Source: a virus
Virus record (IMG/VR): IMGVR_UViG_3300031251_000005
Location: 23,977-87,976 of that record
DNA length: 64,000 bases
Reading direction: 5' to 3' (one strand)
Shown: in pieces, positions 1 through 64,000 of the stretch
Numbering within the stretch: position 1 is the first letter of the stretch
Layout: every line of letters begins with the position of its first letter
Notes under the pieces: model-generated
The model's input: the letters and a program-made list of their open reading frames with translations, nothing else
Databases searched by the model: none
Told to the model about the DNA's origin: nothing
Made by a program: the position numbers and the translations under genes

Positions 1-380
1 GATGGCAATTTACTGAATGGAGTGATAGTTATCGCTCCATACAAGAGGCAAAAGGTAGAAAATGGGTGGCGAATATGATGCTACCTATATTTTCTATGGT
101 TATGTCATCAGCATGTACTCCCACTTTATTACCACCAAAGGTAAGAGTATTAACTATTAAGGCTGATGATTGTTTTGGTTTAGATGAGCAACTAATTATA
201 AATGACCAACCATCCACAGTGGTTGGAGATGGGGTGTCTTATCAGTGGGTAAAAAACCACCACTTATTAGTAAAAGTATTTCAGAATGGTCAGCTTTCTG
301 AAACATATCTATGTGATGTTGAAAACAACCTCAAATATAAGTTAGCACCTGTCCAACCTACAGAGTTGATAGTTAGTTGA
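1..380 (+). CDS. 3' part of an accessory gene, open at the left edge; paralog of the C-terminal domain of 538..1347
   Basis: The frame of ORF 66..380 stays open to position 3 (WQFTEWSDSYRSIQEAKGRKWVANMMLPIFSM) and aligns with WQFTVWCNNYYSIQEAKGRKWVTRMMLPIFSM in the next gene. Confidence 0.8.
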   Translation, partial: WQFTEWSDSYRSIQEAKGRKWVANMMLPIFSMVMSSACTPTLLPPKVRVLTIKADDCFGLDEQLIINDQPSTVVGDGVSYQWVKNHHLLVKVFQNGQLSETYLCDVENNLKYKLAPVQPTELIVS

Positions 381-388
381 TAAAGCAG

Positions 389-420
389 GTAGATGGATAC
401 GCATATGCGTATCCATCTAC
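389..420. terminator. Perfect 32-bp palindrome, probable terminator
   Basis: gtagatggatacgcat|atgcgtatccatctac followed by a T-rich tail; identical copy at 1355-1386. Confidence 0.75.
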
Positions 421-436
421 TATTTATTATCTTTTA

Positions 437-542
437 TTTTTTAAAGATTTGAATTTTTTGAAGATATATATTATTGTTGTAGTATTAGAATAGTATTGCA
501 TTATTCTAATCTTTTTAAATTAAATAGGAGTAAGAACATGAA
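437..542 (+). promoter_or_regulatory. Promoter-hairpin-RBS cassette, copy 1 (diverged 5' half)
   Basis: Core gtattagaatagtattgcattattctaatctttttaaattaaataggagta is identical in copies at 12671, 38759 and 40281; ends in AGGAG and ATG 538. Confidence 0.85.
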
Positions 543-1347
543 GAAAGAAGTAAATCCAACAGAGTTTAATGAAATATTGGCTGTGTTAACGAAACACTGC
601 CACGTATATTTAGAGATTGGCTCAAGGTACTTTGGGTACAATCACGATCTGTCGGACTATGATTTCATGACTTCCCAGAATGGGATAAAATGTGGTTTAG
701 TAACCACGTTTACGAGCATTAAAGACTTGTCGGGGGGGGCAGAGTATTCTAGTGATCAGTCCCTTCAGGGGACTTTGTATGAAATTGTTGCCACCGATGG
801 CAGAAAGATTCAAATCTTGGCATTTGATAGGGATGAAGACTTGCATACCCAAGTCCGTAGGAACCGAGAGTTAAAGGGGTTTCTCTTAAACAATGAGTTT
901 CTCTTACCTTATATAGCTAATCAAAAAAGGATGTTTAATTCGGAAAAAGGAAATGGATCAATATTTTTCAACGAAATACTGGAGTGGATACAGTTAGAAC
1001 CCATGGACGGATGGCAATTTACTGTATGGTGTAATAACTATTACTCCATACAAGAGGCAAAAGGTAGAAAATGGGTGACTCGAATGATGTTACCTATATT
1101 TTCTATGGCCTCTGCCCAATCATCTAAACCAAAGGTAAGAGTATCATCTATTGGTTTTGATGAGCGACTAATAATCAATGACCAACCAACCACTATCCAT
1201 GGTTCTGGGGTAGCTTATCATTGGGTAAAAAACCATCTGCTAGTAAAAGTAATTCTGAATGAGCGTTCTAAAACCTTTCTAGTTGATATTGAAAACAATA
1301 TCAAATTTGATGCAGATTTTCACCACACAGAGTTGATAGTTGAATAA
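538..1347 (+). CDS. Putative nucleotidyltransferase (Pol-beta superfamily) fused to a duplicated C-terminal domain
   Basis: IGSRYFGYNHDLSDYDF fits the hGS...DxD NTase motif; start moved from TTG 496 to ATG 538 after AGGAG. Confidence 0.6.
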   Translation: MKKEVNPTEFNEILAVLTKHCHVYLEIGSRYFGYNHDLSDYDFMTSQNGIKCGLVTTFTSIKDLSGGAEYSSDQSLQGTLYEIVATDGRKIQILAFDRDEDLHTQVRRNRELKGFLLNNEFLLPYIANQKRMFNSEKGNGSIFFNEILEWIQLEPMDGWQFTVWCNNYYSIQEAKGRKWVTRMMLPIFSMASAQSSKPKVRVSSIGFDERLIINDQPTTIHGSGVAYHWVKNHLLVKVILNERSKTFLVDIENNIKFDADFHHTELIVE

Positions 1348-1354
1348 ATAGTAG

Positions 1355-1386
1355 GTAGATGGATACGCATATGCGTATCCATCTAC
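1355..1386. terminator. Perfect 32-bp palindrome, copy of 389-420
   Basis: Same palindrome and same downstream tatttattatcttttatttttt tail. Confidence 0.75.
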
Positions 1387-1420
1387 TATTTATTATCTTT
1401 TATTTTTTCAAATTATTTTA

Positions 1421-1432
1421 ATACATATATTA
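1421..1432 (+). promoter_or_regulatory. Putative phage early promoter motif ATACATATATTA
   Basis: The exact 12-mer recurs intergenically upstream of + strand genes at 34965, 42419, 53045 and 56828; resembles the phiKZ early consensus TATATTAC. Confidence 0.65.
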
Positions 1433-1510
1433 TTTACTAGCTATTCCCTTTGATCCATTAATTAACTAAGATACAAGTCTTAGAAATAACCGTAACCTAA
1501 CCTTTCCAAA

Positions 1511-2623
1511 ATGAGTAATGATAATGTTTTAAATAATGCTAAACTAATTAATACCGATAAGATACTGGTCGGTGATAAATGTGCAGTATCTAATAACTAT
1601 GCTAATTCTTTATCAACAAAATTAAAAATAGTTAATTTATCATCCCATCATTTAGTTGTATATTTTCGAGATGGATGTATTGCTGAATTACCTCCTTTAG
1701 AGGGTGGTCCATATCCTGATACAGTAATCATTGGTCATGCTAAACAAAATTCTTTAGGTAGAATAAACGCTATAGCTGGCATGGAGTGTGAAAAAACAAA
1801 TACAATAAGAGTAGAGCTTGCTAAGAATAGAAATAAGCACCTTTACTATGAAGAAGTAATTGATGTTAATTCGATTATGAATAGTAGAAATGGGATATAT
1901 GTTACGACTGCTGATATTATTATTATAATGGCAGATAGGGTACAGAATATACCATTTCATCCATTTTGTACGCAGAGTATTCATAATTTATATCTTATTG
2001 CCACTGAGGGGTTTGATAGTACTACAGATATAAATGTTGGTATTAGATTAATTAATAATGATGGATTACAATCTAGAGTATATATTATCTTTCATGATAG
2101 ATTAATGGTGTTATGGCCTAAAAGATCTACCACATTAAAAGATGGCTTATATATAACTGGGTTAACACATTTACACACTGAGGTAAGTAATGGTATTAGA
2201 AAAGATGAATATTTTACAATAGAAGAAGCATTAGATGGTAAGTGCCCTGTTAAAGTTTATTCAAATATAGTAGCTGCTAGAGATGCTTTAAATGCATCTA
2301 GAGTAGAGGAAGCTAAAGAGGTAATATTATCAAGAGAACATGAAACTACAATAATAAACATGAAACGCCAAAAAGAAATATTGGAGAATGAAAATGTATT
2401 ACTAAAAGCACAGCAAGTTAAAGAAAAAGAATTAGCAGCAGAGAGTGCTGCAAAAAGGGAAGCTGAAATAACAGCTGAGAAACATAGAATAGAAAAGGAG
2501 CTACTAATGTTAAAAGAAGAGGCTGCATTAAAAGCATTAGAACAAAAGAAGTGGACTGAAGCTGCTAAATTAGTTGGTACTGTCTGTGCAGTAGGTTTAA
2601 CAATTTATAAAATACTAAAGTAA
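1511..2623 (+). CDS. Hypothetical protein, possibly phiKZ gp122-like; C-terminal coiled coil and hydrophobic tail
   Basis: 370 aa ORF directly upstream of the gp123-like gene; E/K/A-rich heptads then LVGTVCAVGLTIYKILK. Confidence 0.55.
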   Translation: MSNDNVLNNAKLINTDKILVGDKCAVSNNYANSLSTKLKIVNLSSHHLVVYFRDGCIAELPPLEGGPYPDTVIIGHAKQNSLGRINAIAGMECEKTNTIRVELAKNRNKHLYYEEVIDVNSIMNSRNGIYVTTADIIIIMADRVQNIPFHPFCTQSIHNLYLIATEGFDSTTDINVGIRLINNDGLQSRVYIIFHDRLMVLWPKRSTTLKDGLYITGLTHLHTEVSNGIRKDEYFTIEEALDGKCPVKVYSNIVAARDALNASRVEEAKEVILSREHETTIINMKRQKEILENENVLLKAQQVKEKELAAESAAKREAEITAEKHRIEKELLMLKEEAALKALEQKKWTEAAKLVGTVCAVGLTIYKILK

Positions 2624-2678
2624 CTAATGATATACCTATTTGGTAACCATTATTTTAGTAATAGGAGGTATTAGTATC

Positions 2679-4265
2679 ATGATTGATACAAAATTGTTAA
2701 GCCTAGTCAGTAGCAAAATGCCCCAAATCAATAAGAAAGCCATGGAAGGTATAGCCATGTCTCAATTATCTGAAGTAGAAGAATATATTCATAATACTTT
2801 CAGATGTGCTGCAGAGAGTTTTCCACCTGGTTTAAAATATATAGGTGGTAGAAGATGTACCCCTTTAGAACAATATAGAGAAATCATTAGGCCATTAAAA
2901 CCAAAGAAAGCTTTTGAGATGTTAAGGTCAGATGTATATTTGATGAAATATCTTTTTACTTTTAATGGGATTGAATTAAGACCTTTCTATATATTCTTAC
3001 CATTTGTTAGTGATGGTGGAATAATGTTTCTCAAAGGCACGCAATATAAGGTAACACCAGTCTTAGGTGGTAAGGTATTTAATATTGAGCACAATAATAT
3101 TTATATGCCTACCCCTAGAATGCGTATGGGGTTTAGTCAATATACAGTTAGTTGCATATTAAATGATAAGATAGTACATTCTAATTGTGTAGCTAGTTAT
3201 TTATACAATATGAATAAAGTTGATAGATCAGTTTTATATCCTACACTAATGCATTATATCTTAGCTAAGTATGGGTTACAAACCGCTTTATTAAAGTTAT
3301 TTAATGTGCATATTACCGTTGGTAAGTATGAGTTAGATAAATTATCTCAACAAGGCTATAAGGTTTATCGTAGTAGACAGATTCCATATAGAAAAGTAAT
3401 TTCTTATGAACCAAGTGAAGTAAGGATTGCTATTCCAGAAAATGAATATTATCCTCTATTGGATAATATCATTAGTACAGTTTTTTACATCATTGATAAT
3501 TGTACAGATGCAACTAATGAAATTGAGGAATTAGAAAATCCTAAATTATGGTTACGTCTTTTGGATAGATTTATCTTTAAAGATCAAGGTACGGAAAAGA
3601 AAAGATTTGAAAAAATGGAGGAACATTTACAGAATACAGAAAATACCTATGATCCAGTGACTCGTAGGACATTAATGTCTGATTCAATTTTATGTAATGA
3701 TATCTTTGAATTGTTTAGGTATATATGTTTAAACTATCAGGATATAGTAATTCATCATGATGTTGGCACAATGTATTATAAAGAATTAACTACTACTAAA
3801 CATCTATTGTTTAATGTAGTATATAATATATTTATAGCTATGTATGAATTACAGAAACTACCTGAGAATCTGTTAACTGTTGAAAAGATATCTAAAGTGT
3901 TAATAGATAATCTAAGAAAAGATAAAATCTTTTCCACATTAGGACATGGGGAATTAACATCAACTGGAATAGCTACTGATTGTAAATACTTTGGTGCTAC
4001 TGGTAATATGATTTCTCATAGTAAGGCTACAGCAGTAGCTGGTAGTAAAAGATCTAAAAAGACTACTAATGATCCTGGATTATTATTACATGAATCTCAA
4101 GTAGAGGTAGCAACTTATGCTTGGATTACTAACAGATGTCCACATGGAAGATCTAAGATTAACCCATTTATTAATTTTGGAGAGAAATTTCAGATATTAC
4201 CATCCCCACAATTGGAACATACACTAACTGGGCTTAGAGAGCTTTTAAGAAAGAATAAGCGTTAA
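2679..4265 (+). CDS. Non-virion RNA polymerase beta subunit, N-terminal part (phiKZ gp123-like)
   Basis: FPPGLKYIGGRRCTPLEQY...DVYLMKYLF...LPFV..GG...GTQY..TPVL matches recalled gp123 motifs; similar size; AGGAGG precedes ATG 2679. Confidence 0.85.
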   Translation: MIDTKLLSLVSSKMPQINKKAMEGIAMSQLSEVEEYIHNTFRCAAESFPPGLKYIGGRRCTPLEQYREIIRPLKPKKAFEMLRSDVYLMKYLFTFNGIELRPFYIFLPFVSDGGIMFLKGTQYKVTPVLGGKVFNIEHNNIYMPTPRMRMGFSQYTVSCILNDKIVHSNCVASYLYNMNKVDRSVLYPTLMHYILAKYGLQTALLKLFNVHITVGKYELDKLSQQGYKVYRSRQIPYRKVISYEPSEVRIAIPENEYYPLLDNIISTVFYIIDNCTDATNEIEELENPKLWLRLLDRFIFKDQGTEKKRFEKMEEHLQNTENTYDPVTRRTLMSDSILCNDIFELFRYICLNYQDIVIHHDVGTMYYKELTTTKHLLFNVVYNIFIAMYELQKLPENLLTVEKISKVLIDNLRKDKIFSTLGHGELTSTGIATDCKYFGATGNMISHSKATAVAGSKRSKKTTNDPGLLLHESQVEVATYAWITNRCPHGRSKINPFINFGEKFQILPSPQLEHTLTGLRELLRKNKR

Positions 4266-4394
4266 TTAATAATAGTAGCTACTATGTTAGCATAAATATG
4301 TTATCATGGCTTAAATAGCTTCTATGTGCGTTTAATGATATGATTTATTACACCATATCAATAGATATAACTTTAATTTAAAATAGGAGAAGTA

Positions 4395-5942
4395 ATGTAT
4401 ACTCAGCAATATCAATATGCATCTCCCCCGATGGATATATGTCAACAGTATAGACCTTTTATAGATAATGTATTTGGGGCAGCAATTAATTCAATTTTAC
4501 CAGTTGCTAGATTAGAACAAGGGTTAGCTAATTATGTTTATAACATTTTAGTTACAACAGGTTATGATTTAGTTCAGGATTTTTTATACTTTGAATTTAG
4601 TAATAAACAATTTCATGAAGGAACTGCACAGAATACTATTGTTGCTACTATTGAATTTATAATTGCTAGAGAGATTTTTCAATATGGCATTCAAATCCCT
4701 GAATTTAATGAAGCAGTCAATTGGGTAAACAATAATATAGATCAAGTAATGAGGTTTGCTGGATCTAGAAATCAACCACAAATGCCACCTATTAATAACT
4801 TCCCAGTGAATAGAAATATATCTAATTCATTCGGTGGTGGAAATGGTATGCCTGTGAATAATAACATGCGACCTAACAATATACCTTTAACATCAAATAA
4901 TAGTAGTTTTTCATTTAATCAACCCACTAATGTAGTAAATAATCCTGTAACATTAGGTGGTGGCCTGGAGAGTATAGCAGTGAATAAAGCAAATCATCTT
5001 TTCCCAAATGCTGAAGCTCATGATTTTAGAGCAGGGCAAGCTAGAACTACACCTAGTGTAACTCAGCCTCCTATAGTAAATCCCCCTGAAAAACCAAAAC
5101 AGTCTGCTTTAAATATTACGGTTTATGATATACGCGATAGAAATGCTATTGATAATTTAGATAATGCATCAAAAAGCGATAATCTTGAACATATTATTCT
5201 AGCAGATATTGCTATTCGTGCAAATGATAGCATGAATCCATTTCTGTTAAATGTTGTTAAAGAAAAAATATTTCCAGTACCATTAAAATTATCTGAAGAT
5301 TTTATCAATGCTATTGATAGAATAGAAGAAGCAGAAACAATATTCGATATCATTAGCATATTAAATGATTTAGAAGAAAATTATGACCTAGTTAAGTTTA
5401 GAGCTAACTTAAGTGCATTGATTACCAATACAGCTTTAACAGCACTTAAGTATCGTTATGATATTAACAATATGAATGGTTTTCCATTTCTATCTAACCC
5501 AGATCTATGTATTAAATTTTTAAGGGAAAAAGGTATTCTAGAAGAAATAGAAACATTAGTGGTAAATAAAGTCAGACATATTTTTACTATGTATTCTTTT
5601 ATTACTAGTAGTATTCCTGAATCTGATGATAAAAAGAATATTAAATTATTAAATACCTTTAAAGCTTTAAGTGAAGTAAAATTAATAGGTTGCTTATATG
5701 AAATACCTGTGGTAATTTTACCATGGTTAACTGTATATCAATTTGCAAAGAAACAGTTAGCTATACATAATCTACAAGATGATTGTGCATTAGATGTGGC
5801 ATATAATCAAACCTTTAAACTTTTAGATGAGGATGATCTATATTTTGATTTATATGATAATGCCTTAAATCATTATCGTGTTTACAGAATTGGTAAAAAT
5901 ACATTATCACCTTCTACCTTTACAGTTGAATATATAGAATAA
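4395..5942 (+). CDS. Hypothetical protein with a long N/P/Q-rich low-complexity linker
   Basis: 515 aa ORF with AGGAG RBS; no recognisable catalytic motif. Confidence 0.7.
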   Translation: MYTQQYQYASPPMDICQQYRPFIDNVFGAAINSILPVARLEQGLANYVYNILVTTGYDLVQDFLYFEFSNKQFHEGTAQNTIVATIEFIIAREIFQYGIQIPEFNEAVNWVNNNIDQVMRFAGSRNQPQMPPINNFPVNRNISNSFGGGNGMPVNNNMRPNNIPLTSNNSSFSFNQPTNVVNNPVTLGGGLESIAVNKANHLFPNAEAHDFRAGQARTTPSVTQPPIVNPPEKPKQSALNITVYDIRDRNAIDNLDNASKSDNLEHIILADIAIRANDSMNPFLLNVVKEKIFPVPLKLSEDFINAIDRIEEAETIFDIISILNDLEENYDLVKFRANLSALITNTALTALKYRYDINNMNGFPFLSNPDLCIKFLREKGILEEIETLVVNKVRHIFTMYSFITSSIPESDDKKNIKLLNTFKALSEVKLIGCLYEIPVVILPWLTVYQFAKKQLAIHNLQDDCALDVAYNQTFKLLDEDDLYFDLYDNALNHYRVYRIGKNTLSPSTFTVEYIE

Positions 5943-5948
5943 TAAAAC

Positions 5949-5993
5949 GTAATAGATACAGATAACTCACAATGAGTTATCTGTATCTATTAC
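5949..5993. terminator. Bidirectional terminator hairpin between convergent genes
   Basis: 21-bp stem gtaatagatacagataactca / tgagttatctgtatctattac, loop caa. Confidence 0.8.
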
Positions 5994-5995
5994 TA

Positions 5996-6328
5996 TCATT
6001 TTTCTTTTTTGTCTTTAGAAAATTTAGATAACTTAGCCAACATAGTCTGAGCTGTCTTTTTGTCTTTCCATTTTTTATAAAATAGATTAGTTACCTTATA
6101 AACATTATAAATATTATAGATAACTACTAAAATAGCTGGAAAATGTTTTACTGTATAAATAATAAAAGAATCTATAACTAAATGAATATCATCTAATAGT
6201 GTAAGATTTTCAAATGCATCTTGTTTTATATGTAGTTCTTGAAATAGATCTATATATATACTAGCCTCTTTTATAAAAGTATTGACATCATTAGCATCAA
6301 TCTTTTGTAAATATTCCATTAGACTCAT
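5996..6328 (-). CDS. Hypothetical protein
   Basis: 110 aa ORF with AGGTGA upstream. Confidence 0.55.
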   Translation of the reverse strand: MSLMEYLQKIDANDVNTFIKEASIYIDLFQELHIKQDAFENLTLLDDIHLVIDSFIIYTVKHFPAILVVIYNIYNVYKVTNLFYKKWKDKKTAQTMLAKLSKFSKDKKEK

Positions 6329-6408
6329 TTATCACCTATTTATAGTTAGTTTTTAATATCAATTTCTGAACTACATATAGCGATACATCTATCTATCATG
6401 CTATTCAT

Positions 6409-6963
6409 TTAAGGGGTATTAAGTAAAATACATAGAGCTAATCCTGCAGCAATGGCATCTACTGTATGCTCATCAAAGGTTAAAGGGGATAAATACTCTT
6501 CATAAGATATATCTTTAAGTAATAAAGCATTTCTCATAAGTGACTTATCCCCACTAGTACCTTTAACTTTTAAAGCATTCTTAATAGTACTAGGATCAAT
6601 AGTAGAAAAACTAGTAGAAGGGTTATAATTAAATACTGTTGATCTAATTATACTAATTACTTCTACTAGTACTCCATAAGCTCCTGGTCTTAATCTATTA
6701 TAAAAAGGGGATTCAGATATAACCATATCTGGTTTATATAAATATAATAACTTTTCTATTTGTCTAGATATAGCAATTAATCTAGCATACTTATCACCAT
6801 GGATAAATGCTACGTCTTTATAATATCTAGATAAATATTCAGCATCTATTGTTTCTGCATATATAACATGAGTTTTTTCTTCAGAATAATCTAGAATTGA
6901 GGTACCACACTTAGAACTACCTGGGTCTATACTAAGTACTCTCAATGTGGAATTATAAGTCAT
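6409..6963 (-). CDS. ruvC: RuvC-like Holliday junction resolvase
   Basis: LSIDPGSSKCG, VISESPF and DEHTVDAIA supply the RNase H-fold acidic residues. Confidence 0.85.
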   Translation of the reverse strand: MTYNSTLRVLSIDPGSSKCGTSILDYSEEKTHVIYAETIDAEYLSRYYKDVAFIHGDKYARLIAISRQIEKLLYLYKPDMVISESPFYNRLRPGAYGVLVEVISIIRSTVFNYNPSTSFSTIDPSTIKNALKVKGTSGDKSLMRNALLLKDISYEEYLSPLTFDEHTVDAIAAGLALCILLNTP

Positions 6964-7802
6964 TAGGTAGCTACATATGGGCTAGAATTAGCCAATGAGA
7001 ATTGCAAAGTAAGGGAGGATGGATATACTTGTAATTCTTGACTAGTAGCTGCATAAGCCATTACTTGTGCACATTGTAGATCTGTATAAACAGCTGAATT
7101 ACCACCTAATGTGGTAGTGACTGTAACATCAAACCCACTAACCATCCCTACTTCAGAAATTGTAGCATATCTAATATCACCATACTTTGTTATACAAGCA
7201 TCAATAATATTATTAATATCTACAGTGTTAAAATTAACAGGTAATATAGCTTGTGTAACAAAATGACTACCATTTGTTACATTAACTGTTGTATTACTAA
7301 TATCAACTGGAGTTGGTGATAAATTAATAGCTGATGGAATATAAGCTAAATCACTAGTCTGTGCTCCATTAGTAATAGTAATGATACGTCGATCTACACT
7401 AATACCTGTGGTTGGTAAAACCATTAAGTAATAAGAATAATAATCAACTCCACCTATAGTTTCCAATATACGTAATCTAAATCTACTCCTTTCTGTAGGT
7501 TGTAAATCTGCAGTAGTAGGTACCATGACAAACGGTATCTGTTCAAAGAAAGCCCCATCTGTTACATTATGTTGTAACATATCTACTAATGTATTATTAC
7601 CAGAGCCTATTACATTAGTTTTACCACCTCTACCTATTCCTATATAACCTATAGTAGGATAACCATCAGAAGGTGGATTAACATTACCTACATTAAATTT
7701 TTCATTTAATGTACTATATTGATCTGGTACAAATGGAAGATTTAAAGATCTTTGAATTTCCATTAGAGTAAAGTTTTTTGATTTTACAGCATTAATACTC
7801 AT
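6963..7802 (-). CDS. Virion structural protein (phiKZ gp139-like)
   Basis: STLNEKFN and YIGIGRGG motifs; adjacent to ruvC as in phiKZ-like phages. Confidence 0.55.
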   Translation of the reverse strand: MSINAVKSKNFTLMEIQRSLNLPFVPDQYSTLNEKFNVGNVNPPSDGYPTIGYIGIGRGGKTNVIGSGNNTLVDMLQHNVTDGAFFEQIPFVMVPTTADLQPTERSRFRLRILETIGGVDYYSYYLMVLPTTGISVDRRIITITNGAQTSDLAYIPSAINLSPTPVDISNTTVNVTNGSHFVTQAILPVNFNTVDINNIIDACITKYGDIRYATISEVGMVSGFDVTVTTTLGGNSAVYTDLQCAQVMAYAATSQELQVYPSSLTLQFSLANSSPYVAT

Positions 7803-7848
7803 ATTACTTGTTCCTAAAAAATAATGATAGATATAAAATAATGTTCTT

Positions 7849-10005
7849 TTATATTAATTTAAGAAATGCGCCTGCTTCAATTCGATATTCATCGTTACAA
7901 ATAACACCACAACCTATATCTAAACCTATATTTAAAGATCTAGTAATAATATCCATATAAGTGTTAGTAATATCAATAGAGCTATTAACAATAACTGGTA
8001 TTCTAATATTACTCACTATACTAAGATTATCATTAACATCTAGACCGTGAGAAGTTTCTATTGGGGACAATACAGTGGCACCTTCCTTACTATTTACTAT
8101 ACTAAATTCCCAAGGAATAGGTTCTATGTCATTAGTAGGTGCGCCATTTACAAATTGTACCATATAACTACATAGAGTACGAAGAATACCCATCATTTCT
8201 ATATATGGACTTTGTAATGTGCTTGTATTAGGTGAAATACCAATAAACACTTTAGCTAAAGTAGTAGCTATAGATATAAATGTAGTATCAGAGAAATAAC
8301 TCACATCTACTTCTAATCTATGAAAGAAATCAGTATAAGTTGTTTCTTCTACAAAACTACAAGGTATATTTTGATAGAATAAATTAACTAAAGATTGTAA
8401 CTCTGATCTACCTATAGGATTTTGTTCTAATGTAGGTAATAATCTATGTTGTACTTTATTACTTACTATTTGATCTATATAAATATTAAATTGATCTAAA
8501 GTAATCATATCATGCGGATATGTTTGTGCGCTTAATAAATCTTGAAATCTATTCCATGTAACTAATGGATTAGTATTTAATATTGAACCAGATACAAACC
8601 TAGATTCAATTATAGCTAATATCTCTTGATCAGTTAACTGTGGATGTACCATTATATCCCTAACTACTGGTGTAGGAATATCTATTAGTTTATTACCAGT
8701 ATAAGCGGAAGCAGCATACATTAAGAATACAGCAGCATCAGCTGCAGATAAAGTTATATCAGGTATACCCTCAGATGGTAATTTCAATATATACTTATAT
8801 CTAATCTTATTTTGATTAGTACTGGCTAAATATAACCAATTGTGTATTTGTTCAGAAACCCGACTAACTAAAGCAATAGTAGTATTTTGTATTATGCTAC
8901 CTTCAATCACATTAGTTGGTATGTCAGTGGATGGTGTATGTAACAAAGCTTCTTCTAATTTTAAAACATCTATATCTATGTTTTGTGGATTTAAAGAAGC
9001 CTGTGATTCTAATTTATCTACTAAATCTGGTATAGTAAAGAATTTAGTAGTATCTGTTACTTGAGTAGGCGTATTATAAGGGTACCTATTTACTTTTACT
9101 TCATTACCTAAATTCTTATAATCTTTATTATCTAAAGTTTTTAATGATTGCCCAATGTCTTGCCTTATATCATATTTATATAATTGTAAGCCAAATGGAA
9201 AAGCAAAGTTATCATTAAGAAAATCTAATGTAGAAGATAAACCAGCATTAGCTACAATATACTCTATATTTCTATATAGAAAATAAGCTTGTTCATAAGG
9301 TATAACATTTTTATAAGAACCTAAATCAAAATAGTTAGATAAATAATTCCATAAATGAAATTCATGTACTTGTGGTGTTTTACAATTATTTAATCTAATA
9401 TTAATAATAACAGGTATTAAATTTTGATATAGTATACCTAAAAAAGCAGCTGTATATAAATTATCTGTAACAGCATATGCAACTACATCCCATCTAGTAG
9501 TATAATTAGTAATCCATTTTTGAATATCACTAATTAATCTAGTTTCACCTGCACCAATAAAAGAAGGATCATAATCTAGTAAGATATAGTTATCAGCATC
9601 TATTGCTGTTTGTATATCTACTGGAGATAATACACCACGAATTAACATATCCTGGTTTGGATATTGAGTTATTAAATTATTATAAGAAGTACCATATGTT
9701 AATAGATCAGTTAATGTAATAGGGTGTTGTATAATTATATCTGGTAAGAAGTTTATTAACTCATTAGTATCTAATGAGTAAACTTGTATATTAGGATCAT
9801 TTAAATATCCTGTAGTACCCACATATGGTAAGCCAGCTATATTCCTATAATATTTCCAGTCAGCAGGATTTATAGATAACTCATCTCCACCTGCTGCTAA
9901 ATATGAATTAATAGTGTTTATCGTTTGTGTAGATTTAATTACAAAACTCCTTACAAGTTTTATTATATCTGAAACGTAAGCGTAATATGTATCACTTATG
10001 AGCAT
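7849..10005 (-). CDS. Virion structural/baseplate protein (phiKZ gp128-like)
   Basis: 718 aa; WKYYRNIAG, VYSLDT, YPNQDMLIRGVL, FLYRNIEY; next to the portal gene. Confidence 0.65.
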   Translation of the reverse strand: MLISDTYYAYVSDIIKLVRSFVIKSTQTINTINSYLAAGGDELSINPADWKYYRNIAGLPYVGTTGYLNDPNIQVYSLDTNELINFLPDIIIQHPITLTDLLTYGTSYNNLITQYPNQDMLIRGVLSPVDIQTAIDADNYILLDYDPSFIGAGETRLISDIQKWITNYTTRWDVVAYAVTDNLYTAAFLGILYQNLIPVIINIRLNNCKTPQVHEFHLWNYLSNYFDLGSYKNVIPYEQAYFLYRNIEYIVANAGLSSTLDFLNDNFAFPFGLQLYKYDIRQDIGQSLKTLDNKDYKNLGNEVKVNRYPYNTPTQVTDTTKFFTIPDLVDKLESQASLNPQNIDIDVLKLEEALLHTPSTDIPTNVIEGSIIQNTTIALVSRVSEQIHNWLYLASTNQNKIRYKYILKLPSEGIPDITLSAADAAVFLMYAASAYTGNKLIDIPTPVVRDIMVHPQLTDQEILAIIESRFVSGSILNTNPLVTWNRFQDLLSAQTYPHDMITLDQFNIYIDQIVSNKVQHRLLPTLEQNPIGRSELQSLVNLFYQNIPCSFVEETTYTDFFHRLEVDVSYFSDTTFISIATTLAKVFIGISPNTSTLQSPYIEMMGILRTLCSYMVQFVNGAPTNDIEPIPWEFSIVNSKEGATVLSPIETSHGLDVNDNLSIVSNIRIPVIVNSSIDITNTYMDIITRSLNIGLDIGCGVICNDEYRIEAGAFLKLI

Positions 10006-10076
10006 AATGCTTCCTCTAAAAATATTATAGTTCTATATAATATTTTAATCGATTTATTTTTTAAAGAGACTTTAGT

Positions 10077-12620
10077 ATGGCTAAAAAAGATGAAAATAAA
10101 AAACCAGTTGAAGATGATATCTCTACCACTGAGAAAGTATGGAGAGTACCTAAGACTGATTTAGTAGCACCTACTAATAAAAAGAAATACACTAGCAATC
10201 TAGATATTGATTTTAGTAGATTAAAACGTATAGTACTAGACCACTCTGATAGACTGGATGATGCAGCTGGTATTATGGAAACTTTACCAGATCTAGAAAT
10301 AGTCAAAGAGACTCTAGTAGCTAGCATATTATCACCCAAAGATTTAAAAGAAGTAAAACTAAATATAACAATTAATAAAAATGCTCCACCAGAAATAGCT
10401 GAATTAGTAAGAGATCACTTTACATCAGAATTTAATCTAGAGAGTAAATTATCTGTAATATTAGAGGAGTCTCTTTTTACTAAAGGCAGTTATATTTTAA
10501 TGACATTACCACCTAATGCTATTAGAAAGATTATTGTTGAAAATACATATGGATTAGAATCAGCTAAGTATAATATAACTAATTTAGATATTGATAACTT
10601 TAGCTTGCCTAATATTGGTTTATTACATTCTAATCTAGATAATGTAAACTATAGTTTAGAAAGTATCACTGATGAACGTAATTCTAAATTCTCTTTAGAA
10701 GGCGTAAACTGTAGTTTTACTAAAGGTGAAGATTTTAATGAATATAAAAAGTATGTAGAAATTAGTGATAATTGTTTACATTTAATCAGACCTGCAATTA
10801 AATCTTATAGTGGTAAGAAAAAAGTAAGTGATATATTAAAGAATGCTTTTGGTATGGAAGCAGTTCAAAATACTGTTAATGTTGAATCTATTTATTTAAG
10901 TAGATCAGCTACTACTATTCCTTTGCTAACTATGTCAGAAGATGTAGAAAAAGAAACTGAATTTAATCCAGTGGTTTTAACATTACCACAAGAATCAGTT
11001 ATTCCAGTGCATGTTCCAGGTGAGCCTACTAATCATGTTGGTTATTATGTCTTTTTAGATGAGGATGGTAATCCAATTAGATATACTAGTACTAGTAATA
11101 AATTTAAAGAATTAAACACTAGATTAAATAATACTATTAAAAATCAAACTTTAATGAATAATATTGGCTTAGGTGTAACCTATGCTAATAATTCAGTATC
11201 TAAAAACGCTAATGCTATTAATAATAGACTTTTATTAGAGGCTTATTATAAAAAGTTTGAAAATGATTTAAAAGAAAAGATAGCTAAAGGTGGAACTGGG
11301 CAAACTGTAGAAATCAGTAACCCTGGTGAATTATATAGAATTATGTTTGCTAGGCAACTAGAAAAACAAAAAACTAAAGTTATCTATGTTCCTAAAGAAA
11401 TGATTAGTTATATAGCGTTTAATTACAATGAAACCGGCACTGGTATCTCATTGATTGAAAAGACTAAATTAATATCTTCTTTTAGGGCTGTATTAATGTT
11501 TGCTACTTTAATGGCTCATGTTAAAAGTTCAGTAAATCTAAGAACTCTTAGTATTACTTTAGATCAAGATGATCCAGATCCAACAGCTACGGTAGAATCT
11601 ATATTAAATGAAACAGTAGCCTTAAGTGCATCTGGTATGCCTTTAGGTAGAACAAATCCATTAGATATAGTAGACTCGTTACAAAAGTCTGGATTACAGA
11701 TTAAAGTAGATGGTGGTACCAGATACCCTAATACTAACATTGATTTAGCAGAAACTAAAAGAAACATTACTCCCCCTTCTTTAGATTTATCTGATATGTT
11801 AAGAGATATGCATTATTCAGCTCTATGGGTAAATCCTGAAACTATTACTAGATCTGCAGATATTGATTTTGCTTCTACTCTTACATCAATAAATTTATTA
11901 CAAGCTAAACGTATTACTGAAGTGCAAACTAAATACACAGCAGCTCTAAGCGGTGTAATAAAGAACTATATCTATATGGGTGGACCTTTATACACTACAA
12001 TTAAAGAAAAATATAATTCTGCTAAAAGCTCTTTAACTTTAGAAGAAGTAATTGACAGTATAGCTGTTACATTACCTAAACAAGACAATGCAGTTATTTT
12101 AACACAAGCTAAAGAATATGCAGATTATTGTACATTTATAGAAACCGCTGTGGACTCTTATATATCAGATGGTATGATTAAAGATTTATTAACTGGTGAA
12201 TATATTGGTTTAAGCATAGATGATGTTAGAAATACTATTTTAGATAAATTAAAACGTGATTGGTTACGTGGTCAAAATATGTTACCTGAATTAGATACTA
12301 TTATTATTAATGAAGATAATAATGCTACTAAAAATTTAGAATTACATAATGACAATGTAATTAAATTCATCAGCGAAATCTTAAGGCACGTTAAAAAAAC
12401 TGAACATGATGAAGATGAAAAAACTAAAGAAGAAATAGATAAGTTAAATCCTCCACCACCTGAAGAAGAAACTACAGATGTAGATAACCCATCTCCAAAA
12501 GAAGGTGAGGAAAATACAGATATATCTGAAGATAACAATGAAAATGATCTAGATAAAGACTTAGATAATCCTGATGAGTCAGATAAACCAAAGGATGATG
12601 ATAAGGATACCAAAAAGTAA
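10077..12620 (+). CDS. Portal protein (phiKZ gp129-like)
   Basis: LPDLEIVKETLVASILSPKD and ESVIPVHVPGEPTNHVGYYVFLDEDGNP; acidic disordered C-terminus; 847 aa. Confidence 0.75.
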   Translation: MAKKDENKKPVEDDISTTEKVWRVPKTDLVAPTNKKKYTSNLDIDFSRLKRIVLDHSDRLDDAAGIMETLPDLEIVKETLVASILSPKDLKEVKLNITINKNAPPEIAELVRDHFTSEFNLESKLSVILEESLFTKGSYILMTLPPNAIRKIIVENTYGLESAKYNITNLDIDNFSLPNIGLLHSNLDNVNYSLESITDERNSKFSLEGVNCSFTKGEDFNEYKKYVEISDNCLHLIRPAIKSYSGKKKVSDILKNAFGMEAVQNTVNVESIYLSRSATTIPLLTMSEDVEKETEFNPVVLTLPQESVIPVHVPGEPTNHVGYYVFLDEDGNPIRYTSTSNKFKELNTRLNNTIKNQTLMNNIGLGVTYANNSVSKNANAINNRLLLEAYYKKFENDLKEKIAKGGTGQTVEISNPGELYRIMFARQLEKQKTKVIYVPKEMISYIAFNYNETGTGISLIEKTKLISSFRAVLMFATLMAHVKSSVNLRTLSITLDQDDPDPTATVESILNETVALSASGMPLGRTNPLDIVDSLQKSGLQIKVDGGTRYPNTNIDLAETKRNITPPSLDLSDMLRDMHYSALWVNPETITRSADIDFASTLTSINLLQAKRITEVQTKYTAALSGVIKNYIYMGGPLYTTIKEKYNSAKSSLTLEEVIDSIAVTLPKQDNAVILTQAKEYADYCTFIETAVDSYISDGMIKDLLTGEYIGLSIDDVRNTILDKLKRDWLRGQNMLPELDTIIINEDNNATKNLELHNDNVIKFISEILRHVKKTEHDEDEKTKEEIDKLNPPPPEEETTDVDNPSPKEGEENTDISEDNNENDLDKDLDNPDESDKPKDDDKDTKK

Positions 12621-12634
12621 GTAAACAAGGAAAT

Positions 12635-12664
12635 ATATACTAGGTGCATTTGCACCTAGTATAT
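12635..12664. terminator. Hairpin terminator after portal
   Basis: atatactaggtgca-tt-tgcacctagtatat. Confidence 0.7.
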
Positions 12665-12670
12665 GACCTA

Positions 12671-12774
12671 TTTTTTAAAGATTCTAATTTTTTGAATATA
12701 TATATAATAGAAATGGTATTAGAATAGTATTGCATTATTCTAATCTTTTTAAATTAAATAGGAGTATTAAAATG
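12671..12774 (+). promoter_or_regulatory. Promoter-hairpin-RBS cassette, copy 2
   Basis: ttttaaagatt...tttgaatatatatataatagaaatggtattagaatagtattgcattattctaatctttttaaattaaataggagta, then ATG 12772. Confidence 0.85.
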
Positions 12775-13110
12775 AGTATCGTAGAAATTAATGAAGTACA
12801 AATGTCAGAATTAAACCTTGCATTAGAAGGTAAAGCATTTGCAAAAAAATGCCGGAGCCAACTAATGGAAGGCCGGGCCATCATTGGAAACGGGGGTGTT
12901 ACTGGTTGTATAGAAGTACATCTTTGTGAAAGTAGTCATGGTGCTGTCGAGTGGCATGTATGTATCATGCCAGAAAGAAAACCTGAAGATCTTGCCAGAG
13001 GCAAACACTCTTACCCTGGTAGACTAGAAATCAACCATGTGTCTACATTTACAGACTGGGACCCAATGGTGAAATTTGTTAAGGATACCGTTATATCTGA
13101 CTATATCTAA
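12772..13110 (+). CDS. Hypothetical accessory protein carried by cassette copy 2
   Basis: ATG after AGGAG; visibly more GC-rich codons than the flanking core genes; bounded by hairpins on both sides. Confidence 0.75.
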   Translation: MSIVEINEVQMSELNLALEGKAFAKKCRSQLMEGRAIIGNGGVTGCIEVHLCESSHGAVEWHVCIMPERKPEDLARGKHSYPGRLEINHVSTFTDWDPMVKFVKDTVISDYI

Positions 13111-13119
13111 ACCGAACAC

Positions 13120-13149
13120 CATTATGGATGTCAAATGACATCCATAATG
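13120..13149. terminator. Hairpin terminator
   Basis: cattatggatgtca-aa-tgacatccataatg then a T-run. Confidence 0.7.
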
Positions 13150-13172
13150 CCCATCTTTAATTGTTTTTTTTT

Positions 13173-13358
13173 TCAATTGTAAACAGTTAACACTCTACTA
13201 ACATAATTAGCTGTTTGAATTGATCGTTGTCCAATAATAGTTGGTAAACATCGCATCATAGATTCATATAGGTTTGATTGGCATTTATTAACAGCACGCT
13301 GTATATTGCCTTGTCCAGCATTATAACTCGCTAATAGCATTTTTGTTTTATTAGCATT
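13173..13358 (-). pseudogene. C-terminal remnant of a second SLT lytic transglycosylase
   Basis: Reverse strand reads NKTKMLLASYNAGQGNIQRAVNKCQSNLYESMMRCLPTIIGQRSIQTANYVSRVLTVYN*, collinear with the C-terminus of 13525..14178; the 5' part is missing. Confidence 0.85.
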
Positions 13359-13441
13359 ATATCTTAGCTAAGTATGGGTTACAAACCGCTTTATTAAAGT
13401 TATTTAATGTGCATATTACCGTTGGTAAGTATGAGTTAGAT
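13354..13441 (+). repeat. Exact 88-bp copy of 3251-3338 (internal to the RNAP gene)
   Basis: gcattatatcttagctaagtatggg...ggtaagtatgagttagat is identical at both loci. Confidence 0.95.
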
Positions 13442-13487
13442 GATAATTCAGATAATTTAGATATACCTAAATAATAATTAGCATAGG

Positions 13488-13521
13488 CATAGATACTAGG
13501 ACAATTGTCCTAGTATCTATG
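13488..13521. terminator. Perfect 34-bp palindrome
   Basis: catagatactaggacaa|ttgtcctagtatctatg at the 3' end of the SLT gene. Confidence 0.75.
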
Positions 13522-13524
13522 TAT

Positions 13525-14178
13525 TTATGCAAAAGAATTATAAAGTGTTAAAACATTTTGAACATATATAATAGTTTCTGTAGAATTATTACCTGTTACT
13601 TTTTTTAAGCATGGCATAATATCTTCGTATTGAGATGACTTACATAATTTCTTAGCTTTATTGACATTACCTATACCAGCATTATAGGAAGCTAAGATAA
13701 TTTTAACTTTATTTGAGTCATATGTATAATTATCCCAATAAGAGGATATTTGATTAAGATAAAAAGCAGCAGCATGAATAGAAGCATCAGGATTATTATG
13801 CCCTGTTTTAGCTTTTATATTTGCTCTCTTTTTAATAGCAGAAAATGTATTAGGCATTAATTGACAGAGTCCTAAAGCTCCTTCTTTTGATATAGCTTTA
13901 GGGTTTAAATTTGACTCAATAGTACATAGTGCTTTTAATAATTTATAATCACTATATGGTAAATATTCTTTTGTATATTTTTTAAAGTTTTGATCATATT
14001 TTAATTCAGTTAAAAACTTACGTTTATATTGAACTAATTTCAATTGTTTAGCTGATATTTTACAGATATTTTTACTAGCATATCTATGTGATGTTGATGT
14101 ATCTTTTATAGTGGTAGAAGCATAAGCATCCACAGATACTATAAATAACAACATTAAAAATACAAATAGATTTCTCAT
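13525..14178 (-). CDS. Secreted SLT-family lytic transglycosylase
   Basis: Signal peptide (MRNLFVFLMLLFIVSVDAYA); IESNLNPKAIS, GALGLCQLMP, ASYNAGIGNV and ETIIYV motifs. Confidence 0.9.
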   Translation of the reverse strand: MRNLFVFLMLLFIVSVDAYASTTIKDTSTSHRYASKNICKISAKQLKLVQYKRKFLTELKYDQNFKKYTKEYLPYSDYKLLKALCTIESNLNPKAISKEGALGLCQLMPNTFSAIKKRANIKAKTGHNNPDASIHAAAFYLNQISSYWDNYTYDSNKVKIILASYNAGIGNVNKAKKLCKSSQYEDIMPCLKKVTGNNSTETIIYVQNVLTLYNSFA

Positions 14179-14208
14179 AATAGACCTTAAATATTAAATT
14201 AAACATAA

Positions 14209-14240
14209 TTAGATATACCTGGATATCCAGGTATATCTAA
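14209..14240. terminator. Perfect 32-bp palindrome
   Basis: ttagatatacctggat|atccaggtatatctaa. Confidence 0.7.
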
Positions 14241-14277
14241 AACAAAGTTTTTAAACATTTTAATTAACTTTGTACCT

Positions 14278-14745
14278 TTATCTAGGAGTAGCTATATTAT
14301 CAAATTCATTTGATGTAATAACTAATTTAATTGTTTCCTCCGGATGTATTTTATAAGTAATAGTATTTATAGACTTAATAATACCATAATCAGGTTCAGA
14401 AATATCTGCTGTAATAGTAATAGTAACAGTTTCACCATTATTACCTGGAACTCTTGTTACTACGCCATCACTACTTACAGTAGCAATTTTAGTATCAGAA
14501 GATACATATTTAATGTTAGTAATATGTTGATTATTATTAGTACGAGCAATAGTAATTCTGTGTTTTTTCTTCAAAATAAAAACATCAGGTTCAGCAGGCA
14601 CTACTGTATCTTCTACTTCTTTAGTTAATTCTTTAATAGCATTAGTAGTACTTTTAAGAGTATTATCTAATTTATCAAATTCTTCTTGTACATCATATAA
14701 AACATCATTATCAAAATGCTTTACATTATGTTCTTGATTACTCAT
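14278..14745 (-). CDS. Ig-like (Big_2-type) domain protein
   Basis: YVSSDTKIATVSSDGVVT...GETVTITIT motif; AAGGAGAGG before ATG 14745. Confidence 0.65.
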   Translation of the reverse strand: MSNQEHNVKHFDNDVLYDVQEEFDKLDNTLKSTTNAIKELTKEVEDTVVPAEPDVFILKKKHRITIARTNNNQHITNIKYVSSDTKIATVSSDGVVTRVPGNNGETVTITITADISEPDYGIIKSINTITYKIHPEETIKLVITSNEFDNIATPR

Positions 14746-14808
14746 TGACCTCTCCTTTGTGAGATTAAAAAGTAACACATCCTTGTGTTATTTATTTTTA
14801 AGCTAAAC

Positions 14809-15510
14809 TTAACCAACAACACCAGTAGTAGCTTGAGCGCCAGCTACTGTATCTTGTGAAGTAGGTGCAACTGGAGTTTCTGCTGCACTAACAGGAGCAA
14901 AAGCGTCAACCGCTGGAGCTACTGCAGGTGCTGGATCAACAGCTGTTGGAGCTACTTGATCTGTGGGTGCAACAACAGGTGCAACAGGTGCTTCTGGAGC
15001 TGCGGTAGCAGCGCTATCAACCACTGGTGTAGCTTCTACGGCAGCTGGCGCTACTGGGGTAGGTTCAACCACAGGAGCGGGTTGTTCAACTGGAGCTACC
15101 GGAGCAACATCGGCAACCGCTGGAGCTGCATCTTGTACCACAGGTTGTGCTGGTGCTTCTACAGGCGCAGCAGCAGGAGTACTATCTACCAACGCAGCTT
15201 GGCTTGCTTCAACTGCAGCAGCAGGAGCTGTAGCAATAGTTTGTGCTGCTTGTTCGGCTGCCAGATCCGCATTAGCAGAAGCAGTTGAGGTTTGAATAGC
15301 AGCATCAGCAGCGTCAATAGCAGCTTGTGTTTCTGGTGTGATTGCAGGTGCAACACTCAGAGCATTCAATTGATCTGTCAATGCAGTGATTTGTGCACCA
15401 CGAGCATTATAACCAGAGATCAAAGTAGCAGTTTCAGCTTTATAAGCAGCCAGCGCTGCAACCAAAGCTTGTGAGTGAATAATAAGTTGAGCAAGGGTAG
15501 TTCCAGACAT
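14809..15510 (-). CDS. Ala/Pro/Val-rich protein with an N-terminal coiled coil
   Basis: 233 aa; AGGAG RBS; low-complexity APVAP repeats. Confidence 0.75.
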   Translation of the reverse strand: MSGTTLAQLIIHSQALVAALAAYKAETATLISGYNARGAQITALTDQLNALSVAPAITPETQAAIDAADAAIQTSTASANADLAAEQAAQTIATAPAAAVEASQAALVDSTPAAAPVEAPAQPVVQDAAPAVADVAPVAPVEQPAPVVEPTPVAPAAVEATPVVDSAATAAPEAPVAPVVAPTDQVAPTAVDPAPAVAPAVDAFAPVSAAETPVAPTSQDTVAGAQATTGVVG

Positions 15511-15614
15511 AAAATCTCCTAGGATTATTTGATTTATAAAAAGTGATTAATCATTTTAATATAGAGTTAAGAAAACTTTTACTCTACACATTATATTTGG
15601 TTTTTAGTTTATTT

Positions 15615-15956
15615 TTATTTAGTTGAAGAAGAGGAAGTATCTAATACTGGTGTATTAGCTGGTACTGCTACCGATACCGCTGCTAATGCATTTAATTTTT
15701 CAGATACACTAGCTGATACTTTAGCAGCTTCTTTAATACCATCAACTAAAGATTGATTAGCACCAGCATCTTGCGCTACTTGTCCAGCAATAGGTGCTAT
15801 TACTTTAACTGAATTAGAAACTACTTCGATGGTAGCTTCAATGTTTTTTAAATCAGAATTAGCCTGAGCAATAATTTGCTCATGTGTTTGGTTTTGACAA
15901 GCTGATAATACAATGGACATAATTGCCATTAATAAAAATGATTTAGCTTTATACAT
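15615..15956 (-). CDS. Small lipoprotein
   Basis: Basic N-terminus, hydrophobic stretch, lipobox LSAC. Confidence 0.7.
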   Translation of the reverse strand: MYKAKSFLLMAIMSIVLSACQNQTHEQIIAQANSDLKNIEATIEVVSNSVKVIAPIAGQVAQDAGANQSLVDGIKEAAKVSASVSEKLNALAAVSVAVPANTPVLDTSSSSTK

Positions 15957-16026
15957 GATAACTCCAAAAAAATAAGTAAAGGAAATAGAGCATAATATTA
16001 CTTAGACTATTAATTAAAGATTTAAG

Positions 16027-16058
16027 ATAGAGATAGGAGATTAATCTCCTATCTCTAT
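16027..16058. terminator. Perfect 32-bp palindrome
   Basis: atagagataggagatt|aatctcctatctctat downstream of the tail-fibre operon. Confidence 0.75.
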
Positions 16059-16076
16059 TATTACCTAGTTACTTAA

Positions 16077-19000
16077 TTAAGCACCATGTGGTACTCTAGG
16101 TTCCCAACAACCTGGTGTTGGTGGAGTACCAAAATATTGTCCATTAATATCAATATATCCATTACTTAATATTTCTCCAGCCCCAATAGCAGGGCTGTTT
16201 GGTGCTGGTCTAGGATCGCCATATACTGCCCCTGGAAACCATAGATTTAAGTCACTAGCAAGTACACCTGCCACTAATCCAGTGGAAGTGTGAGTAATAT
16301 CTGTACTATTAACTTTTAATACATTATTAATAACATTACTAAAACTAGTACCAGGTATAGTAGTTGTATTACCAAACCCTACTGTTATATTTCCTCTTAC
16401 TAAATAGTTAGTAACATTACCAGCATTTAATACAACTTTACTACCACCAAAGGCACCAGTAGCATCAATAGCAACATTATTAGCATATACAAAATTAGCA
16501 AAAGGATCGCCATTATAGGAATAACTGTTATGTACCGCTGTTGCAGTTATGCCCATTGAAGGACCAATAGGTATTGAGCTTGGTGATACATTTCCAGTCC
16601 ATATGTAAGTATTATGAATAATAACCATATTTTGAGTTAAAGAACTAGTGATAGAACTAGTATCAAAGGTAGCTACAATACAGTCTATAAATAAGTTACC
16701 AACTGTTAATGAAATACCGGTACTACAGTTATGTTGAATAGCTATACCACATTGCTCTATAATATTTCCATGATATATTGTATTCTGTGAACCTTGTTCA
16801 CTATAGAAAGCAGAGCCATCGTTAGCATTACCACCAGTACCACATCTAGCTCTTAATACATAATTACCAAAACAGGTGTGTTTTGTACCAGCAGTACCTT
16901 GAATGTACAATAATGCACCACCATTTGATGAACATAAATTACCATCAATAAGTATATTATTTTTAATCTCATAACTATATGTATTACCACCAGAAACTTT
17001 TTCATTGTCAATATGCACAGTATAAGTTGTGGTATTAGTAACATAGTTATTAAAGAACTCAAAACTACATTCAGCCGCTGGTGAACAATGATTAGTCAGA
17101 TAAGTAGGTTGACACCAGTTAAATGAACAATACTCAAATCGTAAACCAGTCATTGGTGTGCTAGTTGGTACAGATTCTACTACCCTACATTTTTCAAATT
17201 TAAGACCATGGAATATAACATTAGATAACCCATTATTACTAGCCCTAAACATTGCAGTGGGCCCAAACACGCTAAAGTTTTGGTAAGTAGCAGACGGTGA
17301 GCTGGATGTAGATGAATGATAAAATACAATATATGTGCTATCAAAAATAAAATCACCAAAATTTACAAGATCTGTATAATCATTACCAGCATTACCAGTA
17401 CCATTAGTTTGGTTAACAGCTAATACTGCAGCTTTTGTAACACCACCAACATCATACGTAATATTTAATAACCAGATATCTGAGCCAGGATACCCGTTAC
17501 CAACCCATGGTAGTCTCCATAATCCACCACCACTACTTCCATACGGTTGCCAATAAGACCAATCTGAATTAACCACTTTACCATAATAACGAATTATTGG
17601 TTGTGGGTTAGTTAAGTTAGTTAAACGTCTAGGCATATATGGTTTGAAAACTATAGGTGCCCCAGTTGTACCTACCCAGTTGTTAGCATTATTACCAGTA
17701 AACCAAGTGCGCACAGGTGCACCACTATTACCAGCATATGTTCCCCAAGCCTCTCCATAGTCATATACACCATCAGCTGCTATATAAATAGTATCACCAG
17801 GACTTAAAGTTTTTCCGCTTAGTTTATAAATACTCTGCCAAGGACCAGTGGTACTACCAGATGTTATAGTAGTAGGTGCTAAACCTGTATTACTATCATT
17901 ACCAGCTACACTGTCAATGTAATATGAAGTACCAGAATCAGTAGGAATACTAGTAGGTATATTAGGTATTACTCTTTGACCATCAGTTGCTAAAAGAGAT
18001 CTATACTTAGAATGAATACCAAGTGTAGATGCTGCTAAATTACCTACAAATGTAGCTACCCCACTAGACACTGAATATCTAGTATTAATTACTTCATAAA
18101 TACCATTAGGTAAACCATTAGTTACATCAGTATTAAATGTGTATAAATTGGTATAGAAAGCTTTACCCATTAAGACGGTACCATTCCATGTGTATAGACC
18201 ATTATTAACAGTACAATTATAAGTACCATTTGGTAAATGAGCAGTAGCTACTGCTGTAGTTAAAGCTTGAAAGGTAGAAAATGTACCAGTTGCTGTTAAA
18301 GCAGTACCATCATAGGTAGCAGTTACATTAACACTAGCATAAATTACAGTATATAGATTACTAGCTGTTTTAAAAGCACTAGCTAAGTTAGCAAATGAGC
18401 TAAAAGTAGTAGGTGCACCTGAACCACCTGAACCGGGTGCACCAGTCCACCCGGTCCAACCAGTAGCACCAGTCCACCCGGTCCAACCAGTAGCACCCAT
18501 AGGACCAGCAGTACCTTGAGCACCAGTAGGACCTGGAGCACCAGTAGCTCCTGGTACACCTTGAATACCTTGAGCACCTTGAGCACCAGTAGGACCAGTC
18601 CATCCAGTTCCTGAAGTACCACCACCAGTGCCTAACTGTATTAAAGTAGTGCCATCATAAGTATATACTGCACCACTTACTCTATATGTTCCTGGGGGTA
18701 ACACAGCTAAACCCTGAGCACCTGTTAATAGTGAATAAAGATTAAAATAACCATGTGCATCTAAGACACTACCATCAAATGAAACTTGTAATGCAAAACT
18801 ACCCGCTGTATATACATGTGATATACCAATTGGTAATGTACCAGCTGTTTTAGCTGAGTATAAAGTTGATAAATTAGGGTATGCGTTTACAATAGATTTT
18901 GGTTGCCAGGTTACACCATCATACTGAAATATGGATAGTGTATCCATTGTAATAGCTAACATACCTTTTCTTAATCTAAGAACAGGTATTGCTGATAATG

Positions 19001-19133
19001 CCGCTTGATTGACTACCTCTCGATAGCCACCCACACCATATATTGCATCATGTGTAGCATATGGGTCTTGATCTGTAAAAGGTACAATCGGCCCTGGCAG
19101 ATTAATACCTGATAATGGAATTGCTGTAGTCAT
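16077..19133 (-). CDS. Tail fibre/spike with a collagen-like stalk and a C-terminal beta-helix (putative depolymerase)
   Basis: G-X-Y run (GPTGAQG...[10 protein letters not shown]); [29 protein letters not shown] and Asn-ladder repeats typical of pectate-lyase-like folds. Confidence 0.8.
18439..18497. repeat. 27-bp tandem duplication in the collagen region
   Basis: gcaccagtccacccggtccaaccagta twice, plus gcacc. Confidence 0.9.
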
Positions 19134-19142
19134 TTTATCTCC

Positions 19143-19697
19143 TTACAACCAATTAATAGTAATATCTTTTCCAGTTTCTAGATTATTAAATCTTAATACG
19201 TTATATATTACTGGGTTTTTATTTGAATCTGTGATAGTTAGAGTAGACAATGTATAATCATTAAATTGTAAAGTACCAGCCTCAGTAACTAAGGTTGGCA
19301 TAGTAGGTAAACCAAAACTAGCTGGATATGCATAATAAGGATATTTACCACCAGCACAATTAAATATAGTAGTATTAACTAAACTAGTACTTAATAAATT
19401 ACCAGATAGTTTTAATACCTGATCTGGCATTAAATATCGTAAAGGACTAGTGCCATAATAAACGGGTTTAGTATTACTATCTAGAACTAAAACTGGATGA
19501 ATAGTATTAGCCTTTATTAATATCTTTTCTATGGTACTACCAGCAGTTACTATTGCTTCACTACTTAACCATTTTAATAAAGTTGGTTTTAATTTGGCAT
19601 CTATTTTATTACTAGCTAAGGCTAATTTAATTTGTTTAGCTTGATTACTAGTTAAACTACCATTTGCTGTTCTTTGTAAAGCTATTGAATCAGTCAT
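19143..19697 (-). CDS. Tail-fibre-associated protein; C-domain paralogous to that of 19716..21005
   Basis: NC.GG.YPYYAYPASFGLPT...YNV.RF.NL.TG..ITINW is shared by both proteins. Confidence 0.7.
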   Translation of the reverse strand: MTDSIALQRTANGSLTSNQAKQIKLALASNKIDAKLKPTLLKWLSSEAIVTAGSTIEKILIKANTIHPVLVLDSNTKPVYYGTSPLRYLMPDQVLKLSGNLLSTSLVNTTIFNCAGGKYPYYAYPASFGLPTMPTLVTEAGTLQFNDYTLSTLTITDSNKNPVIYNVLRFNNLETGKDITINWL

Positions 19698-19715
19698 TTT
19701 TATTATCCTTTTTTA

Positions 19716-21005
19716 TTACTGCCAGTTAATAGTAATAGCTGACCCAGTTTGTAAATTACTAAATCTAATTACATTATACAATTGAGTTACCTCAGCAGAA
19801 TTAGTAATGTTAATAGTAGTAATTGTATAATCTGAGAATTTAAAATTACCAGCTGAAGTTGCTATAGTTGTATTAGTAGGTAACCCAAAACTAGCAGGAT
19901 ATGCATAATAAGGGTAAGTTCCACCAGAACAATTATAAGTAACTGTTTTTGCAAAAGAACCAGACAAAGCAGTATTACCTAAGGCTTTAATTTGTAAAGC
20001 TGTTAATGAAGCTGCATTACTAATACCCCAATATAATGAAGAGGTAAACAATACAGTAACACTTTGTGAAGTAGTGTGAGTGCCATCACTAGCAGTTAAA
20101 GTATAAATAGTATTAGCTGTTAAATTAGCATTACTAACCGTATATGAACCTAATGACGGGTCTATAGCACCAATACCATTATTTAAACTCAAAGAGGTAA
20201 ATGCTGAGTTAGGATTCCAAGTAAGGGTTACAGAAGGAACTGTAGTGCCTATTTGTACATTAGTTACTGAACTAGCAAAGTTAGAAATCTTTAATGTATT
20301 AGCTGAATTACTCAACATTAATACACCATTAACAATAGCAAAGTCTGGACCTAGAGTATTAAATAAAGTACTAGAATTACTAAATTGATTAGCTAACTTA
20401 TTTACATCTTTTCTTAGATTAGCTATTAAAGCCAATACTTTATCTATTCTATCTGATAAATAAGCTCCAGATAATACAGGTACTCTAGTGCTAACTAAAG
20501 CTAAGTATATTTTATTCATAGCTATTTGCAAAGCATTTAACCCTGTCAAATCAGTTAGAATATTGTGCGTGTGAGGACCTGTGGGATATACCTGTGGTTT
20601 ATTTAATACTTCACTCCAAGTAACTGGAGCCCCACCTAAAGTAGCAATAGCTGCTCGTAACTGAGTGGTTAAAGAAGAGTTCTCCCCTTCAGCTCCACCA
20701 ACTGCTTGATAAGTTAAAGAGACATTACCATTAATTGATTGATTCAGAATTTTAATAGCACCTGCTACTTCAAAACCAGTTAATGCTGTGATATCTGAAT
20801 CTAATGATAGGAATACATAATCTATTCCTAATGTTAAAAATTGTTGAGTTATTAAACCCTGAATTACTACAGACTTAGTATAAAATAACCCATATTCTGG
20901 TACTACAACTGAACCAATCGTGGCTGACAGTGTATGTACCTCATCTGGAATTAAATTATTAGGACTGACAGCAGTAGGGTCAAAAGCATGTGTATACACT
21001 GCCAT
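19716..21005 (-). CDS. Tail fibre/baseplate protein (phiKZ gp131-135-like N-terminus)
   Basis: FDPTAVSPNNLIPDEVH...YQAVGG...HTH. Confidence 0.7.
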   Translation of the reverse strand: MAVYTHAFDPTAVSPNNLIPDEVHTLSATIGSVVVPEYGLFYTKSVVIQGLITQQFLTLGIDYVFLSLDSDITALTGFEVAGAIKILNQSINGNVSLTYQAVGGAEGENSSLTTQLRAAIATLGGAPVTWSEVLNKPQVYPTGPHTHNILTDLTGLNALQIAMNKIYLALVSTRVPVLSGAYLSDRIDKVLALIANLRKDVNKLANQFSNSSTLFNTLGPDFAIVNGVLMLSNSANTLKISNFASSVTNVQIGTTVPSVTLTWNPNSAFTSLSLNNGIGAIDPSLGSYTVSNANLTANTIYTLTASDGTHTTSQSVTVLFTSSLYWGISNAASLTALQIKALGNTALSGSFAKTVTYNCSGGTYPYYAYPASFGLPTNTTIATSAGNFKFSDYTITTINITNSAEVTQLYNVIRFSNLQTGSAITINWQ

Positions 21006-21033
21006 TAATTTTCTCCCTATTTATAGGCAAATA

Positions 21034-21063
21034 AGCAATTAGCCTTAATTAAGGCTAATTGCT
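21034..21063. terminator. Perfect 30-bp palindrome
   Basis: agcaattagccttaa|ttaaggctaattgct. Confidence 0.7.
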
Positions 21064-21088
21064 ATTTATTATTTTTTTGAAATAGTAT

Positions 21089-21472
21089 TTATGGCAAAGT
21101 AATAGGTATATTATTATTAGTCGCAGATGTTTTAATTTTTATTAAAGCTTCAGGATCTAATAAACCTTTTGTTACTGCATCCTCAATTAAAGCTGCTGCA
21201 TCTACAAATTCACCTAATTCAATTGTACTAAAGAAAATAGGATATTCTTTAGCTAAATTATTAGAATTAACTATACCACCTATAGCTGCTTTAATATCTT
21301 GAATAAATGCAGTTATATTTGGGGTAGTAGATGGTGGTAATATTGCAGCAAGAGTAGCTGCTTCTTCATCTGTAATTTCTACTGAGCCGGATGGAAGTAA
21401 AGCCTCTCCACCGTTACTAATATCTTCATCAGATAAATAATGTACTACGTTATTTGTATCTTTATAATGCAT
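21089..21472 (-). CDS. Putative tail fibre assembly chaperone
   Basis: Small acidic ORF right after a fibre gene; MHYKD..N.VH...LP.G.VEITDEEA pattern. Confidence 0.55.
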   Translation of the reverse strand: MHYKDTNNVVHYLSDEDISNGGEALLPSGSVEITDEEAATLAAILPPSTTPNITAFIQDIKAAIGGIVNSNNLAKEYPIFFSTIELGEFVDAAALIEDAVTKGLLDPEALIKIKTSATNNNIPITLP

Positions 21473-21474
21473 TT

Positions 21475-23946
21475 TTAATTCCTCAACTCAGACCAGGTAT
21501 TTACACCAGTAGTATTATTCATATTAACTAAATACGATTTGCCATTTGGTACTGCAAAAGTTATAGATGCTGTGCTGAATGCAACTGAAGATAATGAACC
21601 TACATTTGTATATCCATCTACAGCTGCAGAAATACTACCACCAGCAGCCCCGTTATTTGCTGATACTGTTACTAATATATCTTGCCCAGTGGTATTATAA
21701 TAGGTAGTATTAAGTGCTCTTATTAAAGTACCACCGGTACCAATATGTTGTAAAGTCCTACCAGAGGTAACATTAGCGATGTTAGTAATATCTTGACCAC
21801 CAATAGGCTGTACTAAAGTGGGGCTACTATCCCAAGTACCAGCTGTTGTTTCTGCAATATCAAAATAACCAACTACACGATATTGTGAGTTAGCAACTAC
21901 TGCTGCTTGTGAATAAACAACATTAGCTGATGTAGCAGCAGTAGAAATAATAGTAGGGGCAGTAGTTAATAAATTAGATTCATCTAATTTTAAACCACCA
22001 CTAGCATTAGCAACACACAATACTGGTGAACCAGCATTATAAGCAATCAATACAATAAATCTATTAGAAGCTACTACACTACTATTTTGAGTACCTAGTG
22101 TTGCAGTAGATGGTATTACCAGAGGTGTTACATTTACAGATACATTAGGAATAGTAGAACCATCAGTAAGGGTACTTGATCTAAAATCTAACACTGTAGA
22201 TGGCACTGAAATAGTTAAAGTATGTGTAGAACTATTCGCTGTTACAGATAGAGCAGTTAACTGACTAGATGGGGTAATAATACCATGACCAGGATTTTGT
22301 AAAACCCATTTATTAAGTGTACCATCCCATTGTAACAATAATCTATGACCAGGTCCTGTAATATCCCCTAGTGCTAATGGTAAATTAGCACCTTTAACAA
22401 TTGTGTGAGCTGTAGTAGCATTAGCAGCGAATGTAGGGGTAGTAGTAGTGTTTACTGCGCCTGCTCTAACAGCTAATAACATCCCATCATATAAGGTAGT
22501 AATTGCTGGTGTAAAGGTTGCAGTAATTGCATCTGAAGTACCACCAGCTGGTGCTGTAACAAGACTACCAGATTGTATTACAGAGTTAGTAGCATACCCA
22601 GTTAAAATGTTATTTAAACTAAGAGTATTAGTGTAATTACTTAATGCAGTAGCTAAAGCTGTATTTGTTATATAAGTATTTAAATAACTAGTTACCCAAC
22701 TATACACAGAGGCTATAGTAGGATAATGTGTATCACTAGGTGATCCACTATTATAATCTGCAGAATATGTTGCTGAGGTTACTTTATTACTCACATTCTC
22801 AGAAGTATAGTTAAGTGCAGATGGTATAACAAGCCAGTTTGTAGCTGTTTGACCAGGGGCATCGATAAGTGCTCTAATAACCGTACCAACTGGTTCTGTA
22901 ACACTATTTAAAGTACCCGCTACTGTAAGAGTCCACATATCCCCCTTTTTAACAGTTCCAGTGGTACCACTACCACCTGTAACTGGAAAGAGATTAGTAG
23001 AAGCATTATATCCACCACGATCATTAACCGTGTTAAGTCCAGCAGCATCAGTATAGGCTTTAGCAGCGTTGAGAGCAGCAGTAGCAGCAGCATTTGCTGC
23101 ACCAGCTGCATCAAACGCACTAGCTGATTGAGAAGATGCTGTACCTAAACTTAAGCCAGAAATAGCATTAGTTAAAGCTGTTGGTGTAACATAATCTGTA
23201 TTAGCTACCGCCGCTGAGAATGCCCCTGAACCATTGCCTTTAATAATACCAGAAATAGTATTAAAACTACCTACTGCATTATTTAACTGTGCGGTAACCC
23301 AAGTGGTAGTAGCAAAACTACCAGATAAAATACCACTATTACTTAATGTAGTATTCCATGAATTAACTTGTGTTTTAAGAGTAGCAATATCTGTTTGTGC
23401 ATTAGCAAAAGAACTATTAATAAAGGTAAGATACGTTGATGGAGTACCTAATGAATCTGCTATAGCTTGTAATTTATTTGTAAATAAATTAGTTACATTA
23501 GTATTATTTAGATCTAAATTTAAAGTTGGATTGTTTAATACTGCAGCATCACCAGTAAATAATAACCAATTATCAATCAAGGTTCTATCAAACACACCAG
23601 CTGCTGTAATTTCTGCAGCTAGAATTGGATCATTACCACCACCTACTGCATGGTAAGTTAAAGTAATGTTACTCCAGTTTGTATAATTAGTTAATAAGAT
23701 ATAACTATATACTTCTTTACCGGTTTGTCCTGATCTTACAGAAAACAAAGGAGAATAAATAAAATCTGCATATTCAGTTAACTGTATTGGGGAACCACCA
23801 GAAACTGGTGATCCATATACAGTCAATCCTGAAGTATAAAATGGGCCTTGTGTAGGTACTATATCTGGTTCTGTAATGGAGTTAATTACTTCATTAGTTA
23901 TCAGATTTGCCACAAGAACACCAGTGGGGTCAAATGCTACTGTCAT
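21475..23946 (-). CDS. Tail fibre protein (gp131-family N-terminus)
   Basis: FDPTGVLVANLITNE...GPFY...YHAVGG; T/S/A/G-rich shaft; TTYYNTTG.DI.V C-terminal tip domain. Confidence 0.75.
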   Translation of the reverse strand: MTVAFDPTGVLVANLITNEVINSITEPDIVPTQGPFYTSGLTVYGSPVSGGSPIQLTEYADFIYSPLFSVRSGQTGKEVYSYILLTNYTNWSNITLTYHAVGGGNDPILAAEITAAGVFDRTLIDNWLLFTGDAAVLNNPTLNLDLNNTNVTNLFTNKLQAIADSLGTPSTYLTFINSSFANAQTDIATLKTQVNSWNTTLSNSGILSGSFATTTWVTAQLNNAVGSFNTISGIIKGNGSGAFSAAVANTDYVTPTALTNAISGLSLGTASSQSASAFDAAGAANAAATAALNAAKAYTDAAGLNTVNDRGGYNASTNLFPVTGGSGTTGTVKKGDMWTLTVAGTLNSVTEPVGTVIRALIDAPGQTATNWLVIPSALNYTSENVSNKVTSATYSADYNSGSPSDTHYPTIASVYSWVTSYLNTYITNTALATALSNYTNTLSLNNILTGYATNSVIQSGSLVTAPAGGTSDAITATFTPAITTLYDGMLLAVRAGAVNTTTTPTFAANATTAHTIVKGANLPLALGDITGPGHRLLLQWDGTLNKWVLQNPGHGIITPSSQLTALSVTANSSTHTLTISVPSTVLDFRSSTLTDGSTIPNVSVNVTPLVIPSTATLGTQNSSVVASNRFIVLIAYNAGSPVLCVANASGGLKLDESNLLTTAPTIISTAATSANVVYSQAAVVANSQYRVVGYFDIAETTAGTWDSSPTLVQPIGGQDITNIANVTSGRTLQHIGTGGTLIRALNTTYYNTTGQDILVTVSANNGAAGGSISAAVDGYTNVGSLSSVAFSTASITFAVPNGKSYLVNMNNTTGVNTWSELRN

Positions 23947-23947
23947 A

Positions 23948-24931
23948 TTAGAATCCTATTGCGAAGTATGTAATTAAGCGATTATTAATTAGATTTGTAG
24001 TATCATAGGTAACAGCTACATCTACACCACTTTTAGTAGGTATTTTGTTTTTTACTCTGTCATTACTAATACCAATTGAATTATCTGCAAAATAAATGCT
24101 AGGTATAAAAAATAAGCACTGATTGCCAAATGGTGGATCAACAAAATTAATATGACTAGGAGCATTACCATATGCAAACTGTATTGAACCAACTTTAATA
24201 GTTAATCCTTTAAAAATTGTAAAGCTATAATGCTGTAAATCAGGTGGTATTGTTTTTGCTTGATTTTCAGGTTTTAATGCTGCTATAAAATTAGTAATCA
24301 TACTAGCCATTGTATTGTTATTATCATTAACCGAGTTCATTAAACTCATAAATGGTTCTACAATAGTATTTAAATAGACTTGTGAGTAATCCTGAATATC
24401 ATCTACATGTACACCACGAGCCGGTGATTGTAGTGCATTAGCTATATTATCTAATCCCTGATAGATTTGATTCATACCAGAAAATTGACTCAACGCTTCA
24501 GTATGTGGTGTAGGAGGAAATACTGTAGGTGCAGTACTCCAGTCTACATTTACATACTGAGCTGCTAATGCAATAAGACCATCTGTAATAGCTAGACTAG
24601 GTGCAGTAACATAATCACCACCTATAGTTTGATAATTTACTTTATATACCCCAACTACCCAATTAGGTATTAGAGTAATAGTACCATAAATTTCTTTACC
24701 TACAGAATCACTGGCTTGTGCCCAGTGATGAGTTAGATAATAATCAACACCTTCAGTTAAAGTATTACCAGATGCATCAACTATATATAAACTATCACCA
24801 TAAAATGGCGCTGCTTCTGGCACTATTAGAAAAGCCTGCTGTCCAATACCAGCAGTAACACTGTGTGCTTCATTAATTATTTTATTTAACGGGTTAATTC
24901 CCGTACTATCAAAAGCTGGAATTGATGGCAT
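23948..24931 (-). CDS. Tail fibre/baseplate protein (gp131-135 family paralog)
   Basis: FDSTGINPLNKIINEAH...APFY...GVDYY...YQTIGG...FPPTPH. Confidence 0.7.
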   Translation of the reverse strand: MPSIPAFDSTGINPLNKIINEAHSVTAGIGQQAFLIVPEAAPFYGDSLYIVDASGNTLTEGVDYYLTHHWAQASDSVGKEIYGTITLIPNWVVGVYKVNYQTIGGDYVTAPSLAITDGLIALAAQYVNVDWSTAPTVFPPTPHTEALSQFSGMNQIYQGLDNIANALQSPARGVHVDDIQDYSQVYLNTIVEPFMSLMNSVNDNNNTMASMITNFIAALKPENQAKTIPPDLQHYSFTIFKGLTIKVGSIQFAYGNAPSHINFVDPPFGNQCLFFIPSIYFADNSIGISNDRVKNKIPTKSGVDVAVTYDTTNLINNRLITYFAIGF

Positions 24932-25068
24932 GTTAATCCTCGTTTTTAAATAGGGATAAATCCTATTTTCATATGATTAAGCTTCTATGAAGTGTGATTC
25001 ATACATTATTATAATAATGCAGCAAATGATATGACTACCAAAAAGCTACTATTTATCTAGGAGACCAT

Positions 25069-26277
25069 ATGTATAATATAAATGAAGTATTGGTTAGAAA
25101 GAATAGATCATGGTCTACTATTGACTTTTCTACTATTACTGTACAGCAATTAATTAGTGACTATAATTTAGTATTGATTAAAATATCACCAAGTGATTCT
25201 ACTTTATTACTTCAATATAATTTAATTGAGTTTCCAGGTATCTATTTAGTTGATAACCTTACTACTATATCTAATTTTATTAGTAGTTTTAATGGGGAAT
25301 TACCAGATGCTATTTATCCACAAAAAAGTTTATCTACCGCTAAGTATATAACTTATAGCGATTTATTTGGTTTTGGTTTAGATGCAAATAGAGTAGCATA
25401 TTCTTCTTCTGTTTTAAATTACAATGTAAATTATTTACCAGATATTTGTATATCTAAACCTGATTCATATCCAAATGAAATATCTACTCTACATAATAAA
25501 GTATTATATACTGTAAATGGTAAGATTGTGTTTGAAGTTATTGAGAATGAGAAAGCTTATTTAGTAAAAGGAGCTAATATTTTAGATAGGTATAAGTCAC
25601 AACATTTAGGAATTATAGATTTCTCAGCTTTAGGTGGTTTTACTAAAACTATATTGGATACTACTCATGTAAGTATCTTTTCAGCAGATGATAGAAAAGC
25701 AATAATGTATATTACTTTACCTGAACCTATGGCTGGTAAAACACCTTTATTAGTAGTAAATGGTAATCTAAGAATTATGGAAGATATATATACAGTTATC
25801 AATAGTACACAGATTGCAATTAAATTAGATTATTTACAAATGTTAAATGATGTATCTGGAATGAAAGCTTCTGATGTAAATTGGGTATCTGCTGTTAACG
25901 GTAATGATGATGGGTTTAATTTAGCTACTGTAAATCCAACTGCTTATTTAACTAGTGGCACTTCAGCTGTAATATTAGTAGATACTACAGAATTAAGTAT
26001 GGATAAAATAAATCTATTGCCAACTGGATTTGCAGAGAGATATGTTTCATCAGAAATTCCTACTGGAATTATGTTTCTACAAGATGGTACTATTGGAGAT
26101 TATAATACAACTGCTATTACTTATTATGGTAATGAAATATCTACTAGTAAACCTAAGTCTATAAATATGTTAAAAGATACAATACCATCAAATAAAGTAG
26201 TAGGTGTTAATAATGCTAATTTAACTTTTGATAGTACTTTATCTTCAGCAGTTATAGTAGATTTATATATTCTATAA
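25069..26277 (+). CDS. Virion structural protein (possibly phiKZ gp130-like)
   Basis: 402 aa; TVNG, GIIDFSALGG and LVVNG motifs; adjacent to the fibre cluster. Confidence 0.5.
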   Translation: MYNINEVLVRKNRSWSTIDFSTITVQQLISDYNLVLIKISPSDSTLLLQYNLIEFPGIYLVDNLTTISNFISSFNGELPDAIYPQKSLSTAKYITYSDLFGFGLDANRVAYSSSVLNYNVNYLPDICISKPDSYPNEISTLHNKVLYTVNGKIVFEVIENEKAYLVKGANILDRYKSQHLGIIDFSALGGFTKTILDTTHVSIFSADDRKAIMYITLPEPMAGKTPLLVVNGNLRIMEDIYTVINSTQIAIKLDYLQMLNDVSGMKASDVNWVSAVNGNDDGFNLATVNPTAYLTSGTSAVILVDTTELSMDKINLLPTGFAERYVSSEIPTGIMFLQDGTIGDYNTTAITYYGNEISTSKPKSINMLKDTIPSNKVVGVNNANLTFDSTLSSAVIVDLYIL

Positions 26278-26330
26278 TTATATACTAAACAGTGATATTC
26301 TATGACTCATAAATCGTAGGAATATATTCC

Positions 26331-27737
26331 ATGTTATATAATGACACTTTACCAACATCTATAGAAGCTTATACAGATGGTTCTACTATTCCAAACCCAG
26401 GCCCTAGTGGATATGGATTTTATGCAATAGATGATACTAAAATTGTATACCATGGGTATGGTAGTGCAGGTATTAATGCTACTAACAATATAGCTGAATT
26501 AACAGCTGTAATTAAATTTCTTAGGTTTATTAAAACCATACCTAGCATTGAAACTATCACTATTAATAGTGATAGTAAATATGTGGTAGATAATATACAA
26601 TTTATTTCTAAATGGGAATCTAAAAATTGGGAATCTTCTACTGGCGAATTAATTAAGAATATTGTTCTATGGCAACAATTACAAGAAGAGTTAAAATATC
26701 TTAATAATAAGAAGATATCTTTTAAATGGGTAAGAGGGCATTCTGGAATATTAGGGAATGAAACTGCAGATATTAATGCTAATAAAGGTAGGATAGCATT
26801 AATGCATGGTGATATTAATGATATTGTTATCACTGAGAATAGTGTACATCCTATTGAAGAAGAGTCTATAATAAAGGAAGGTAATAAAACTAAACCTGAA
26901 AAGAAAGTAAAAAAGAAAGCTATTATTCCTTTAAATCCATTATTTACAGGTAAGCGTTGGTTCTTTATTTCTAATAAACCTATTCAACTTTCAGATGGTA
27001 GATTCTTTTACTTATCTTCTACTTATAAAGAAGATGCTAAAAAACCTAATCAAAATTTAGGTAAGCGTAGTCCAGATACTAGTTATTCTATTTTACTTAC
27101 TAAAAATAACATTAGTGAACTAGATAGCTTAAGAGATAAATATAATATTAATTTTAGTAATATGCATTTACCAGTAATTGGTGATATGGCTACTATCACA
27201 AAAGCATCTAACTGGACTACTATTGTAGAATCACAGAATGCTTTAACAGTTATTAAAGGTGAATTGGCAGTAATGCCAGATAGTACAGTATTAGCTTATA
27301 TAGTAAATCCTCCTAAATTAGTATTTAGGTTAGAAGATATTTATAACTATGGTTTTACTTTATTAAGTAAATTTGAAAACAAAGACCCAAATATTGTATT
27401 TATTGATATAACTGATAATATTTTAACTAAAGTAAAAGATAAACAAACAATCAATTCAAACTTTATATTGGGTATGAATTCATATACTATACCTGATGTA
27501 GTAATATCTGATATATTAATTAGTGATGTTAAATTACAAATCGGTGTAGACTTACCAGTACGAAACACATTTACAGGTTTATTAAAACAAACTAAAGAAC
27601 CTATTAAAGTAACTCTAGCTATATTTGAAATAACGGGAAACAGCTTTAGAATAGTTACCATTATAGAAAATGAAGATAATTTAGGTATTTACTATAGCCC
27701 AGATTCAAACTATAGATTAGTATCAAATAACAAATAA
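26331..27737 (+). CDS. rnhA: Ribonuclease HI with a C-terminal extension (phiKZ gp155-like)
   Basis: YTDGS..PNPG, TNNIAEL, SDSKYV, WVRGHSGILGNETAD. Confidence 0.92.
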   Translation: MLYNDTLPTSIEAYTDGSTIPNPGPSGYGFYAIDDTKIVYHGYGSAGINATNNIAELTAVIKFLRFIKTIPSIETITINSDSKYVVDNIQFISKWESKNWESSTGELIKNIVLWQQLQEELKYLNNKKISFKWVRGHSGILGNETADINANKGRIALMHGDINDIVITENSVHPIEEESIIKEGNKTKPEKKVKKKAIIPLNPLFTGKRWFFISNKPIQLSDGRFFYLSSTYKEDAKKPNQNLGKRSPDTSYSILLTKNNISELDSLRDKYNINFSNMHLPVIGDMATITKASNWTTIVESQNALTVIKGELAVMPDSTVLAYIVNPPKLVFRLEDIYNYGFTLLSKFENKDPNIVFIDITDNILTKVKDKQTINSNFILGMNSYTIPDVVISDILISDVKLQIGVDLPVRNTFTGLLKQTKEPIKVTLAIFEITGNSFRIVTIIENEDNLGIYYSPDSNYRLVSNNK

Positions 27738-27752
27738 CTTATAGGATTTTTT

Positions 27753-29033
27753 ATGTTAATTGGTTTTTATAATATAAATTCATTTATTAATAACAATATA
27801 GGAACAGTTAATCCTATTGGTGAATTAAGTGAATTAGGAAATACTTACTCTAGAACTATATCTCAGTATGCAGGCACTAAAGGTAATCTATCTATTTTTG
27901 ATGTAGGTGATTTAACTATTAGTCAAAGAGTATTAACTCAACAAGTTTGTACACAAATAGCTGGTATGTTAGATAATATAGTTAATTATAATACCAGCTC
28001 TGGTAATCTATTAGCTAACTTTCAAGCTGAATTAGGAAATACAGTAACTAACCTTTCTTTGGGTTTACCTATTTTAAACCCTGATGATAATCAATTATAC
28101 CCAACTTGGATACAATTTGATACTGTACAACAAGGTTTAGTCTGGACATTTAAGATATGGTTATCAGACACTGATTTTAGAAACAATTATCCAGCAGGGC
28201 ATATTCAGTTAATTTTTCCTATTTCTAATCTAGCACACTTATTCTCTGATTATACAGGGTCAGCTGCTATTGTAAATGCATTAAAACCCACTAGTCTAAC
28301 TATACTAGCTGCTAATCAAGTAACTGATGTAGTAACTGGTTATGATGAAATGACTATTAGAGTATACAATGCTAATGATATCACTCAGTTTTTTGATTTT
28401 CCAGTATTAGTAGCTTTCAATGGAGGTGATTTATTCTGTAATAGAGTTAATTACTTCAAAGCTTTTAAAGATGCTATATTAGCAGTGCCTGGTTTAACCT
28501 TAGCTCAATGGCTAACCGTAATACCTAGTTTAGAGCCTTTAAATAAATATTATGTTTTACCTAATTGGATTAATACAGCTATAGTTAACTTAGCAGTTCA
28601 ATCACCTATTTGTAGCCCTACTATCTTAGTATCTGCACCTGATGCTTTTGCTGCTAAATATTTTCCAGATTACACTCTGCAACAAGTATCTGATTATTTA
28701 AATTATACAGTAGCAATGTATAAGTCACTTGGTTTATATATAGTGCCTGATTTATTAAATCTGGATGGTAGATTACCATGGAGAGTTAAACTACCTGATT
28801 ATTTCTTAGTATCTTTGAATGATTTAAATATTCAACAAATGTCAGTAGCTACACAAAATGTAGTAGTGTTATTAGATAGAATGATTAGATTTGCAGAAAC
28901 ATACACGGTTGATACTGTTTTACCAGATACTATTACAATAGAAAAAAGAGGTACTTTACTATATGCTTGTTCTTCTATTGAGAATATACAACTCTGTGTA
29001 TTAACACGCGCATCATCAATTGCCACTGGATAG
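27753..29033 (+). CDS. Conserved hypothetical, probable virion structural protein
   Basis: 426 aa; N-terminal GF...PIGELSE...TY pattern recalled from phiKZ-like structural genes. Confidence 0.5.
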   Translation: MLIGFYNINSFINNNIGTVNPIGELSELGNTYSRTISQYAGTKGNLSIFDVGDLTISQRVLTQQVCTQIAGMLDNIVNYNTSSGNLLANFQAELGNTVTNLSLGLPILNPDDNQLYPTWIQFDTVQQGLVWTFKIWLSDTDFRNNYPAGHIQLIFPISNLAHLFSDYTGSAAIVNALKPTSLTILAANQVTDVVTGYDEMTIRVYNANDITQFFDFPVLVAFNGGDLFCNRVNYFKAFKDAILAVPGLTLAQWLTVIPSLEPLNKYYVLPNWINTAIVNLAVQSPICSPTILVSAPDAFAAKYFPDYTLQQVSDYLNYTVAMYKSLGLYIVPDLLNLDGRLPWRVKLPDYFLVSLNDLNIQQMSVATQNVVVLLDRMIRFAETYTVDTVLPDTITIEKRGTLLYACSSIENIQLCVLTRASSIATG

Positions 29034-29041
29034 ATATAATC

Positions 29042-29671
29042 ATGATATTACCTCAAATAAATACTTTCGGTGTATTTAACTTAAAAATACCATTTATTAT
29101 TAGTAGTGTAAATTATAAAGTAACTAGTATCTCTTTAATAACTAATTTATTAGAATCTGGCATTGATGTATATAGTGTATATTACTCCCCATTTAATTTA
29201 ACTCAAGATCAATATCAAACTGATTTAAATAATGGTGTTTCTATTATAACATTAGAAAGTGCTGATGGCCCTGAGATATTCGTACCTAGTAGTTATATAG
29301 ATACAATGCCAGTAGCATTAGCTGTACCTTATAGTAGATTAGTGTTATCATTAGATTTGGGTGAATTACCAGATGATTTACCAATTACTAATTTACTAAA
29401 TAATTTAAAGATGATGGCTGATGATTATGTTGGCATATCATCTAACCCTAAGTTACATAAACTACCATCTATATACACTTATAGTAAATTACAATCTCAA
29501 ATTAAAGAGCAGCAGCGTTTAATAAATATTCGGAATCAAACTTCAATATTAACTGGAAAAATAAATTCAGATGCTTTATTAAATAGTGCTAATCTAAAAA
29601 TAATGATGTTAGAAGCAGCACTAGTTACTGCTAATAAGAAAATAACTGAGTTAGAAAATCTAGGTATTTAA
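29042..29671 (+). CDS. Hypothetical protein with a C-terminal coiled coil
   Basis: 209 aa ORF in the same operon; VPSSYI and LDLGELPD motifs. Confidence 0.6.
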   Translation: MILPQINTFGVFNLKIPFIISSVNYKVTSISLITNLLESGIDVYSVYYSPFNLTQDQYQTDLNNGVSIITLESADGPEIFVPSSYIDTMPVALAVPYSRLVLSLDLGELPDDLPITNLLNNLKMMADDYVGISSNPKLHKLPSIYTYSKLQSQIKEQQRLINIRNQTSILTGKINSDALLNSANLKIMMLEAALVTANKKITELENLGI

Positions 29672-29684
29672 AATAACAAATAAG

Positions 29685-29720
29685 ATAGATACTATAGGCA
29701 CTAGTGCCTATAGTATCTAT
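29685..29720. terminator. Perfect 36-bp palindrome
   Basis: atagatactataggcact|agtgcctatagtatctat. Confidence 0.7.
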
Positions 29721-29742
29721 ACTTTTGCCTTTAAGGATAAAT

Positions 29743-30213
29743 ATGAAAATAATATTAGTTGTAGCTATGAGTGAAAACCAAGTAATTGGTGATAGTAATA
29801 AATTACCATGGCATTACCCTGGTGATCTAAAACACTTTAAAGATATAACACTTAATAAAACTGTAGTAATGGGACGTAAGACTTATGAGTCTATAGGTAA
29901 ACTTCTTACTAAAAGAAAGAATATAATCTTAACTAAAAATAATAATTACATAGCTAAAGGTTGTTTAGTATACACCTGTTTAGATATGTTATTAAAATTC
30001 CATAAACATGAAGACTTGTATATTATTGGTGGAGCTAAGATATATAAATTGTTTCTACCAATAGCCACTGAGATTCATTTAACCCTTATACATAGAAATG
30101 TAGAGGGGGATGCTATATTTCCAGATATAAACACTAAAGAATGGAAATGCATACATGAATTCAATGAAGCACCTCACCCAGATTATGACTTCTACCACTT
30201 AACTAGAATATGA
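29743..30213 (+). CDS. folA: Dihydrofolate reductase
   Basis: VIG..NKLPWH.PGDLKHFK, VVMGRKTYESIG, IIGGAKIY, EGDAIFP; start set at ATG 29743 after AAGGA. Confidence 0.95.
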   Translation: MKIILVVAMSENQVIGDSNKLPWHYPGDLKHFKDITLNKTVVMGRKTYESIGKLLTKRKNIILTKNNNYIAKGCLVYTCLDMLLKFHKHEDLYIIGGAKIYKLFLPIATEIHLTLIHRNVEGDAIFPDINTKEWKCIHEFNEAPHPDYDFYHLTRI

Positions 30214-32690
30214 GAATCTTAAATATTTATCTAAAATACTTTAGTCCTATTTCTTTTATTAGTAATATAGAAGAAATACAGATAGATTTTGAAAATGTAA
30301 TGACTTTAATCATTGGTACTAATGGGTGTGGAAAATCTAGTTTAATTAAAGAATTAACACCATTACCACCTAGTCCAGACTTATATAGATCTGGTGGTGA
30401 GAAAAGAATATGTATAGAATACAATGGGGATCAATACTTACTAATATCGGTTATTAAAAAAGACTTTAAACACACCTTTATTAAAAATGGAGAAACTCTA
30501 TATTCTAATATTACCACTACTCAATTTAGAGAAATAGTAATCAATGAATTTAATTACTCTCCATTAATACATAAAGTCTTAACTGGTGAGTTAAAGTTTA
30601 CTGAAATGACACCTGCTGCACGTAGAGAAATTCTAACGATTATAAGCCCTTTAAATTTGGACTATGGTATACAGCTATATAATTTAGTAAAAGAGGCTGT
30701 AAGAGACACCCATGGGGCTTTAAAGCATGTTATTACAAGGAGCACAGATATAAAAACTAAATTGGCAGATATGCATATACCTGAGGATACTGAAACTCGT
30801 AAAGTAGAAATAGAATCAGAATTAAATTCTTTGTTACCATATACAACACCTAACTTACCTAATTTAAGAGAGATCATATCAGATATAGAAATGGATTTTT
30901 CTAGACTATTACAAATAAAACAGAAGTTAGATAAATTTGATGACTTAAGATTACCTATAGATAATATAAACTCAGTAGAAGAGTTAAATGAATATATTGG
31001 TATCTGTGCTGGTAAGATTACTGCCATTCAAATGAATATAACTAATATCTCTAATGAAATAGAAAACTTAAGCGGTGTTACTAATTCTATTTTAGATAAT
31101 AATTTATCTTTAGATGAATTAAAGTATAGAATATCTACTATTGAAGCTAGTCTATCTCATTATACAGAAACTAATTATGTTAATAGTAACTTTGATTCTT
31201 ACTTAAATACTATAATAGAATTTGCAGTAGAGGTAGAGGTAATTCTAGGTAATTGTAGAAATATATCTTATTATCCAGTAGAACAAAGAGTTACTAAACT
31301 AAAAGAAGCTAATTTACTAAAAGAGTCTATACTGTTAGTTACTAACTCTTTAAAAAATATTGATAGTAAGATAGAGCATCTAACTAATTCTGACGTTAAA
31401 GCCACTTGCCCTAAATGCAAAATAGAATTTAGTATTAATAAAACTACACCTGAATCTAATCTAGAGAAATTAAAAGAATTAAGAAGTATTAAAGAAAGTG
31501 AATTACTTAAACTAAATAAAGAATTAACTACTTATGATTTTGCTCTATCTAGTATCAATATAATAGAATTAGCTATAGCTAAGTTTAAAGTAATTAAGTC
31601 TAGTATTTATATGCCTTTTGAATTTTGGGAGAATATGCCAGATATAGAAGATATATTAGCTAATAATCATAAGCTACATAATTATCTTACTAAATGGAGA
31701 ATGAATATAGAAGATAGTAAAGCTAAACAAGAATTAAAGATAGAACTAGACTCTTGTAATAAAGCGTTACAAATCTTTAATAAATATGGAAGAGAAATAG
31801 ATGTTAAGTTAGTACACTTAGAAGATTCTGTTGTTAAAGAACTAAATAATAAGAAGATTATAGAAACTCAATATGCTATTTGTAAAACTGTATTAAAGAA
31901 TATTACTCAATATAATGAAATCTATAATCAAGCGGATTCTATATTAAAGAATTTGAGTAATAAATTTAAAGTAGCTATTGAATCTGAAATACAAGTAAAA
32001 GCTAAATCTCATAGTGCTAATCTATACGATGAATTAGCAGAAAGAAAGAATCTATTAAATATTGTTAATAATCTAACTAATACTATTACTGAATTAGAAG
32101 AAGATTATAATAATCTATCTACTGAAAAGAAATGTTTATCTATATTAGAAGAACAATTGTCTTATAATAAAGGTTTATTAGCTGAGCAGCTATTAGGCTA
32201 TATAGGTAGTTTTGTTGAACATATTAATATTATCTGTAAAGAGATATGGGGGTATCAAATAGAAGTAGGTATATGTAATGTAGATAATGGGGTGTTAGAT
32301 TACTCTTTTCCATTACTAATTGAAGATGAAACTGTAAAGGATATTAAGTTTGCTAGTCAGGCACAATCTGACCTAATTAATCTAGCTTTTACTTTAGTAA
32401 TGAGACAACATCTATCTCTTACTAACTATCCATTATATCTAGATGAAACAGGTAATAGTTTTGATGAACAACATAGAATCAGAATTATCCAATATATTAA
32501 ACAATTACAACATTCTAAACAATTTTCTCAGTTATTTATTATAAATCATTATATACAATTTATAGGTGGATTTACTGGACAAGACATAGTAGTATTAGAT
32601 ACTAGGAATATTACCCTACCGAATAGTTATAATACTAGTGTAATAATCAAGCACAGAGGTGATGTATGCCAGAAAACAATAGTAACCTAA
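30210..32690 (+). CDS. sbcC: SbcC/Rad50-like SMC ATPase (phiKZ gp165-like)
   Basis: Walker A GTNGCGKS, central coiled coil with a CPKC zinc hook, ASQAQ signature, Walker B LYLDE, H-loop INH. Confidence 0.9.
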   Translation: MRILNIYLKYFSPISFISNIEEIQIDFENVMTLIIGTNGCGKSSLIKELTPLPPSPDLYRSGGEKRICIEYNGDQYLLISVIKKDFKHTFIKNGETLYSNITTTQFREIVINEFNYSPLIHKVLTGELKFTEMTPAARREILTIISPLNLDYGIQLYNLVKEAVRDTHGALKHVITRSTDIKTKLADMHIPEDTETRKVEIESELNSLLPYTTPNLPNLREIISDIEMDFSRLLQIKQKLDKFDDLRLPIDNINSVEELNEYIGICAGKITAIQMNITNISNEIENLSGVTNSILDNNLSLDELKYRISTIEASLSHYTETNYVNSNFDSYLNTIIEFAVEVEVILGNCRNISYYPVEQRVTKLKEANLLKESILLVTNSLKNIDSKIEHLTNSDVKATCPKCKIEFSINKTTPESNLEKLKELRSIKESELLKLNKELTTYDFALSSINIIELAIAKFKVIKSSIYMPFEFWENMPDIEDILANNHKLHNYLTKWRMNIEDSKAKQELKIELDSCNKALQIFNKYGREIDVKLVHLEDSVVKELNNKKIIETQYAICKTVLKNITQYNEIYNQADSILKNLSNKFKVAIESEIQVKAKSHSANLYDELAERKNLLNIVNNLTNTITELEEDYNNLSTEKKCLSILEEQLSYNKGLLAEQLLGYIGSFVEHINIICKEIWGYQIEVGICNVDNGVLDYSFPLLIEDETVKDIKFASQAQSDLINLAFTLVMRQHLSLTNYPLYLDETGNSFDEQHRIRIIQYIKQLQHSKQFSQLFIINHYIQFIGGFTGQDIVVLDTRNITLPNSYNTSVIIKHRGDVCQKTIVT

Positions 32691-33520
32691 GGTTTATATC
32701 CCTAGGTATAGTTTTAGCTGATAAAAATGACAATAGCCCCTTTGCTTTAGTAATGCCAAAAGAACATCTCCCTTTTCATGAGGGAGATGTGACTGCTGAT
32801 ATTACTACTATTAATAGAACAGGTATAGATATAGATGGTAATGCCTATTCTATTAATCTACAAAAAGGATTAGGTGTAAAAGCAAAGTGGTATGGTAATG
32901 GAAATCGTAGGACTGCACCTAATGTAGTAAAAGGTGAGGAAGTAGAATTATATGAAATAAATAACACAGGCATTTATCTATGGAAGGAAATAGGTAATGA
33001 TAATCACCTACGTAGACAGGAAGCTGTCACATGGGCTTTTAGAGCCTCATCAGCTCCAGTGGATACAGATATACCACCTACAGCTGATGATTGCTATACA
33101 GCAACTGTAGATGGCAAAAACGGCCATATTACAATAGCTACCTCTACCAATAATCAAGAGAGAGCAAAATATACAGCGCAATTAAACGGCAGAGATGGCC
33201 ATCTCACCCTATCAGATAACAAAGGTAATCTAATCCAAATAGATTCTGAAACTGGCACAATAGTAGCTCTTAATAACTCTGGCAGCCATGTATCTATCCA
33301 AGGTACAGAGATAACAGCTCAAGCTAAAGATACTATCACTATTATTTCTACTAATGTAAATATAATAGCAAACACTACTACTATCTCAGGTGATGTAATA
33401 ATACAAAAGTCATTAACTGTAGATGGTGAATCTAATCTAAAAGGAAATATATCTGGTAATAATGCTAATATTACTAATGTAACTACACAAAATCTATCAG
33501 CAGCTAATAATCCAATTTAA
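32666..33520 (+). CDS. Baseplate central spike-like protein (phiKZ gp164-like)
   Basis: AKW...NRRTAPNVVKGEEV then beta-strand repeats as in gpV/gp5 spikes. Confidence 0.6.
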   Translation: MPENNSNLRFISLGIVLADKNDNSPFALVMPKEHLPFHEGDVTADITTINRTGIDIDGNAYSINLQKGLGVKAKWYGNGNRRTAPNVVKGEEVELYEINNTGIYLWKEIGNDNHLRRQEAVTWAFRASSAPVDTDIPPTADDCYTATVDGKNGHITIATSTNNQERAKYTAQLNGRDGHLTLSDNKGNLIQIDSETGTIVALNNSGSHVSIQGTEITAQAKDTITIISTNVNIIANTTTISGDVIIQKSLTVDGESNLKGNISGNNANITNVTTQNLSAANNPI

Positions 33521-33522
33521 TA

Positions 33523-33906
33523 ATGAATAAAGAAAAACAAGATATACTAAATCAATTAGAGGAATATAAGTTACTAAAACCGGAGTGGTATAACTCTAAT
33601 ACCATCAAACCCACTATAAACAACATTACCTCAATCATCTCTATAATTAATACTATTCCAGAAAATTATAATTATCCAAAACTAATGATATCTGGACCTA
33701 ATAGTCAAATAGGTTTGTATTATGATATTCCAGCTAATCTTTATATAGATATAGAGCTAGAAGAAAATAATACTATATCTATCTTTAAGAAGAACTATAT
33801 AACAAATAAACAAACCTATATAGATAACATTAAGATAGATGATCTTACTATAGACTGGTATAAAGATAATCTACCTGAGTTAAGTAAAGATATATTAATA
33901 ATATAA
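33523..33906 (+). CDS. Hypothetical protein
   Basis: 127 aa ORF. Confidence 0.6.
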   Translation: MNKEKQDILNQLEEYKLLKPEWYNSNTIKPTINNITSIISIINTIPENYNYPKLMISGPNSQIGLYYDIPANLYIDIELEENNTISIFKKNYITNKQTYIDNIKIDDLTIDWYKDNLPELSKDILII

Positions 33907-35042
33907 TCAAATAACAAACATAGACTATACTAGGAGAGCATTATTAGCTCTCCTAGTATAGTATTACCACTTTTTCATTTTCAGCTCTCTATCACAATAT
34001 ATTACAGAATTTTTTATATTTAATTCTATCTCTCTATATATACTATTGTTTTCTCTTATATATTAACTATAATGTTTTACTATATATAGTTTTGTTATCT
34101 TACTATATATAAACTATTATTACTTACATATATAGTTCATTATAATAACATTTATTAATAAAGGAGATTATAGAGGACTTAAGTCCTCTATAATACTTAG
34201 TTATATTTATTTTAAAGGAGACTATATAATACATTAGTATTATATAGTACTATCTACTAGTAATGAACTATGTCATTACTAAAGGAGAGAGTAGAGGACT
34301 TAAGTCCTCTACTCTAGTATTATATCTTGTTTATATATAAACATATATTTAATTAATTAAAATAAGAACCCCCTGGAGGAGTGGGGGTTAGTTTGACATA
34401 AAATAATGGATAATAAATATTTTTTTATTTAAATATTGAATCTGGATTCAGACTGTACATTAAAGAATATCGGCCTTCGTGGGCCGATATATTCATTTGT
34501 AGAAAAAATCACTCCGTAATTTTTTGAAAAGGAATACCCAAACAAGTTGTGTATGCTTTTGGATTATTTTTTTTGGGGTGCCCTCCAAAAAAAATTTAAA
34601 TAAGGAGGTGGGGGTTCCCCCCACACCATTTTAATTACAAAAAATAAGAAACACAAGTATTTTTTTATTTAAATTGATTTTTTAACAGTTTACTAGTTAA
34701 AAAATTTATTAGTTTTTAATAGTAAAATTAAGAAAAAACTTATAAAAGAAAGAAAAACATAGAAGAAAATATCTCCACTAAATACGGTTAGGTAGTTAGT
34801 GGAGATATATTGAGAAACTAATTACTGGAAGTTAGATTGAATAGTTTTACTATGATTACACACAAAAACACAGATAAGAGAAAGATTTAATATCGCGCAT
34901 TTTTTTGGCGCGATTCTAATTGATTGGTAAATTTCCATTATATGCTTATATTGGAAATAAATGAATACATATATTATTTAAATGCTGAGAAAGACTGTGA
35001 TGCTAATTTAATTTAAATAGGAAAAAAGAAGGGAAATGTATA
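33907..35042. other. 1.1 kb gene-free structured region, candidate replication origin
   Basis: No ORF of 60 aa or more; about a dozen hairpins; repeated elements; pyrimidine-rich left part and purine-rich right part. Confidence 0.5.
34160..34315. repeat. Three AAAGGAGA+hairpin units; two share the palindrome tagaggacttaagtcctcta
   Basis: AAAGGAGA at 34160, 34214 and 34281; perfect 28-bp palindromes at 34167-34194 and 34288-34315; hairpin at 34221-34248. Confidence 0.9.
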
Positions 35043-35609
35043 ATGTCAATTTTAATAGATAGTCAAATAAAAGAATTGTGTATAATTAAGAATATGATAA
35101 CACCATTTATTGATCAACCTGTTAGAGAGGTAAATGGTAAGAAAGTATTGTCATATGGGTTGAGTTCAGCTGGTTATGATGTGCGTATTGGTGATGAGTT
35201 TAAGATATTTACTAATATTAATTCAACAGTAATTGATCCATTAAACTTTGATGAAAGGTGCTTACACAGTTTTAAAGGTGAAGTTTGTGTTATACCACCA
35301 CATAGTTATGTATTAGCTGTGACATTAGAGTACTTTCATATCCCTAGGGATATAATGGTGGTGTGTTTAGGAAAGAGTACATTGGCTAGAGCTGGGTTAA
35401 TAGTAAATGTTACACCTATTGAGCCTGAGTTTGAAGGTACTGTGGTTATAGAGATAGCTAATACAGCGCCATTACCTGCTATCATTAGGGCTAATGAAGG
35501 TGTTGCACAGTTTCTTTTCTTTAAAGCTACACAAGAGTGTGAGATGTCTTATTTAGATAAGAAAGGTAAGTACCAAGGTCAAATTGGTATGACTTATGCT
35601 AAAGGTTGA
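35043..35609 (+). CDS. dcd: dCTP deaminase
   Basis: [45 protein letters not shown]. Confidence 0.95.
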
Positions 35610-35799
35610 CGTTATAATGAGATCAATTAAAAAATTCATAGTTTACATCTTACTTTAACAAACTATTTTGATAGAGATATCTATTATTAGGTATGTATTA
35701 ATAATATTTTTGGTAAGCCACTGAATTCTATGCATAGTAATATTGATACTAGTGTTTATAATGTTATTAGCACAAAACCAATTAAATAGGAATTTAAAA

Positions 35800-36255
35800 A
35801 TGAAACAAACAATAGAAGAAAGAAGAAAAGAGTGTGGTAATAAAATAAAGGAATTTAGATTAGAGAGGGGATATAATCAAGTTGACTTTGGTAAAGCTTT
35901 GGGTTATAGCAATGTCTATCTATCTGTAATAGAGAATGGGCAACGTAGATTACCTAGGGTTATCTGTGATAGAATAAAAATAACCTTTGGGTTAGACTTA
36001 TCTAATTACTTAGAGGAAATGGATAAAGATGCTAATTTAACCCCTATGGGTAAATTAATCTTTAAGATTATAGCTGATAAAAAATTAGATGAGGAAACAT
36101 TAGCTAAAGAGCTAAACACTCCATGTGCAGTAATAAGAGCTATATTGTACAATATCAATGAAAAAGATGTAGCTATTAAATTACAAAGAAAGTTTCCTGA
36201 ATACATAGAAGAGACTAAAGAATCTCTTAAGTATCTACAACCTAGTAAAGCATAG
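35800..36255 (+). CDS. XRE-family HTH DNA-binding protein, possibly with two HTH units
   Basis: GNKIKEFRLERGYNQVDFGKALGYSNVYLSVIENG; start set at ATG 35800. Confidence 0.85.
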   Translation: MKQTIEERRKECGNKIKEFRLERGYNQVDFGKALGYSNVYLSVIENGQRRLPRVICDRIKITFGLDLSNYLEEMDKDANLTPMGKLIFKIIADKKLDEETLAKELNTPCAVIRAILYNINEKDVAIKLQRKFPEYIEETKESLKYLQPSKA

Positions 36256-36344
36256 GGGTTTAAATGACAGTAACTATCTTTATTATCTTTAAAACTAAAC
36301 AAATTGGAAAATTAAATAACTGAAGTAGTTAACAACTAGTATTA

Positions 36345-36374
36345 ATAGAGAGTAGCCAATTGGCTACTCTCTAT
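36345..36374. terminator. Perfect 30-bp palindrome
   Basis: atagagagtagccaa|ttggctactctctat then a T-rich tail. Confidence 0.75.
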
Positions 36375-36441
36375 AGTTTATTCTCTTTTTATTTTTTATT
36401 AAGTATTTCAATAGTATGTTATTACTAATTGGATACCTATA

Positions 36442-37305
36442 ATGAAATCCTTTCTAAAAAAACATTTAATCTTATTTATTGTATTAGCTATTATATTAAT
36501 ATCATTTACAGCATGTACTCCCACTTTTACTGGTAAACCAGAACCAGTAACAGATGAAGACACTATCTTAGAGCAATCTATTGTTGATACCACTCAAGAT
36601 ATTATCAATAAATGTAATATTGCTAATACTACTATATGTAGAAATAAAATTATCTATTCTAAAATGATAGGAATAGATATTAAGTATTTTGAATTTCAAA
36701 CACAATTAGTAAACTCATACAGAGAACTTACTTTTGGCACAGCTATTACTACCATAGGTCTAAATGCAGCAGAGGTATATACAGGGTATCCTTTATTATC
36801 TGTTTTATCTACTGCTATAATAGGTAGTAAAGCTGCTTATGATAGTAATATATTAATGGATAAAGCTATTTCTGGTATACAAACAGAAATGATATCACAA
36901 AGAAATATAGTAAAGATTAGATTAATCCAAGGTATGCAACAAGACGTTAATACATATCCATTAGAATTAGCTTTAATAGATTTAACTGATTACTATAATG
37001 CTGGTACTTTAATAGCTGCTTACAATGGATTGTCTGAGTCTGCTAGTAATAAGTCTACTGAGGTAAATAAAAAACTCAGTCAAGTAATTACAGCTAAGTA
37101 TACTAATACTAAATCTAGTGATATAATTCATAACTATATATTAGATAAAGATAATAACCCTATTATTGCTAATATACATACTTTAGATAACTGGTTAAAG
37201 GGTAAAGGTATTCCTGAACATTCTTCTATGTTTATGAATGATAGTAATCCTGATATTGAATTAAAGAGACAAGAAGCTATCACTGAATTAAATATTAATA
37301 ACTGA
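36442..37305 (+). CDS. Lipoprotein
   Basis: MKSFLKK, hydrophobic stretch, FTAC lipobox; helical body. Confidence 0.7.
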   Translation: MKSFLKKHLILFIVLAIILISFTACTPTFTGKPEPVTDEDTILEQSIVDTTQDIINKCNIANTTICRNKIIYSKMIGIDIKYFEFQTQLVNSYRELTFGTAITTIGLNAAEVYTGYPLLSVLSTAIIGSKAAYDSNILMDKAISGIQTEMISQRNIVKIRLIQGMQQDVNTYPLELALIDLTDYYNAGTLIAAYNGLSESASNKSTEVNKKLSQVITAKYTNTKSSDIIHNYILDKDNNPIIANIHTLDNWLKGKGIPEHSSMFMNDSNPDIELKRQEAITELNINN

Positions 37306-37316
37306 GGTATTATATA

Positions 37317-37475
37317 ATGACTGAAATAGAAGTAAGAGAAGAAATAGAGGAAGATGTACCACCATCTAAACTCCATGAGAAATTATCTATCATAGAAGCT
37401 AGTGGTGGAACTCATGAAGTATCTTTACAAATCAATGGTAATTATACAATTACCGCTACTTATTCAATATCTTAA
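37317..37475 (+). CDS. Small hypothetical protein (52 aa, not in the ORF track)
   Basis: GAGGT RBS; MTEIEVREEIEEDVPPSKLHEK...TYSIS*; fills the gap in the operon. Confidence 0.45.
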   Translation: MTEIEVREEIEEDVPPSKLHEKLSIIEASGGTHEVSLQINGNYTITATYSIS

Positions 37476-37480
37476 TAATT

Positions 37481-37702
37481 ATGGAAAATAAAGGTCAATC
37501 AATAAAATATAGTTTTCTAGAATCATTTACTAATACTATACTTGGGTATATTATAGGGGTAATGGTACAAATGTGGATATTTCCTTTATATGGTGTTAAT
37601 ATATCAGTTTTTGATAATATGTTTATAGTAGCCGTGTTTACAACTATATCTTTTATTAGGACATATCTTTTACGTAGATTTTTTAATTTACTTTCAAAAT
37701 AA
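37481..37702 (+). CDS. Small two-TM membrane protein
   Basis: S.LES.TN..LG...Q..IFP.YG...FT.IS..R.Y..RRFFN, a pattern common in phage membrane proteins. Confidence 0.7.
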   Translation: MENKGQSIKYSFLESFTNTILGYIIGVMVQMWIFPLYGVNISVFDNMFIVAVFTTISFIRTYLLRRFFNLLSK

Positions 37703-37720
37703 CATTTCATAGGTAATTGC

Positions 37721-38572
37721 ATGCAACAATATTTAAATTTATTAGAAGACATTTTAACTAATGGAGAGATAGTTAGTAATAGAACTGGGATTAATACAAT
37801 TCGGGTTGAAGGAAGGATGTTAGAGTTTGATATGAATAAAGGGTTTCCTTTATTAACTATTAATAAAGTTTATTATAAAAAAGCTTTTGCAGAAATGTTG
37901 TGTTTTATGAAAGGCCCTACTGATGCAGCTAAACTACGATTAGCTGGTTGTAATTGGTGGGATAAGAATGCTAATGAAAATAAACAATGGTTAGCTAATC
38001 CTAATAGAAAGGGCATAGATGATCTAGGTAGAGTATATGGTGCACAATGGCGAGATTATAGAGCACCAGATGGTAGAATAATTGATCAATTAAAAATAGC
38101 AGTAGAGACTATTATTAAAGATCCTGATAGTAGACGAATTATTGTTGAAACATGGAACCCTGGTGAGTTAGATAGAATGGCACTACCACCTTGTCATAAA
38201 TCCTATCAATTTATTTGTAATAAATTAACCAATGAGTTATCTCTTATAGTAGATATTCGTTCATCAGATGTAATTTTAGGGCTATCTACTAACATAGCTA
38301 TGTATGCTCTATTACTTAAGATAGTTTGTTATGCAACTGCTTATAAATCAAAGAAATTAATATTTTCTTTAAAAGACACACATATTTATGAAAATCACTT
38401 AGAAGGAGTAAGAGAGTTATTAACTAGAACTCCAACCGAATTACCCAAACTACAAATTCATATGGGTCAAGAGTATCATGGAATGAAAGTAATAGATAAA
38501 ATAAAAACCACAGATATTAAGGTTTTAGATTATAAAGCACAAAAACATTTAAATTTTGAAATGGCTGTCTAA
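37721..38572 (+). CDS. thyA: Thymidylate synthase
   Basis: NRTG, FPLLT, DLGRVYGAQWR, SRRII, MALPPCH, RSSD, HIYENH, C-terminal MAV. Confidence 0.95.
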   Translation: MQQYLNLLEDILTNGEIVSNRTGINTIRVEGRMLEFDMNKGFPLLTINKVYYKKAFAEMLCFMKGPTDAAKLRLAGCNWWDKNANENKQWLANPNRKGIDDLGRVYGAQWRDYRAPDGRIIDQLKIAVETIIKDPDSRRIIVETWNPGELDRMALPPCHKSYQFICNKLTNELSLIVDIRSSDVILGLSTNIAMYALLLKIVCYATAYKSKKLIFSLKDTHIYENHLEGVRELLTRTPTELPKLQIHMGQEYHGMKVIDKIKTTDIKVLDYKAQKHLNFEMAV

Positions 38573-38589
38573 ATATAGAGTTATATTTT

Positions 38590-38700
38590 ATGAGAGAATT
38601 TTTATATAAACTATTTATTTGGTTCATAGTTATCAATGTAGCTTTAGGTGAACTAGTATATGAGAGATATCAAGATATAATAAAGTTTATTAAAAAATAA
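38590..38700 (+). CDS. Possible 36-aa membrane peptide
   Basis: MREFLYKLFIWFIVINVALGELVYERYQDIIKFIKK*; weak RBS. Confidence 0.35.
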   Translation: MREFLYKLFIWFIVINVALGELVYERYQDIIKFIKK

Positions 38701-38711
38701 TAATATATGAG

Positions 38712-38746
38712 ATTGATACTACTAGCATTGCGCTAGTAGTATCAAT
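38712..38746. terminator. Hairpin terminator
   Basis: attgatactactagc-attgc-gctagtagtatcaat. Confidence 0.7.
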
Positions 38747-38758
38747 ATTACCCATATT

Positions 38759-38865
38759 TTTAAAGATTAGAATTATTTGAATATATATATAATAGAAATG
38801 GTATTAGAATAGTATTGCATTATTCTAATCTTTTTAAATTAAATAGGAGTAAGAACATGAATTGG
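38759..38865 (+). promoter_or_regulatory. Promoter-hairpin-RBS cassette, copy 3
   Basis: 107 bp, one mismatch to 40281-40387. Confidence 0.9.
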
Positions 38866-39600
38866 TTTACAAAAGCTTTTGTTAGCACACTTTCAATAGA
38901 AAGCAAAGCTAAAAAATGTTCACAGATGGATTGCTGTGAACACGTTGAGGCTGATAACTCACTGTTGTCGGTAATTAGCCGTGAGAATGACTCGTTCGGC
39001 AGTGAGGCATATGGCATGTGTGATGCATGCAATGAATGGAGTATGGAAGAAGAAGGCAAGGAAGAAGTAGTCTGCCATGACTGCAAAGAAACAAAGGAAA
39101 AGAAGGACACATATGAATGGAAGTGGTATGATTTTTATGCACCACAAGGAGATGAACCTCTATGTATTTGCGATGCCTGTCGTAAATTACCTAAGCATAT
39201 TGCTCGGGTAAAAAAGGATAGACAGGAAAGGGATGAAGAGTTGTATGGGAACCAAGACTGTGATAGTGATCAGGATGACTACTATAGCTATTATTTAACT
39301 GGTGAGGAGAAACAGGAATTGGGTAATAATTCCACTGTTTTGGAATTGCAAGAGGCAGATGTAGAGTTTTACACTTTCAGGATGAAAGAACTTGTAAGTA
39401 AATTCGAAAAAGACTTTATCCCAAAAGAAAATAGTCTTCCAGAATATGTCGAACTCTATAATCTTGTATTGGAATGGTTGTCACAACAGGTCCATCCATA
39501 CTGGAAGTTAGGTGAATTTGAAGCCGTTTTCAGTAGATTTCCAAAGGCATGGTTGGCTGATATGGCGCCACTAATCACTGGTAAAACAAAACCATTTTAA
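38857..39600 (+). CDS. Cys-rich, probable Zn-binding accessory protein
   Basis: DCCEH, CDAC, CHDC and CICDAC; ATG 38857 after the cassette RBS. Confidence 0.7.
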   Translation: MNWFTKAFVSTLSIESKAKKCSQMDCCEHVEADNSLLSVISRENDSFGSEAYGMCDACNEWSMEEEGKEEVVCHDCKETKEKKDTYEWKWYDFYAPQGDEPLCICDACRKLPKHIARVKKDRQERDEELYGNQDCDSDQDDYYSYYLTGEEKQELGNNSTVLELQEADVEFYTFRMKELVSKFEKDFIPKENSLPEYVELYNLVLEWLSQQVHPYWKLGEFEAVFSRFPKAWLADMAPLITGKTKPF

Positions 39601-39613
39601 TTAACCACTATCG

Positions 39614-39645
39614 TTATTCTAGTGAGCATATGCTCACTAGAATAA
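39614..39645. terminator. Perfect 32-bp palindrome
   Basis: ttattctagtgagcat|atgctcactagaataa. Confidence 0.75.
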
Positions 39646-39671
39646 ATCTATTATTTTTTGGGAGTATTAGA

Positions 39672-40067
39672 ATGTACAATACATTTACCAATGAAGAAAT
39701 TATTAAATCTTTACTATTGAAACAAACATTGGAGAATGATGGTAGGGAATTTAAATTTATACGAGCACTTCCCGATAAATGCAACCCATGGCTATATGTA
39801 GAATATTACGAGGTAGATAAATTCCATTATCATCGTTTTATTTATAATGAAGAGATCGGCCTTAAACCAGTAAGTGCATTACAAAGCCTTATATTCCTAC
39901 CTACTGGTACCACTGCGTATACGGATGAAGATGTTACTGTAAATGGTCATGGTTGGGAATCTACTAATGATCGTGCTTCTCTTAGTATTAAATCTACGTT
40001 TGGTTATCGGCATATTTGCCGACTTACTTTTAACAAAAATACAGGAGAATTTACTCAAATAGTTTAA
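39672..40067 (+). CDS. Hypothetical protein
   Basis: GGAG RBS before ATG 39672; the track start at 39630 lies inside the palindrome. Confidence 0.65.
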   Translation: MYNTFTNEEIIKSLLLKQTLENDGREFKFIRALPDKCNPWLYVEYYEVDKFHYHRFIYNEEIGLKPVSALQSLIFLPTGTTAYTDEDVTVNGHGWESTNDRASLSIKSTFGYRHICRLTFNKNTGEFTQIV

Positions 40068-40088
40068 TTAGATAAATACATCCATTTG

Positions 40089-40116
40089 TACTACTAAAGC
40101 AATTGCTTTAGTAGTA
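40089..40116. terminator. Perfect 28-bp palindrome with a poly-T tail
   Basis: tactactaaagcaa|ttgctttagtagta then a long T-run. Confidence 0.8.
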
Positions 40117-40154
40117 TTTTTTTTTTTCATTAAATTTTCATATAGATATCATCT

Positions 40155-40232
40155 ATGTGAATTATTGTATATAACTTGGTGAGCGCGTTAGCCTTCTGGC
40201 TGACTGTACTGGTTCAATTCCAGTTTTACATT
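40155..40232 (+). tRNA. Degenerate tRNA-like element, possibly derived from tRNA-Arg(UCU)
   Basis: Acceptor atgtgaa/tttacat; canonical T-arm actgg-ttcaatt-ccagt; anticodon arm ttagc-cttctg-gctga with a 6-nt loop; aberrant D-arm; no CCA. Confidence 0.55.
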
Positions 40233-40280
40233 AATTTAATTTTATACTAATTGTTTTAGGAGTAATTAGAAATGTCAGAA

Positions 40281-40387
40281 TTTAAAGATTAGAATTATTT
40301 TAATATATATATAATAGAAATGGTATTAGAATAGTATTGCATTATTCTAATCTTTTTAAATTAAATAGGAGTAAGAACATGAATTGG
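40281..40387 (+). promoter_or_regulatory. Promoter-hairpin-RBS cassette, copy 4
   Basis: Near-identical to 38759-38865, including the first three codons ATG AAT TGG. Confidence 0.9.
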
Positions 40388-40395
40388 GAGAAACC

Positions 40396-40878
40396 ATGAG
40401 CCTACCACTTAGAATTAAAATAGAAGTCATTATCTTAAAAGGTAATAAAGTGTGTGTAACAAAAACTGTACTAGAAGATGGATACACATTCTATGGATTT
40501 CCTGGTGGTGGAGTTGAAGATAAGGATTCCTATGAGGAAACTGCAAAGAAAGAATGCCTAGAAGAAGTCGGCATAGCGATTAAAGATGTCCACTACTTAG
40601 GATTAAATGTAATCCTTGCACCAACCTTTGTTAAAGAAGGTCGTGCTGAAAAATTTAGTGGCATTAATAAGTACACCTATGTTGCTACTTATGATAAAAT
40701 GGATAAGTCTTTACATGGCTCAGAAGGTGATGCATTAACCTATCAATGGCTAACTATTGATGAAGCTATACATAAGGTTTCTGATAATAGATTAAAGGCT
40801 GTTGTTGATAATAGAATTGAAGCCCTGAATAAAATTAAAGGATTAATTACTCATAACACACTTAAAGATTTAAAATAG
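40396..40878 (+). CDS. Nudix hydrolase
   Basis: Nudix box GGGVEDKDSYEETAKKECLEEVG. Confidence 0.9.
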   Translation: MSLPLRIKIEVIILKGNKVCVTKTVLEDGYTFYGFPGGGVEDKDSYEETAKKECLEEVGIAIKDVHYLGLNVILAPTFVKEGRAEKFSGINKYTYVATYDKMDKSLHGSEGDALTYQWLTIDEAIHKVSDNRLKAVVDNRIEALNKIKGLITHNTLKDLK

Positions 40879-41074
40879 AACAAACTAAAAATAAACCTTT
40901 AATCGGGTTTATTTTTTTTTCAGTATTTCTTAATAACTATTAATAAAGGGGATTTAAAGATGTTAGATCTTAGATACAGATTTACGAAAAGAAAAAGAAT
41001 TAATCATGTTGGTTTACCTCTGTATGTAAAAGGTAGAACTAAATATATGAAATTACCAGTGGATAGTTTCCAAG

Positions 41075-41374
41075 ATGGCTAAAGGTGATCTCGATAACAC
41101 ACCTCTTGCATTTCTGGAACAGGCTTTTGAATCTTGTGTCATCTACAAGACTAAAAAACCATCTGTTACCGAAGGTAAAGGTGGAAAAGATGGTAAAGTT
41201 ATTCCTGGTGATTCAAGACCAGATGTTGAAGGTAGTCAACGTCTACGCAAATTCATTACTCGTCTTGGTTTCCTAAGACTGGAAATTGATACTGCAATCA
41301 ATGATATGAAAATTGATTTGTTAGATGGTAATCACAATGCACTGATGGATATTTATCAGCTAGCATTACGCTAG
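41075..41374 (+). CDS. Hypothetical protein or gene fragment
   Basis: 99 aa; no clear RBS; its stop codon lies inside a half-copy of the 38712 hairpin. Confidence 0.4.
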   Translation: MAKGDLDNTPLAFLEQAFESCVIYKTKKPSVTEGKGGKDGKVIPGDSRPDVEGSQRLRKFITRLGFLRLEIDTAINDMKIDLLDGNHNALMDIYQLALR

Positions 41375-41488
41375 TAGTATCAATATTACCCCTATTTTTA
41401 TAAATTCGAATTTTTTGAATATATATATTGTCTTGGTGATATGATAGATTAATCTATCTTTAATTATAATTCTTTAGGAGTAGAGAAA

Positions 41489-42022
41489 ATGAAAGGTTTA
41501 ACACTGAAAGAAGAAATGGCTATGCTGGAAGGATATAATCAAGTTGACTTTGAAGAAATGTCAGAAACCGTGGTAATACAACAAGCGTTAGAATTATTTA
41601 ATGCGCACGGTGTGCAAATGGATTGGCCATCCGATGCTGATGGAATAGCAATGTTGGCAGAGAGTGCCAATTATGCAGCTAAAACTATAGATGAAGAATT
41701 CTATAGCTTAAAACCACTGTTAATAGATATAGCAGTTGGTAGAGGTGTGGAAAACCATGGATGGAATGGTGATGTATTTTTCATGGAAGGTGAAGAAACA
41801 GGGGTTATGTGTTTCCACGACCCATATGGGTCCATTAAAAGTACTGGATCATGGGATAAAACATGGTCTGGCGTTGAAAGACAATGGAGTGCTTTTAACA
41901 TTCTTAATAATAAGAGTGTTAGAAGATTATACAAAGAGTCTACTAGTCACACTGGAAGACTCTTTGGTTTAAAAGATTCAGTTGTGAGACGAATCGAAAA
42001 TCGGCTTTTAAAAGCCGCATAA
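41489..42022 (+). CDS. Hypothetical accessory protein
   Basis: AGGAG RBS; upstream variant promoter ttttttgaatatatatattg. Confidence 0.75.
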   Translation: MKGLTLKEEMAMLEGYNQVDFEEMSETVVIQQALELFNAHGVQMDWPSDADGIAMLAESANYAAKTIDEEFYSLKPLLIDIAVGRGVENHGWNGDVFFMEGEETGVMCFHDPYGSIKSTGSWDKTWSGVERQWSAFNILNNKSVRRLYKESTSHTGRLFGLKDSVVRRIENRLLKAA

Positions 42023-42046
42023 AAAAAAACAAATAGGAGTAAGAAC

Positions 42047-42346
42047 ATGAATAAGAAATTTGCGTTCATCAGTAGGCACCAACCTACTGATGAACAAAGG
42101 GTGATCTCTGCCAACGAAGGCATTGATCTGGTGGCAGTTGGGGATGCCGATGGCTTTTCTCTTACCCAAGGATGGGTAGATGATAAAGGTGCATTTGAAG
42201 GGGTGATAGTAGTTCACCCTGGAGCAGCACTATCACTAGCGCCCTATTTCGTTGTTGGAGTTTTCGAAAACTCCAACCGGGCACCAGAGGGGCAAGCCCC
42301 CACCTTCATCGCAAAGGAATTGCACTTGTATGATTTAAGGGGGTAA
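42047..42346 (+). CDS. Small alpha/beta protein with Csx15/16/20-like motifs (function speculative)
   Basis: FAFISRHQPTDEQ...GVIVVHPGAALSL; preceded by the 21-bp cassette 3' end aaataggagtaagaacatgaa. Confidence 0.5.
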   Translation: MNKKFAFISRHQPTDEQRVISANEGIDLVAVGDADGFSLTQGWVDDKGAFEGVIVVHPGAALSLAPYFVVGVFENSNRAPEGQAPTFIAKELHLYDLRG

Positions 42347-42352
42347 GTAATG

Positions 42353-42381
42353 GTAGTGATCAGCATTATGCTGATCACTAC
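42353..42381. terminator. Palindromic hairpin with a 1-nt centre
   Basis: gtagtgatcagcat-t-atgctgatcactac. Confidence 0.75.
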
Positions 42382-42466
42382 TAAATATTACTATCTTTAT
42401 TTTTTTTAAATAATTTTAATACATATATTATCTATTTAGTATTAATACTAAATAGGAGAAAATATT

Positions 42467-43237
42467 ATGAAAACTATCACTGTTGATAAAAACCAAATTA
42501 AATACTTTATTACTACACTTCAAAAAGTAACTGGGGATTTAAAAGACTTACCATACAACCTATTAAGCAACCCATACATAAAGAACGATTTACTTTTTCG
42601 TATAAATGAATCTAACACATTGTTAGTAAATGATATAATGTTAAACTATCTTATTCCTTTTTATGTCAATATACTTGAGTATGTAAATACTCGTGGGATG
42701 AATATAACACAACTTAATACTGCTTTAAATTTCTATTTAAAGGAAAATCCTATATCTAATCGATGTGCAATAATACCAAACGCTACGGATATAGATATAG
42801 TACTTGCCAAGTATGTAAAGAATATTGTTATTTATATACTCAGAGTTAGTATTGCAAAACCAGACTGTGATATAGAGATAAAGGATATATTATTAAATGA
42901 TGTAGTATGGTTATTACAATATTTTGATATTGATTTACAAGTTATAGATGATGATATAAATATTGTAAAAGAAGAATTAGAATCTATAGCATCATTTATA
43001 ATGCCAACCTCACCAAATTTATGTTGTCATATAGATTTAACAGTAAACAATTTAGTATGGTTTTATAAAACCCAGGAATGGTTATATATTGAGGATGTAG
43101 TATTAAATGATAAATTAGAGGGGGTATATTTATTGCTCAGTCAGAAGTTAGGACCAATCTGGGCTAATAGAACTGATCTATGGGAAAAATCATATATTGA
43201 ATCATTACAAATAAAATATCAAGAAAGATATAATTAG
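42467..43237 (+). CDS. Hypothetical protein
   Basis: 256 aa; ATACATATATTA at 42419 and AGGAG RBS. Confidence 0.7.
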   Translation: MKTITVDKNQIKYFITTLQKVTGDLKDLPYNLLSNPYIKNDLLFRINESNTLLVNDIMLNYLIPFYVNILEYVNTRGMNITQLNTALNFYLKENPISNRCAIIPNATDIDIVLAKYVKNIVIYILRVSIAKPDCDIEIKDILLNDVVWLLQYFDIDLQVIDDDINIVKEELESIASFIMPTSPNLCCHIDLTVNNLVWFYKTQEWLYIEDVVLNDKLEGVYLLLSQKLGPIWANRTDLWEKSYIESLQIKYQERYN

Positions 43238-43247
43238 GAGGAATTTT

Positions 43248-43418
43248 ATGAAAGAATCTATTAAAGATAGAATAACTAAGTCATTATTGGTTGCTGTAAA
43301 AGGTTTACCTCATTTTTCTATATATGTAAAAATAACACAATTATACCCAAACAAGTTGGATTCTATATCAGAATCTCTTATAGAAATATTAACTAAAATA
43401 GGAGTAATAAAAAAATGA
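43248..43418 (+). CDS. Small hypothetical protein (56 aa, not in the ORF track)
   Basis: Strong AGGAGG RBS; stop overlaps the next start as ATGA. Confidence 0.55.
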   Translation: MKESIKDRITKSLLVAVKGLPHFSIYVKITQLYPNKLDSISESLIEILTKIGVIKK

Positions 43419-43828
43419 GTAATAAAAAAATAGTAGAGTTATATGAATATGAGATACTTGCTTTATGTAATTTTCATAAAGAGCAAGAATACAATACATC
43501 AAATAAATGTGATTATGCTACTGCATCAGAGCATAACATTAGAGAAGCTCAGTTAAGAACCTCTATAGACAATATTAATATCTTAGATGTTTTAACCAAT
43601 AATAAAAATCCATATTTATATCTTTCTGTTAAATATAATATACCCTGGACTTATATATTATACAGAGAAATATTTAAATTCGCCAACCCTAGTAATTTAA
43701 TTGGTCTTACTATTACAGAAAAACAATTTGATGATTTAGATGTACCTACAAAAAATCTAATTATAAAAGAAATAGTTAATGAATGGGTATCATCAGGAGA
43801 TATTCCAAAAGGTATGTGGCTCCAATAA
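43415..43828 (+). CDS. Hypothetical protein
   Basis: 137 aa; AGGAG RBS. Confidence 0.65.
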   Translation: MSNKKIVELYEYEILALCNFHKEQEYNTSNKCDYATASEHNIREAQLRTSIDNINILDVLTNNKNPYLYLSVKYNIPWTYILYREIFKFANPSNLIGLTITEKQFDDLDVPTKNLIIKEIVNEWVSSGDIPKGMWLQ

Positions 43829-43897
43829 ACAATTAAGTAAACAGAAAGTAAATATGTAAGTTAGAATTTTTAAAAATAAATAAAATAGGTAATTAGA

Positions 43898-44293
43898 ATG
43901 TATCTTCCTTTAGAAAAGAAACAAAGAAACAAAAAAATCTTCATTGACTTCTTTGTTAATAAAGTGCCAGTTTCAGCTTTAATTAAAAAATATGGCATAT
44001 GTAAAAATGGTATTTATGTATTAATAACTAAGATGTTTAAGTTTGCTCTTAATCACGCTAAAATATATAGTGAGGATAATATACCATACATTACTAAAGT
44101 TATAAGTCAATCGAATAAAGCAGCTATTATAACTGTTAATGAAAATCTAGAATATTGGTTTACTGTATTAAGATACTATGTATTCGAAGAAGAAATAAAA
44201 AATAACAAAAGCATATATATGGGTTATATAAAGTGTTTACCTAAAGAGGAAATTACTTATTTAAGATTTTATGCTAATTATTTACGTAAATAA
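43898..44293 (+). CDS. Hypothetical protein, possible N-terminal HTH
   Basis: RNKKIF..F....PVSALIKKYGICKNGIY resembles a Mor/sigma-4-type HTH. Confidence 0.5.
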   Translation: MYLPLEKKQRNKKIFIDFFVNKVPVSALIKKYGICKNGIYVLITKMFKFALNHAKIYSEDNIPYITKVISQSNKAAIITVNENLEYWFTVLRYYVFEEEIKNNKSIYMGYIKCLPKEEITYLRFYANYLRK

Positions 44294-44331
44294 TCTTAAA
44301 TAAATAGAAAGCTTTTGTATAGATTTAAATA

Positions 44332-44363
44332 AGATAGTGAGTAGCCTAGGCTACTCACTATCT
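44332..44363. terminator. Perfect 32-bp palindrome between convergent genes
   Basis: agatagtgagtagcct|aggctactcactatct. Confidence 0.8.
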
Positions 44364-44368
44364 CTATT

Positions 44369-44512
44369 CTATTTTTTATTTTTTGGTTTATCATCAATTC
44401 TATCTACAAAATCATCTATCTTCTTTATATAATACATAAATTTAGAACCAGAGATTCTAATTATACAATAGATTAATCTTAACATGTCATATAAAAGTGC
44501 AAATAATTTCAT
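44369..44512 (-). CDS. Possible 47-aa protein
   Basis: AAGGA RBS; MKLFALLYDMLRLIYCIIRISG...KPKNKK*. Confidence 0.35.
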   Translation of the reverse strand: MKLFALLYDMLRLIYCIIRISGSKFMYYIKKIDDFVDRIDDKPKNKK

Positions 44513-44552
44513 AGGCTAGTTCCTTTTAGTGAATAATAATAATAATATATTA

Positions 44553-45377
44553 TTATTTAAAGTTTTTAATAATTTTATCTATAGATTCATTATGTGCATA
44601 TCCAGCTGTATGAGTTAAATATAAACATATAGAAATAGATTCTAATTCTTTAGCTGTCTGAGCAGCTAACTCTACTACTGGCTGTAGTTTTTCTTTATTA
44701 ATAACTGATAATTCATTTGCTGTATTTTTAGCACTAGCTAACTGATGTATTAATTTTGATACACTAGTAGCTCTTTGTGCCAATTTACCACTTAAAGCTT
44801 TATTAGATAAGATATTAAGATCAGTTATAATAGTAGTAGCATTATCTAATCCTTTTGAATCTTTATAAGTAGCAATAAATAATCTATTAGCTGTCCCACC
44901 ACTTACTGAGTCATTAAAGAATTTATGTAATTTATCAGTAGTGGCTTCTTCTTTGTATACATTAAGTGGTATACTAATCCAAGCTTTTTCACCATAAGTA
45001 GGATCAGTAATCATATTAGCAGCCCATTGTTCTAATGGTTTTAACAATCTATCTTCAATATCTATTACCTCTTTAAAAACACTATGTAATGTTTCTAAAT
45101 AAGGTATAATAGGTCCAGATACATATTCTGGGGTAATTATAGTAAAGTGTTCTAAATCGGTAGCTTTAGCTTTATTAATTAATTGTGCTGCTTTACTTTG
45201 TTCAGTTTTATTAATAGCTAATGGAAGTGCAGCTCTATTCTCAAATATTTTTAATACCTTACCAATAAAACCTGTATAAAAAGTAGTAAAACCTGTTAAG
45301 TTAAAACTACCATCTTCTAGACTAAAGTCTACACCATGTATATTAATATTGGAATCTAAAATAGTATCTAATTTCAT
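44553..45377 (-). CDS. Probable virion head protein with a short propeptide
   Basis: Divergent from recA; FSLE near the N-terminus fits the S/A/G-X-E prohead protease motif. Confidence 0.5.
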   Translation of the reverse strand: MKLDTILDSNINIHGVDFSLEDGSFNLTGFTTFYTGFIGKVLKIFENRAALPLAINKTEQSKAAQLINKAKATDLEHFTIITPEYVSGPIIPYLETLHSVFKEVIDIEDRLLKPLEQWAANMITDPTYGEKAWISIPLNVYKEEATTDKLHKFFNDSVSGGTANRLFIATYKDSKGLDNATTIITDLNILSNKALSGKLAQRATSVSKLIHQLASAKNTANELSVINKEKLQPVVELAAQTAKELESISICLYLTHTAGYAHNESIDKIIKNFK

Positions 45378-45456
45378 TTTTGTTTTTCCTAACAGTTTTA
45401 AAAGAATTAATTCTATCATCCTATACTAACACAGTGGTAGTAATGGAGATTTTAAC

Positions 45457-46923
45457 ATGTCTGTAAGTTCATTTGGTAATATACCAAGAATTCCTAATTT
45501 AAGACCAACCTTTAATATAGGTGCAGGCTTAGATATAATATCGGGTACCTATCATATTGGTGGATATGGTGAAAGTGTACTAAATGGAGGGCTATCTATT
45601 ATAAGTTCAGTAGCTGGACCTGGTAATGCTTTTAAATCCACTATTGTTGAATATATTATATTAACAGTAGCGGAGCGAATTAGTAACTTTAATGTATCTG
45701 TATATGATACTGAGATATCATTAACATATGATCGGCTAAATCAACTAGCTAAACGACATACTAAATTAAGCAAAATAGTACATGGTGATGAGTCATTACC
45801 ACCAGAACAAGAAAGGTTTAGAATTACATCATCAGCAGAAGTATTAGGTGATGAATACTTTGATCTAATATTAAAGTTAGCTGAAGATAAAAGAAAAGCA
45901 AAAATGCCTTTGGTTACTACACCATTTATGACAGCTAAAGGTGATGTAATTAAAGTATTACCACCTACTGGTGTTTTAATTGATAGTCTATCAGAGTTTA
46001 AAATAACAGCAGTAGAAGAGAATATAGTAGATAAGAATAAAATAGGTGAGTCTGGTAATAACATGATGTTTATGAGGCAAGGTGTTGCTAAAAAACAAAT
46101 GATTACACAATTACCTATTACTTGTGCACAATCTAGTATGTATTTTGCTTTAACAGCACATGTTGGTGATGAATTTGTTTTAGATGGTATGGCTCCTAAA
46201 AAGCATAAATTAACACATGCTAAAAAAGGCAGTAAAATAACAGGTACCACTAAAGCTTTTGAATTTATCAATACTATTCTATTAGAAATTTTTGATGCTT
46301 CTTTATTAAACAATAAAGATTATAATACTGGTGTGTTATATCCATTGTTAGATAGTGATAAAGAAGGTGGGTGCACTGATCTAATTAAAGTACATCTAAA
46401 GCTAACTAGAAATAAAAATGGTCCATCTGGAGCTTCTATTGATTTAATAGTATCGCAAAGAGAAGGTGTATTATCACATCTTAGTCAATTCCATTATATT
46501 AAAGAAGATAATAGATATGGGTTAACTGGTAATGTGCAATTCTATGCACTAGATTTAGTACCTGATGTTAAGTTATCTAGAACTACCGTAAGAGGTATTA
46601 TAGATAATAATTTGAAGGTACAGCGTGCATTGGAGATTACTTCTGAGTTATTACAGATTAGAAATTTCTGGGCTACCCTACCAGATGATCTCATGTGTAC
46701 ACCAGTAGAGCTTTATATAGATTTAATTAATCAAGGATATGATTGGGATATTCTATTAAACACTAGAGGATGGTGGTGCTATAGAGAACAAGATGTTGAA
46801 AATCTTCCTTTTTTAAGTACAATGGATTTATTAAGATTAAGAAAAGGTAAGTATTACCCATATTGGTTAAATGAAGATAAAAAAACTTTTAAGAAAGAGT
46901 TCAAACATCTTTTAAATAATTAA
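45457..46923 (+). CDS. uvsX: RecA/UvsX-like recombinase (phiKZ gp152-like)
   Basis: Variant Walker A GPGNAFKS, YDTE, Walker B VLIDS, TAHVG, RNKNGPSG. Confidence 0.85.
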   Translation: MSVSSFGNIPRIPNLRPTFNIGAGLDIISGTYHIGGYGESVLNGGLSIISSVAGPGNAFKSTIVEYIILTVAERISNFNVSVYDTEISLTYDRLNQLAKRHTKLSKIVHGDESLPPEQERFRITSSAEVLGDEYFDLILKLAEDKRKAKMPLVTTPFMTAKGDVIKVLPPTGVLIDSLSEFKITAVEENIVDKNKIGESGNNMMFMRQGVAKKQMITQLPITCAQSSMYFALTAHVGDEFVLDGMAPKKHKLTHAKKGSKITGTTKAFEFINTILLEIFDASLLNNKDYNTGVLYPLLDSDKEGGCTDLIKVHLKLTRNKNGPSGASIDLIVSQREGVLSHLSQFHYIKEDNRYGLTGNVQFYALDLVPDVKLSRTTVRGIIDNNLKVQRALEITSELLQIRNFWATLPDDLMCTPVELYIDLINQGYDWDILLNTRGWWCYREQDVENLPFLSTMDLLRLRKGKYYPYWLNEDKKTFKKEFKHLLNN

Positions 46924-46933
46924 AGAGGTAATT

Positions 46934-47161
46934 ATGTTTAAAGCTTTTATACAATTTGATAATATAGATGATTTAAAAATAGTTCGTAGCTCATTAAGCC
47001 AACTGGGTGATTCTATTATTACATCTGACTTTACTACAGGAATTATTACTATAACAACTGATTCTAAACATTTAACAGTTAAACAAGTAAAAGCTTTAAT
47101 AAATAGTTTAAATATACCTTATAAACGTTTATTTACAATTGTACCACGAATATTTTTTTGA
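46934..47161 (+). CDS. Hypothetical protein
   Basis: 75 aa; GAGGT RBS. Confidence 0.55.
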   Translation: MFKAFIQFDNIDDLKIVRSSLSQLGDSIITSDFTTGIITITTDSKHLTVKQVKALINSLNIPYKRLFTIVPRIFF

Positions 47162-47170
47162 GATGAGACT

Positions 47171-47476
47171 ATGTTAGATATTTTTGAGGAAACTTTCAAA
47201 GTATTTGAGAGTAAATATGGCACTGCTGTTGCTTTACAATTTGATAAAGTAGCTAGGTCAGCGTATGGTGGTAAAATACCAGAGTTAGAGGATGTTACTG
47301 AATCTGAACAAATTAAAATTATTAATAGCTTTTGGAGAAATATTTTAATAAAGTATCCAGATACTACAGAGTTACGTAGTTGGTTATGTGAAGGAAATAG
47401 TGTTGCTATTTACATCAATGCTTTTTATAATAATTGGTGTGAAAAGATTATTCAATTAGGCATAGTCAATGAATAG
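47171..47476 (+). CDS. Hypothetical protein
   Basis: 101 aa; overlaps the next start. Confidence 0.6.
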   Translation: MLDIFEETFKVFESKYGTAVALQFDKVARSAYGGKIPELEDVTESEQIKIINSFWRNILIKYPDTTELRSWLCEGNSVAIYINAFYNNWCEKIIQLGIVNE

Positions 47477-48131
47477 GGTAGAAATAACAAAATGGTTTCT
47501 AGATAAAGTAAATAAGTTACAACCAGGTAATAAGAATGTAGAAATGTATAAAAAACATTTTGATTCCTTATCTGATAAAGCTTTTGCTGAGTTAATGGAA
47601 AAGTTAGCATCTGGTAAAATAGTATTACCTTACATTAGTGCTAATTTAAAAGATAAAGATGTAGAAGTACCTAATGCTCTAAAAGTAGCTAAAGAGTTAG
47701 GTTTAAAGGTATTTCAAAGATTATGGCTAATAGATCCTGTTTCAGGTGTTAAATATTTAACACCTGAGGAATACTTTATAATTCATATGCCTGTACGTAG
47801 ACAATCACAGCATGTAATGAAAGGTAAGAAAGTAGTAGAGGATTCATCATTTATTGATTCACTAACTGGTCAACCAGCTGGTACATCTAAAACTAGCAGA
47901 TTATCATTACCAGAAATTATGAATCTAGATTCATTAGGCTTAAGAAATGGTATTGAAGAACTGATTTCTATAAGAGGTGGTAATGTAATAGCCTTTAGAG
48001 AATCAAAACGTAAGATTCTAACTACAGGTACTTATACTCTAAAAGAAATGAGAGAATTAGGCAGTAGAGCAGTTAGCAATGAAACATTGAAAAATCTACT
48101 ATTAGGTATGCATATATCTAGTAACGTATAA
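47469..48131 (+). CDS. Virion RNA polymerase beta subunit, C-terminal fragment (phiKZ gp149-like)
   Basis: DSLTGQPAGTSKTSRLSLPE...EELISIRGGN parallels bacterial RpoB [23 protein letters not shown]...QEMLTVKSDD. Confidence 0.8.
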   Translation: MNRVEITKWFLDKVNKLQPGNKNVEMYKKHFDSLSDKAFAELMEKLASGKIVLPYISANLKDKDVEVPNALKVAKELGLKVFQRLWLIDPVSGVKYLTPEEYFIIHMPVRRQSQHVMKGKKVVEDSSFIDSLTGQPAGTSKTSRLSLPEIMNLDSLGLRNGIEELISIRGGNVIAFRESKRKILTTGTYTLKEMRELGSRAVSNETLKNLLLGMHISSNV

Positions 48132-48152
48132 TTTTAAGTAAAGAGGTAATTT

Positions 48153-49022
48153 ATGGTTTTGCGATTAGGAGCAGAAGGTATAGAAGTGTCTTCAATGCAA
48201 GAAAAATTAAAGATACCTGTTACTGGTAGATTTGATAATGATACTCTAAAGGCGGTTCTTGAGTTTCAAAAGAATAATAACTTAGTAGCTGATGGGGTGG
48301 TTGGACAGAACACTTTAGATACTTTATTAAAATATAGTCAAAAGTATCCTAGAGGTCAAAACCCAACATTTATTCATATAGATGAATCTCCATTTACAGA
48401 TGTAGAAATATATGGAGAGATAAATATAAATAAGTTAGTTGGTTTAGTTCCACAATCAATTATTATGGAACTACCAATGGTATTAGAAACTTTTAATATT
48501 ACTAAGAATCTAGAATTAGCACATCTACTAGCTCAATGTGCACATGAAAGTAAAAACTTTACTGTAGTATATGAAAATCTTAATTATACCACAGATGGTC
48601 TTATGGCTGTATTTAAAGACTATTTTCATGATTCTATTAAAGCTTCAGCTTTTGCTCATAATCCAGAAAAAATAGCTAATCATGTTTATGCTAATAAAAA
48701 TGGAAATGGAAATGAGGAATCTGGGGATGGTTGGAAGTATAGAGGTAGAGGATATATAGAACTTACCGGTAAATATTTTTATGACTTATTTGGAGAGTAT
48801 TTAAAAGTAGATATTATTAACAAACCTGATCTAGTAGCTAATACTTATCCTTTATCATCAGCTGCTTATTTCTTTCATAAAAATAATATCTTTGAATTGT
48901 GTAAAGATTCTTCTTTAGATACTATAGTTAAAATAACTAGAAAAGTAAATGTAGCATTATTAGGTTTAGATCAACGTGCTAACTACTTTGATAAAATATA
49001 TTCAGTTTTATGCAAACAATAA
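48153..49022 (+). CDS. Modular endolysin: peptidoglycan-binding domain plus GH19 domain
   Basis: AVLEFQK.NNLVADGVVG..T; LAHLLAQCAHES, ENLNY, GDGWKYRGRGYIELTG. Confidence 0.9.
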   Translation: MVLRLGAEGIEVSSMQEKLKIPVTGRFDNDTLKAVLEFQKNNNLVADGVVGQNTLDTLLKYSQKYPRGQNPTFIHIDESPFTDVEIYGEININKLVGLVPQSIIMELPMVLETFNITKNLELAHLLAQCAHESKNFTVVYENLNYTTDGLMAVFKDYFHDSIKASAFAHNPEKIANHVYANKNGNGNEESGDGWKYRGRGYIELTGKYFYDLFGEYLKVDIINKPDLVANTYPLSSAAYFFHKNNIFELCKDSSLDTIVKITRKVNVALLGLDQRANYFDKIYSVLCKQ

Positions 49023-49720
49023 AAATATTAATTAATTTAGATTGTTTCTTTGATGTTAAGTTAGCTACTGTAATAGAAGTTAATGAAGATTGGGTATTAC
49101 CATTATTTGATAATGGATATATAACTAGACAACATAATACACTATCATTATTAAATCCAGAGATTAATGATAGTGTATTAGAAGAAAGATGGAAGACTAG
49201 AGATATTAGTTTGTTAAAGTTAACTAAGAGAACAGCTTTAATTAAGATATTATCTGATTATATATCACAATCAAAAGAAGGTGACCCTGAACATCCACAG
49301 AGTGTAGAGTTTAAATTAGTTATAAATACATATCCATATGAATTTACTAAAAAAGAAATAAAAGAATTATTTATTTGTCTTCGAGAGATTTTATATACAG
49401 AAGCTATTACTAGAGTACATATTCCAATTGGTAATTTAACTCCTAGTTATATAAAAAGTTCATATGATAGATTTGTTATTTATAACTTAGACGAGTGGTT
49501 ATTAATACATGGGAATAACTTATTAGAAAACCCCATGCCATTAGTAACCTGCATGACACCATTTTGTTATCGTAAAGGTATGGAAAACACTGGAGAGGGA
49601 GAAGAAGCTAGAAGACAAATACCTGCTAGTTTAGCTCCTTTCTTAGATTTAGAGTTAATTAACTTAGGAGATGTTTCAGTTTTTATATCTCCAGACTATT
49701 TTAAAGAGAATAAGAAATGA
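49010..49720 (+). CDS. Conserved hypothetical protein
   Basis: 236 aa; INLDCFFDVKL and INTYPY motifs. Confidence 0.6.
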   Translation: MQTIKILINLDCFFDVKLATVIEVNEDWVLPLFDNGYITRQHNTLSLLNPEINDSVLEERWKTRDISLLKLTKRTALIKILSDYISQSKEGDPEHPQSVEFKLVINTYPYEFTKKEIKELFICLREILYTEAITRVHIPIGNLTPSYIKSSYDRFVIYNLDEWLLIHGNNLLENPMPLVTCMTPFCYRKGMENTGEGEEARRQIPASLAPFLDLELINLGDVSVFISPDYFKENKK

Positions 49721-50049
49721 CTAATTTACTTTTAAATGTATTATCTTTTTTTATTAATAGATTATCTAACCCTAATTTTTATAAGTTACTTAGTAATAGA
49801 AGGATATATAAAATGGATATTATTGATCGAGCTTTAAATATAGGTTTTGATGTTAATTCACCTAATTTTAAGTATCCTACTAAAGAAGGTATCTATTTAG
49901 TTACTTATACAAATGGTGAAAGTGAGAAATTAACCTTTAATCCTGTTACTGGGGTTTGGTTTAGAAATAAAACTTTAACTGGTAGAGATAAAAACTTTAT
50001 TAGTAAAAATGACGAAGATGTACAGCTATACTCTTGGAAAACTATCTAA
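49717..50049 (+). CDS. Hypothetical protein
   Basis: 110 aa; ATGA overlap with the upstream gene. Confidence 0.55.
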   Translation: MTNLLLNVLSFFINRLSNPNFYKLLSNRRIYKMDIIDRALNIGFDVNSPNFKYPTKEGIYLVTYTNGESEKLTFNPVTGVWFRNKTLTGRDKNFISKNDEDVQLYSWKTI

Positions 50050-50085
50050 AGTATAAATCTATTAATCTAATTAGGAATATTACAT

Positions 50086-50571
50086 ATGTCAATTATCTCA
50101 AGTGTTAAAAACTTTATTAAATCAAAAGTAGCTGAAAAGGAATTGGAGCAATTAGAATATATAAAAGAGACTATAAATGATTATTTATTTTATTTATCAC
50201 CTAATAGTACCGAAGTAACAATTGTGTTAGAACATTTGTTATCACATGCATATTTATCAAAAAATATTAAATTAAAAAATTTCTATATTGAAGAAACTCA
50301 TACTGGTAAATCTAGATATACACTTGATGCTTTAGTTACAATTCTTCAGCATTTAAATATGGATAGATATGCAGAAATTAATACTTTAAAAAGTAAATAT
50401 GATAGAAAATGCATTGAGCTTAAACAATTACAAACTGTTAATGAAATTATTTTAAATGATATTAACAAAGCTACTGAAGAAGCATTACTAACAAAGTCAT
50501 ATTCTGTAAAGTATAAATTACTCAATAATGTAATTAAAAAATTTATTGATTTAGTTGATAATAAATCTTAA
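50086..50571 (+). CDS. Hypothetical protein
   Basis: 161 aa ORF. Confidence 0.6.
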   Translation: MSIISSVKNFIKSKVAEKELEQLEYIKETINDYLFYLSPNSTEVTIVLEHLLSHAYLSKNIKLKNFYIEETHTGKSRYTLDALVTILQHLNMDRYAEINTLKSKYDRKCIELKQLQTVNEIILNDINKATEEALLTKSYSVKYKLLNNVIKKFIDLVDNKS

Positions 50572-50596
50572 TTAAAAATATTATGGAATTTTTTAA

Positions 50597-51724
50597 ATGA
50601 CTAAAATAGCATTAACATTAATTGTTAAAAATGAAGCCCATGTTATTACTAGATGTTTAGATAGTGCTAAAGCAATAGCTGATTATGTTTATGTATCTGA
50701 TACTGGATCTACTGATGGTACACAAGAGATTATTAGGCATTGGTTATATATAAACAATATACCTGGTATGGTAACAGAAAACAAATGGGTAAACTTTGCA
50801 GTAAATAGATCTAATGTAACTAAAGATATGAAAGTAGTAGCTCCAGATATAGACTACTGCTTTATGATAGATGCTGATGAAATAATGAATATCAAAGAAG
50901 GCGTTGATATAGATGAATTTAAAAATAGTTTAACTGCGGATGCCTATCATGTTACTGCTGTTTATGAGCCTTTACGTTATACTAGAATCTATTTATTTAG
51001 TAATAAAAAACCGTTTATATATAAAAGTGTAGTGCATGAGTTTGTGGATTGTAATGAACTACACAACCTTGGAACTGTAGATCCAGATTCAATATTTATT
51101 ACTACTAGACAAGATGGTGCAGCTTCTATAGATTGTACTAATAAATGGAAAGGGCATATTGCTCTAATGTCTGCAGCTTTAAAAACTGAAAAAGATCCAT
51201 TATTAATTTCTAGGTATCATTTTTATTTAGCTGAGAGTTATAAAAGAGATGGTAATATTAATAAAGCTATTAAACATTATAATATTAGGACAAAATTAGG
51301 TTTTTGGGATCAAGAAAGATATATTGCTTATGTATATATGGCTAGGTTAAAAGAAATAGCTAAAGAACCATTAACCAATATAATGAAAGATTATTTAGCT
51401 GCTATAGAACTAGCCCCTACTAGATTAGAGGTATATAGAGATATAGTTAAATTATTAACTTTACATTGTAAATACCAACAAGCTTATATCTATGGTAAAC
51501 ATGCTCTTTCCTTAATTACAAATTATCCACCAAATGGATTATTTGTAGATTTAGATGTTTGGTCATGGTCTTTAATTGATGAGTTCTCAGTATGTGCTTA
51601 TTATGCGGGGTATATTGATGAAGCTAAAGAATTGTATCTAAAGTTATTAGAAGTAGATAGCGCCTTACCGTCAGCTCACAGAAATAGAATAATAACTAAT
51701 TTAAGTTTCTGTAATAATATATAA
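50597..51724 (+). CDS. GT2 glycosyltransferase with C-terminal TPR-like repeats
   Basis: IVKNEAHVITRCLDS, DTGSTDGT, DADE, VHE; FYLAESY...AIKHY helical repeats. Confidence 0.88.
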   Translation: MTKIALTLIVKNEAHVITRCLDSAKAIADYVYVSDTGSTDGTQEIIRHWLYINNIPGMVTENKWVNFAVNRSNVTKDMKVVAPDIDYCFMIDADEIMNIKEGVDIDEFKNSLTADAYHVTAVYEPLRYTRIYLFSNKKPFIYKSVVHEFVDCNELHNLGTVDPDSIFITTRQDGAASIDCTNKWKGHIALMSAALKTEKDPLLISRYHFYLAESYKRDGNINKAIKHYNIRTKLGFWDQERYIAYVYMARLKEIAKEPLTNIMKDYLAAIELAPTRLEVYRDIVKLLTLHCKYQQAYIYGKHALSLITNYPPNGLFVDLDVWSWSLIDEFSVCAYYAGYIDEAKELYLKLLEVDSALPSAHRNRIITNLSFCNNI

Positions 51725-51737
51725 TTTAGACGGTAAT

Positions 51738-51771
51738 AATACTATGTCAGTTATTATACTGACATAGTATT
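51738..51771. terminator. Hairpin terminator
   Basis: aatactatgtcagt-tattat-actgacatagtatt. Confidence 0.7.
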
Positions 51772-51801
51772 TATTCTTTTATATTTTTTCTAGGAGTAAA
51801 A

Positions 51802-52170
51802 ATGTCTGATGCAACTACATTTGGTAAAGAATTAAAAAAATTAAGAGCTAGGTTTAAATTAACACAAAGAGAGGCAGCTAAAGCAATTGGTTGTTCAGAT
51901 TCTCATCTTAGTAAAATAGAGAGAGGTATTTATCCCATAGCAGAAGATAAATTAAATAATATTATTTCTTTTTTTGATATTAAACAAAAAGAAGAAAACA
52001 AATTAAGAATCTTAGCTGTCGATATTCAAAACTTTATACATATCAAAATAACCTCATTACCAACTCAAAAACGTAAACTAGTACATGATATAGCTTTACA
52101 GCTATTATCAACTGATATTAGTACTCTTAGAAAAGTATATACTTTATTAAAAGATAAAAATGATAACTAA
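51802..52170 (+). CDS. XRE-family HTH protein
   Basis: FGKELKKLRARFKLTQREAAKAIGCSDSHLSKIERG. Confidence 0.88.
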   Translation: MSDATTFGKELKKLRARFKLTQREAAKAIGCSDSHLSKIERGIYPIAEDKLNNIISFFDIKQKEENKLRILAVDIQNFIHIKITSLPTQKRKLVHDIALQLLSTDISTLRKVYTLLKDKNDN

Positions 52171-52630
52171 TAACATAAATAGAGATACATTAACTGAGTT
52201 ATTACAAACTCTTAATACCATAATTGAATCTAATCGTAGATATAAAAAAGTATCTAATTATATTCAACATATAAAACAACAGAATGGATCACAGTTTATA
52301 CGAGTAACTCCTAAAGGGGTAGAAAGTTTAATTCTAACTTTAGAAGATTTAACATTACCAGAAACTGAAACTGATAAGATAGAAGTAAATGTTTTTAATG
52401 AGTTACTTAATATAACACATGATTTTAGTTTCTTATCTGGAGTAATTGTTAATGATTGGAAAGATATAATTACCTATATTTATTATAGCATGGATAGAGC
52501 TAAAAATAAAGAAGATAGGGATTATAATGAAAATACAAACCTAGGTAAACATAATAGAGATCTATTGCAGGATTACCCTTGGTTATTAGTAATTTTGTTA
52601 ATTGAACAATTACCAATTATTAATAATTAA
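52160..52630 (+). CDS. Hypothetical protein
   Basis: 156 aa ORF overlapping the upstream gene. Confidence 0.6.
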   Translation: MITNNINRDTLTELLQTLNTIIESNRRYKKVSNYIQHIKQQNGSQFIRVTPKGVESLILTLEDLTLPETETDKIEVNVFNELLNITHDFSFLSGVIVNDWKDIITYIYYSMDRAKNKEDRDYNENTNLGKHNRDLLQDYPWLLVILLIEQLPIINN

Positions 52631-53010
52631 CTCTTTTGCATTATATCGTCATAATCTATAATGTGAACATCCGTAGATGTTTCATCTGGCACTAACTCTA
52701 TTTCTGGTAATATAGGGTTAATAATCTTAATGTTAGCATTAGTAGAATTAACATTAACAAATGGGTTATCACTTACATTCTTCAATATATTAGCTAATGC
52801 TACTGCAGTATCTCTATCTGCGGTAGCATTGTTATTATCTGCTTCAATTCTTTTTAGTGCTACAGCTGTATTGGTTAAACCTGTTAAAGCTAATATTTTA
52901 TTTTTAGGAGATATGTCTTTATCTTGTATTAGTTCTATTCTAGTACGTTGTGCATATTCTATTACAGCATCTGGAGATAAATCTATTGTATCTAAATTTT
53001 CTTCTAACAT
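52627..53010 (-). CDS. Hypothetical protein
   Basis: 127 aa; AAGGA RBS; convergent stop overlap. Confidence 0.65.
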   Translation of the reverse strand: MLEENLDTIDLSPDAVIEYAQRTRIELIQDKDISPKNKILALTGLTNTAVALKRIEADNNNATADRDTAVALANILKNVSDNPFVNVNSTNANIKIINPILPEIELVPDETSTDVHIIDYDDIMQKS

Positions 53011-53103
53011 TTTTATAATCCTTCTATATATTCAAAATATTTATATACATATATTATTTAATAGATGTATATCTTAATGCAATTTAAATAGGAACATTAA
53101 ACA

Positions 53104-53601
53104 ATGATTAAATATCTCAAACAATTAAATTTAAGATTTAAGTGGTGGTTGTTACAACGTAAGTTACAACAACAAGACACCTTACTAGGTAAGGCTGAAA
53201 TGATAGGAACTTTTGTTTTAAAACAAATAGACTTTAATATATCACCACTAGTTTTTCACTCTTTATATATTAAAAGTAATTGTGATTGCTTACATAACAT
53301 GTTAGAAGAATTTGATAGAATTACTTATGAATACATATATCATAAAGTAATTAATCCCCCAAAAAGTAAAGCTAAGTTAAAATCAAGGAGATTAGATCGA
53401 TGGTGTTATTTAAATGAAGAATCTAAATATAGAGATTCTTCATTAAGGTCAATATATAGAATTTCTTTACTTAGTATTACGGAACTAAAGAAATATAGAC
53501 ATTTAGATCATCATGACTATGTTGATCTTAAAGCTAATCATGTTTTAAAAGCATTTATCTCATTTTCAGAATTATTGGTAGAATATCATGGCCAAAGGTA
53601 A
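53104..53601 (+). CDS. Hypothetical protein
   Basis: 165 aa; downstream of ATACATATATTA at 53045. Confidence 0.65.
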   Translation: MIKYLKQLNLRFKWWLLQRKLQQQDTLLGKAEMIGTFVLKQIDFNISPLVFHSLYIKSNCDCLHNMLEEFDRITYEYIYHKVINPPKSKAKLKSRRLDRWCYLNEESKYRDSSLRSIYRISLLSITELKKYRHLDHHDYVDLKANHVLKAFISFSELLVEYHGQR

Positions 53602-53995
53602 GAAATCCAACAACCCTATGCTTAAAGTCATTGATGATGGCTTAACTGGGATTCATGAAAGTAGCTGTGCACTTGCTAGAATATGGAGAATTTTATTATG
53701 GCAAACAAATATAGATGGAGCTACCTGGCATACTTTATTAAATAAATGGCAGGCTAGGGCCTTACAAAATACCACCGAAAAAGAAGCTGCTAGTTTAAAA
53801 GGAAATATATCTAGAGGTTTATCTAAAACAAAAATATCTTGGAGTGGTCTTTTAAAAGGTCTTACCATATTACAATATGAAAAAATGGAGATTAAACTAA
53901 TTTTATGGAAGCATAACAAACCACATGAGTTAACTATAAAAATAGATGATATATATAAAGAGTCATCAATATCAGAAATAGAGGAAGAAGTATAA
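53588..53995 (+). CDS. Conserved hypothetical protein
   Basis: 135 aa; LARIWR...KGN...L....ISW..L.KGL.IL motif. Confidence 0.6.
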   Translation: MAKGKKSNNPMLKVIDDGLTGIHESSCALARIWRILLWQTNIDGATWHTLLNKWQARALQNTTEKEAASLKGNISRGLSKTKISWSGLLKGLTILQYEKMEIKLILWKHNKPHELTIKIDDIYKESSISEIEEEV

Positions 53996-54002
53996 CTTAT
54001 AT

Positions 54003-54030
54003 TAGAGAGTACAGATATCTGTACTCTCTA
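54003..54030. terminator. Perfect 28-bp palindrome
   Basis: tagagagtacagat|atctgtactctcta then a T-run. Confidence 0.8.
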
Positions 54031-54054
54031 TATTTTTTTTTGTAGAGAATCATC

Positions 54055-56094
54055 ATGAATCCAGATTTAACAAGTTTCACAGCATTATTATCTTTTACTT
54101 CAAATCCAAGTACAATAGTATCCCCATTTCCACCATCTGTACCTATTAAACCATTAGCTAAAACTAGTTTTGAAATATCTCCTTTTATGGAGAAAGTTAC
54201 TAGAGATCCATATGCTGTAACTGATTTAAGCATATTAAGTCAAACTGAATTACAAATAGACAATGTTATAGATTATGTAAGTACAATAGTACCACCGGAG
54301 CTATTAGCTGAATTAGAAAAACTACCAGACTTAGCAAAATATCTATTAGATGAAGGGTTATCTTTACCTAATGTTTTAATGGAGATATCAACGCAATTGC
54401 CAACTAGTTTAAGTTTATCTGACTTATTAAGAGCTGTACCAATTATGGATGTAATCCATAATATCAATAGTTTTCTAGGAGCTATTACTAATCTTGGTTT
54501 AAATATATTAACTATACCAGCTAATATTATTATAACTGGTATGTCAATAATGTCTAGTGTTCTTAATTTAGTAGGATCAGTGGTACATACAGCTTCATAT
54601 ATAGCTACCACTGCTGTAAATACAGCTCTAGGAATAACTACCGCTATTGTTAATCCTATTGCTAAATTAGCTCTAGGTATTGCTATGATAGGTGCTACAA
54701 CAACACACACTATCGCTGCTACTGGGTTTTTATTAGCTAAAGGTATTAGTAATATAGCACATATGGTAGCCTTTGTGGTAAATACTCCATCAATTTTTAT
54801 GGCTATAATATCTCATGGTATTAAAATGATAGGTACTACTTTATCTAAGTCTATTATATTTGCTGTTAATCATATTTCTGCTGTAGTTGTACATGCAGCA
54901 GTTGTAGTAATGAAAAGTATTAATGATTTAACTAATATTAGATTAACAACTCATTTTGGGTTATTATTGGGTTATACAAATACCCTTAACTTATATAACA
55001 TCATGTCTGTCCATACAGATGTTTGTGTAAGAACAGCACATAATTTAGTAACTTATAATTATCAGGATATAGATGTTATAGCTTCTAGTGTATATACTAA
55101 TGGTAATATAGCTACTCACTCTATTATTACAGTAATTTCTGGTTATTCAATAGCAGATGCATTAGGAGTATTGGAAATTATTAAAGCTCAAGGAGTTGGG
55201 GTATATTTATCTAATGACCACAGTGGCACTTATCAACCATTGATTGATAATGTAAACACATATGGTATAGATGCAGTATTTAGTTTAACTACTGCAGTTA
55301 ATAATATCAGTTCAGTTGATATATCTACAATCGTAGATGATACTACTACACTTGGTTTAGATAGTATTAGAAATATGATTAATGTAGTCACTGCTACTAC
55401 CCCAAATACATTATTAGATACAGTAACTCAAATGCAATCTAGTAATCTAATGACAATTGGTGCTACCTTAACACAGATGGATATAGTAGGGGCGCAAACT
55501 CTATCTGACTTAACAGATGCAGCTACCACTGTTGGTATAGATAATTTAAATACCTTTACTGATACATTAACTAAAGTAGATACTAATAACATCTCAAATA
55601 GCATAGATATTATAAATAAATTAACTGATACAGATATATCTGATATAGGTACTTTTATTAGTAATACAGAACCATATACTATTTTAAGTAATTTAAATAT
55701 AGATAATGACTTAATGGAAATAGCAATTAAAAAAACATGTGAGGTTTGTGCAAAAGCAGGTAATTATCATATGGTTATAAATCTTCTAAATAATTATTCA
55801 GGTAATATATCAGTTGGTTATAGAAGATATTTAGTTTCTGTTATACTAAATAATTATAAAATAACCTTAGATGATAACACTATTGGTTTAAAGTTAGCAG
55901 GACAATATTTTGCACAGGGTTTATATAGCATATATAATCTATGGGATATAGATACTAGAAATAATGAGGTTGTAAGTTTATTATCCCCTTTGTTAACCGC
56001 AACTAAAGATTCATTAACTCTATTGAGTAAATACCCACAAACAGCCATACCAGCTATACTCCAACTTGATAATCAATATAAGCTAGCAGCTTAA
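54055..56094 (+). CDS. Large hypothetical, possibly virion protein with a long uncharged amphipathic segment
   Basis: 679 aa; residues ~135-290 are I/A/T/V/G-rich; T/D-rich helical repeats follow. Confidence 0.6.
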   Translation: MNPDLTSFTALLSFTSNPSTIVSPFPPSVPIKPLAKTSFEISPFMEKVTRDPYAVTDLSILSQTELQIDNVIDYVSTIVPPELLAELEKLPDLAKYLLDEGLSLPNVLMEISTQLPTSLSLSDLLRAVPIMDVIHNINSFLGAITNLGLNILTIPANIIITGMSIMSSVLNLVGSVVHTASYIATTAVNTALGITTAIVNPIAKLALGIAMIGATTTHTIAATGFLLAKGISNIAHMVAFVVNTPSIFMAIISHGIKMIGTTLSKSIIFAVNHISAVVVHAAVVVMKSINDLTNIRLTTHFGLLLGYTNTLNLYNIMSVHTDVCVRTAHNLVTYNYQDIDVIASSVYTNGNIATHSIITVISGYSIADALGVLEIIKAQGVGVYLSNDHSGTYQPLIDNVNTYGIDAVFSLTTAVNNISSVDISTIVDDTTTLGLDSIRNMINVVTATTPNTLLDTVTQMQSSNLMTIGATLTQMDIVGAQTLSDLTDAATTVGIDNLNTFTDTLTKVDTNNISNSIDIINKLTDTDISDIGTFISNTEPYTILSNLNIDNDLMEIAIKKTCEVCAKAGNYHMVINLLNNYSGNISVGYRRYLVSVILNNYKITLDDNTIGLKLAGQYFAQGLYSIYNLWDIDTRNNEVVSLLSPLLTATKDSLTLLSKYPQTAIPAILQLDNQYKLAA

Positions 56095-56139
56095 TATAGT
56101 TATCTTTATTCTTTTAACCTAAATACATTATCTATTATT

Positions 56140-56745
56140 ATGTCTGAACAATATTTATTTTACTTCTGTTATGCTATTTTAGCTATTAGTGTGATTGTTA
56201 CAATCGTTAGATTCTTTATAGGAATTGATATTTTTGAAACCACTAGACCAGTATTAAGAGTTATAGAAAGATTATTAATAGTACCAGAAAATGATTTACC
56301 TGCTGCGGTTACTGTGGTATTAGAAGATATAGATTACTTAGGTAATTCTTGTGATATTGTATTTGATAGATTTTATTTATATATTTTATTCTTTGATAGA
56401 ATAAAATTTGAAAAAGTAACATCATTGGATTTTTTATCAGATAGAGCTAAATTGTTATATGAATTTGGACATTCTAATGACAGAATTATTCAAAAAGGAA
56501 TTTTGGGGTTATTAGCCTTACAAGCAAAGTTATCTGCAGTTTCTTGTCATCCAATCACTTTAAAAATAAAGACTAATAATATTGAGCCATATATAGATAA
56601 AATACCTAATAATATAAATGATTTATATTTGGTAACATCTCAATTACATGAAATATGTAAAAGGAATAAAGTAGACTATAATGTGTATGGATCTACCCCT
56701 GGTGATGACTTTTTAATATTGTTAACTTATAAGTTAAAAGTATAA
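56140..56745 (+). CDS. Membrane-anchored hypothetical protein
   Basis: N-terminal TM segment YLFYFCYAILAISVIVTIV. Confidence 0.6.
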   Translation: MSEQYLFYFCYAILAISVIVTIVRFFIGIDIFETTRPVLRVIERLLIVPENDLPAAVTVVLEDIDYLGNSCDIVFDRFYLYILFFDRIKFEKVTSLDFLSDRAKLLYEFGHSNDRIIQKGILGLLALQAKLSAVSCHPITLKIKTNNIEPYIDKIPNNINDLYLVTSQLHEICKRNKVDYNVYGSTPGDDFLILLTYKLKV

Positions 56746-56761
56746 GCAATAGCTGTTATAT

Positions 56762-56805
56762 ATAGGTATAGAGCATGTAGCCTAGGCTACATGCTCTATA
56801 CCTAT
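56762..56805. terminator. Perfect 44-bp palindrome, the longest seen in the window
   Basis: ataggtatagagcatgtagcct|aggctacatgctctatacctat. Confidence 0.75.
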
Positions 56806-56900
56806 TATTAATATTCAAAATTTATTCATACATATATTACTAAATGGATACATTGATATAATGTAGTCTAGATAATTTAATTAAATAGGAGAATGAAAAA

Positions 56901-57275
56901 ATGAATACAGAAACGCCATCAAAAATAAATCAACTTTTATCACTAACATCTGATAAAGATAAAATAGAGTTTTTGGTAGATGATATCCTTCAAGTATATT
57001 CTGAAATATTAGAAAAAATAAAGAATGAAGATATCGAAATCACTGAAACAGCACATTATATAATAATTGCTCGTAGTATGGAATATATTAAGTTTATTGG
57101 TAATGAGATATTGCCGACAAAGGTCCTTACAATAGAACAGTTTAATGAGGTAATCACTTTATACCTTAATAAATTAACCAACACATATAACATAGATACA
57201 AGTATGTTATACTGTAGAATGGGTAATGCAGCAGCTACTATATTTCCAACTGTGCAAAATACAACTATCCATTAA
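56901..57275 (+). CDS. Hypothetical protein
   Basis: AGGAG RBS; ATACATATATTAC at 56828. Confidence 0.65.
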   Translation: MNTETPSKINQLLSLTSDKDKIEFLVDDILQVYSEILEKIKNEDIEITETAHYIIIARSMEYIKFIGNEILPTKVLTIEQFNEVITLYLNKLTNTYNIDTSMLYCRMGNAAATIFPTVQNTTIH

Positions 57276-57278
57276 TAT

Positions 57279-57938
57279 ATGCAAACAAAATTTAAACCAA
57301 TAGAATCAACCACCCATTCTGGTTTTTACCATATTCCAGATATTGATAATTATATTATTAATAGAGAAGGAGATGTTATTAATATAATAACTAATCAATA
57401 TTTAAAGAAACCTCCAAAAAATTCAGCGAGGTTTCAACGTACTTTATTATTATCTACTGGAAAAAGAAAAACAGTATTTAATTATCTAGTATTAAGAGAA
57501 GCAATATATGGCCCTAATCCAGTTATCTGCTGTTATGATATAGAGAAAAAGGCTTTATATGAATCTACTGACATCACACATTTATCATACCGAATTGGTA
57601 AATATTCAAAGAATAAAATAACCTCAGTAAATATTAATGACTTTTTAAGAAATAATAAAAGTGAGCAACATGAATGGGTAAAACGTTTTAAATTCTTAGT
57701 TTGGTATAAAGAAGATAAAGGTGAAAGTTTAGCTAAGATATTAGACCTTTATAATGTAAAGAATAATGCAGCAAAAGCATACAAACATAAACCAACTGAA
57801 GGACATTCTTTTTATTGGGTATTATCTAATGACCAATGGGTTATTCTTTATAATATTCATACTGCCTATTCTGGTCTTAAATTTAAATTAAATTATCTAG
57901 AAATAGATAAGTATTTAAAAAATAAAAAACAAGAGTAA
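57279..57938 (+). CDS. NUMOD4-like protein, probably a degenerate HNH homing endonuclease
   Basis: GFYHIPDIDNYIINREGDVIN N-terminus; no recognisable HNH catalytic motif. Confidence 0.45.
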   Translation: MQTKFKPIESTTHSGFYHIPDIDNYIINREGDVINIITNQYLKKPPKNSARFQRTLLLSTGKRKTVFNYLVLREAIYGPNPVICCYDIEKKALYESTDITHLSYRIGKYSKNKITSVNINDFLRNNKSEQHEWVKRFKFLVWYKEDKGESLAKILDLYNVKNNAAKAYKHKPTEGHSFYWVLSNDQWVILYNIHTAYSGLKFKLNYLEIDKYLKNKKQE

Positions 57939-57945
57939 ACAAATA

Positions 57946-57979
57946 TAGAATAGAGAGTGCATATGCACTCTCTATTCTA
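57946..57979. terminator. Perfect 34-bp palindrome between convergent genes
   Basis: tagaatagagagtgcat|atgcactctctattcta. Confidence 0.8.
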
Positions 57980-58002
57980 CTCTTCTATATACTTTTTATT
58001 TT

Positions 58003-60180
58003 TTATAAATTACCCTGTCTAGCAAAAGCAGCTACTATATTTCCAGGTAAAGTGTCATTTATTTCCCATTGTAAGAAATGGTCAACTGAAAGGAAACTAG
58101 CCCAGTTTTGTAAGCCTTGAGCCTTTCTTAATCTCCATCTAGAACTAAAATAATATTGATCAGCTAACCCTAAACTACCTAATACCGCCATGTAATCTGT
58201 AAAGTTATTTTCTTCATCTATTACACTTAACCCTATTAAATCAGTTAAACTTAAATCAGTAGTAATAGGCACGTGTAAAATTTTAGATAAATTAGTAACA
58301 GTAAAATTTATATCAATAGCTAAAGGTTGTTGTTTAACATTCCAGCCTACATTACCAGCTCCTCTAGTAATGCTTAAACTAGTGATCATACCTAATTGAA
58401 TTTGTGTTCTACCTTTTTGCCATAGCTTACACAAAAAAGGTCCAGTATATGAATTTCTACCTGTAGTTCTAGGCGCAGCTGCAGCTATTAACATTGCAGT
58501 GGGTACTAGAATATTAGTTAAAATAGATATTGGATTACCATACGGCGTTCTTAGTTGTATGCTATAACTACTAGTTGGTAGACTAACTGTGGATGTATCC
58601 CAAAATTCAGGAATATCAACAAAAGCTTTACCACCTAATAAGGCTAATCCACTTAATCCTACTCCACTTGCATATCCAGCTGCAAATTTACCCAATCCAC
58701 TAACCATCCCTTCTATAGTATCTACTACAATATTATCACTTATATTACCACCAGCTAAATCAAACCATTTGTTTTTAGCTGACCTAGCTACGTCATTCAT
58801 TTTATTAGCAATATCAGATTCTTTAGTACTATTATTAAATGATTCAGAAACATGGGACTCATAATCTACTATAAAAGACACAAATGCACTACCATCTCTA
58901 CCTTCAGCTGTAGCAAATTTAGCATATTCTTCAAAGTGTTTACTGATACCATACCATAGTTTTTTAACACCAGCTAATCCTTCTTCAGCTGCAACACTTA
59001 TACCTTCCATACCACTACTTATACCTTCCATAACACTACTGGCAATAGTATCTGGCGCCTTATCTGGGGATGGTGTACCAGTAGAAGGCAAGTCAATTTT
59101 TTCTTGTAATCCTAAAGCAGTACCAGCAGCGCTGTTTATATATCCTTGTGTATCGCTACTACCTCTATAGTAATCCCCAAATGCAGGCGGTTGTTGTACA
59201 TTAAAACTAGATGATCCACCATTGATATAGCCTATTACTGCATTATAAGCAGCTTCATCTGTGAGACCATTTGTACTTTCTCTAATAGCTTCTAAAGCTT
59301 TATTGTGAGCATCTGATAATCTTTGATATCTAGCAGATACTTGTCTAATATCAATACCACCGGCATTGTTTAACATAAAGTCTGGTAACACATTAGAGAT
59401 TTGACTTGCAGTAGAATACTTAGAATAATCTATACTAATAGGATCACTAGATGGATTACTGCCTGTGGTATTTCTAGTTACATCCCCTGGTTCCGTACCT
59501 TGTACTAACTTCATATTAACTGATAAAGCATTTACAATAGTGGTAACAGTACTCCAATATAAAGCCATAGTGGGTTTCATGTAATAAAACTTACTAAGTG
59601 GCCTATGTTGAAAACTAGCTAATGCTTTTTTAGCAGTACCATATAGTTTAGCGGTTATGCATAACTCAGGCACTACTGTCCATAATGTTATAAAACCTAT
59701 ATATTTACCCGCAGTATAAAGGATACTATCATTAGTCTGACCACTATTAGCCATAGGTCCTAATGAAGGATCATAAAAGTTACTAATAAAATTAGATAAA
59801 GAGTTATATGACGGTACACCAAATTGCATATAAATCCTTTGTGCATTTACATCTATAGCTTCAGCATAATATCTACCCATACCACAAGTATCAGATGGTC
59901 CTGGGTTTCCATTAGTAACTGTATTAGCTAATAGACTAGGTAAATTAGGATCAGCAAATCTAGTAAACTGTGGTTTAGGGTTAATAGATCTATTACCACC
60001 TAAAGTAGTATCTGCAAAAGATAGATGTTGATAACTCCAACCACCAGCATAAGTCTGTTCTTTGCTCCTAGCATTAGAATCATGTGCTGCCCCTCTCTCT
60101 GGCATTAATAAGGATTGCCTTATCCATGAACTATCAGATATCTCACCTAATAATTGTTGTGTGTTTGTATATATAGCCAT
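58003..60180 (-). CDS. Tail/baseplate hub protein (phiKZ gp182-like)
   Basis: DTTLGGN..INP.PQFTR.AD, GMGRYYAEAID, LRTPYGN, GMITSLSITRG; downstream of the tape-measure gene. Confidence 0.7.
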   Translation of the reverse strand: MAIYTNTQQLLGEISDSSWIRQSLLMPERGAAHDSNARSKEQTYAGGWSYQHLSFADTTLGGNRSINPKPQFTRFADPNLPSLLANTVTNGNPGPSDTCGMGRYYAEAIDVNAQRIYMQFGVPSYNSLSNFISNFYDPSLGPMANSGQTNDSILYTAGKYIGFITLWTVVPELCITAKLYGTAKKALASFQHRPLSKFYYMKPTMALYWSTVTTIVNALSVNMKLVQGTEPGDVTRNTTGSNPSSDPISIDYSKYSTASQISNVLPDFMLNNAGGIDIRQVSARYQRLSDAHNKALEAIRESTNGLTDEAAYNAVIGYINGGSSSFNVQQPPAFGDYYRGSSDTQGYINSAAGTALGLQEKIDLPSTGTPSPDKAPDTIASSVMEGISSGMEGISVAAEEGLAGVKKLWYGISKHFEEYAKFATAEGRDGSAFVSFIVDYESHVSESFNNSTKESDIANKMNDVARSAKNKWFDLAGGNISDNIVVDTIEGMVSGLGKFAAGYASGVGLSGLALLGGKAFVDIPEFWDTSTVSLPTSSYSIQLRTPYGNPISILTNILVPTAMLIAAAAPRTTGRNSYTGPFLCKLWQKGRTQIQLGMITSLSITRGAGNVGWNVKQQPLAIDINFTVTNLSKILHVPITTDLSLTDLIGLSVIDEENNFTDYMAVLGSLGLADQYYFSSRWRLRKAQGLQNWASFLSVDHFLQWEINDTLPGNIVAAFARQGNL

Positions 60181-60200
60181 AATTAAAGATACCTTATGAA

Positions 60201-60232
60201 ATAGATAGATGATTAATTAATCATCTATCTAT
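60201..60232. terminator. Perfect 32-bp palindrome
   Basis: atagatagatgattaa|ttaatcatctatctat. Confidence 0.7.
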
Positions 60233-60241
60233 ATATTTGTA

Positions 60242-63200
60242 TTAACTTTTTCTTTGTAGATTTAATACAGGTTTAATACCTGGTGAATTGTTTGTATTAG
60301 TATTACCAGCTATAATAGTAGTATTAGGTTTTGCATTTAATGAATTATCTACTAATTGAGCTAATAGCTCATTAGTTTTCTTAGCTTCATCTATATGCAA
60401 ATCTCTTTGTTTAGCTGCATCCGCAGCAGTAGAAAGAGTAGTCTTACTAATATGAGATAGATCTGGCATTACTACTTGTGTGTTATCTTGAGCTAAACTA
60501 GGTTTATTAGATACAGCACTATCTATTACAGAAATACTATTATCCGCTGGAGCTGGTTTAGCAGCTAGCATTGGATTTTGTGCTACTGTAGTAGTATTTG
60601 GTGTAGTTTTAAAAGGAGCACCACTATTTATAGGGGTTGGTACTATAGAAGCAGTTGAAGTATTATTAGCCGTATTATCTTTATTACTATTAGCTATTAA
60701 ATCTGATCCATCGCTAGAAACAGCCTTTTGATAAGCAGATTCTTCATCCATTCCTTGATCAATATATTGCTTATATAATTGTCTACTTTTATCCATAGCA
60801 GCTAATATCTGTGGCCCAGTTACACTAGCTTTATTACCATGTCCATATTTACTAGCGCCAGTGGTAGGATCAGCTATACTAGCCCACTCCCAAGCTGCTG
60901 CATTAGCAGCTCCTATATTATCATCACTCTTACCTTTTATATAAGCAGATATTGCTTTTCTCTTCTTATCTAATAAAAAATTAGAAAATAATCTTTCTTG
61001 TGTATTTTCATCAAATAAAGTAGTATTTGGGTCTATACCTAAAACTCTAACTGCATCCGTTAAGGTAGCTGGAATCATCTGATACTTACCAACTGCAAAT
61101 AGTCTATCCGGATCACTAGGAGGTCTTCTAGAATCTTCTAATATCTCAGCTATAGTCATTTTAGTTAATTCTTTATGACCTACTGGACCTAATATTCTAT
61201 TACCTGAGGTACCACGATTATAAGCATTATATCCTTCAATACCAGACTCAGCTCCACGTATTAATCCTGCTAATGAGTTTACCACTGGTTTAATAATATT
61301 CTTATTAACCCATTTAGCTCCAGTGACTACAGTTGAACCAACCTTTTTAGCACCGGCTACTATAGCACTTTTAACTTCATTATAAACTCTAGCTCCTTTC
61401 TCAAATACATTTCTGCTAGTCCAGTCAATAGCTTTTTCTCTTAAAGATCTTTTATCCTCTACTAAACCAGCTTGTTTCTCTGCATTATCTTTATCATAAG
61501 TATCTGTTAAAGTTTTAACAGTATGAGTAACACTAGGAGCTAAAGTGGGTTTAGTTGGTTTAATTGATTTTAAGTTAGCTAAAGTAGTATTAGCTCCTCT
61601 TTTAGCCATATTCTTTATTTGTTCAGATAAAGTCTTAATATACCCACTATTATCAGATATAGCTATATCTTTCCATGGTGATGAATGAATAGCATAAGGA
61701 TTTATACCAGCAATATTATCACTAAATTGTACTAAATTAACAAATTTAAAAATTAAATCATTTGATAATTTAGAATCAACGTCTTTTAATTTAATATTAG
61801 CTAAATTCTTTGCAACAACAGTATGTTTTACATAGACTGGTAAAAATCTACGATAAAACCATTCACTAAAGTTTTTATAGTCAGTAGGATTATCTACATT
61901 ACCACCAAAGTCACTAGCATAAGTAGCCCATAATTCTTTTGATGTTTTAGAAATATCAGGATAACCACTTTCAGATATTTTAATATATGAAGAAACATCT
62001 TCCTCAAAATATCTAATAGTAACGAACGCATGGCTATTATCAACTGGTATACCATATTGTAAGAATCTTAATAACTCTAATCTTTTTAATGAGGTTCTTC
62101 TAGATATAGCTTTATATGCTTTATAACCAGCAAAGATTCCAGCACCAGCTAATAAAGCCCAACCAATAGGATTTGAAACTAAAGCTATAGTAGATCCTAA
62201 GGCAGCTAATCCACCACCAGCTACCGCAGCTTCAGTAGCAACAGCTGCACCACCAGCTACCGCAGCTTCAGTAGCAACAGCTGCACCACCAGATGCTGCA
62301 CCTACTGCAGTGCTTCCAGCAGCTCCAGCACCTAACCCACCTAATAACCAACCAGCACCAGATTTAATAGTATCCCAAACACCACTACTTTCTTCTTTAT
62401 CCTTGTTCTTATTAAAAGCACCTAGTAAAGAACTTATAATTCCTTTCTTACCTTTACTAGTTTCATCTCCAGTTATATTACTCCCTTCAGATTGTGCTTC
62501 TTTAGCTTTCTTAGCAGCTTCTCGTTTCTTTATAATATCATTTACACCACCAGATCTGTTAGCTTCTTTTTGTTCAGAATCTTCAACTGGAAAAGCTTTT
62601 TGTATATATAAGAAAATATCATTTAATTTACTACTAACAATATCTTCTTTCTTTTCAAAAATAGGGGTAACTTTATCTACTAAAGATGATATTAAACTAA
62701 ATGGGGATAATAAACCCATACCTAAAGATTTAGTACTAAGTAATTTATTTTTAACTTTACTTAGAAAACCAACAGCGCTTTTAACTAAAGGTTTATTCAT
62801 ATAGTCATTTAGACCAGATTTAAATTCTTCTTCAGTTAAAATAATATTACCAAATTTATCTTTAACAGCACCTTTAATATCTTCTACTGTTTTAATAACA
62901 TACCCGGTAGTAGCATCTATGTACCCACCTTCTTTCATTATAGAAGCATATATTCTAGGTACTGTTTCATTTTTTAAATAGACATCTTTAATAGGTGTTA
63001 AATAATTAGACACTCTAGTAATTGCAGATTTAACATTTTCAATAGTAAAGTCCTCTTTATTTAATCCTTTAATTAAACTAAAAGCATTAGATAATCTATC
63101 TTTAATAGGGACATTATTAACATCTACTAAACCAGCTAAATAATCTTCTGCAGTTAATATCAAGTTACCAAATTTATCTACTACTTCACCTTTAATATCT

Positions 63201-64000
63201 TTAAAGGTATAAATTTGTTTACCAGTTAATTTATCATAATATTCACCAGCCATAATTTTAGCTGCAGCTAATGTAGGTATTTTATTTTTACCTTTTACAT
63301 AAATATCCATTATTCTCTCTTTAGTAATACCACGTTTAGTTAGTTTAGGTAAGATAGCTGCACTGAGTTTATTAAAATTATTACTAAATGACATTTTAAA
63401 CTCTTCAGGAAACATAGAAGCTAGTTTCTTATGAGCATTAGTGAATATATTTTTAACTGGTTTACCTTTACTATCTATAAAGCCATTAGCAAAATCTTTA
63501 ACAGATACTACAATGCTACCATATCTATCTATTATTTCTCCTTTTACATCTTGTATAGAAATTATCTGTTTACCAGTTAATCTATCGTAATATTCACCTA
63601 ATCTTAATTTAGCCATGCTAAAAATAGGAGTATTAGGATTGCTTCTAGTAAATAGATCAGTAATCTTATTATCTTTGTGTTTACCAGATATAAACCCTGC
63701 TATATTGCCTAAACCATGTAAAAAAGATCCAGCTAATCCAAGTGGAGCTTGTATCATAGATTTTAATCTAGGTAAATTATCAATAGTTCTACCCGGCACT
63801 TTACTTAAAGTAGATATACCTTTACCAAATGCCCAACCACCCGTATCAATTAAAGTAGATAAAATTGTTTCTATTGGCATTTTTAAAGAACTAGCTAAAC
63901 TTCCTGCTGTAGATAAAAGGTCACCCATTCTACCTGGTGCATTTTTAGTACCATGGAATAACCCACGTAGTCCTAAGTTACCTAATTTAAACCCAGCCTT
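60242..64000 (-). CDS. Tape-measure-like tail protein with a lysozyme-like domain (phiKZ gp181-like); 5' end outside the window
   Basis: Frame stays open from 63928 to the edge; ESG..GYNAYNRG...AVGKYQMIP.TL...TQERL...EWAS muramidase motifs; G/A-rich hydrophobic segment; three internal repeats. Confidence 0.75.
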   Translation of the reverse strand, partial: KAGFKLGNLGLRGLFHGTKNAPGRMGDLLSTAGSLASSLKMPIETILSTLIDTGGWAFGKGISTLSKVPGRTIDNLPRLKSMIQAPLGLAGSFLHGLGNIAGFISGKHKDNKITDLFTRSNPNTPIFSMAKLRLGEYYDRLTGKQIISIQDVKGEIIDRYGSIVVSVKDFANGFIDSKGKPVKNIFTNAHKKLASMFPEEFKMSFSNNFNKLSAAILPKLTKRGITKERIMDIYVKGKNKIPTLAAAKIMAGEYYDKLTGKQIYTFKDIKGEVVDKFGNLILTAEDYLAGLVDVNNVPIKDRLSNAFSLIKGLNKEDFTIENVKSAITRVSNYLTPIKDVYLKNETVPRIYASIMKEGGYIDATTGYVIKTVEDIKGAVKDKFGNIILTEEEFKSGLNDYMNKPLVKSAVGFLSKVKNKLLSTKSLGMGLLSPFSLISSLVDKVTPIFEKKEDIVSSKLNDIFLYIQKAFPVEDSEQKEANRSGGVNDIIKKREAAKKAKEAQSEGSNITGDETSKGKKGIISSLLGAFNKNKDKEESSGVWDTIKSGAGWLLGGLGAGAAGSTAVGAASGGAAVATEAAVAGGAAVATEAAVAGGGLAALGSTIALVSNPIGWALLAGAGIFAGYKAYKAISRRTSLKRLELLRFLQYGIPVDNSHAFVTIRYFEEDVSSYIKISESGYPDISKTSKELWATYASDFGGNVDNPTDYKNFSEWFYRRFLPVYVKHTVVAKNLANIKLKDVDSKLSNDLIFKFVNLVQFSDNIAGINPYAIHSSPWKDIAISDNSGYIKTLSEQIKNMAKRGANTTLANLKSIKPTKPTLAPSVTHTVKTLTDTYDKDNAEKQAGLVEDKRSLREKAIDWTSRNVFEKGARVYNEVKSAIVAGAKKVGSTVVTGAKWVNKNIIKPVVNSLAGLIRGAESGIEGYNAYNRGTSGNRILGPVGHKELTKMTIAEILEDSRRPPSDPDRLFAVGKYQMIPATLTDAVRVLGIDPNTTLFDENTQERLFSNFLLDKKRKAISAYIKGKSDDNIGAANAAAWEWASIADPTTGASKYGHGNKASVTGPQILAAMDKSRQLYKQYIDQGMDEESAYQKAVSSDGSDLIANSNKDNTANNTSTASIVPTPINSGAPFKTTPNTTTVAQNPMLAAKPAPADNSISVIDSAVSNKPSLAQDNTQVVMPDLSHISKTTLSTAADAAKQRDLHIDEAKKTNELLAQLVDNSLNAKPNTTIIAGNTNTNNSPGIKPVLNLQRKS
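62213..62292. repeat. 36-bp tandem duplication encoding AAVATEAAVAGG
   Basis: accaccagctaccgcagcttcagtagcaacagctgc twice, plus 8 bp. Confidence 0.9.

Follow-up and report, generated by a model that had tools for sequence, protein, structure and literature searches.

In T4-type phages, the PeSLs (promoter-early stem-loops) described in excerpts of two papers are composed of a terminator stem-loop, an AT-rich stretch, an early promoter, an SD and an ATG. Many conserved copies occur per genome, mostly in the variable regions between core blocks, where they frame orphan genes, and degraded 'half' copies lie close to indels. Homologous recombination between copies via the phage's own system was the mechanism proposed (PMC2839356, PMC4122927). 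For early promoters, the relevant part of PMC5312081 gives the AR9 consensus as AAATATATATTAT-(6N)-G+1 and states that transcription in phiKZ and phiR1-37 likewise starts 6 nt downstream of their elements. Here we describe a repeat that we think is rather probably a PeSL-like composite early-expression cassette of a phiKZ-like phage, the copies of which recombine among themselves; our literature search found no paper describing such a cassette in jumbo phages.

The source is an 88-kb fragment (31% complete) of an uncultured phiKZ-like soil giant phage, and the window, that is, the whole 64-kb stretch analysed, corresponds to contig positions 23977-87976. phiKZ-type markers include PhiKZ_MCP PF25620 (E 2e-130), phiKZ_IP and divDNAB, and the gene at 2640-4265 matches PHIKZ123 of PDB 7ogp (E 6e-37); the fragment, at 31% completeness, yielded no chimallin gene. 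A repeat search of the window returned four copies of a 107-nt element, 88-99% identical to copy 3 as reference (copy 1, 440-546, 88%; copy 2, 12674-12780, 91%; copy 4, 40281-40387, 99%). The 48-nt core running from the hairpin to AGGAG was invariant in 4/4 window copies, and none of 100 dinucleotide shuffles contained a match to it. Over the whole contig (87,976 bp), the 29-nt hairpin core was found five times, on the forward strand every time, against 0 in the reversed control. The fifth full copy, at window position -526 (about 1 kb before the window), precedes a paralog of the gene at 538-1347. The original prediction had placed an element of about 100 bp at 437, 12671, 38759 and 40281 and its last 21 bp at 42031; all these sites proved real, with starts trivially (3 nt) off at two copies and the last one recovered as 19-22 nt at 42031-42052, while a second partial copy at 41360-41428 had been overlooked. 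The features are as follows.

389-420, +, terminator T2, a perfect 32-nt palindrome after the upstream paralog gene and directly before copy 1; identical copy at 1355-1386
440-546, +, cassette copy 1, subfamily A: promoter core 462-474, predicted +1 481, hairpin 484-510, AGGAG 526-530, ATG 538
538-1347, +, cargo gene 1, 269 aa, no family; 67-70% aa identity to the cassette-driven paralog just before the window
1355-1386, +, second copy of T2, closing unit 1; followed by a non-cassette early promoter (core 1421-1433, predicted +1 1440)
12635-12664, +, terminator hairpin 3' of the portal-like gene (10077-12620), directly before copy 2
12674-12780, +, cassette copy 2, subfamily B promoter, SD spacer variant TATTAAA; predicted +1 12715, ATG 12772
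12772-13110, +, cargo gene 2, 112 aa, no family
13120-13149, +, hairpin after cargo gene 2, closing unit 2
13173-13441, no strand assigned, scars beside unit 2: a 55-aa minus-strand remnant of an SLT paralog joined to an 88-nt copy of 3251-3338
38715-38743, +, terminator hairpin T1 before copy 3; also before the copy outside the window, its 3' half before partial copy 5
38759-38865, +, cassette copy 3, subfamily B: core 38781-38793, predicted +1 G38800, hairpin 38803-38829, ATG 38857
38857-39600, +, cargo gene 3, 247 aa; phrog_8344 match over the N-terminal 129 aa
39614-39645, +, palindromic terminator closing cargo gene 3
40121-40280, +, non-cassette early promoter: predicted +1 40159, 113-nt leader, SD, ATG 40273; frame cut after 6 codons by copy 4
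40281-40387, +, cassette copy 4, lacking the upstream T-run and hairpin and including the first 9 nt of gene 3 (ATGAATTGG)
40379-40399, +, mini-ORF of 6 codons arising from the carried-over start, with a stop that shares ATGA with the NUDIX start
40396-40878, +, cargo gene 4, NUDIX hydrolase, 160 aa (PF00293, E 1.4e-13)
41360-41428, +, partial copy 5, 91% to copy 3: promoter half of the cassette, preceded by the 3' half of T1
42031-42052, +, partial copy 6: last 19-22 nt only (AAATAGGAGTAAGAACATGAAT), after an unlike terminator (42002-42017) and before a 99-aa gene (42047-42346)

The proposed hairpin-cassette-ORF-hairpin layout holds for copies 1, 2 and 3 and also for the copy outside the window; copy 4 has no hairpin directly upstream. 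Unit 2 does stand alone beside the portal-like gene, with the terminator at 12635-12664 between them. T1 and the cassette together form a repeat of 151 nt that is 91% alike. Since the preceding gene's terminator lies upstream of the cassette and every cargo gene is closed by one of its own, these would be self-contained, probably early and well-translated single-gene units. Beyond the core, partial copy 5 continues into a different leader (hairpin GATAGATTAATCTATC, AGGAG, ATG 41489) with a predicted +1 at 41438 and a PWM score of 27.8, and the ORF at 41075-41374 terminates within its T1 remnant. The identity of partial copy 6 is owed in part to the common extended SD of this phage, TAAATAGGAG.

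The AT-rich box of the cassette resembles the published phiKZ/AR9-type early promoter of the virion RNA polymerase, and, counted by eye, 11-12 of the 13 core positions agreed with the AR9 consensus. Exact matches to ATAyATATATwAy in the 88-kb contig numbered nine; all lay between genes on the + strand, each with a gene downstream. A PWM scan returned 12 sites, only on the + strand, 11 of which exceeded the maximum of 20 shuffles; the site with its +1 at 40159 was outside the training set and scored 29.0 against a shuffle maximum of 16.7. By the same measure the subfamily A copies scored low (15.0 for one, below 13.7 for the other). At the predicted +1, 7 nt past the core, subfamily B has G, whereas subfamily A has A. 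In two relatives, G001 and G002, G occupied this position in 17/26 and 28/30 of the non-coding motif matches, respectively, versus 2/16 and 4/17 of the coding ones. No virion-RNAP gene was identified in the contig fragment. The expected early expression signal is present as a motif: its likeness points to a promoter of the early (virion RNAP) type, from which the start site, early timing and polymerase of the cassette can be provisionally assigned. The leader measures 57 nt from the predicted +1 and ends in AGGAG-7 nt-ATG. Its hairpin starts at the predicted +1, with a folding energy of -7.7 kcal/mol (39 nt; z -3.6, equalled by 1/200 shuffles), and the SD is unpaired in subfamily B. A 5'-terminal hairpin appeared in 41% of 41 unique leaders at predicted early starts vs 30% of genomic controls, and the MFE of these leaders did not differ from that of the controls (P 0.57), indicating that predicted early starts do not generally have such a hairpin. 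The leader families gave no common consensus fold. Protection of the 5' end is our guess at the role of the cassette hairpin.

Evidence for recombination includes the paralog pair, in which the cassette was identical at 104/108 positions and the terminator at 56/56, compared with 73% for the 59 fourfold sites (binomial P 2e-10 for the cassette and 2e-8 for the terminator); the identical 56 nt include the T-rich tail of T2 (C1:24363-24418 vs 25329-25384). Modules occur in varied combinations among the cassette copies. Copy 4 brings 9 nt of gene 3 with it and truncates the start of another gene, and the scars beside unit 2 comprise the SLT remnant (49% to residues 160-214 of the SLT gene) and the 88-nt fragment (100% to 3251-3338, inside the PHIKZ123-like RNAP subunit gene). 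Genes for a UvsX-like recombinase and an SbcC-like nuclease are located nearby. Logan contigs ended at the cassette repeats, with no joint in them. The partial copies, the carried-over 9 nt and the truncated gene start suggest recombination between copies. Both relatives have promoter-leader-SD families of their own, with at least 6 copies in G001 and at least 11 in G002, each behind a gene-specific terminator; the G002 family is strongly mosaic, 134/231 pairs of informative sites failing the four-gamete test across 11 copies.

Portal identity to the relatives was 35-48% aa (closest 48%), and 52/91 ORFs had a collinear homolog in G001, a genome 75% complete. Homologs in G001 were found for 0/5 cassette-driven genes and 0/2 genes behind partial copies (hypergeometric P 0.002, with the genes not being independent). 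The units lie in variable islands, whose flanking core genes are conserved and collinear. For example, the socket 3' of the capsid gene holds two units here, one unrelated unit in G002 and none in G001. At such portal divergence, the absence of the cargo from relatives shows island turnover and is not proof of the cassette as its cause. The cargo genes are mutually unrelated, as anticipated, except for the one paralog pair. Cargo gene 1 had no homolog in G001 or in cultured phages, and cargo gene 3 was 53% identical to a protein of Ralstonia phage RSL2. The cargo did prove accessory insofar as it lacks homologs in the closest relative, but the trait is not peculiar to the cassette: non-cassette early-promoter genes had a homolog in another of these genomes in 1/4, 2/11 and 3/15 cases vs 0/5, 0/5 and 2/11 for the cassette-driven ones.

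Our preferred reading is as follows. From 5' to 3', the cassette consists of an AT/T-rich upstream stretch, a virion-RNAP-type core ATAyATATATwAT with a putative start 7 nt on, and a leader whose first ~31 nt may form an 11-13-bp hairpin at the 5' end, followed by unpaired A/U-rich sequence, AGGAG and, after a spacer of 7 nt, ATG. Recombination between copies would hold the cassette and terminators near-identical while the cargo diverges, and the short homologies of the cassette may serve as crossover points at which accessory genes are duplicated, inserted, truncated or exchanged. The affected regions would be the three variable islands that follow the capsid gene, the portal gene and thyA. 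We infer that the cargo moved by recombination at the cassette rather than elsewhere, in which case the cassette would be 'mobile' and a 'gene capture system'. The original prediction is supported in part: the reused promoter-hairpin-RBS unit, the early motif and the PeSL analogy stand, and the islands and scars fit it.

Other explanations concern how the cassette is transcribed. Subfamily B ends in TATAAT, and T4-type PeSLs use sigma-70-like early promoters as far as the excerpts on them go, so a host sigma-70 promoter like that of true PeSLs could take the place of a phage-polymerase promoter. However, no acceptable -35 hexamer was present at 16-18 nt, the cassette was not flagged in a sigma-70 scan that gave no excess of such sites (35 found vs 39.1 expected), the 13-nt conserved core with its fixed 6N-G, at the same spacing in three phages, fits the AR9 virion-RNAP consensus, and the phage encodes a PHIKZ123-like RNAP subunit. 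We therefore regard a sigma-70 promoter as very improbable. The hairpin and U-run could also act as a promoter-proximal attenuator at which most transcripts stop at ~35-40 nt, giving a multi-copy short RNA with conditional read-through to the cargo. CUUUUUAAAUU after the hairpin would suit this, as would the premature 5'UTR termination that yields abundant short RNAs in phiKZ (PMC10914365) and 201phi2-1 (PMC11512511), according to passages of these papers. Yet the stem has one G-C pair and the folding energy given above, the terminator scan did not flag it, the real terminators of this phage are 13-15-bp palindromes with 4-6 G-C pairs, and the counterpart hairpin in G001 has no T-run after it; attenuation thus seems improbable.

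A different question is why the copies are alike. They could be a fixed regulatory leader and no vehicle of gene flux, kept alike by selection because one trans-acting factor (an RNA-binding protein, small RNA or polymerase) must recognise promoter and leader, with cargo turnover due to ordinary illegitimate recombination unrelated to the cassette. The transcribed leader is indeed the most uniform part among the five copies (variable columns 4/60 vs 11/42 in the promoter part), a pattern that selection on RNA function would also yield. G001 and G002 show the same order of early promoter, hairpin at +1 and SD in a different sequence, the motif CTTTTAA aligned across 11/11 leaders compared, accessory cargo typifies all early-promoter genes here, and the unit 2 scars contain no cassette sequence. 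What selection leaves unexplained is the 56/56 terminator and the loop and spacer identity beside 27% fourfold divergence. Moreover, the partial copies break at three different points inside the element, copy 4 reaches into the coding sequence of another gene, and the variants in G002 are shuffled, including hybrids that weaken the leader hairpin (GTCATT...AATAGC). On balance a fixed leader appears rather unlikely. Short, near-identical and dispersed copies would also be expected of an autonomous mobile element (MITE-like or homing) inserting via its own enzyme, but terminal inverted repeats and target-site duplications are missing, the left ends differ between copies, all copies share one orientation and a fixed register with the start codon, and no transposase, integrase or homing endonuclease was present among the subset of ORF proteins scanned. 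Such an element is scarcely credible here.

The recombining composite cassette that we favour is closest to the PeSLs (Arbiol et al., 2010; Comeau et al., 2014), the analogue correctly named at the outset: judged by the excerpts of these reports, composite build, multiple copies, island location, half copies and proposed recombination are common to both. The PeSL promoter is of sigma-70 type, whereas that of the cassette is virion-RNAP type by motif, and the cassette has an extra, strictly conserved hairpin downstream of the promoter, at the predicted 5' end of the transcript. PeSLs belong to T4-type phages and the cassette to a phiKZ-like lineage; mini-circles and indels between near-identical phages were demonstrated for PeSLs, while the cassette is known from sequence. 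The virion-RNAP early promoters of AR9, phiKZ and 201phi2-1 likewise have, in the portions of the papers that deal with them, an extended AT-rich element, a start 6-7 nt downstream and small genes of unknown function behind them (PMC5312081, PMC8244752, PMC10914365, PMC11512511). The motif in those portions spans ~13-35 nt, and the cassette goes beyond it as a ~100-nt unit with a conserved leader, 88-100% identical copies and mosaic or partial copies. Morons, discussed for phiKZ in part of PMC10914365, are also autonomous promoter-gene-terminator modules between other genes, as is the unit beside the portal gene here. In contrast to morons, each of which has its own signals, the cassette units share one homogenised regulatory frame.

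A repeat search of the window revealed a 107-nt element in four copies, which were 88-99% identical to the third copy, taken as reference. A 48-nt core running from the hairpin through AGGAG was identical in all four (0 occurrences in 100 shuffles), and the 29-nt hairpin core appeared five times in the whole contig (87,976 bp; CheckV completeness 31%; G+C content 30%), on the + strand every time. The original prediction of a repeated element in front of several genes was therefore confirmed, and it was enlarged by a fifth full copy lying 1 kb upstream of the window start, where it precedes a paralog of the gene at 538-1347, and by a partial copy at 41360-41428. The count now stands at five full and two partial copies in the 88-kb contig. 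These cassettes and the genes behind them (the cargo) are listed below in window coordinates, C1 marking coordinates of the whole IMG/VR contig, of which the window covers 23977-87976.

Cassette copies and their cargo genes
C1:23505-24356 and 538-1347, + strand: paralogous cargo genes (283 aa and 269 aa) behind the outside-window copy and copy 1 (440-546); no family
12674-12780, + strand: copy 2, before cargo gene 2, a 112-aa orphan
38759-38865, + strand: copy 3, before cargo gene 3 (starts 38857; 247 aa, the first 129 aa matching phrog_8344)
40281-40387, + strand: copy 4, before cargo gene 4, a NUDIX hydrolase
41360-41428, + strand: partial copy 5, the 3' half of an upstream terminator and the promoter half of the cassette, then a different leader; before a 177-aa orphan
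42031-42052, + strand: partial copy 6 (RBS block), the last 19-22 nt of the cassette only; before a 99-aa orphan

All five full copies ended in a Shine-Dalgarno (SD) sequence and ATG, and a terminator hairpin stood immediately 5' of four of them, copy 4 being the one without. One such terminator, T1, recurred together with the cassette as a single 151-nt unit. Copies 1, 2 and 3 and the outside-window copy each had a preceding terminator hairpin and a cargo gene closed by another. The terminators of this phage were long, nearly loop-less perfect palindromes with T-runs (389-420, 1355-1386, 39614-39645, 40088-40117 and 44332-44363), and a terminator scan of 38400-44600 found 10 against 2.1 expected. 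Neither terminal inverted repeats nor target-site duplications, the marks of a MITE or transposon, were seen in an alignment of the copies with their flanks. Rfam 15 gave no match at gathering score across the whole window and no tRNA genes were found in it; ARAGORN did not call the tRNA-like GGTTCAATTCC near 40210. Many unrelated genes (e.g., 4395, 35043, 35743, 42467, 53104 and 56901) were preceded by an extended ribosome-site motif, (A/T)TAAATAGGA(G/A), so the identity of the RBS block at 42031 is partly generic.

The TATATATA box of the cassette was part of a 13-nt core, ATAyATATATwAy. Its nine exact matches in the contig all lay between genes on the + strand, each with a gene downstream, and among 18 further matches with one mismatch seven were intergenic. 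Six bases and then mostly G followed the core; the predicted +1 base was G in three of the five full copies and A in both copies of promoter subfamily A (copy 1 and the outside-window copy). According to PMC5312081, AR9 early promoters, the targets of the injected virion RNA polymerase, have the consensus AAATATATATTAT-(6N)-G+1, and in phiKZ and phiR1-37 transcription starts 6 nt downstream of AT-rich elements. By motif, the cassette core agreed with this virion-RNAP consensus, being AT-rich with a start about 6 nt downstream. In two related phages, a looser motif had G at +1 in 17 of 26 non-coding versus 2 of 16 coding matches (G001) and in 28 of 30 versus 4 of 17 (G002); in the present contig it was 8 of 21 versus 6 of 37. 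A weight matrix was built from 49 unique sites, with the best score of 20 shuffles (16.7) as background. Every one of the 12 sites that it returned in the contig was on the + strand, 11 scored above 16.7, and a site outside the training set was recovered (+1 at 40159); one subfamily-A copy scored 15.0 and the other fell below the listing threshold. A sigma-70 consensus scan did not list the cassette and showed no excess of sites (35 versus 39.1 expected). From the core match, the G at +1, the matrix scan and the lack of a sigma-70 signal, we read the cassette promoter as a member of the early (virion-RNAP) promoter class of this phage. About 13 promoters of this class were predicted in 88 kb, five with the full cassette and one with its promoter half. 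No virion-RNAP genes were located in the 31%-complete fragment. The only gene-free stretch longer than 1 kb (33907-35042) carried repeated AAAGGAG-hairpin units at 34154-34348, and its right end held a predicted early promoter with +1 at 34984, which drives the dCTP-deaminase-like gene at 35043-35609.

The predicted transcript with +1 at G38800 begins with a hairpin at its very 5' end. In the minimum-energy fold of the leader (-7.7 to -8.0 kcal/mol), nucleotides 1-2 and 4-14 were paired with 20-32, followed by an unpaired CUUUUUAAAUUAAAU, AGGAG, seven bases and the AUG at +58. Over the five copies, the leader was variable in 4 of 60 columns versus 11 of 42 in the upstream part. Its hairpin had one G-C pair and was not flagged in the terminator scan; the real terminators of the phage are 13-15-bp palindromes. 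Such a 5'-terminal hairpin with an open A/U-rich ribosome site would suit a stable, well-translated message. All multi-copy leader families had a 5' hairpin, and no common fold was found across the families. As a general rule for early transcripts the 5' hairpin was rejected, occurring in 41% of 41 unique predicted leaders versus 30% of genomic controls in three phages. A CTTTTAA motif (here 38829-38837) aligned in 11 of 11 leaders compared from three phages, in differing structural contexts: 3' of the hairpin here and in a hairpin loop in G002. A role as a second promoter shared with other genes was not supported, as 5 of about 86 other genes carried the motif versus about 2.4 expected by our estimate.

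Immediately before the first two units lies the gene for a major capsid protein of phiKZ type (PF25620, E 2e-130), and the contig further encodes a phiKZ internal head protein and a divergent DnaB. Matches to the portal-like protein came from 282 records of cultured phages, none of them reaching 60% identity; the 25 matches listed were at 27-29% and mostly belonged to jumbo phages of the phiKZ kind. One RNAP subunit homolog was found, the gene at 2640-4265, which matched PHIKZ123 (PDB 7ogp, E 6e-37), a structure we take to be that of the non-virion RNA polymerase of phiKZ. The 31%-complete fragment yielded no chimallin gene, and the gene at 7849-10005 was discarded as a candidate, its matches being annotated as virion structural proteins. 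The phage, which is uncultured, is likely nucleus-forming. The window also encodes a UvsX-like recombinase and an SbcC-like nuclease. In the tail region, a 159-nt direct repeat (72%) at 19225-19956 links the 3' parts of two adjacent genes.

The closest genome was G001 (IMGVR_UViG_3300021142_000002; 220 kb), with a portal 48% identical in amino acids, and G002 (181 kb) had a portal at 35%. A portal-based search for loci yielded none with the single protein and 13 with an alignment, the best at 48%; an exact copy of the portal protein was present on a 151,831-bp contig. Megablast of 36000-44000 gave no match among cultured phages. The 29-nt core had no match in viral or metagenome contigs, a search that possibly excluded records of its own genome, and the cores of the G001 and G002 cassettes, searched in viral contigs, matched the same populations only. 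Fifty-two of 91 ORFs had a G001 homolog in conserved order. The 39 ORFs without one included all five cassette-driven genes, both genes behind the partial copies and all ten ORFs of the 6-kb stretch 38572-44553. That 7 of 7 cassette-associated genes lacked a G001 homolog had a hypergeometric P of 0.002, to be read knowing that these genes lie in clusters and include a paralog pair. The five full and two partial copies were confined to three islands interrupting collinearity with G001, at these sites:

Contents of the three sites in the compared phages
After the capsid gene: two units here; a single cassette unit, unrelated to these, in G002; some 440 bp in G001
After the portal gene: one unit and scars here; 6.8 kb including the G001 cassette in G001
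After thyA: 6 kb here; about 2 kb including the G001 cassette in G001

Across the three phages, sockets held 0, 1 or 2 units. Such presence and absence of whole units is the pattern that the original prediction proposed to look for, seen here among distant relatives (portal at most 48%) that are too divergent for breakpoints to be placed. Both relatives had cassettes of their own. In G001 there were at least six copies, which fell into two subfamilies with 97-100% likeness inside each. The G001 unit opened with a palindromic terminator specific to its gene, continued with ATTCAAA...CATGTATATATTAT-6N-G and, from +1 on, a hairpin, and closed with a further small hairpin, AGGAGA and ATG. G002 had at least 11 copies of about 105 nt, 85-99% alike. 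The sequence of the cassette differed between the phages and its layout was kept, which means either that the copies evolve in concert inside each genome or that they co-evolve with a factor specific to the phage.

Several signs pointed to recombination. Nucleotide identity between the paralogous cargo genes was 77% overall and 73% over 59 fourfold-degenerate sites; the cassettes in front of them were identical at 104 of 108 positions and the terminators behind them at 56 of 56 (binomial P 2e-10 and 2e-8, respectively, versus the fourfold rate). T1 preceded both the outside-window copy and copy 3, and half of it preceded partial copy 5. Module combinations varied, with promoter subfamily A used twice and B three times, two SD spacers and the lone RBS block at 42031. 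Copy 4 was 99% identical to copy 3 and had carried over the first 9 nt of the copy-3 gene, and the mini-ORF of 6 codons that results has its stop overlapping the start of the NUDIX gene; its left edge truncates, after six codons, a reading frame with its own early promoter, leader and SD. In G002, 134 of 231 pairs of informative sites among the eleven copies showed all four combinations, and some copies were hybrids joining two arms of different hairpin variants. Beside unit 2, at 13173-13487, the minus strand carried what is left of an SLT paralog, 55 aa with 49% identity to residues 160-214 of the neighbouring SLT transglycosylase gene (13525-14178). Directly adjoining it, 88 nt from inside the PHIKZ123-like RNAP subunit gene (3251-3338) recurred without a mismatch, and the exact identity suggests a recent event of illegitimate recombination.

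In three DNA runs from rhizosphere metagenomes, one of them probably the source, contigs ended at the cassette repeats and gave no joint between copies. One contig linked 39298 to 38771 via 34 other letters at single-copy depth (12.9 in run X1 and 2.8 in run X3); rather than a circle, it is probably another locus, a paralog or cassette copy in the 69% of the genome outside this fragment. Another contig of 234 nt (depth 11.6), 87% identical to 42031-42259 at the start of the 99-aa gene, began exactly at the RBS block and is probably a paralog or cassette copy elsewhere in the genome. There was a depth excess over the cassette bin, which is not convertible to copy number. A 30,654-bp record (IMGVR_UViG_3300021127_000026) corresponded to G001:159421-190073 with both ends inside cassette copies; it was set aside as a variant of G001, being an assembly break at two cassette copies instead. 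Cassette repeats break assemblies in this way and can be mistaken for the terminal repeats of a complete small genome.

A function could be assigned to the NUDIX cargo alone. The paralogous cargo proteins had no Pfam, PHROG or NCBIfam match. They shared a GS-x10-DxD pattern (EIGSRYFGYNHDLSDYDF), presumably the mark of a nucleotidyltransferase fold, and ESM Atlas gave weak nucleotidyltransferase look-alikes (0.89-0.91) with few shared features. The N-terminal domain of cargo gene 3 (38857-39243) shared 53% identity with a hypothetical Ralstonia phage RSL2 protein and matched 42 cultured jumbo-phage records in all, with no homolog in G001. Such a patchy spread, in a phage whose portal is only about 28% identical to those of cultured phages, fits an exchanged accessory gene.

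Our results partly support the cassette as a PeSL-like early-expression element on a promoter of the phage's own polymerase, a case that draws on sequence patterns from a single 88-kb fragment and from two relatives at a distance. Of the original prediction, the early-type expression cassette resembling the promoter-early stem-loop (PeSL) cassettes of T4-type phages held up through motif, layout and scars, and gene capture is plausible. The copies very probably recombine among themselves, and it is plausible that they cause gene gain and loss; genes behind the other early promoters were as rarely conserved as the cassette cargo, which counts against a special role of the cassette. Early genes of phiKZ-like phages are mostly orphans, and host-takeover and anti-defence functions are expected among them. 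We put forward, as an unlikely idea, that the phiKZ-like clade, probably nucleus-forming, may run an integrase-free socket system in which an early-expression frame doubles as portable homology arms. The virion-polymerase promoter, the 5'-hairpin leader and the palindromic terminators would form this frame and be kept identical within a genome by concerted evolution. A gene dropped between the arms would be expressed in the first minutes of infection and could be swapped between co-infecting relatives with common arms. The strictly conserved leader hairpin would then be recognised specifically by an RNA-binding or recombination protein of the phage rather than act as a mere stabiliser. If early genes do sit in a reusable recombining frame, this would explain accessory-gene turnover without integrases. 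It would also allow early accessory genes of uncultured jumbo phages to be found by a simple sequence signature and provide a natural insertion site and expression frame for engineering such phages, and would extend the PeSL principle from the host-polymerase promoters of T4-type phages to a lineage transcribing with its own polymerases.

In a literature search that covered main texts and few subscription journals, we found no paper linking PeSLs with jumbo phages beyond a reference list, and none describing such cassettes in jumbo phages. The words 'cassette' and 'hyperplastic' were absent from a 2026 jumbo-phage review. As described in two papers (PMC4122927; PMC2839356), a PeSL has a terminator stem-loop just 5' of a sigma-70-like early promoter (-35/-10, 17-nt spacer), then SD and ATG. 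PeSLs cluster in hyperplastic regions beside orphan genes that differ among close relatives, degraded half-copies occur, and mini-circles were demonstrated by inverse PCR (PMC4122927; PMC2839356). The present cassette was similar to PeSLs in its layout, distribution and scars: it is a composite of terminator, early promoter, SD and start codon, with many conserved copies in variable islands between conserved core blocks. However, it had a virion-RNAP-type core in place of the sigma-70-like promoter and a conserved hairpin downstream of the promoter, and it belongs to a phiKZ-like and not a T4-type lineage. The cassette, known here from its sequence alone, may thus be described as PeSL-like but not as a strict member of the PeSL family.
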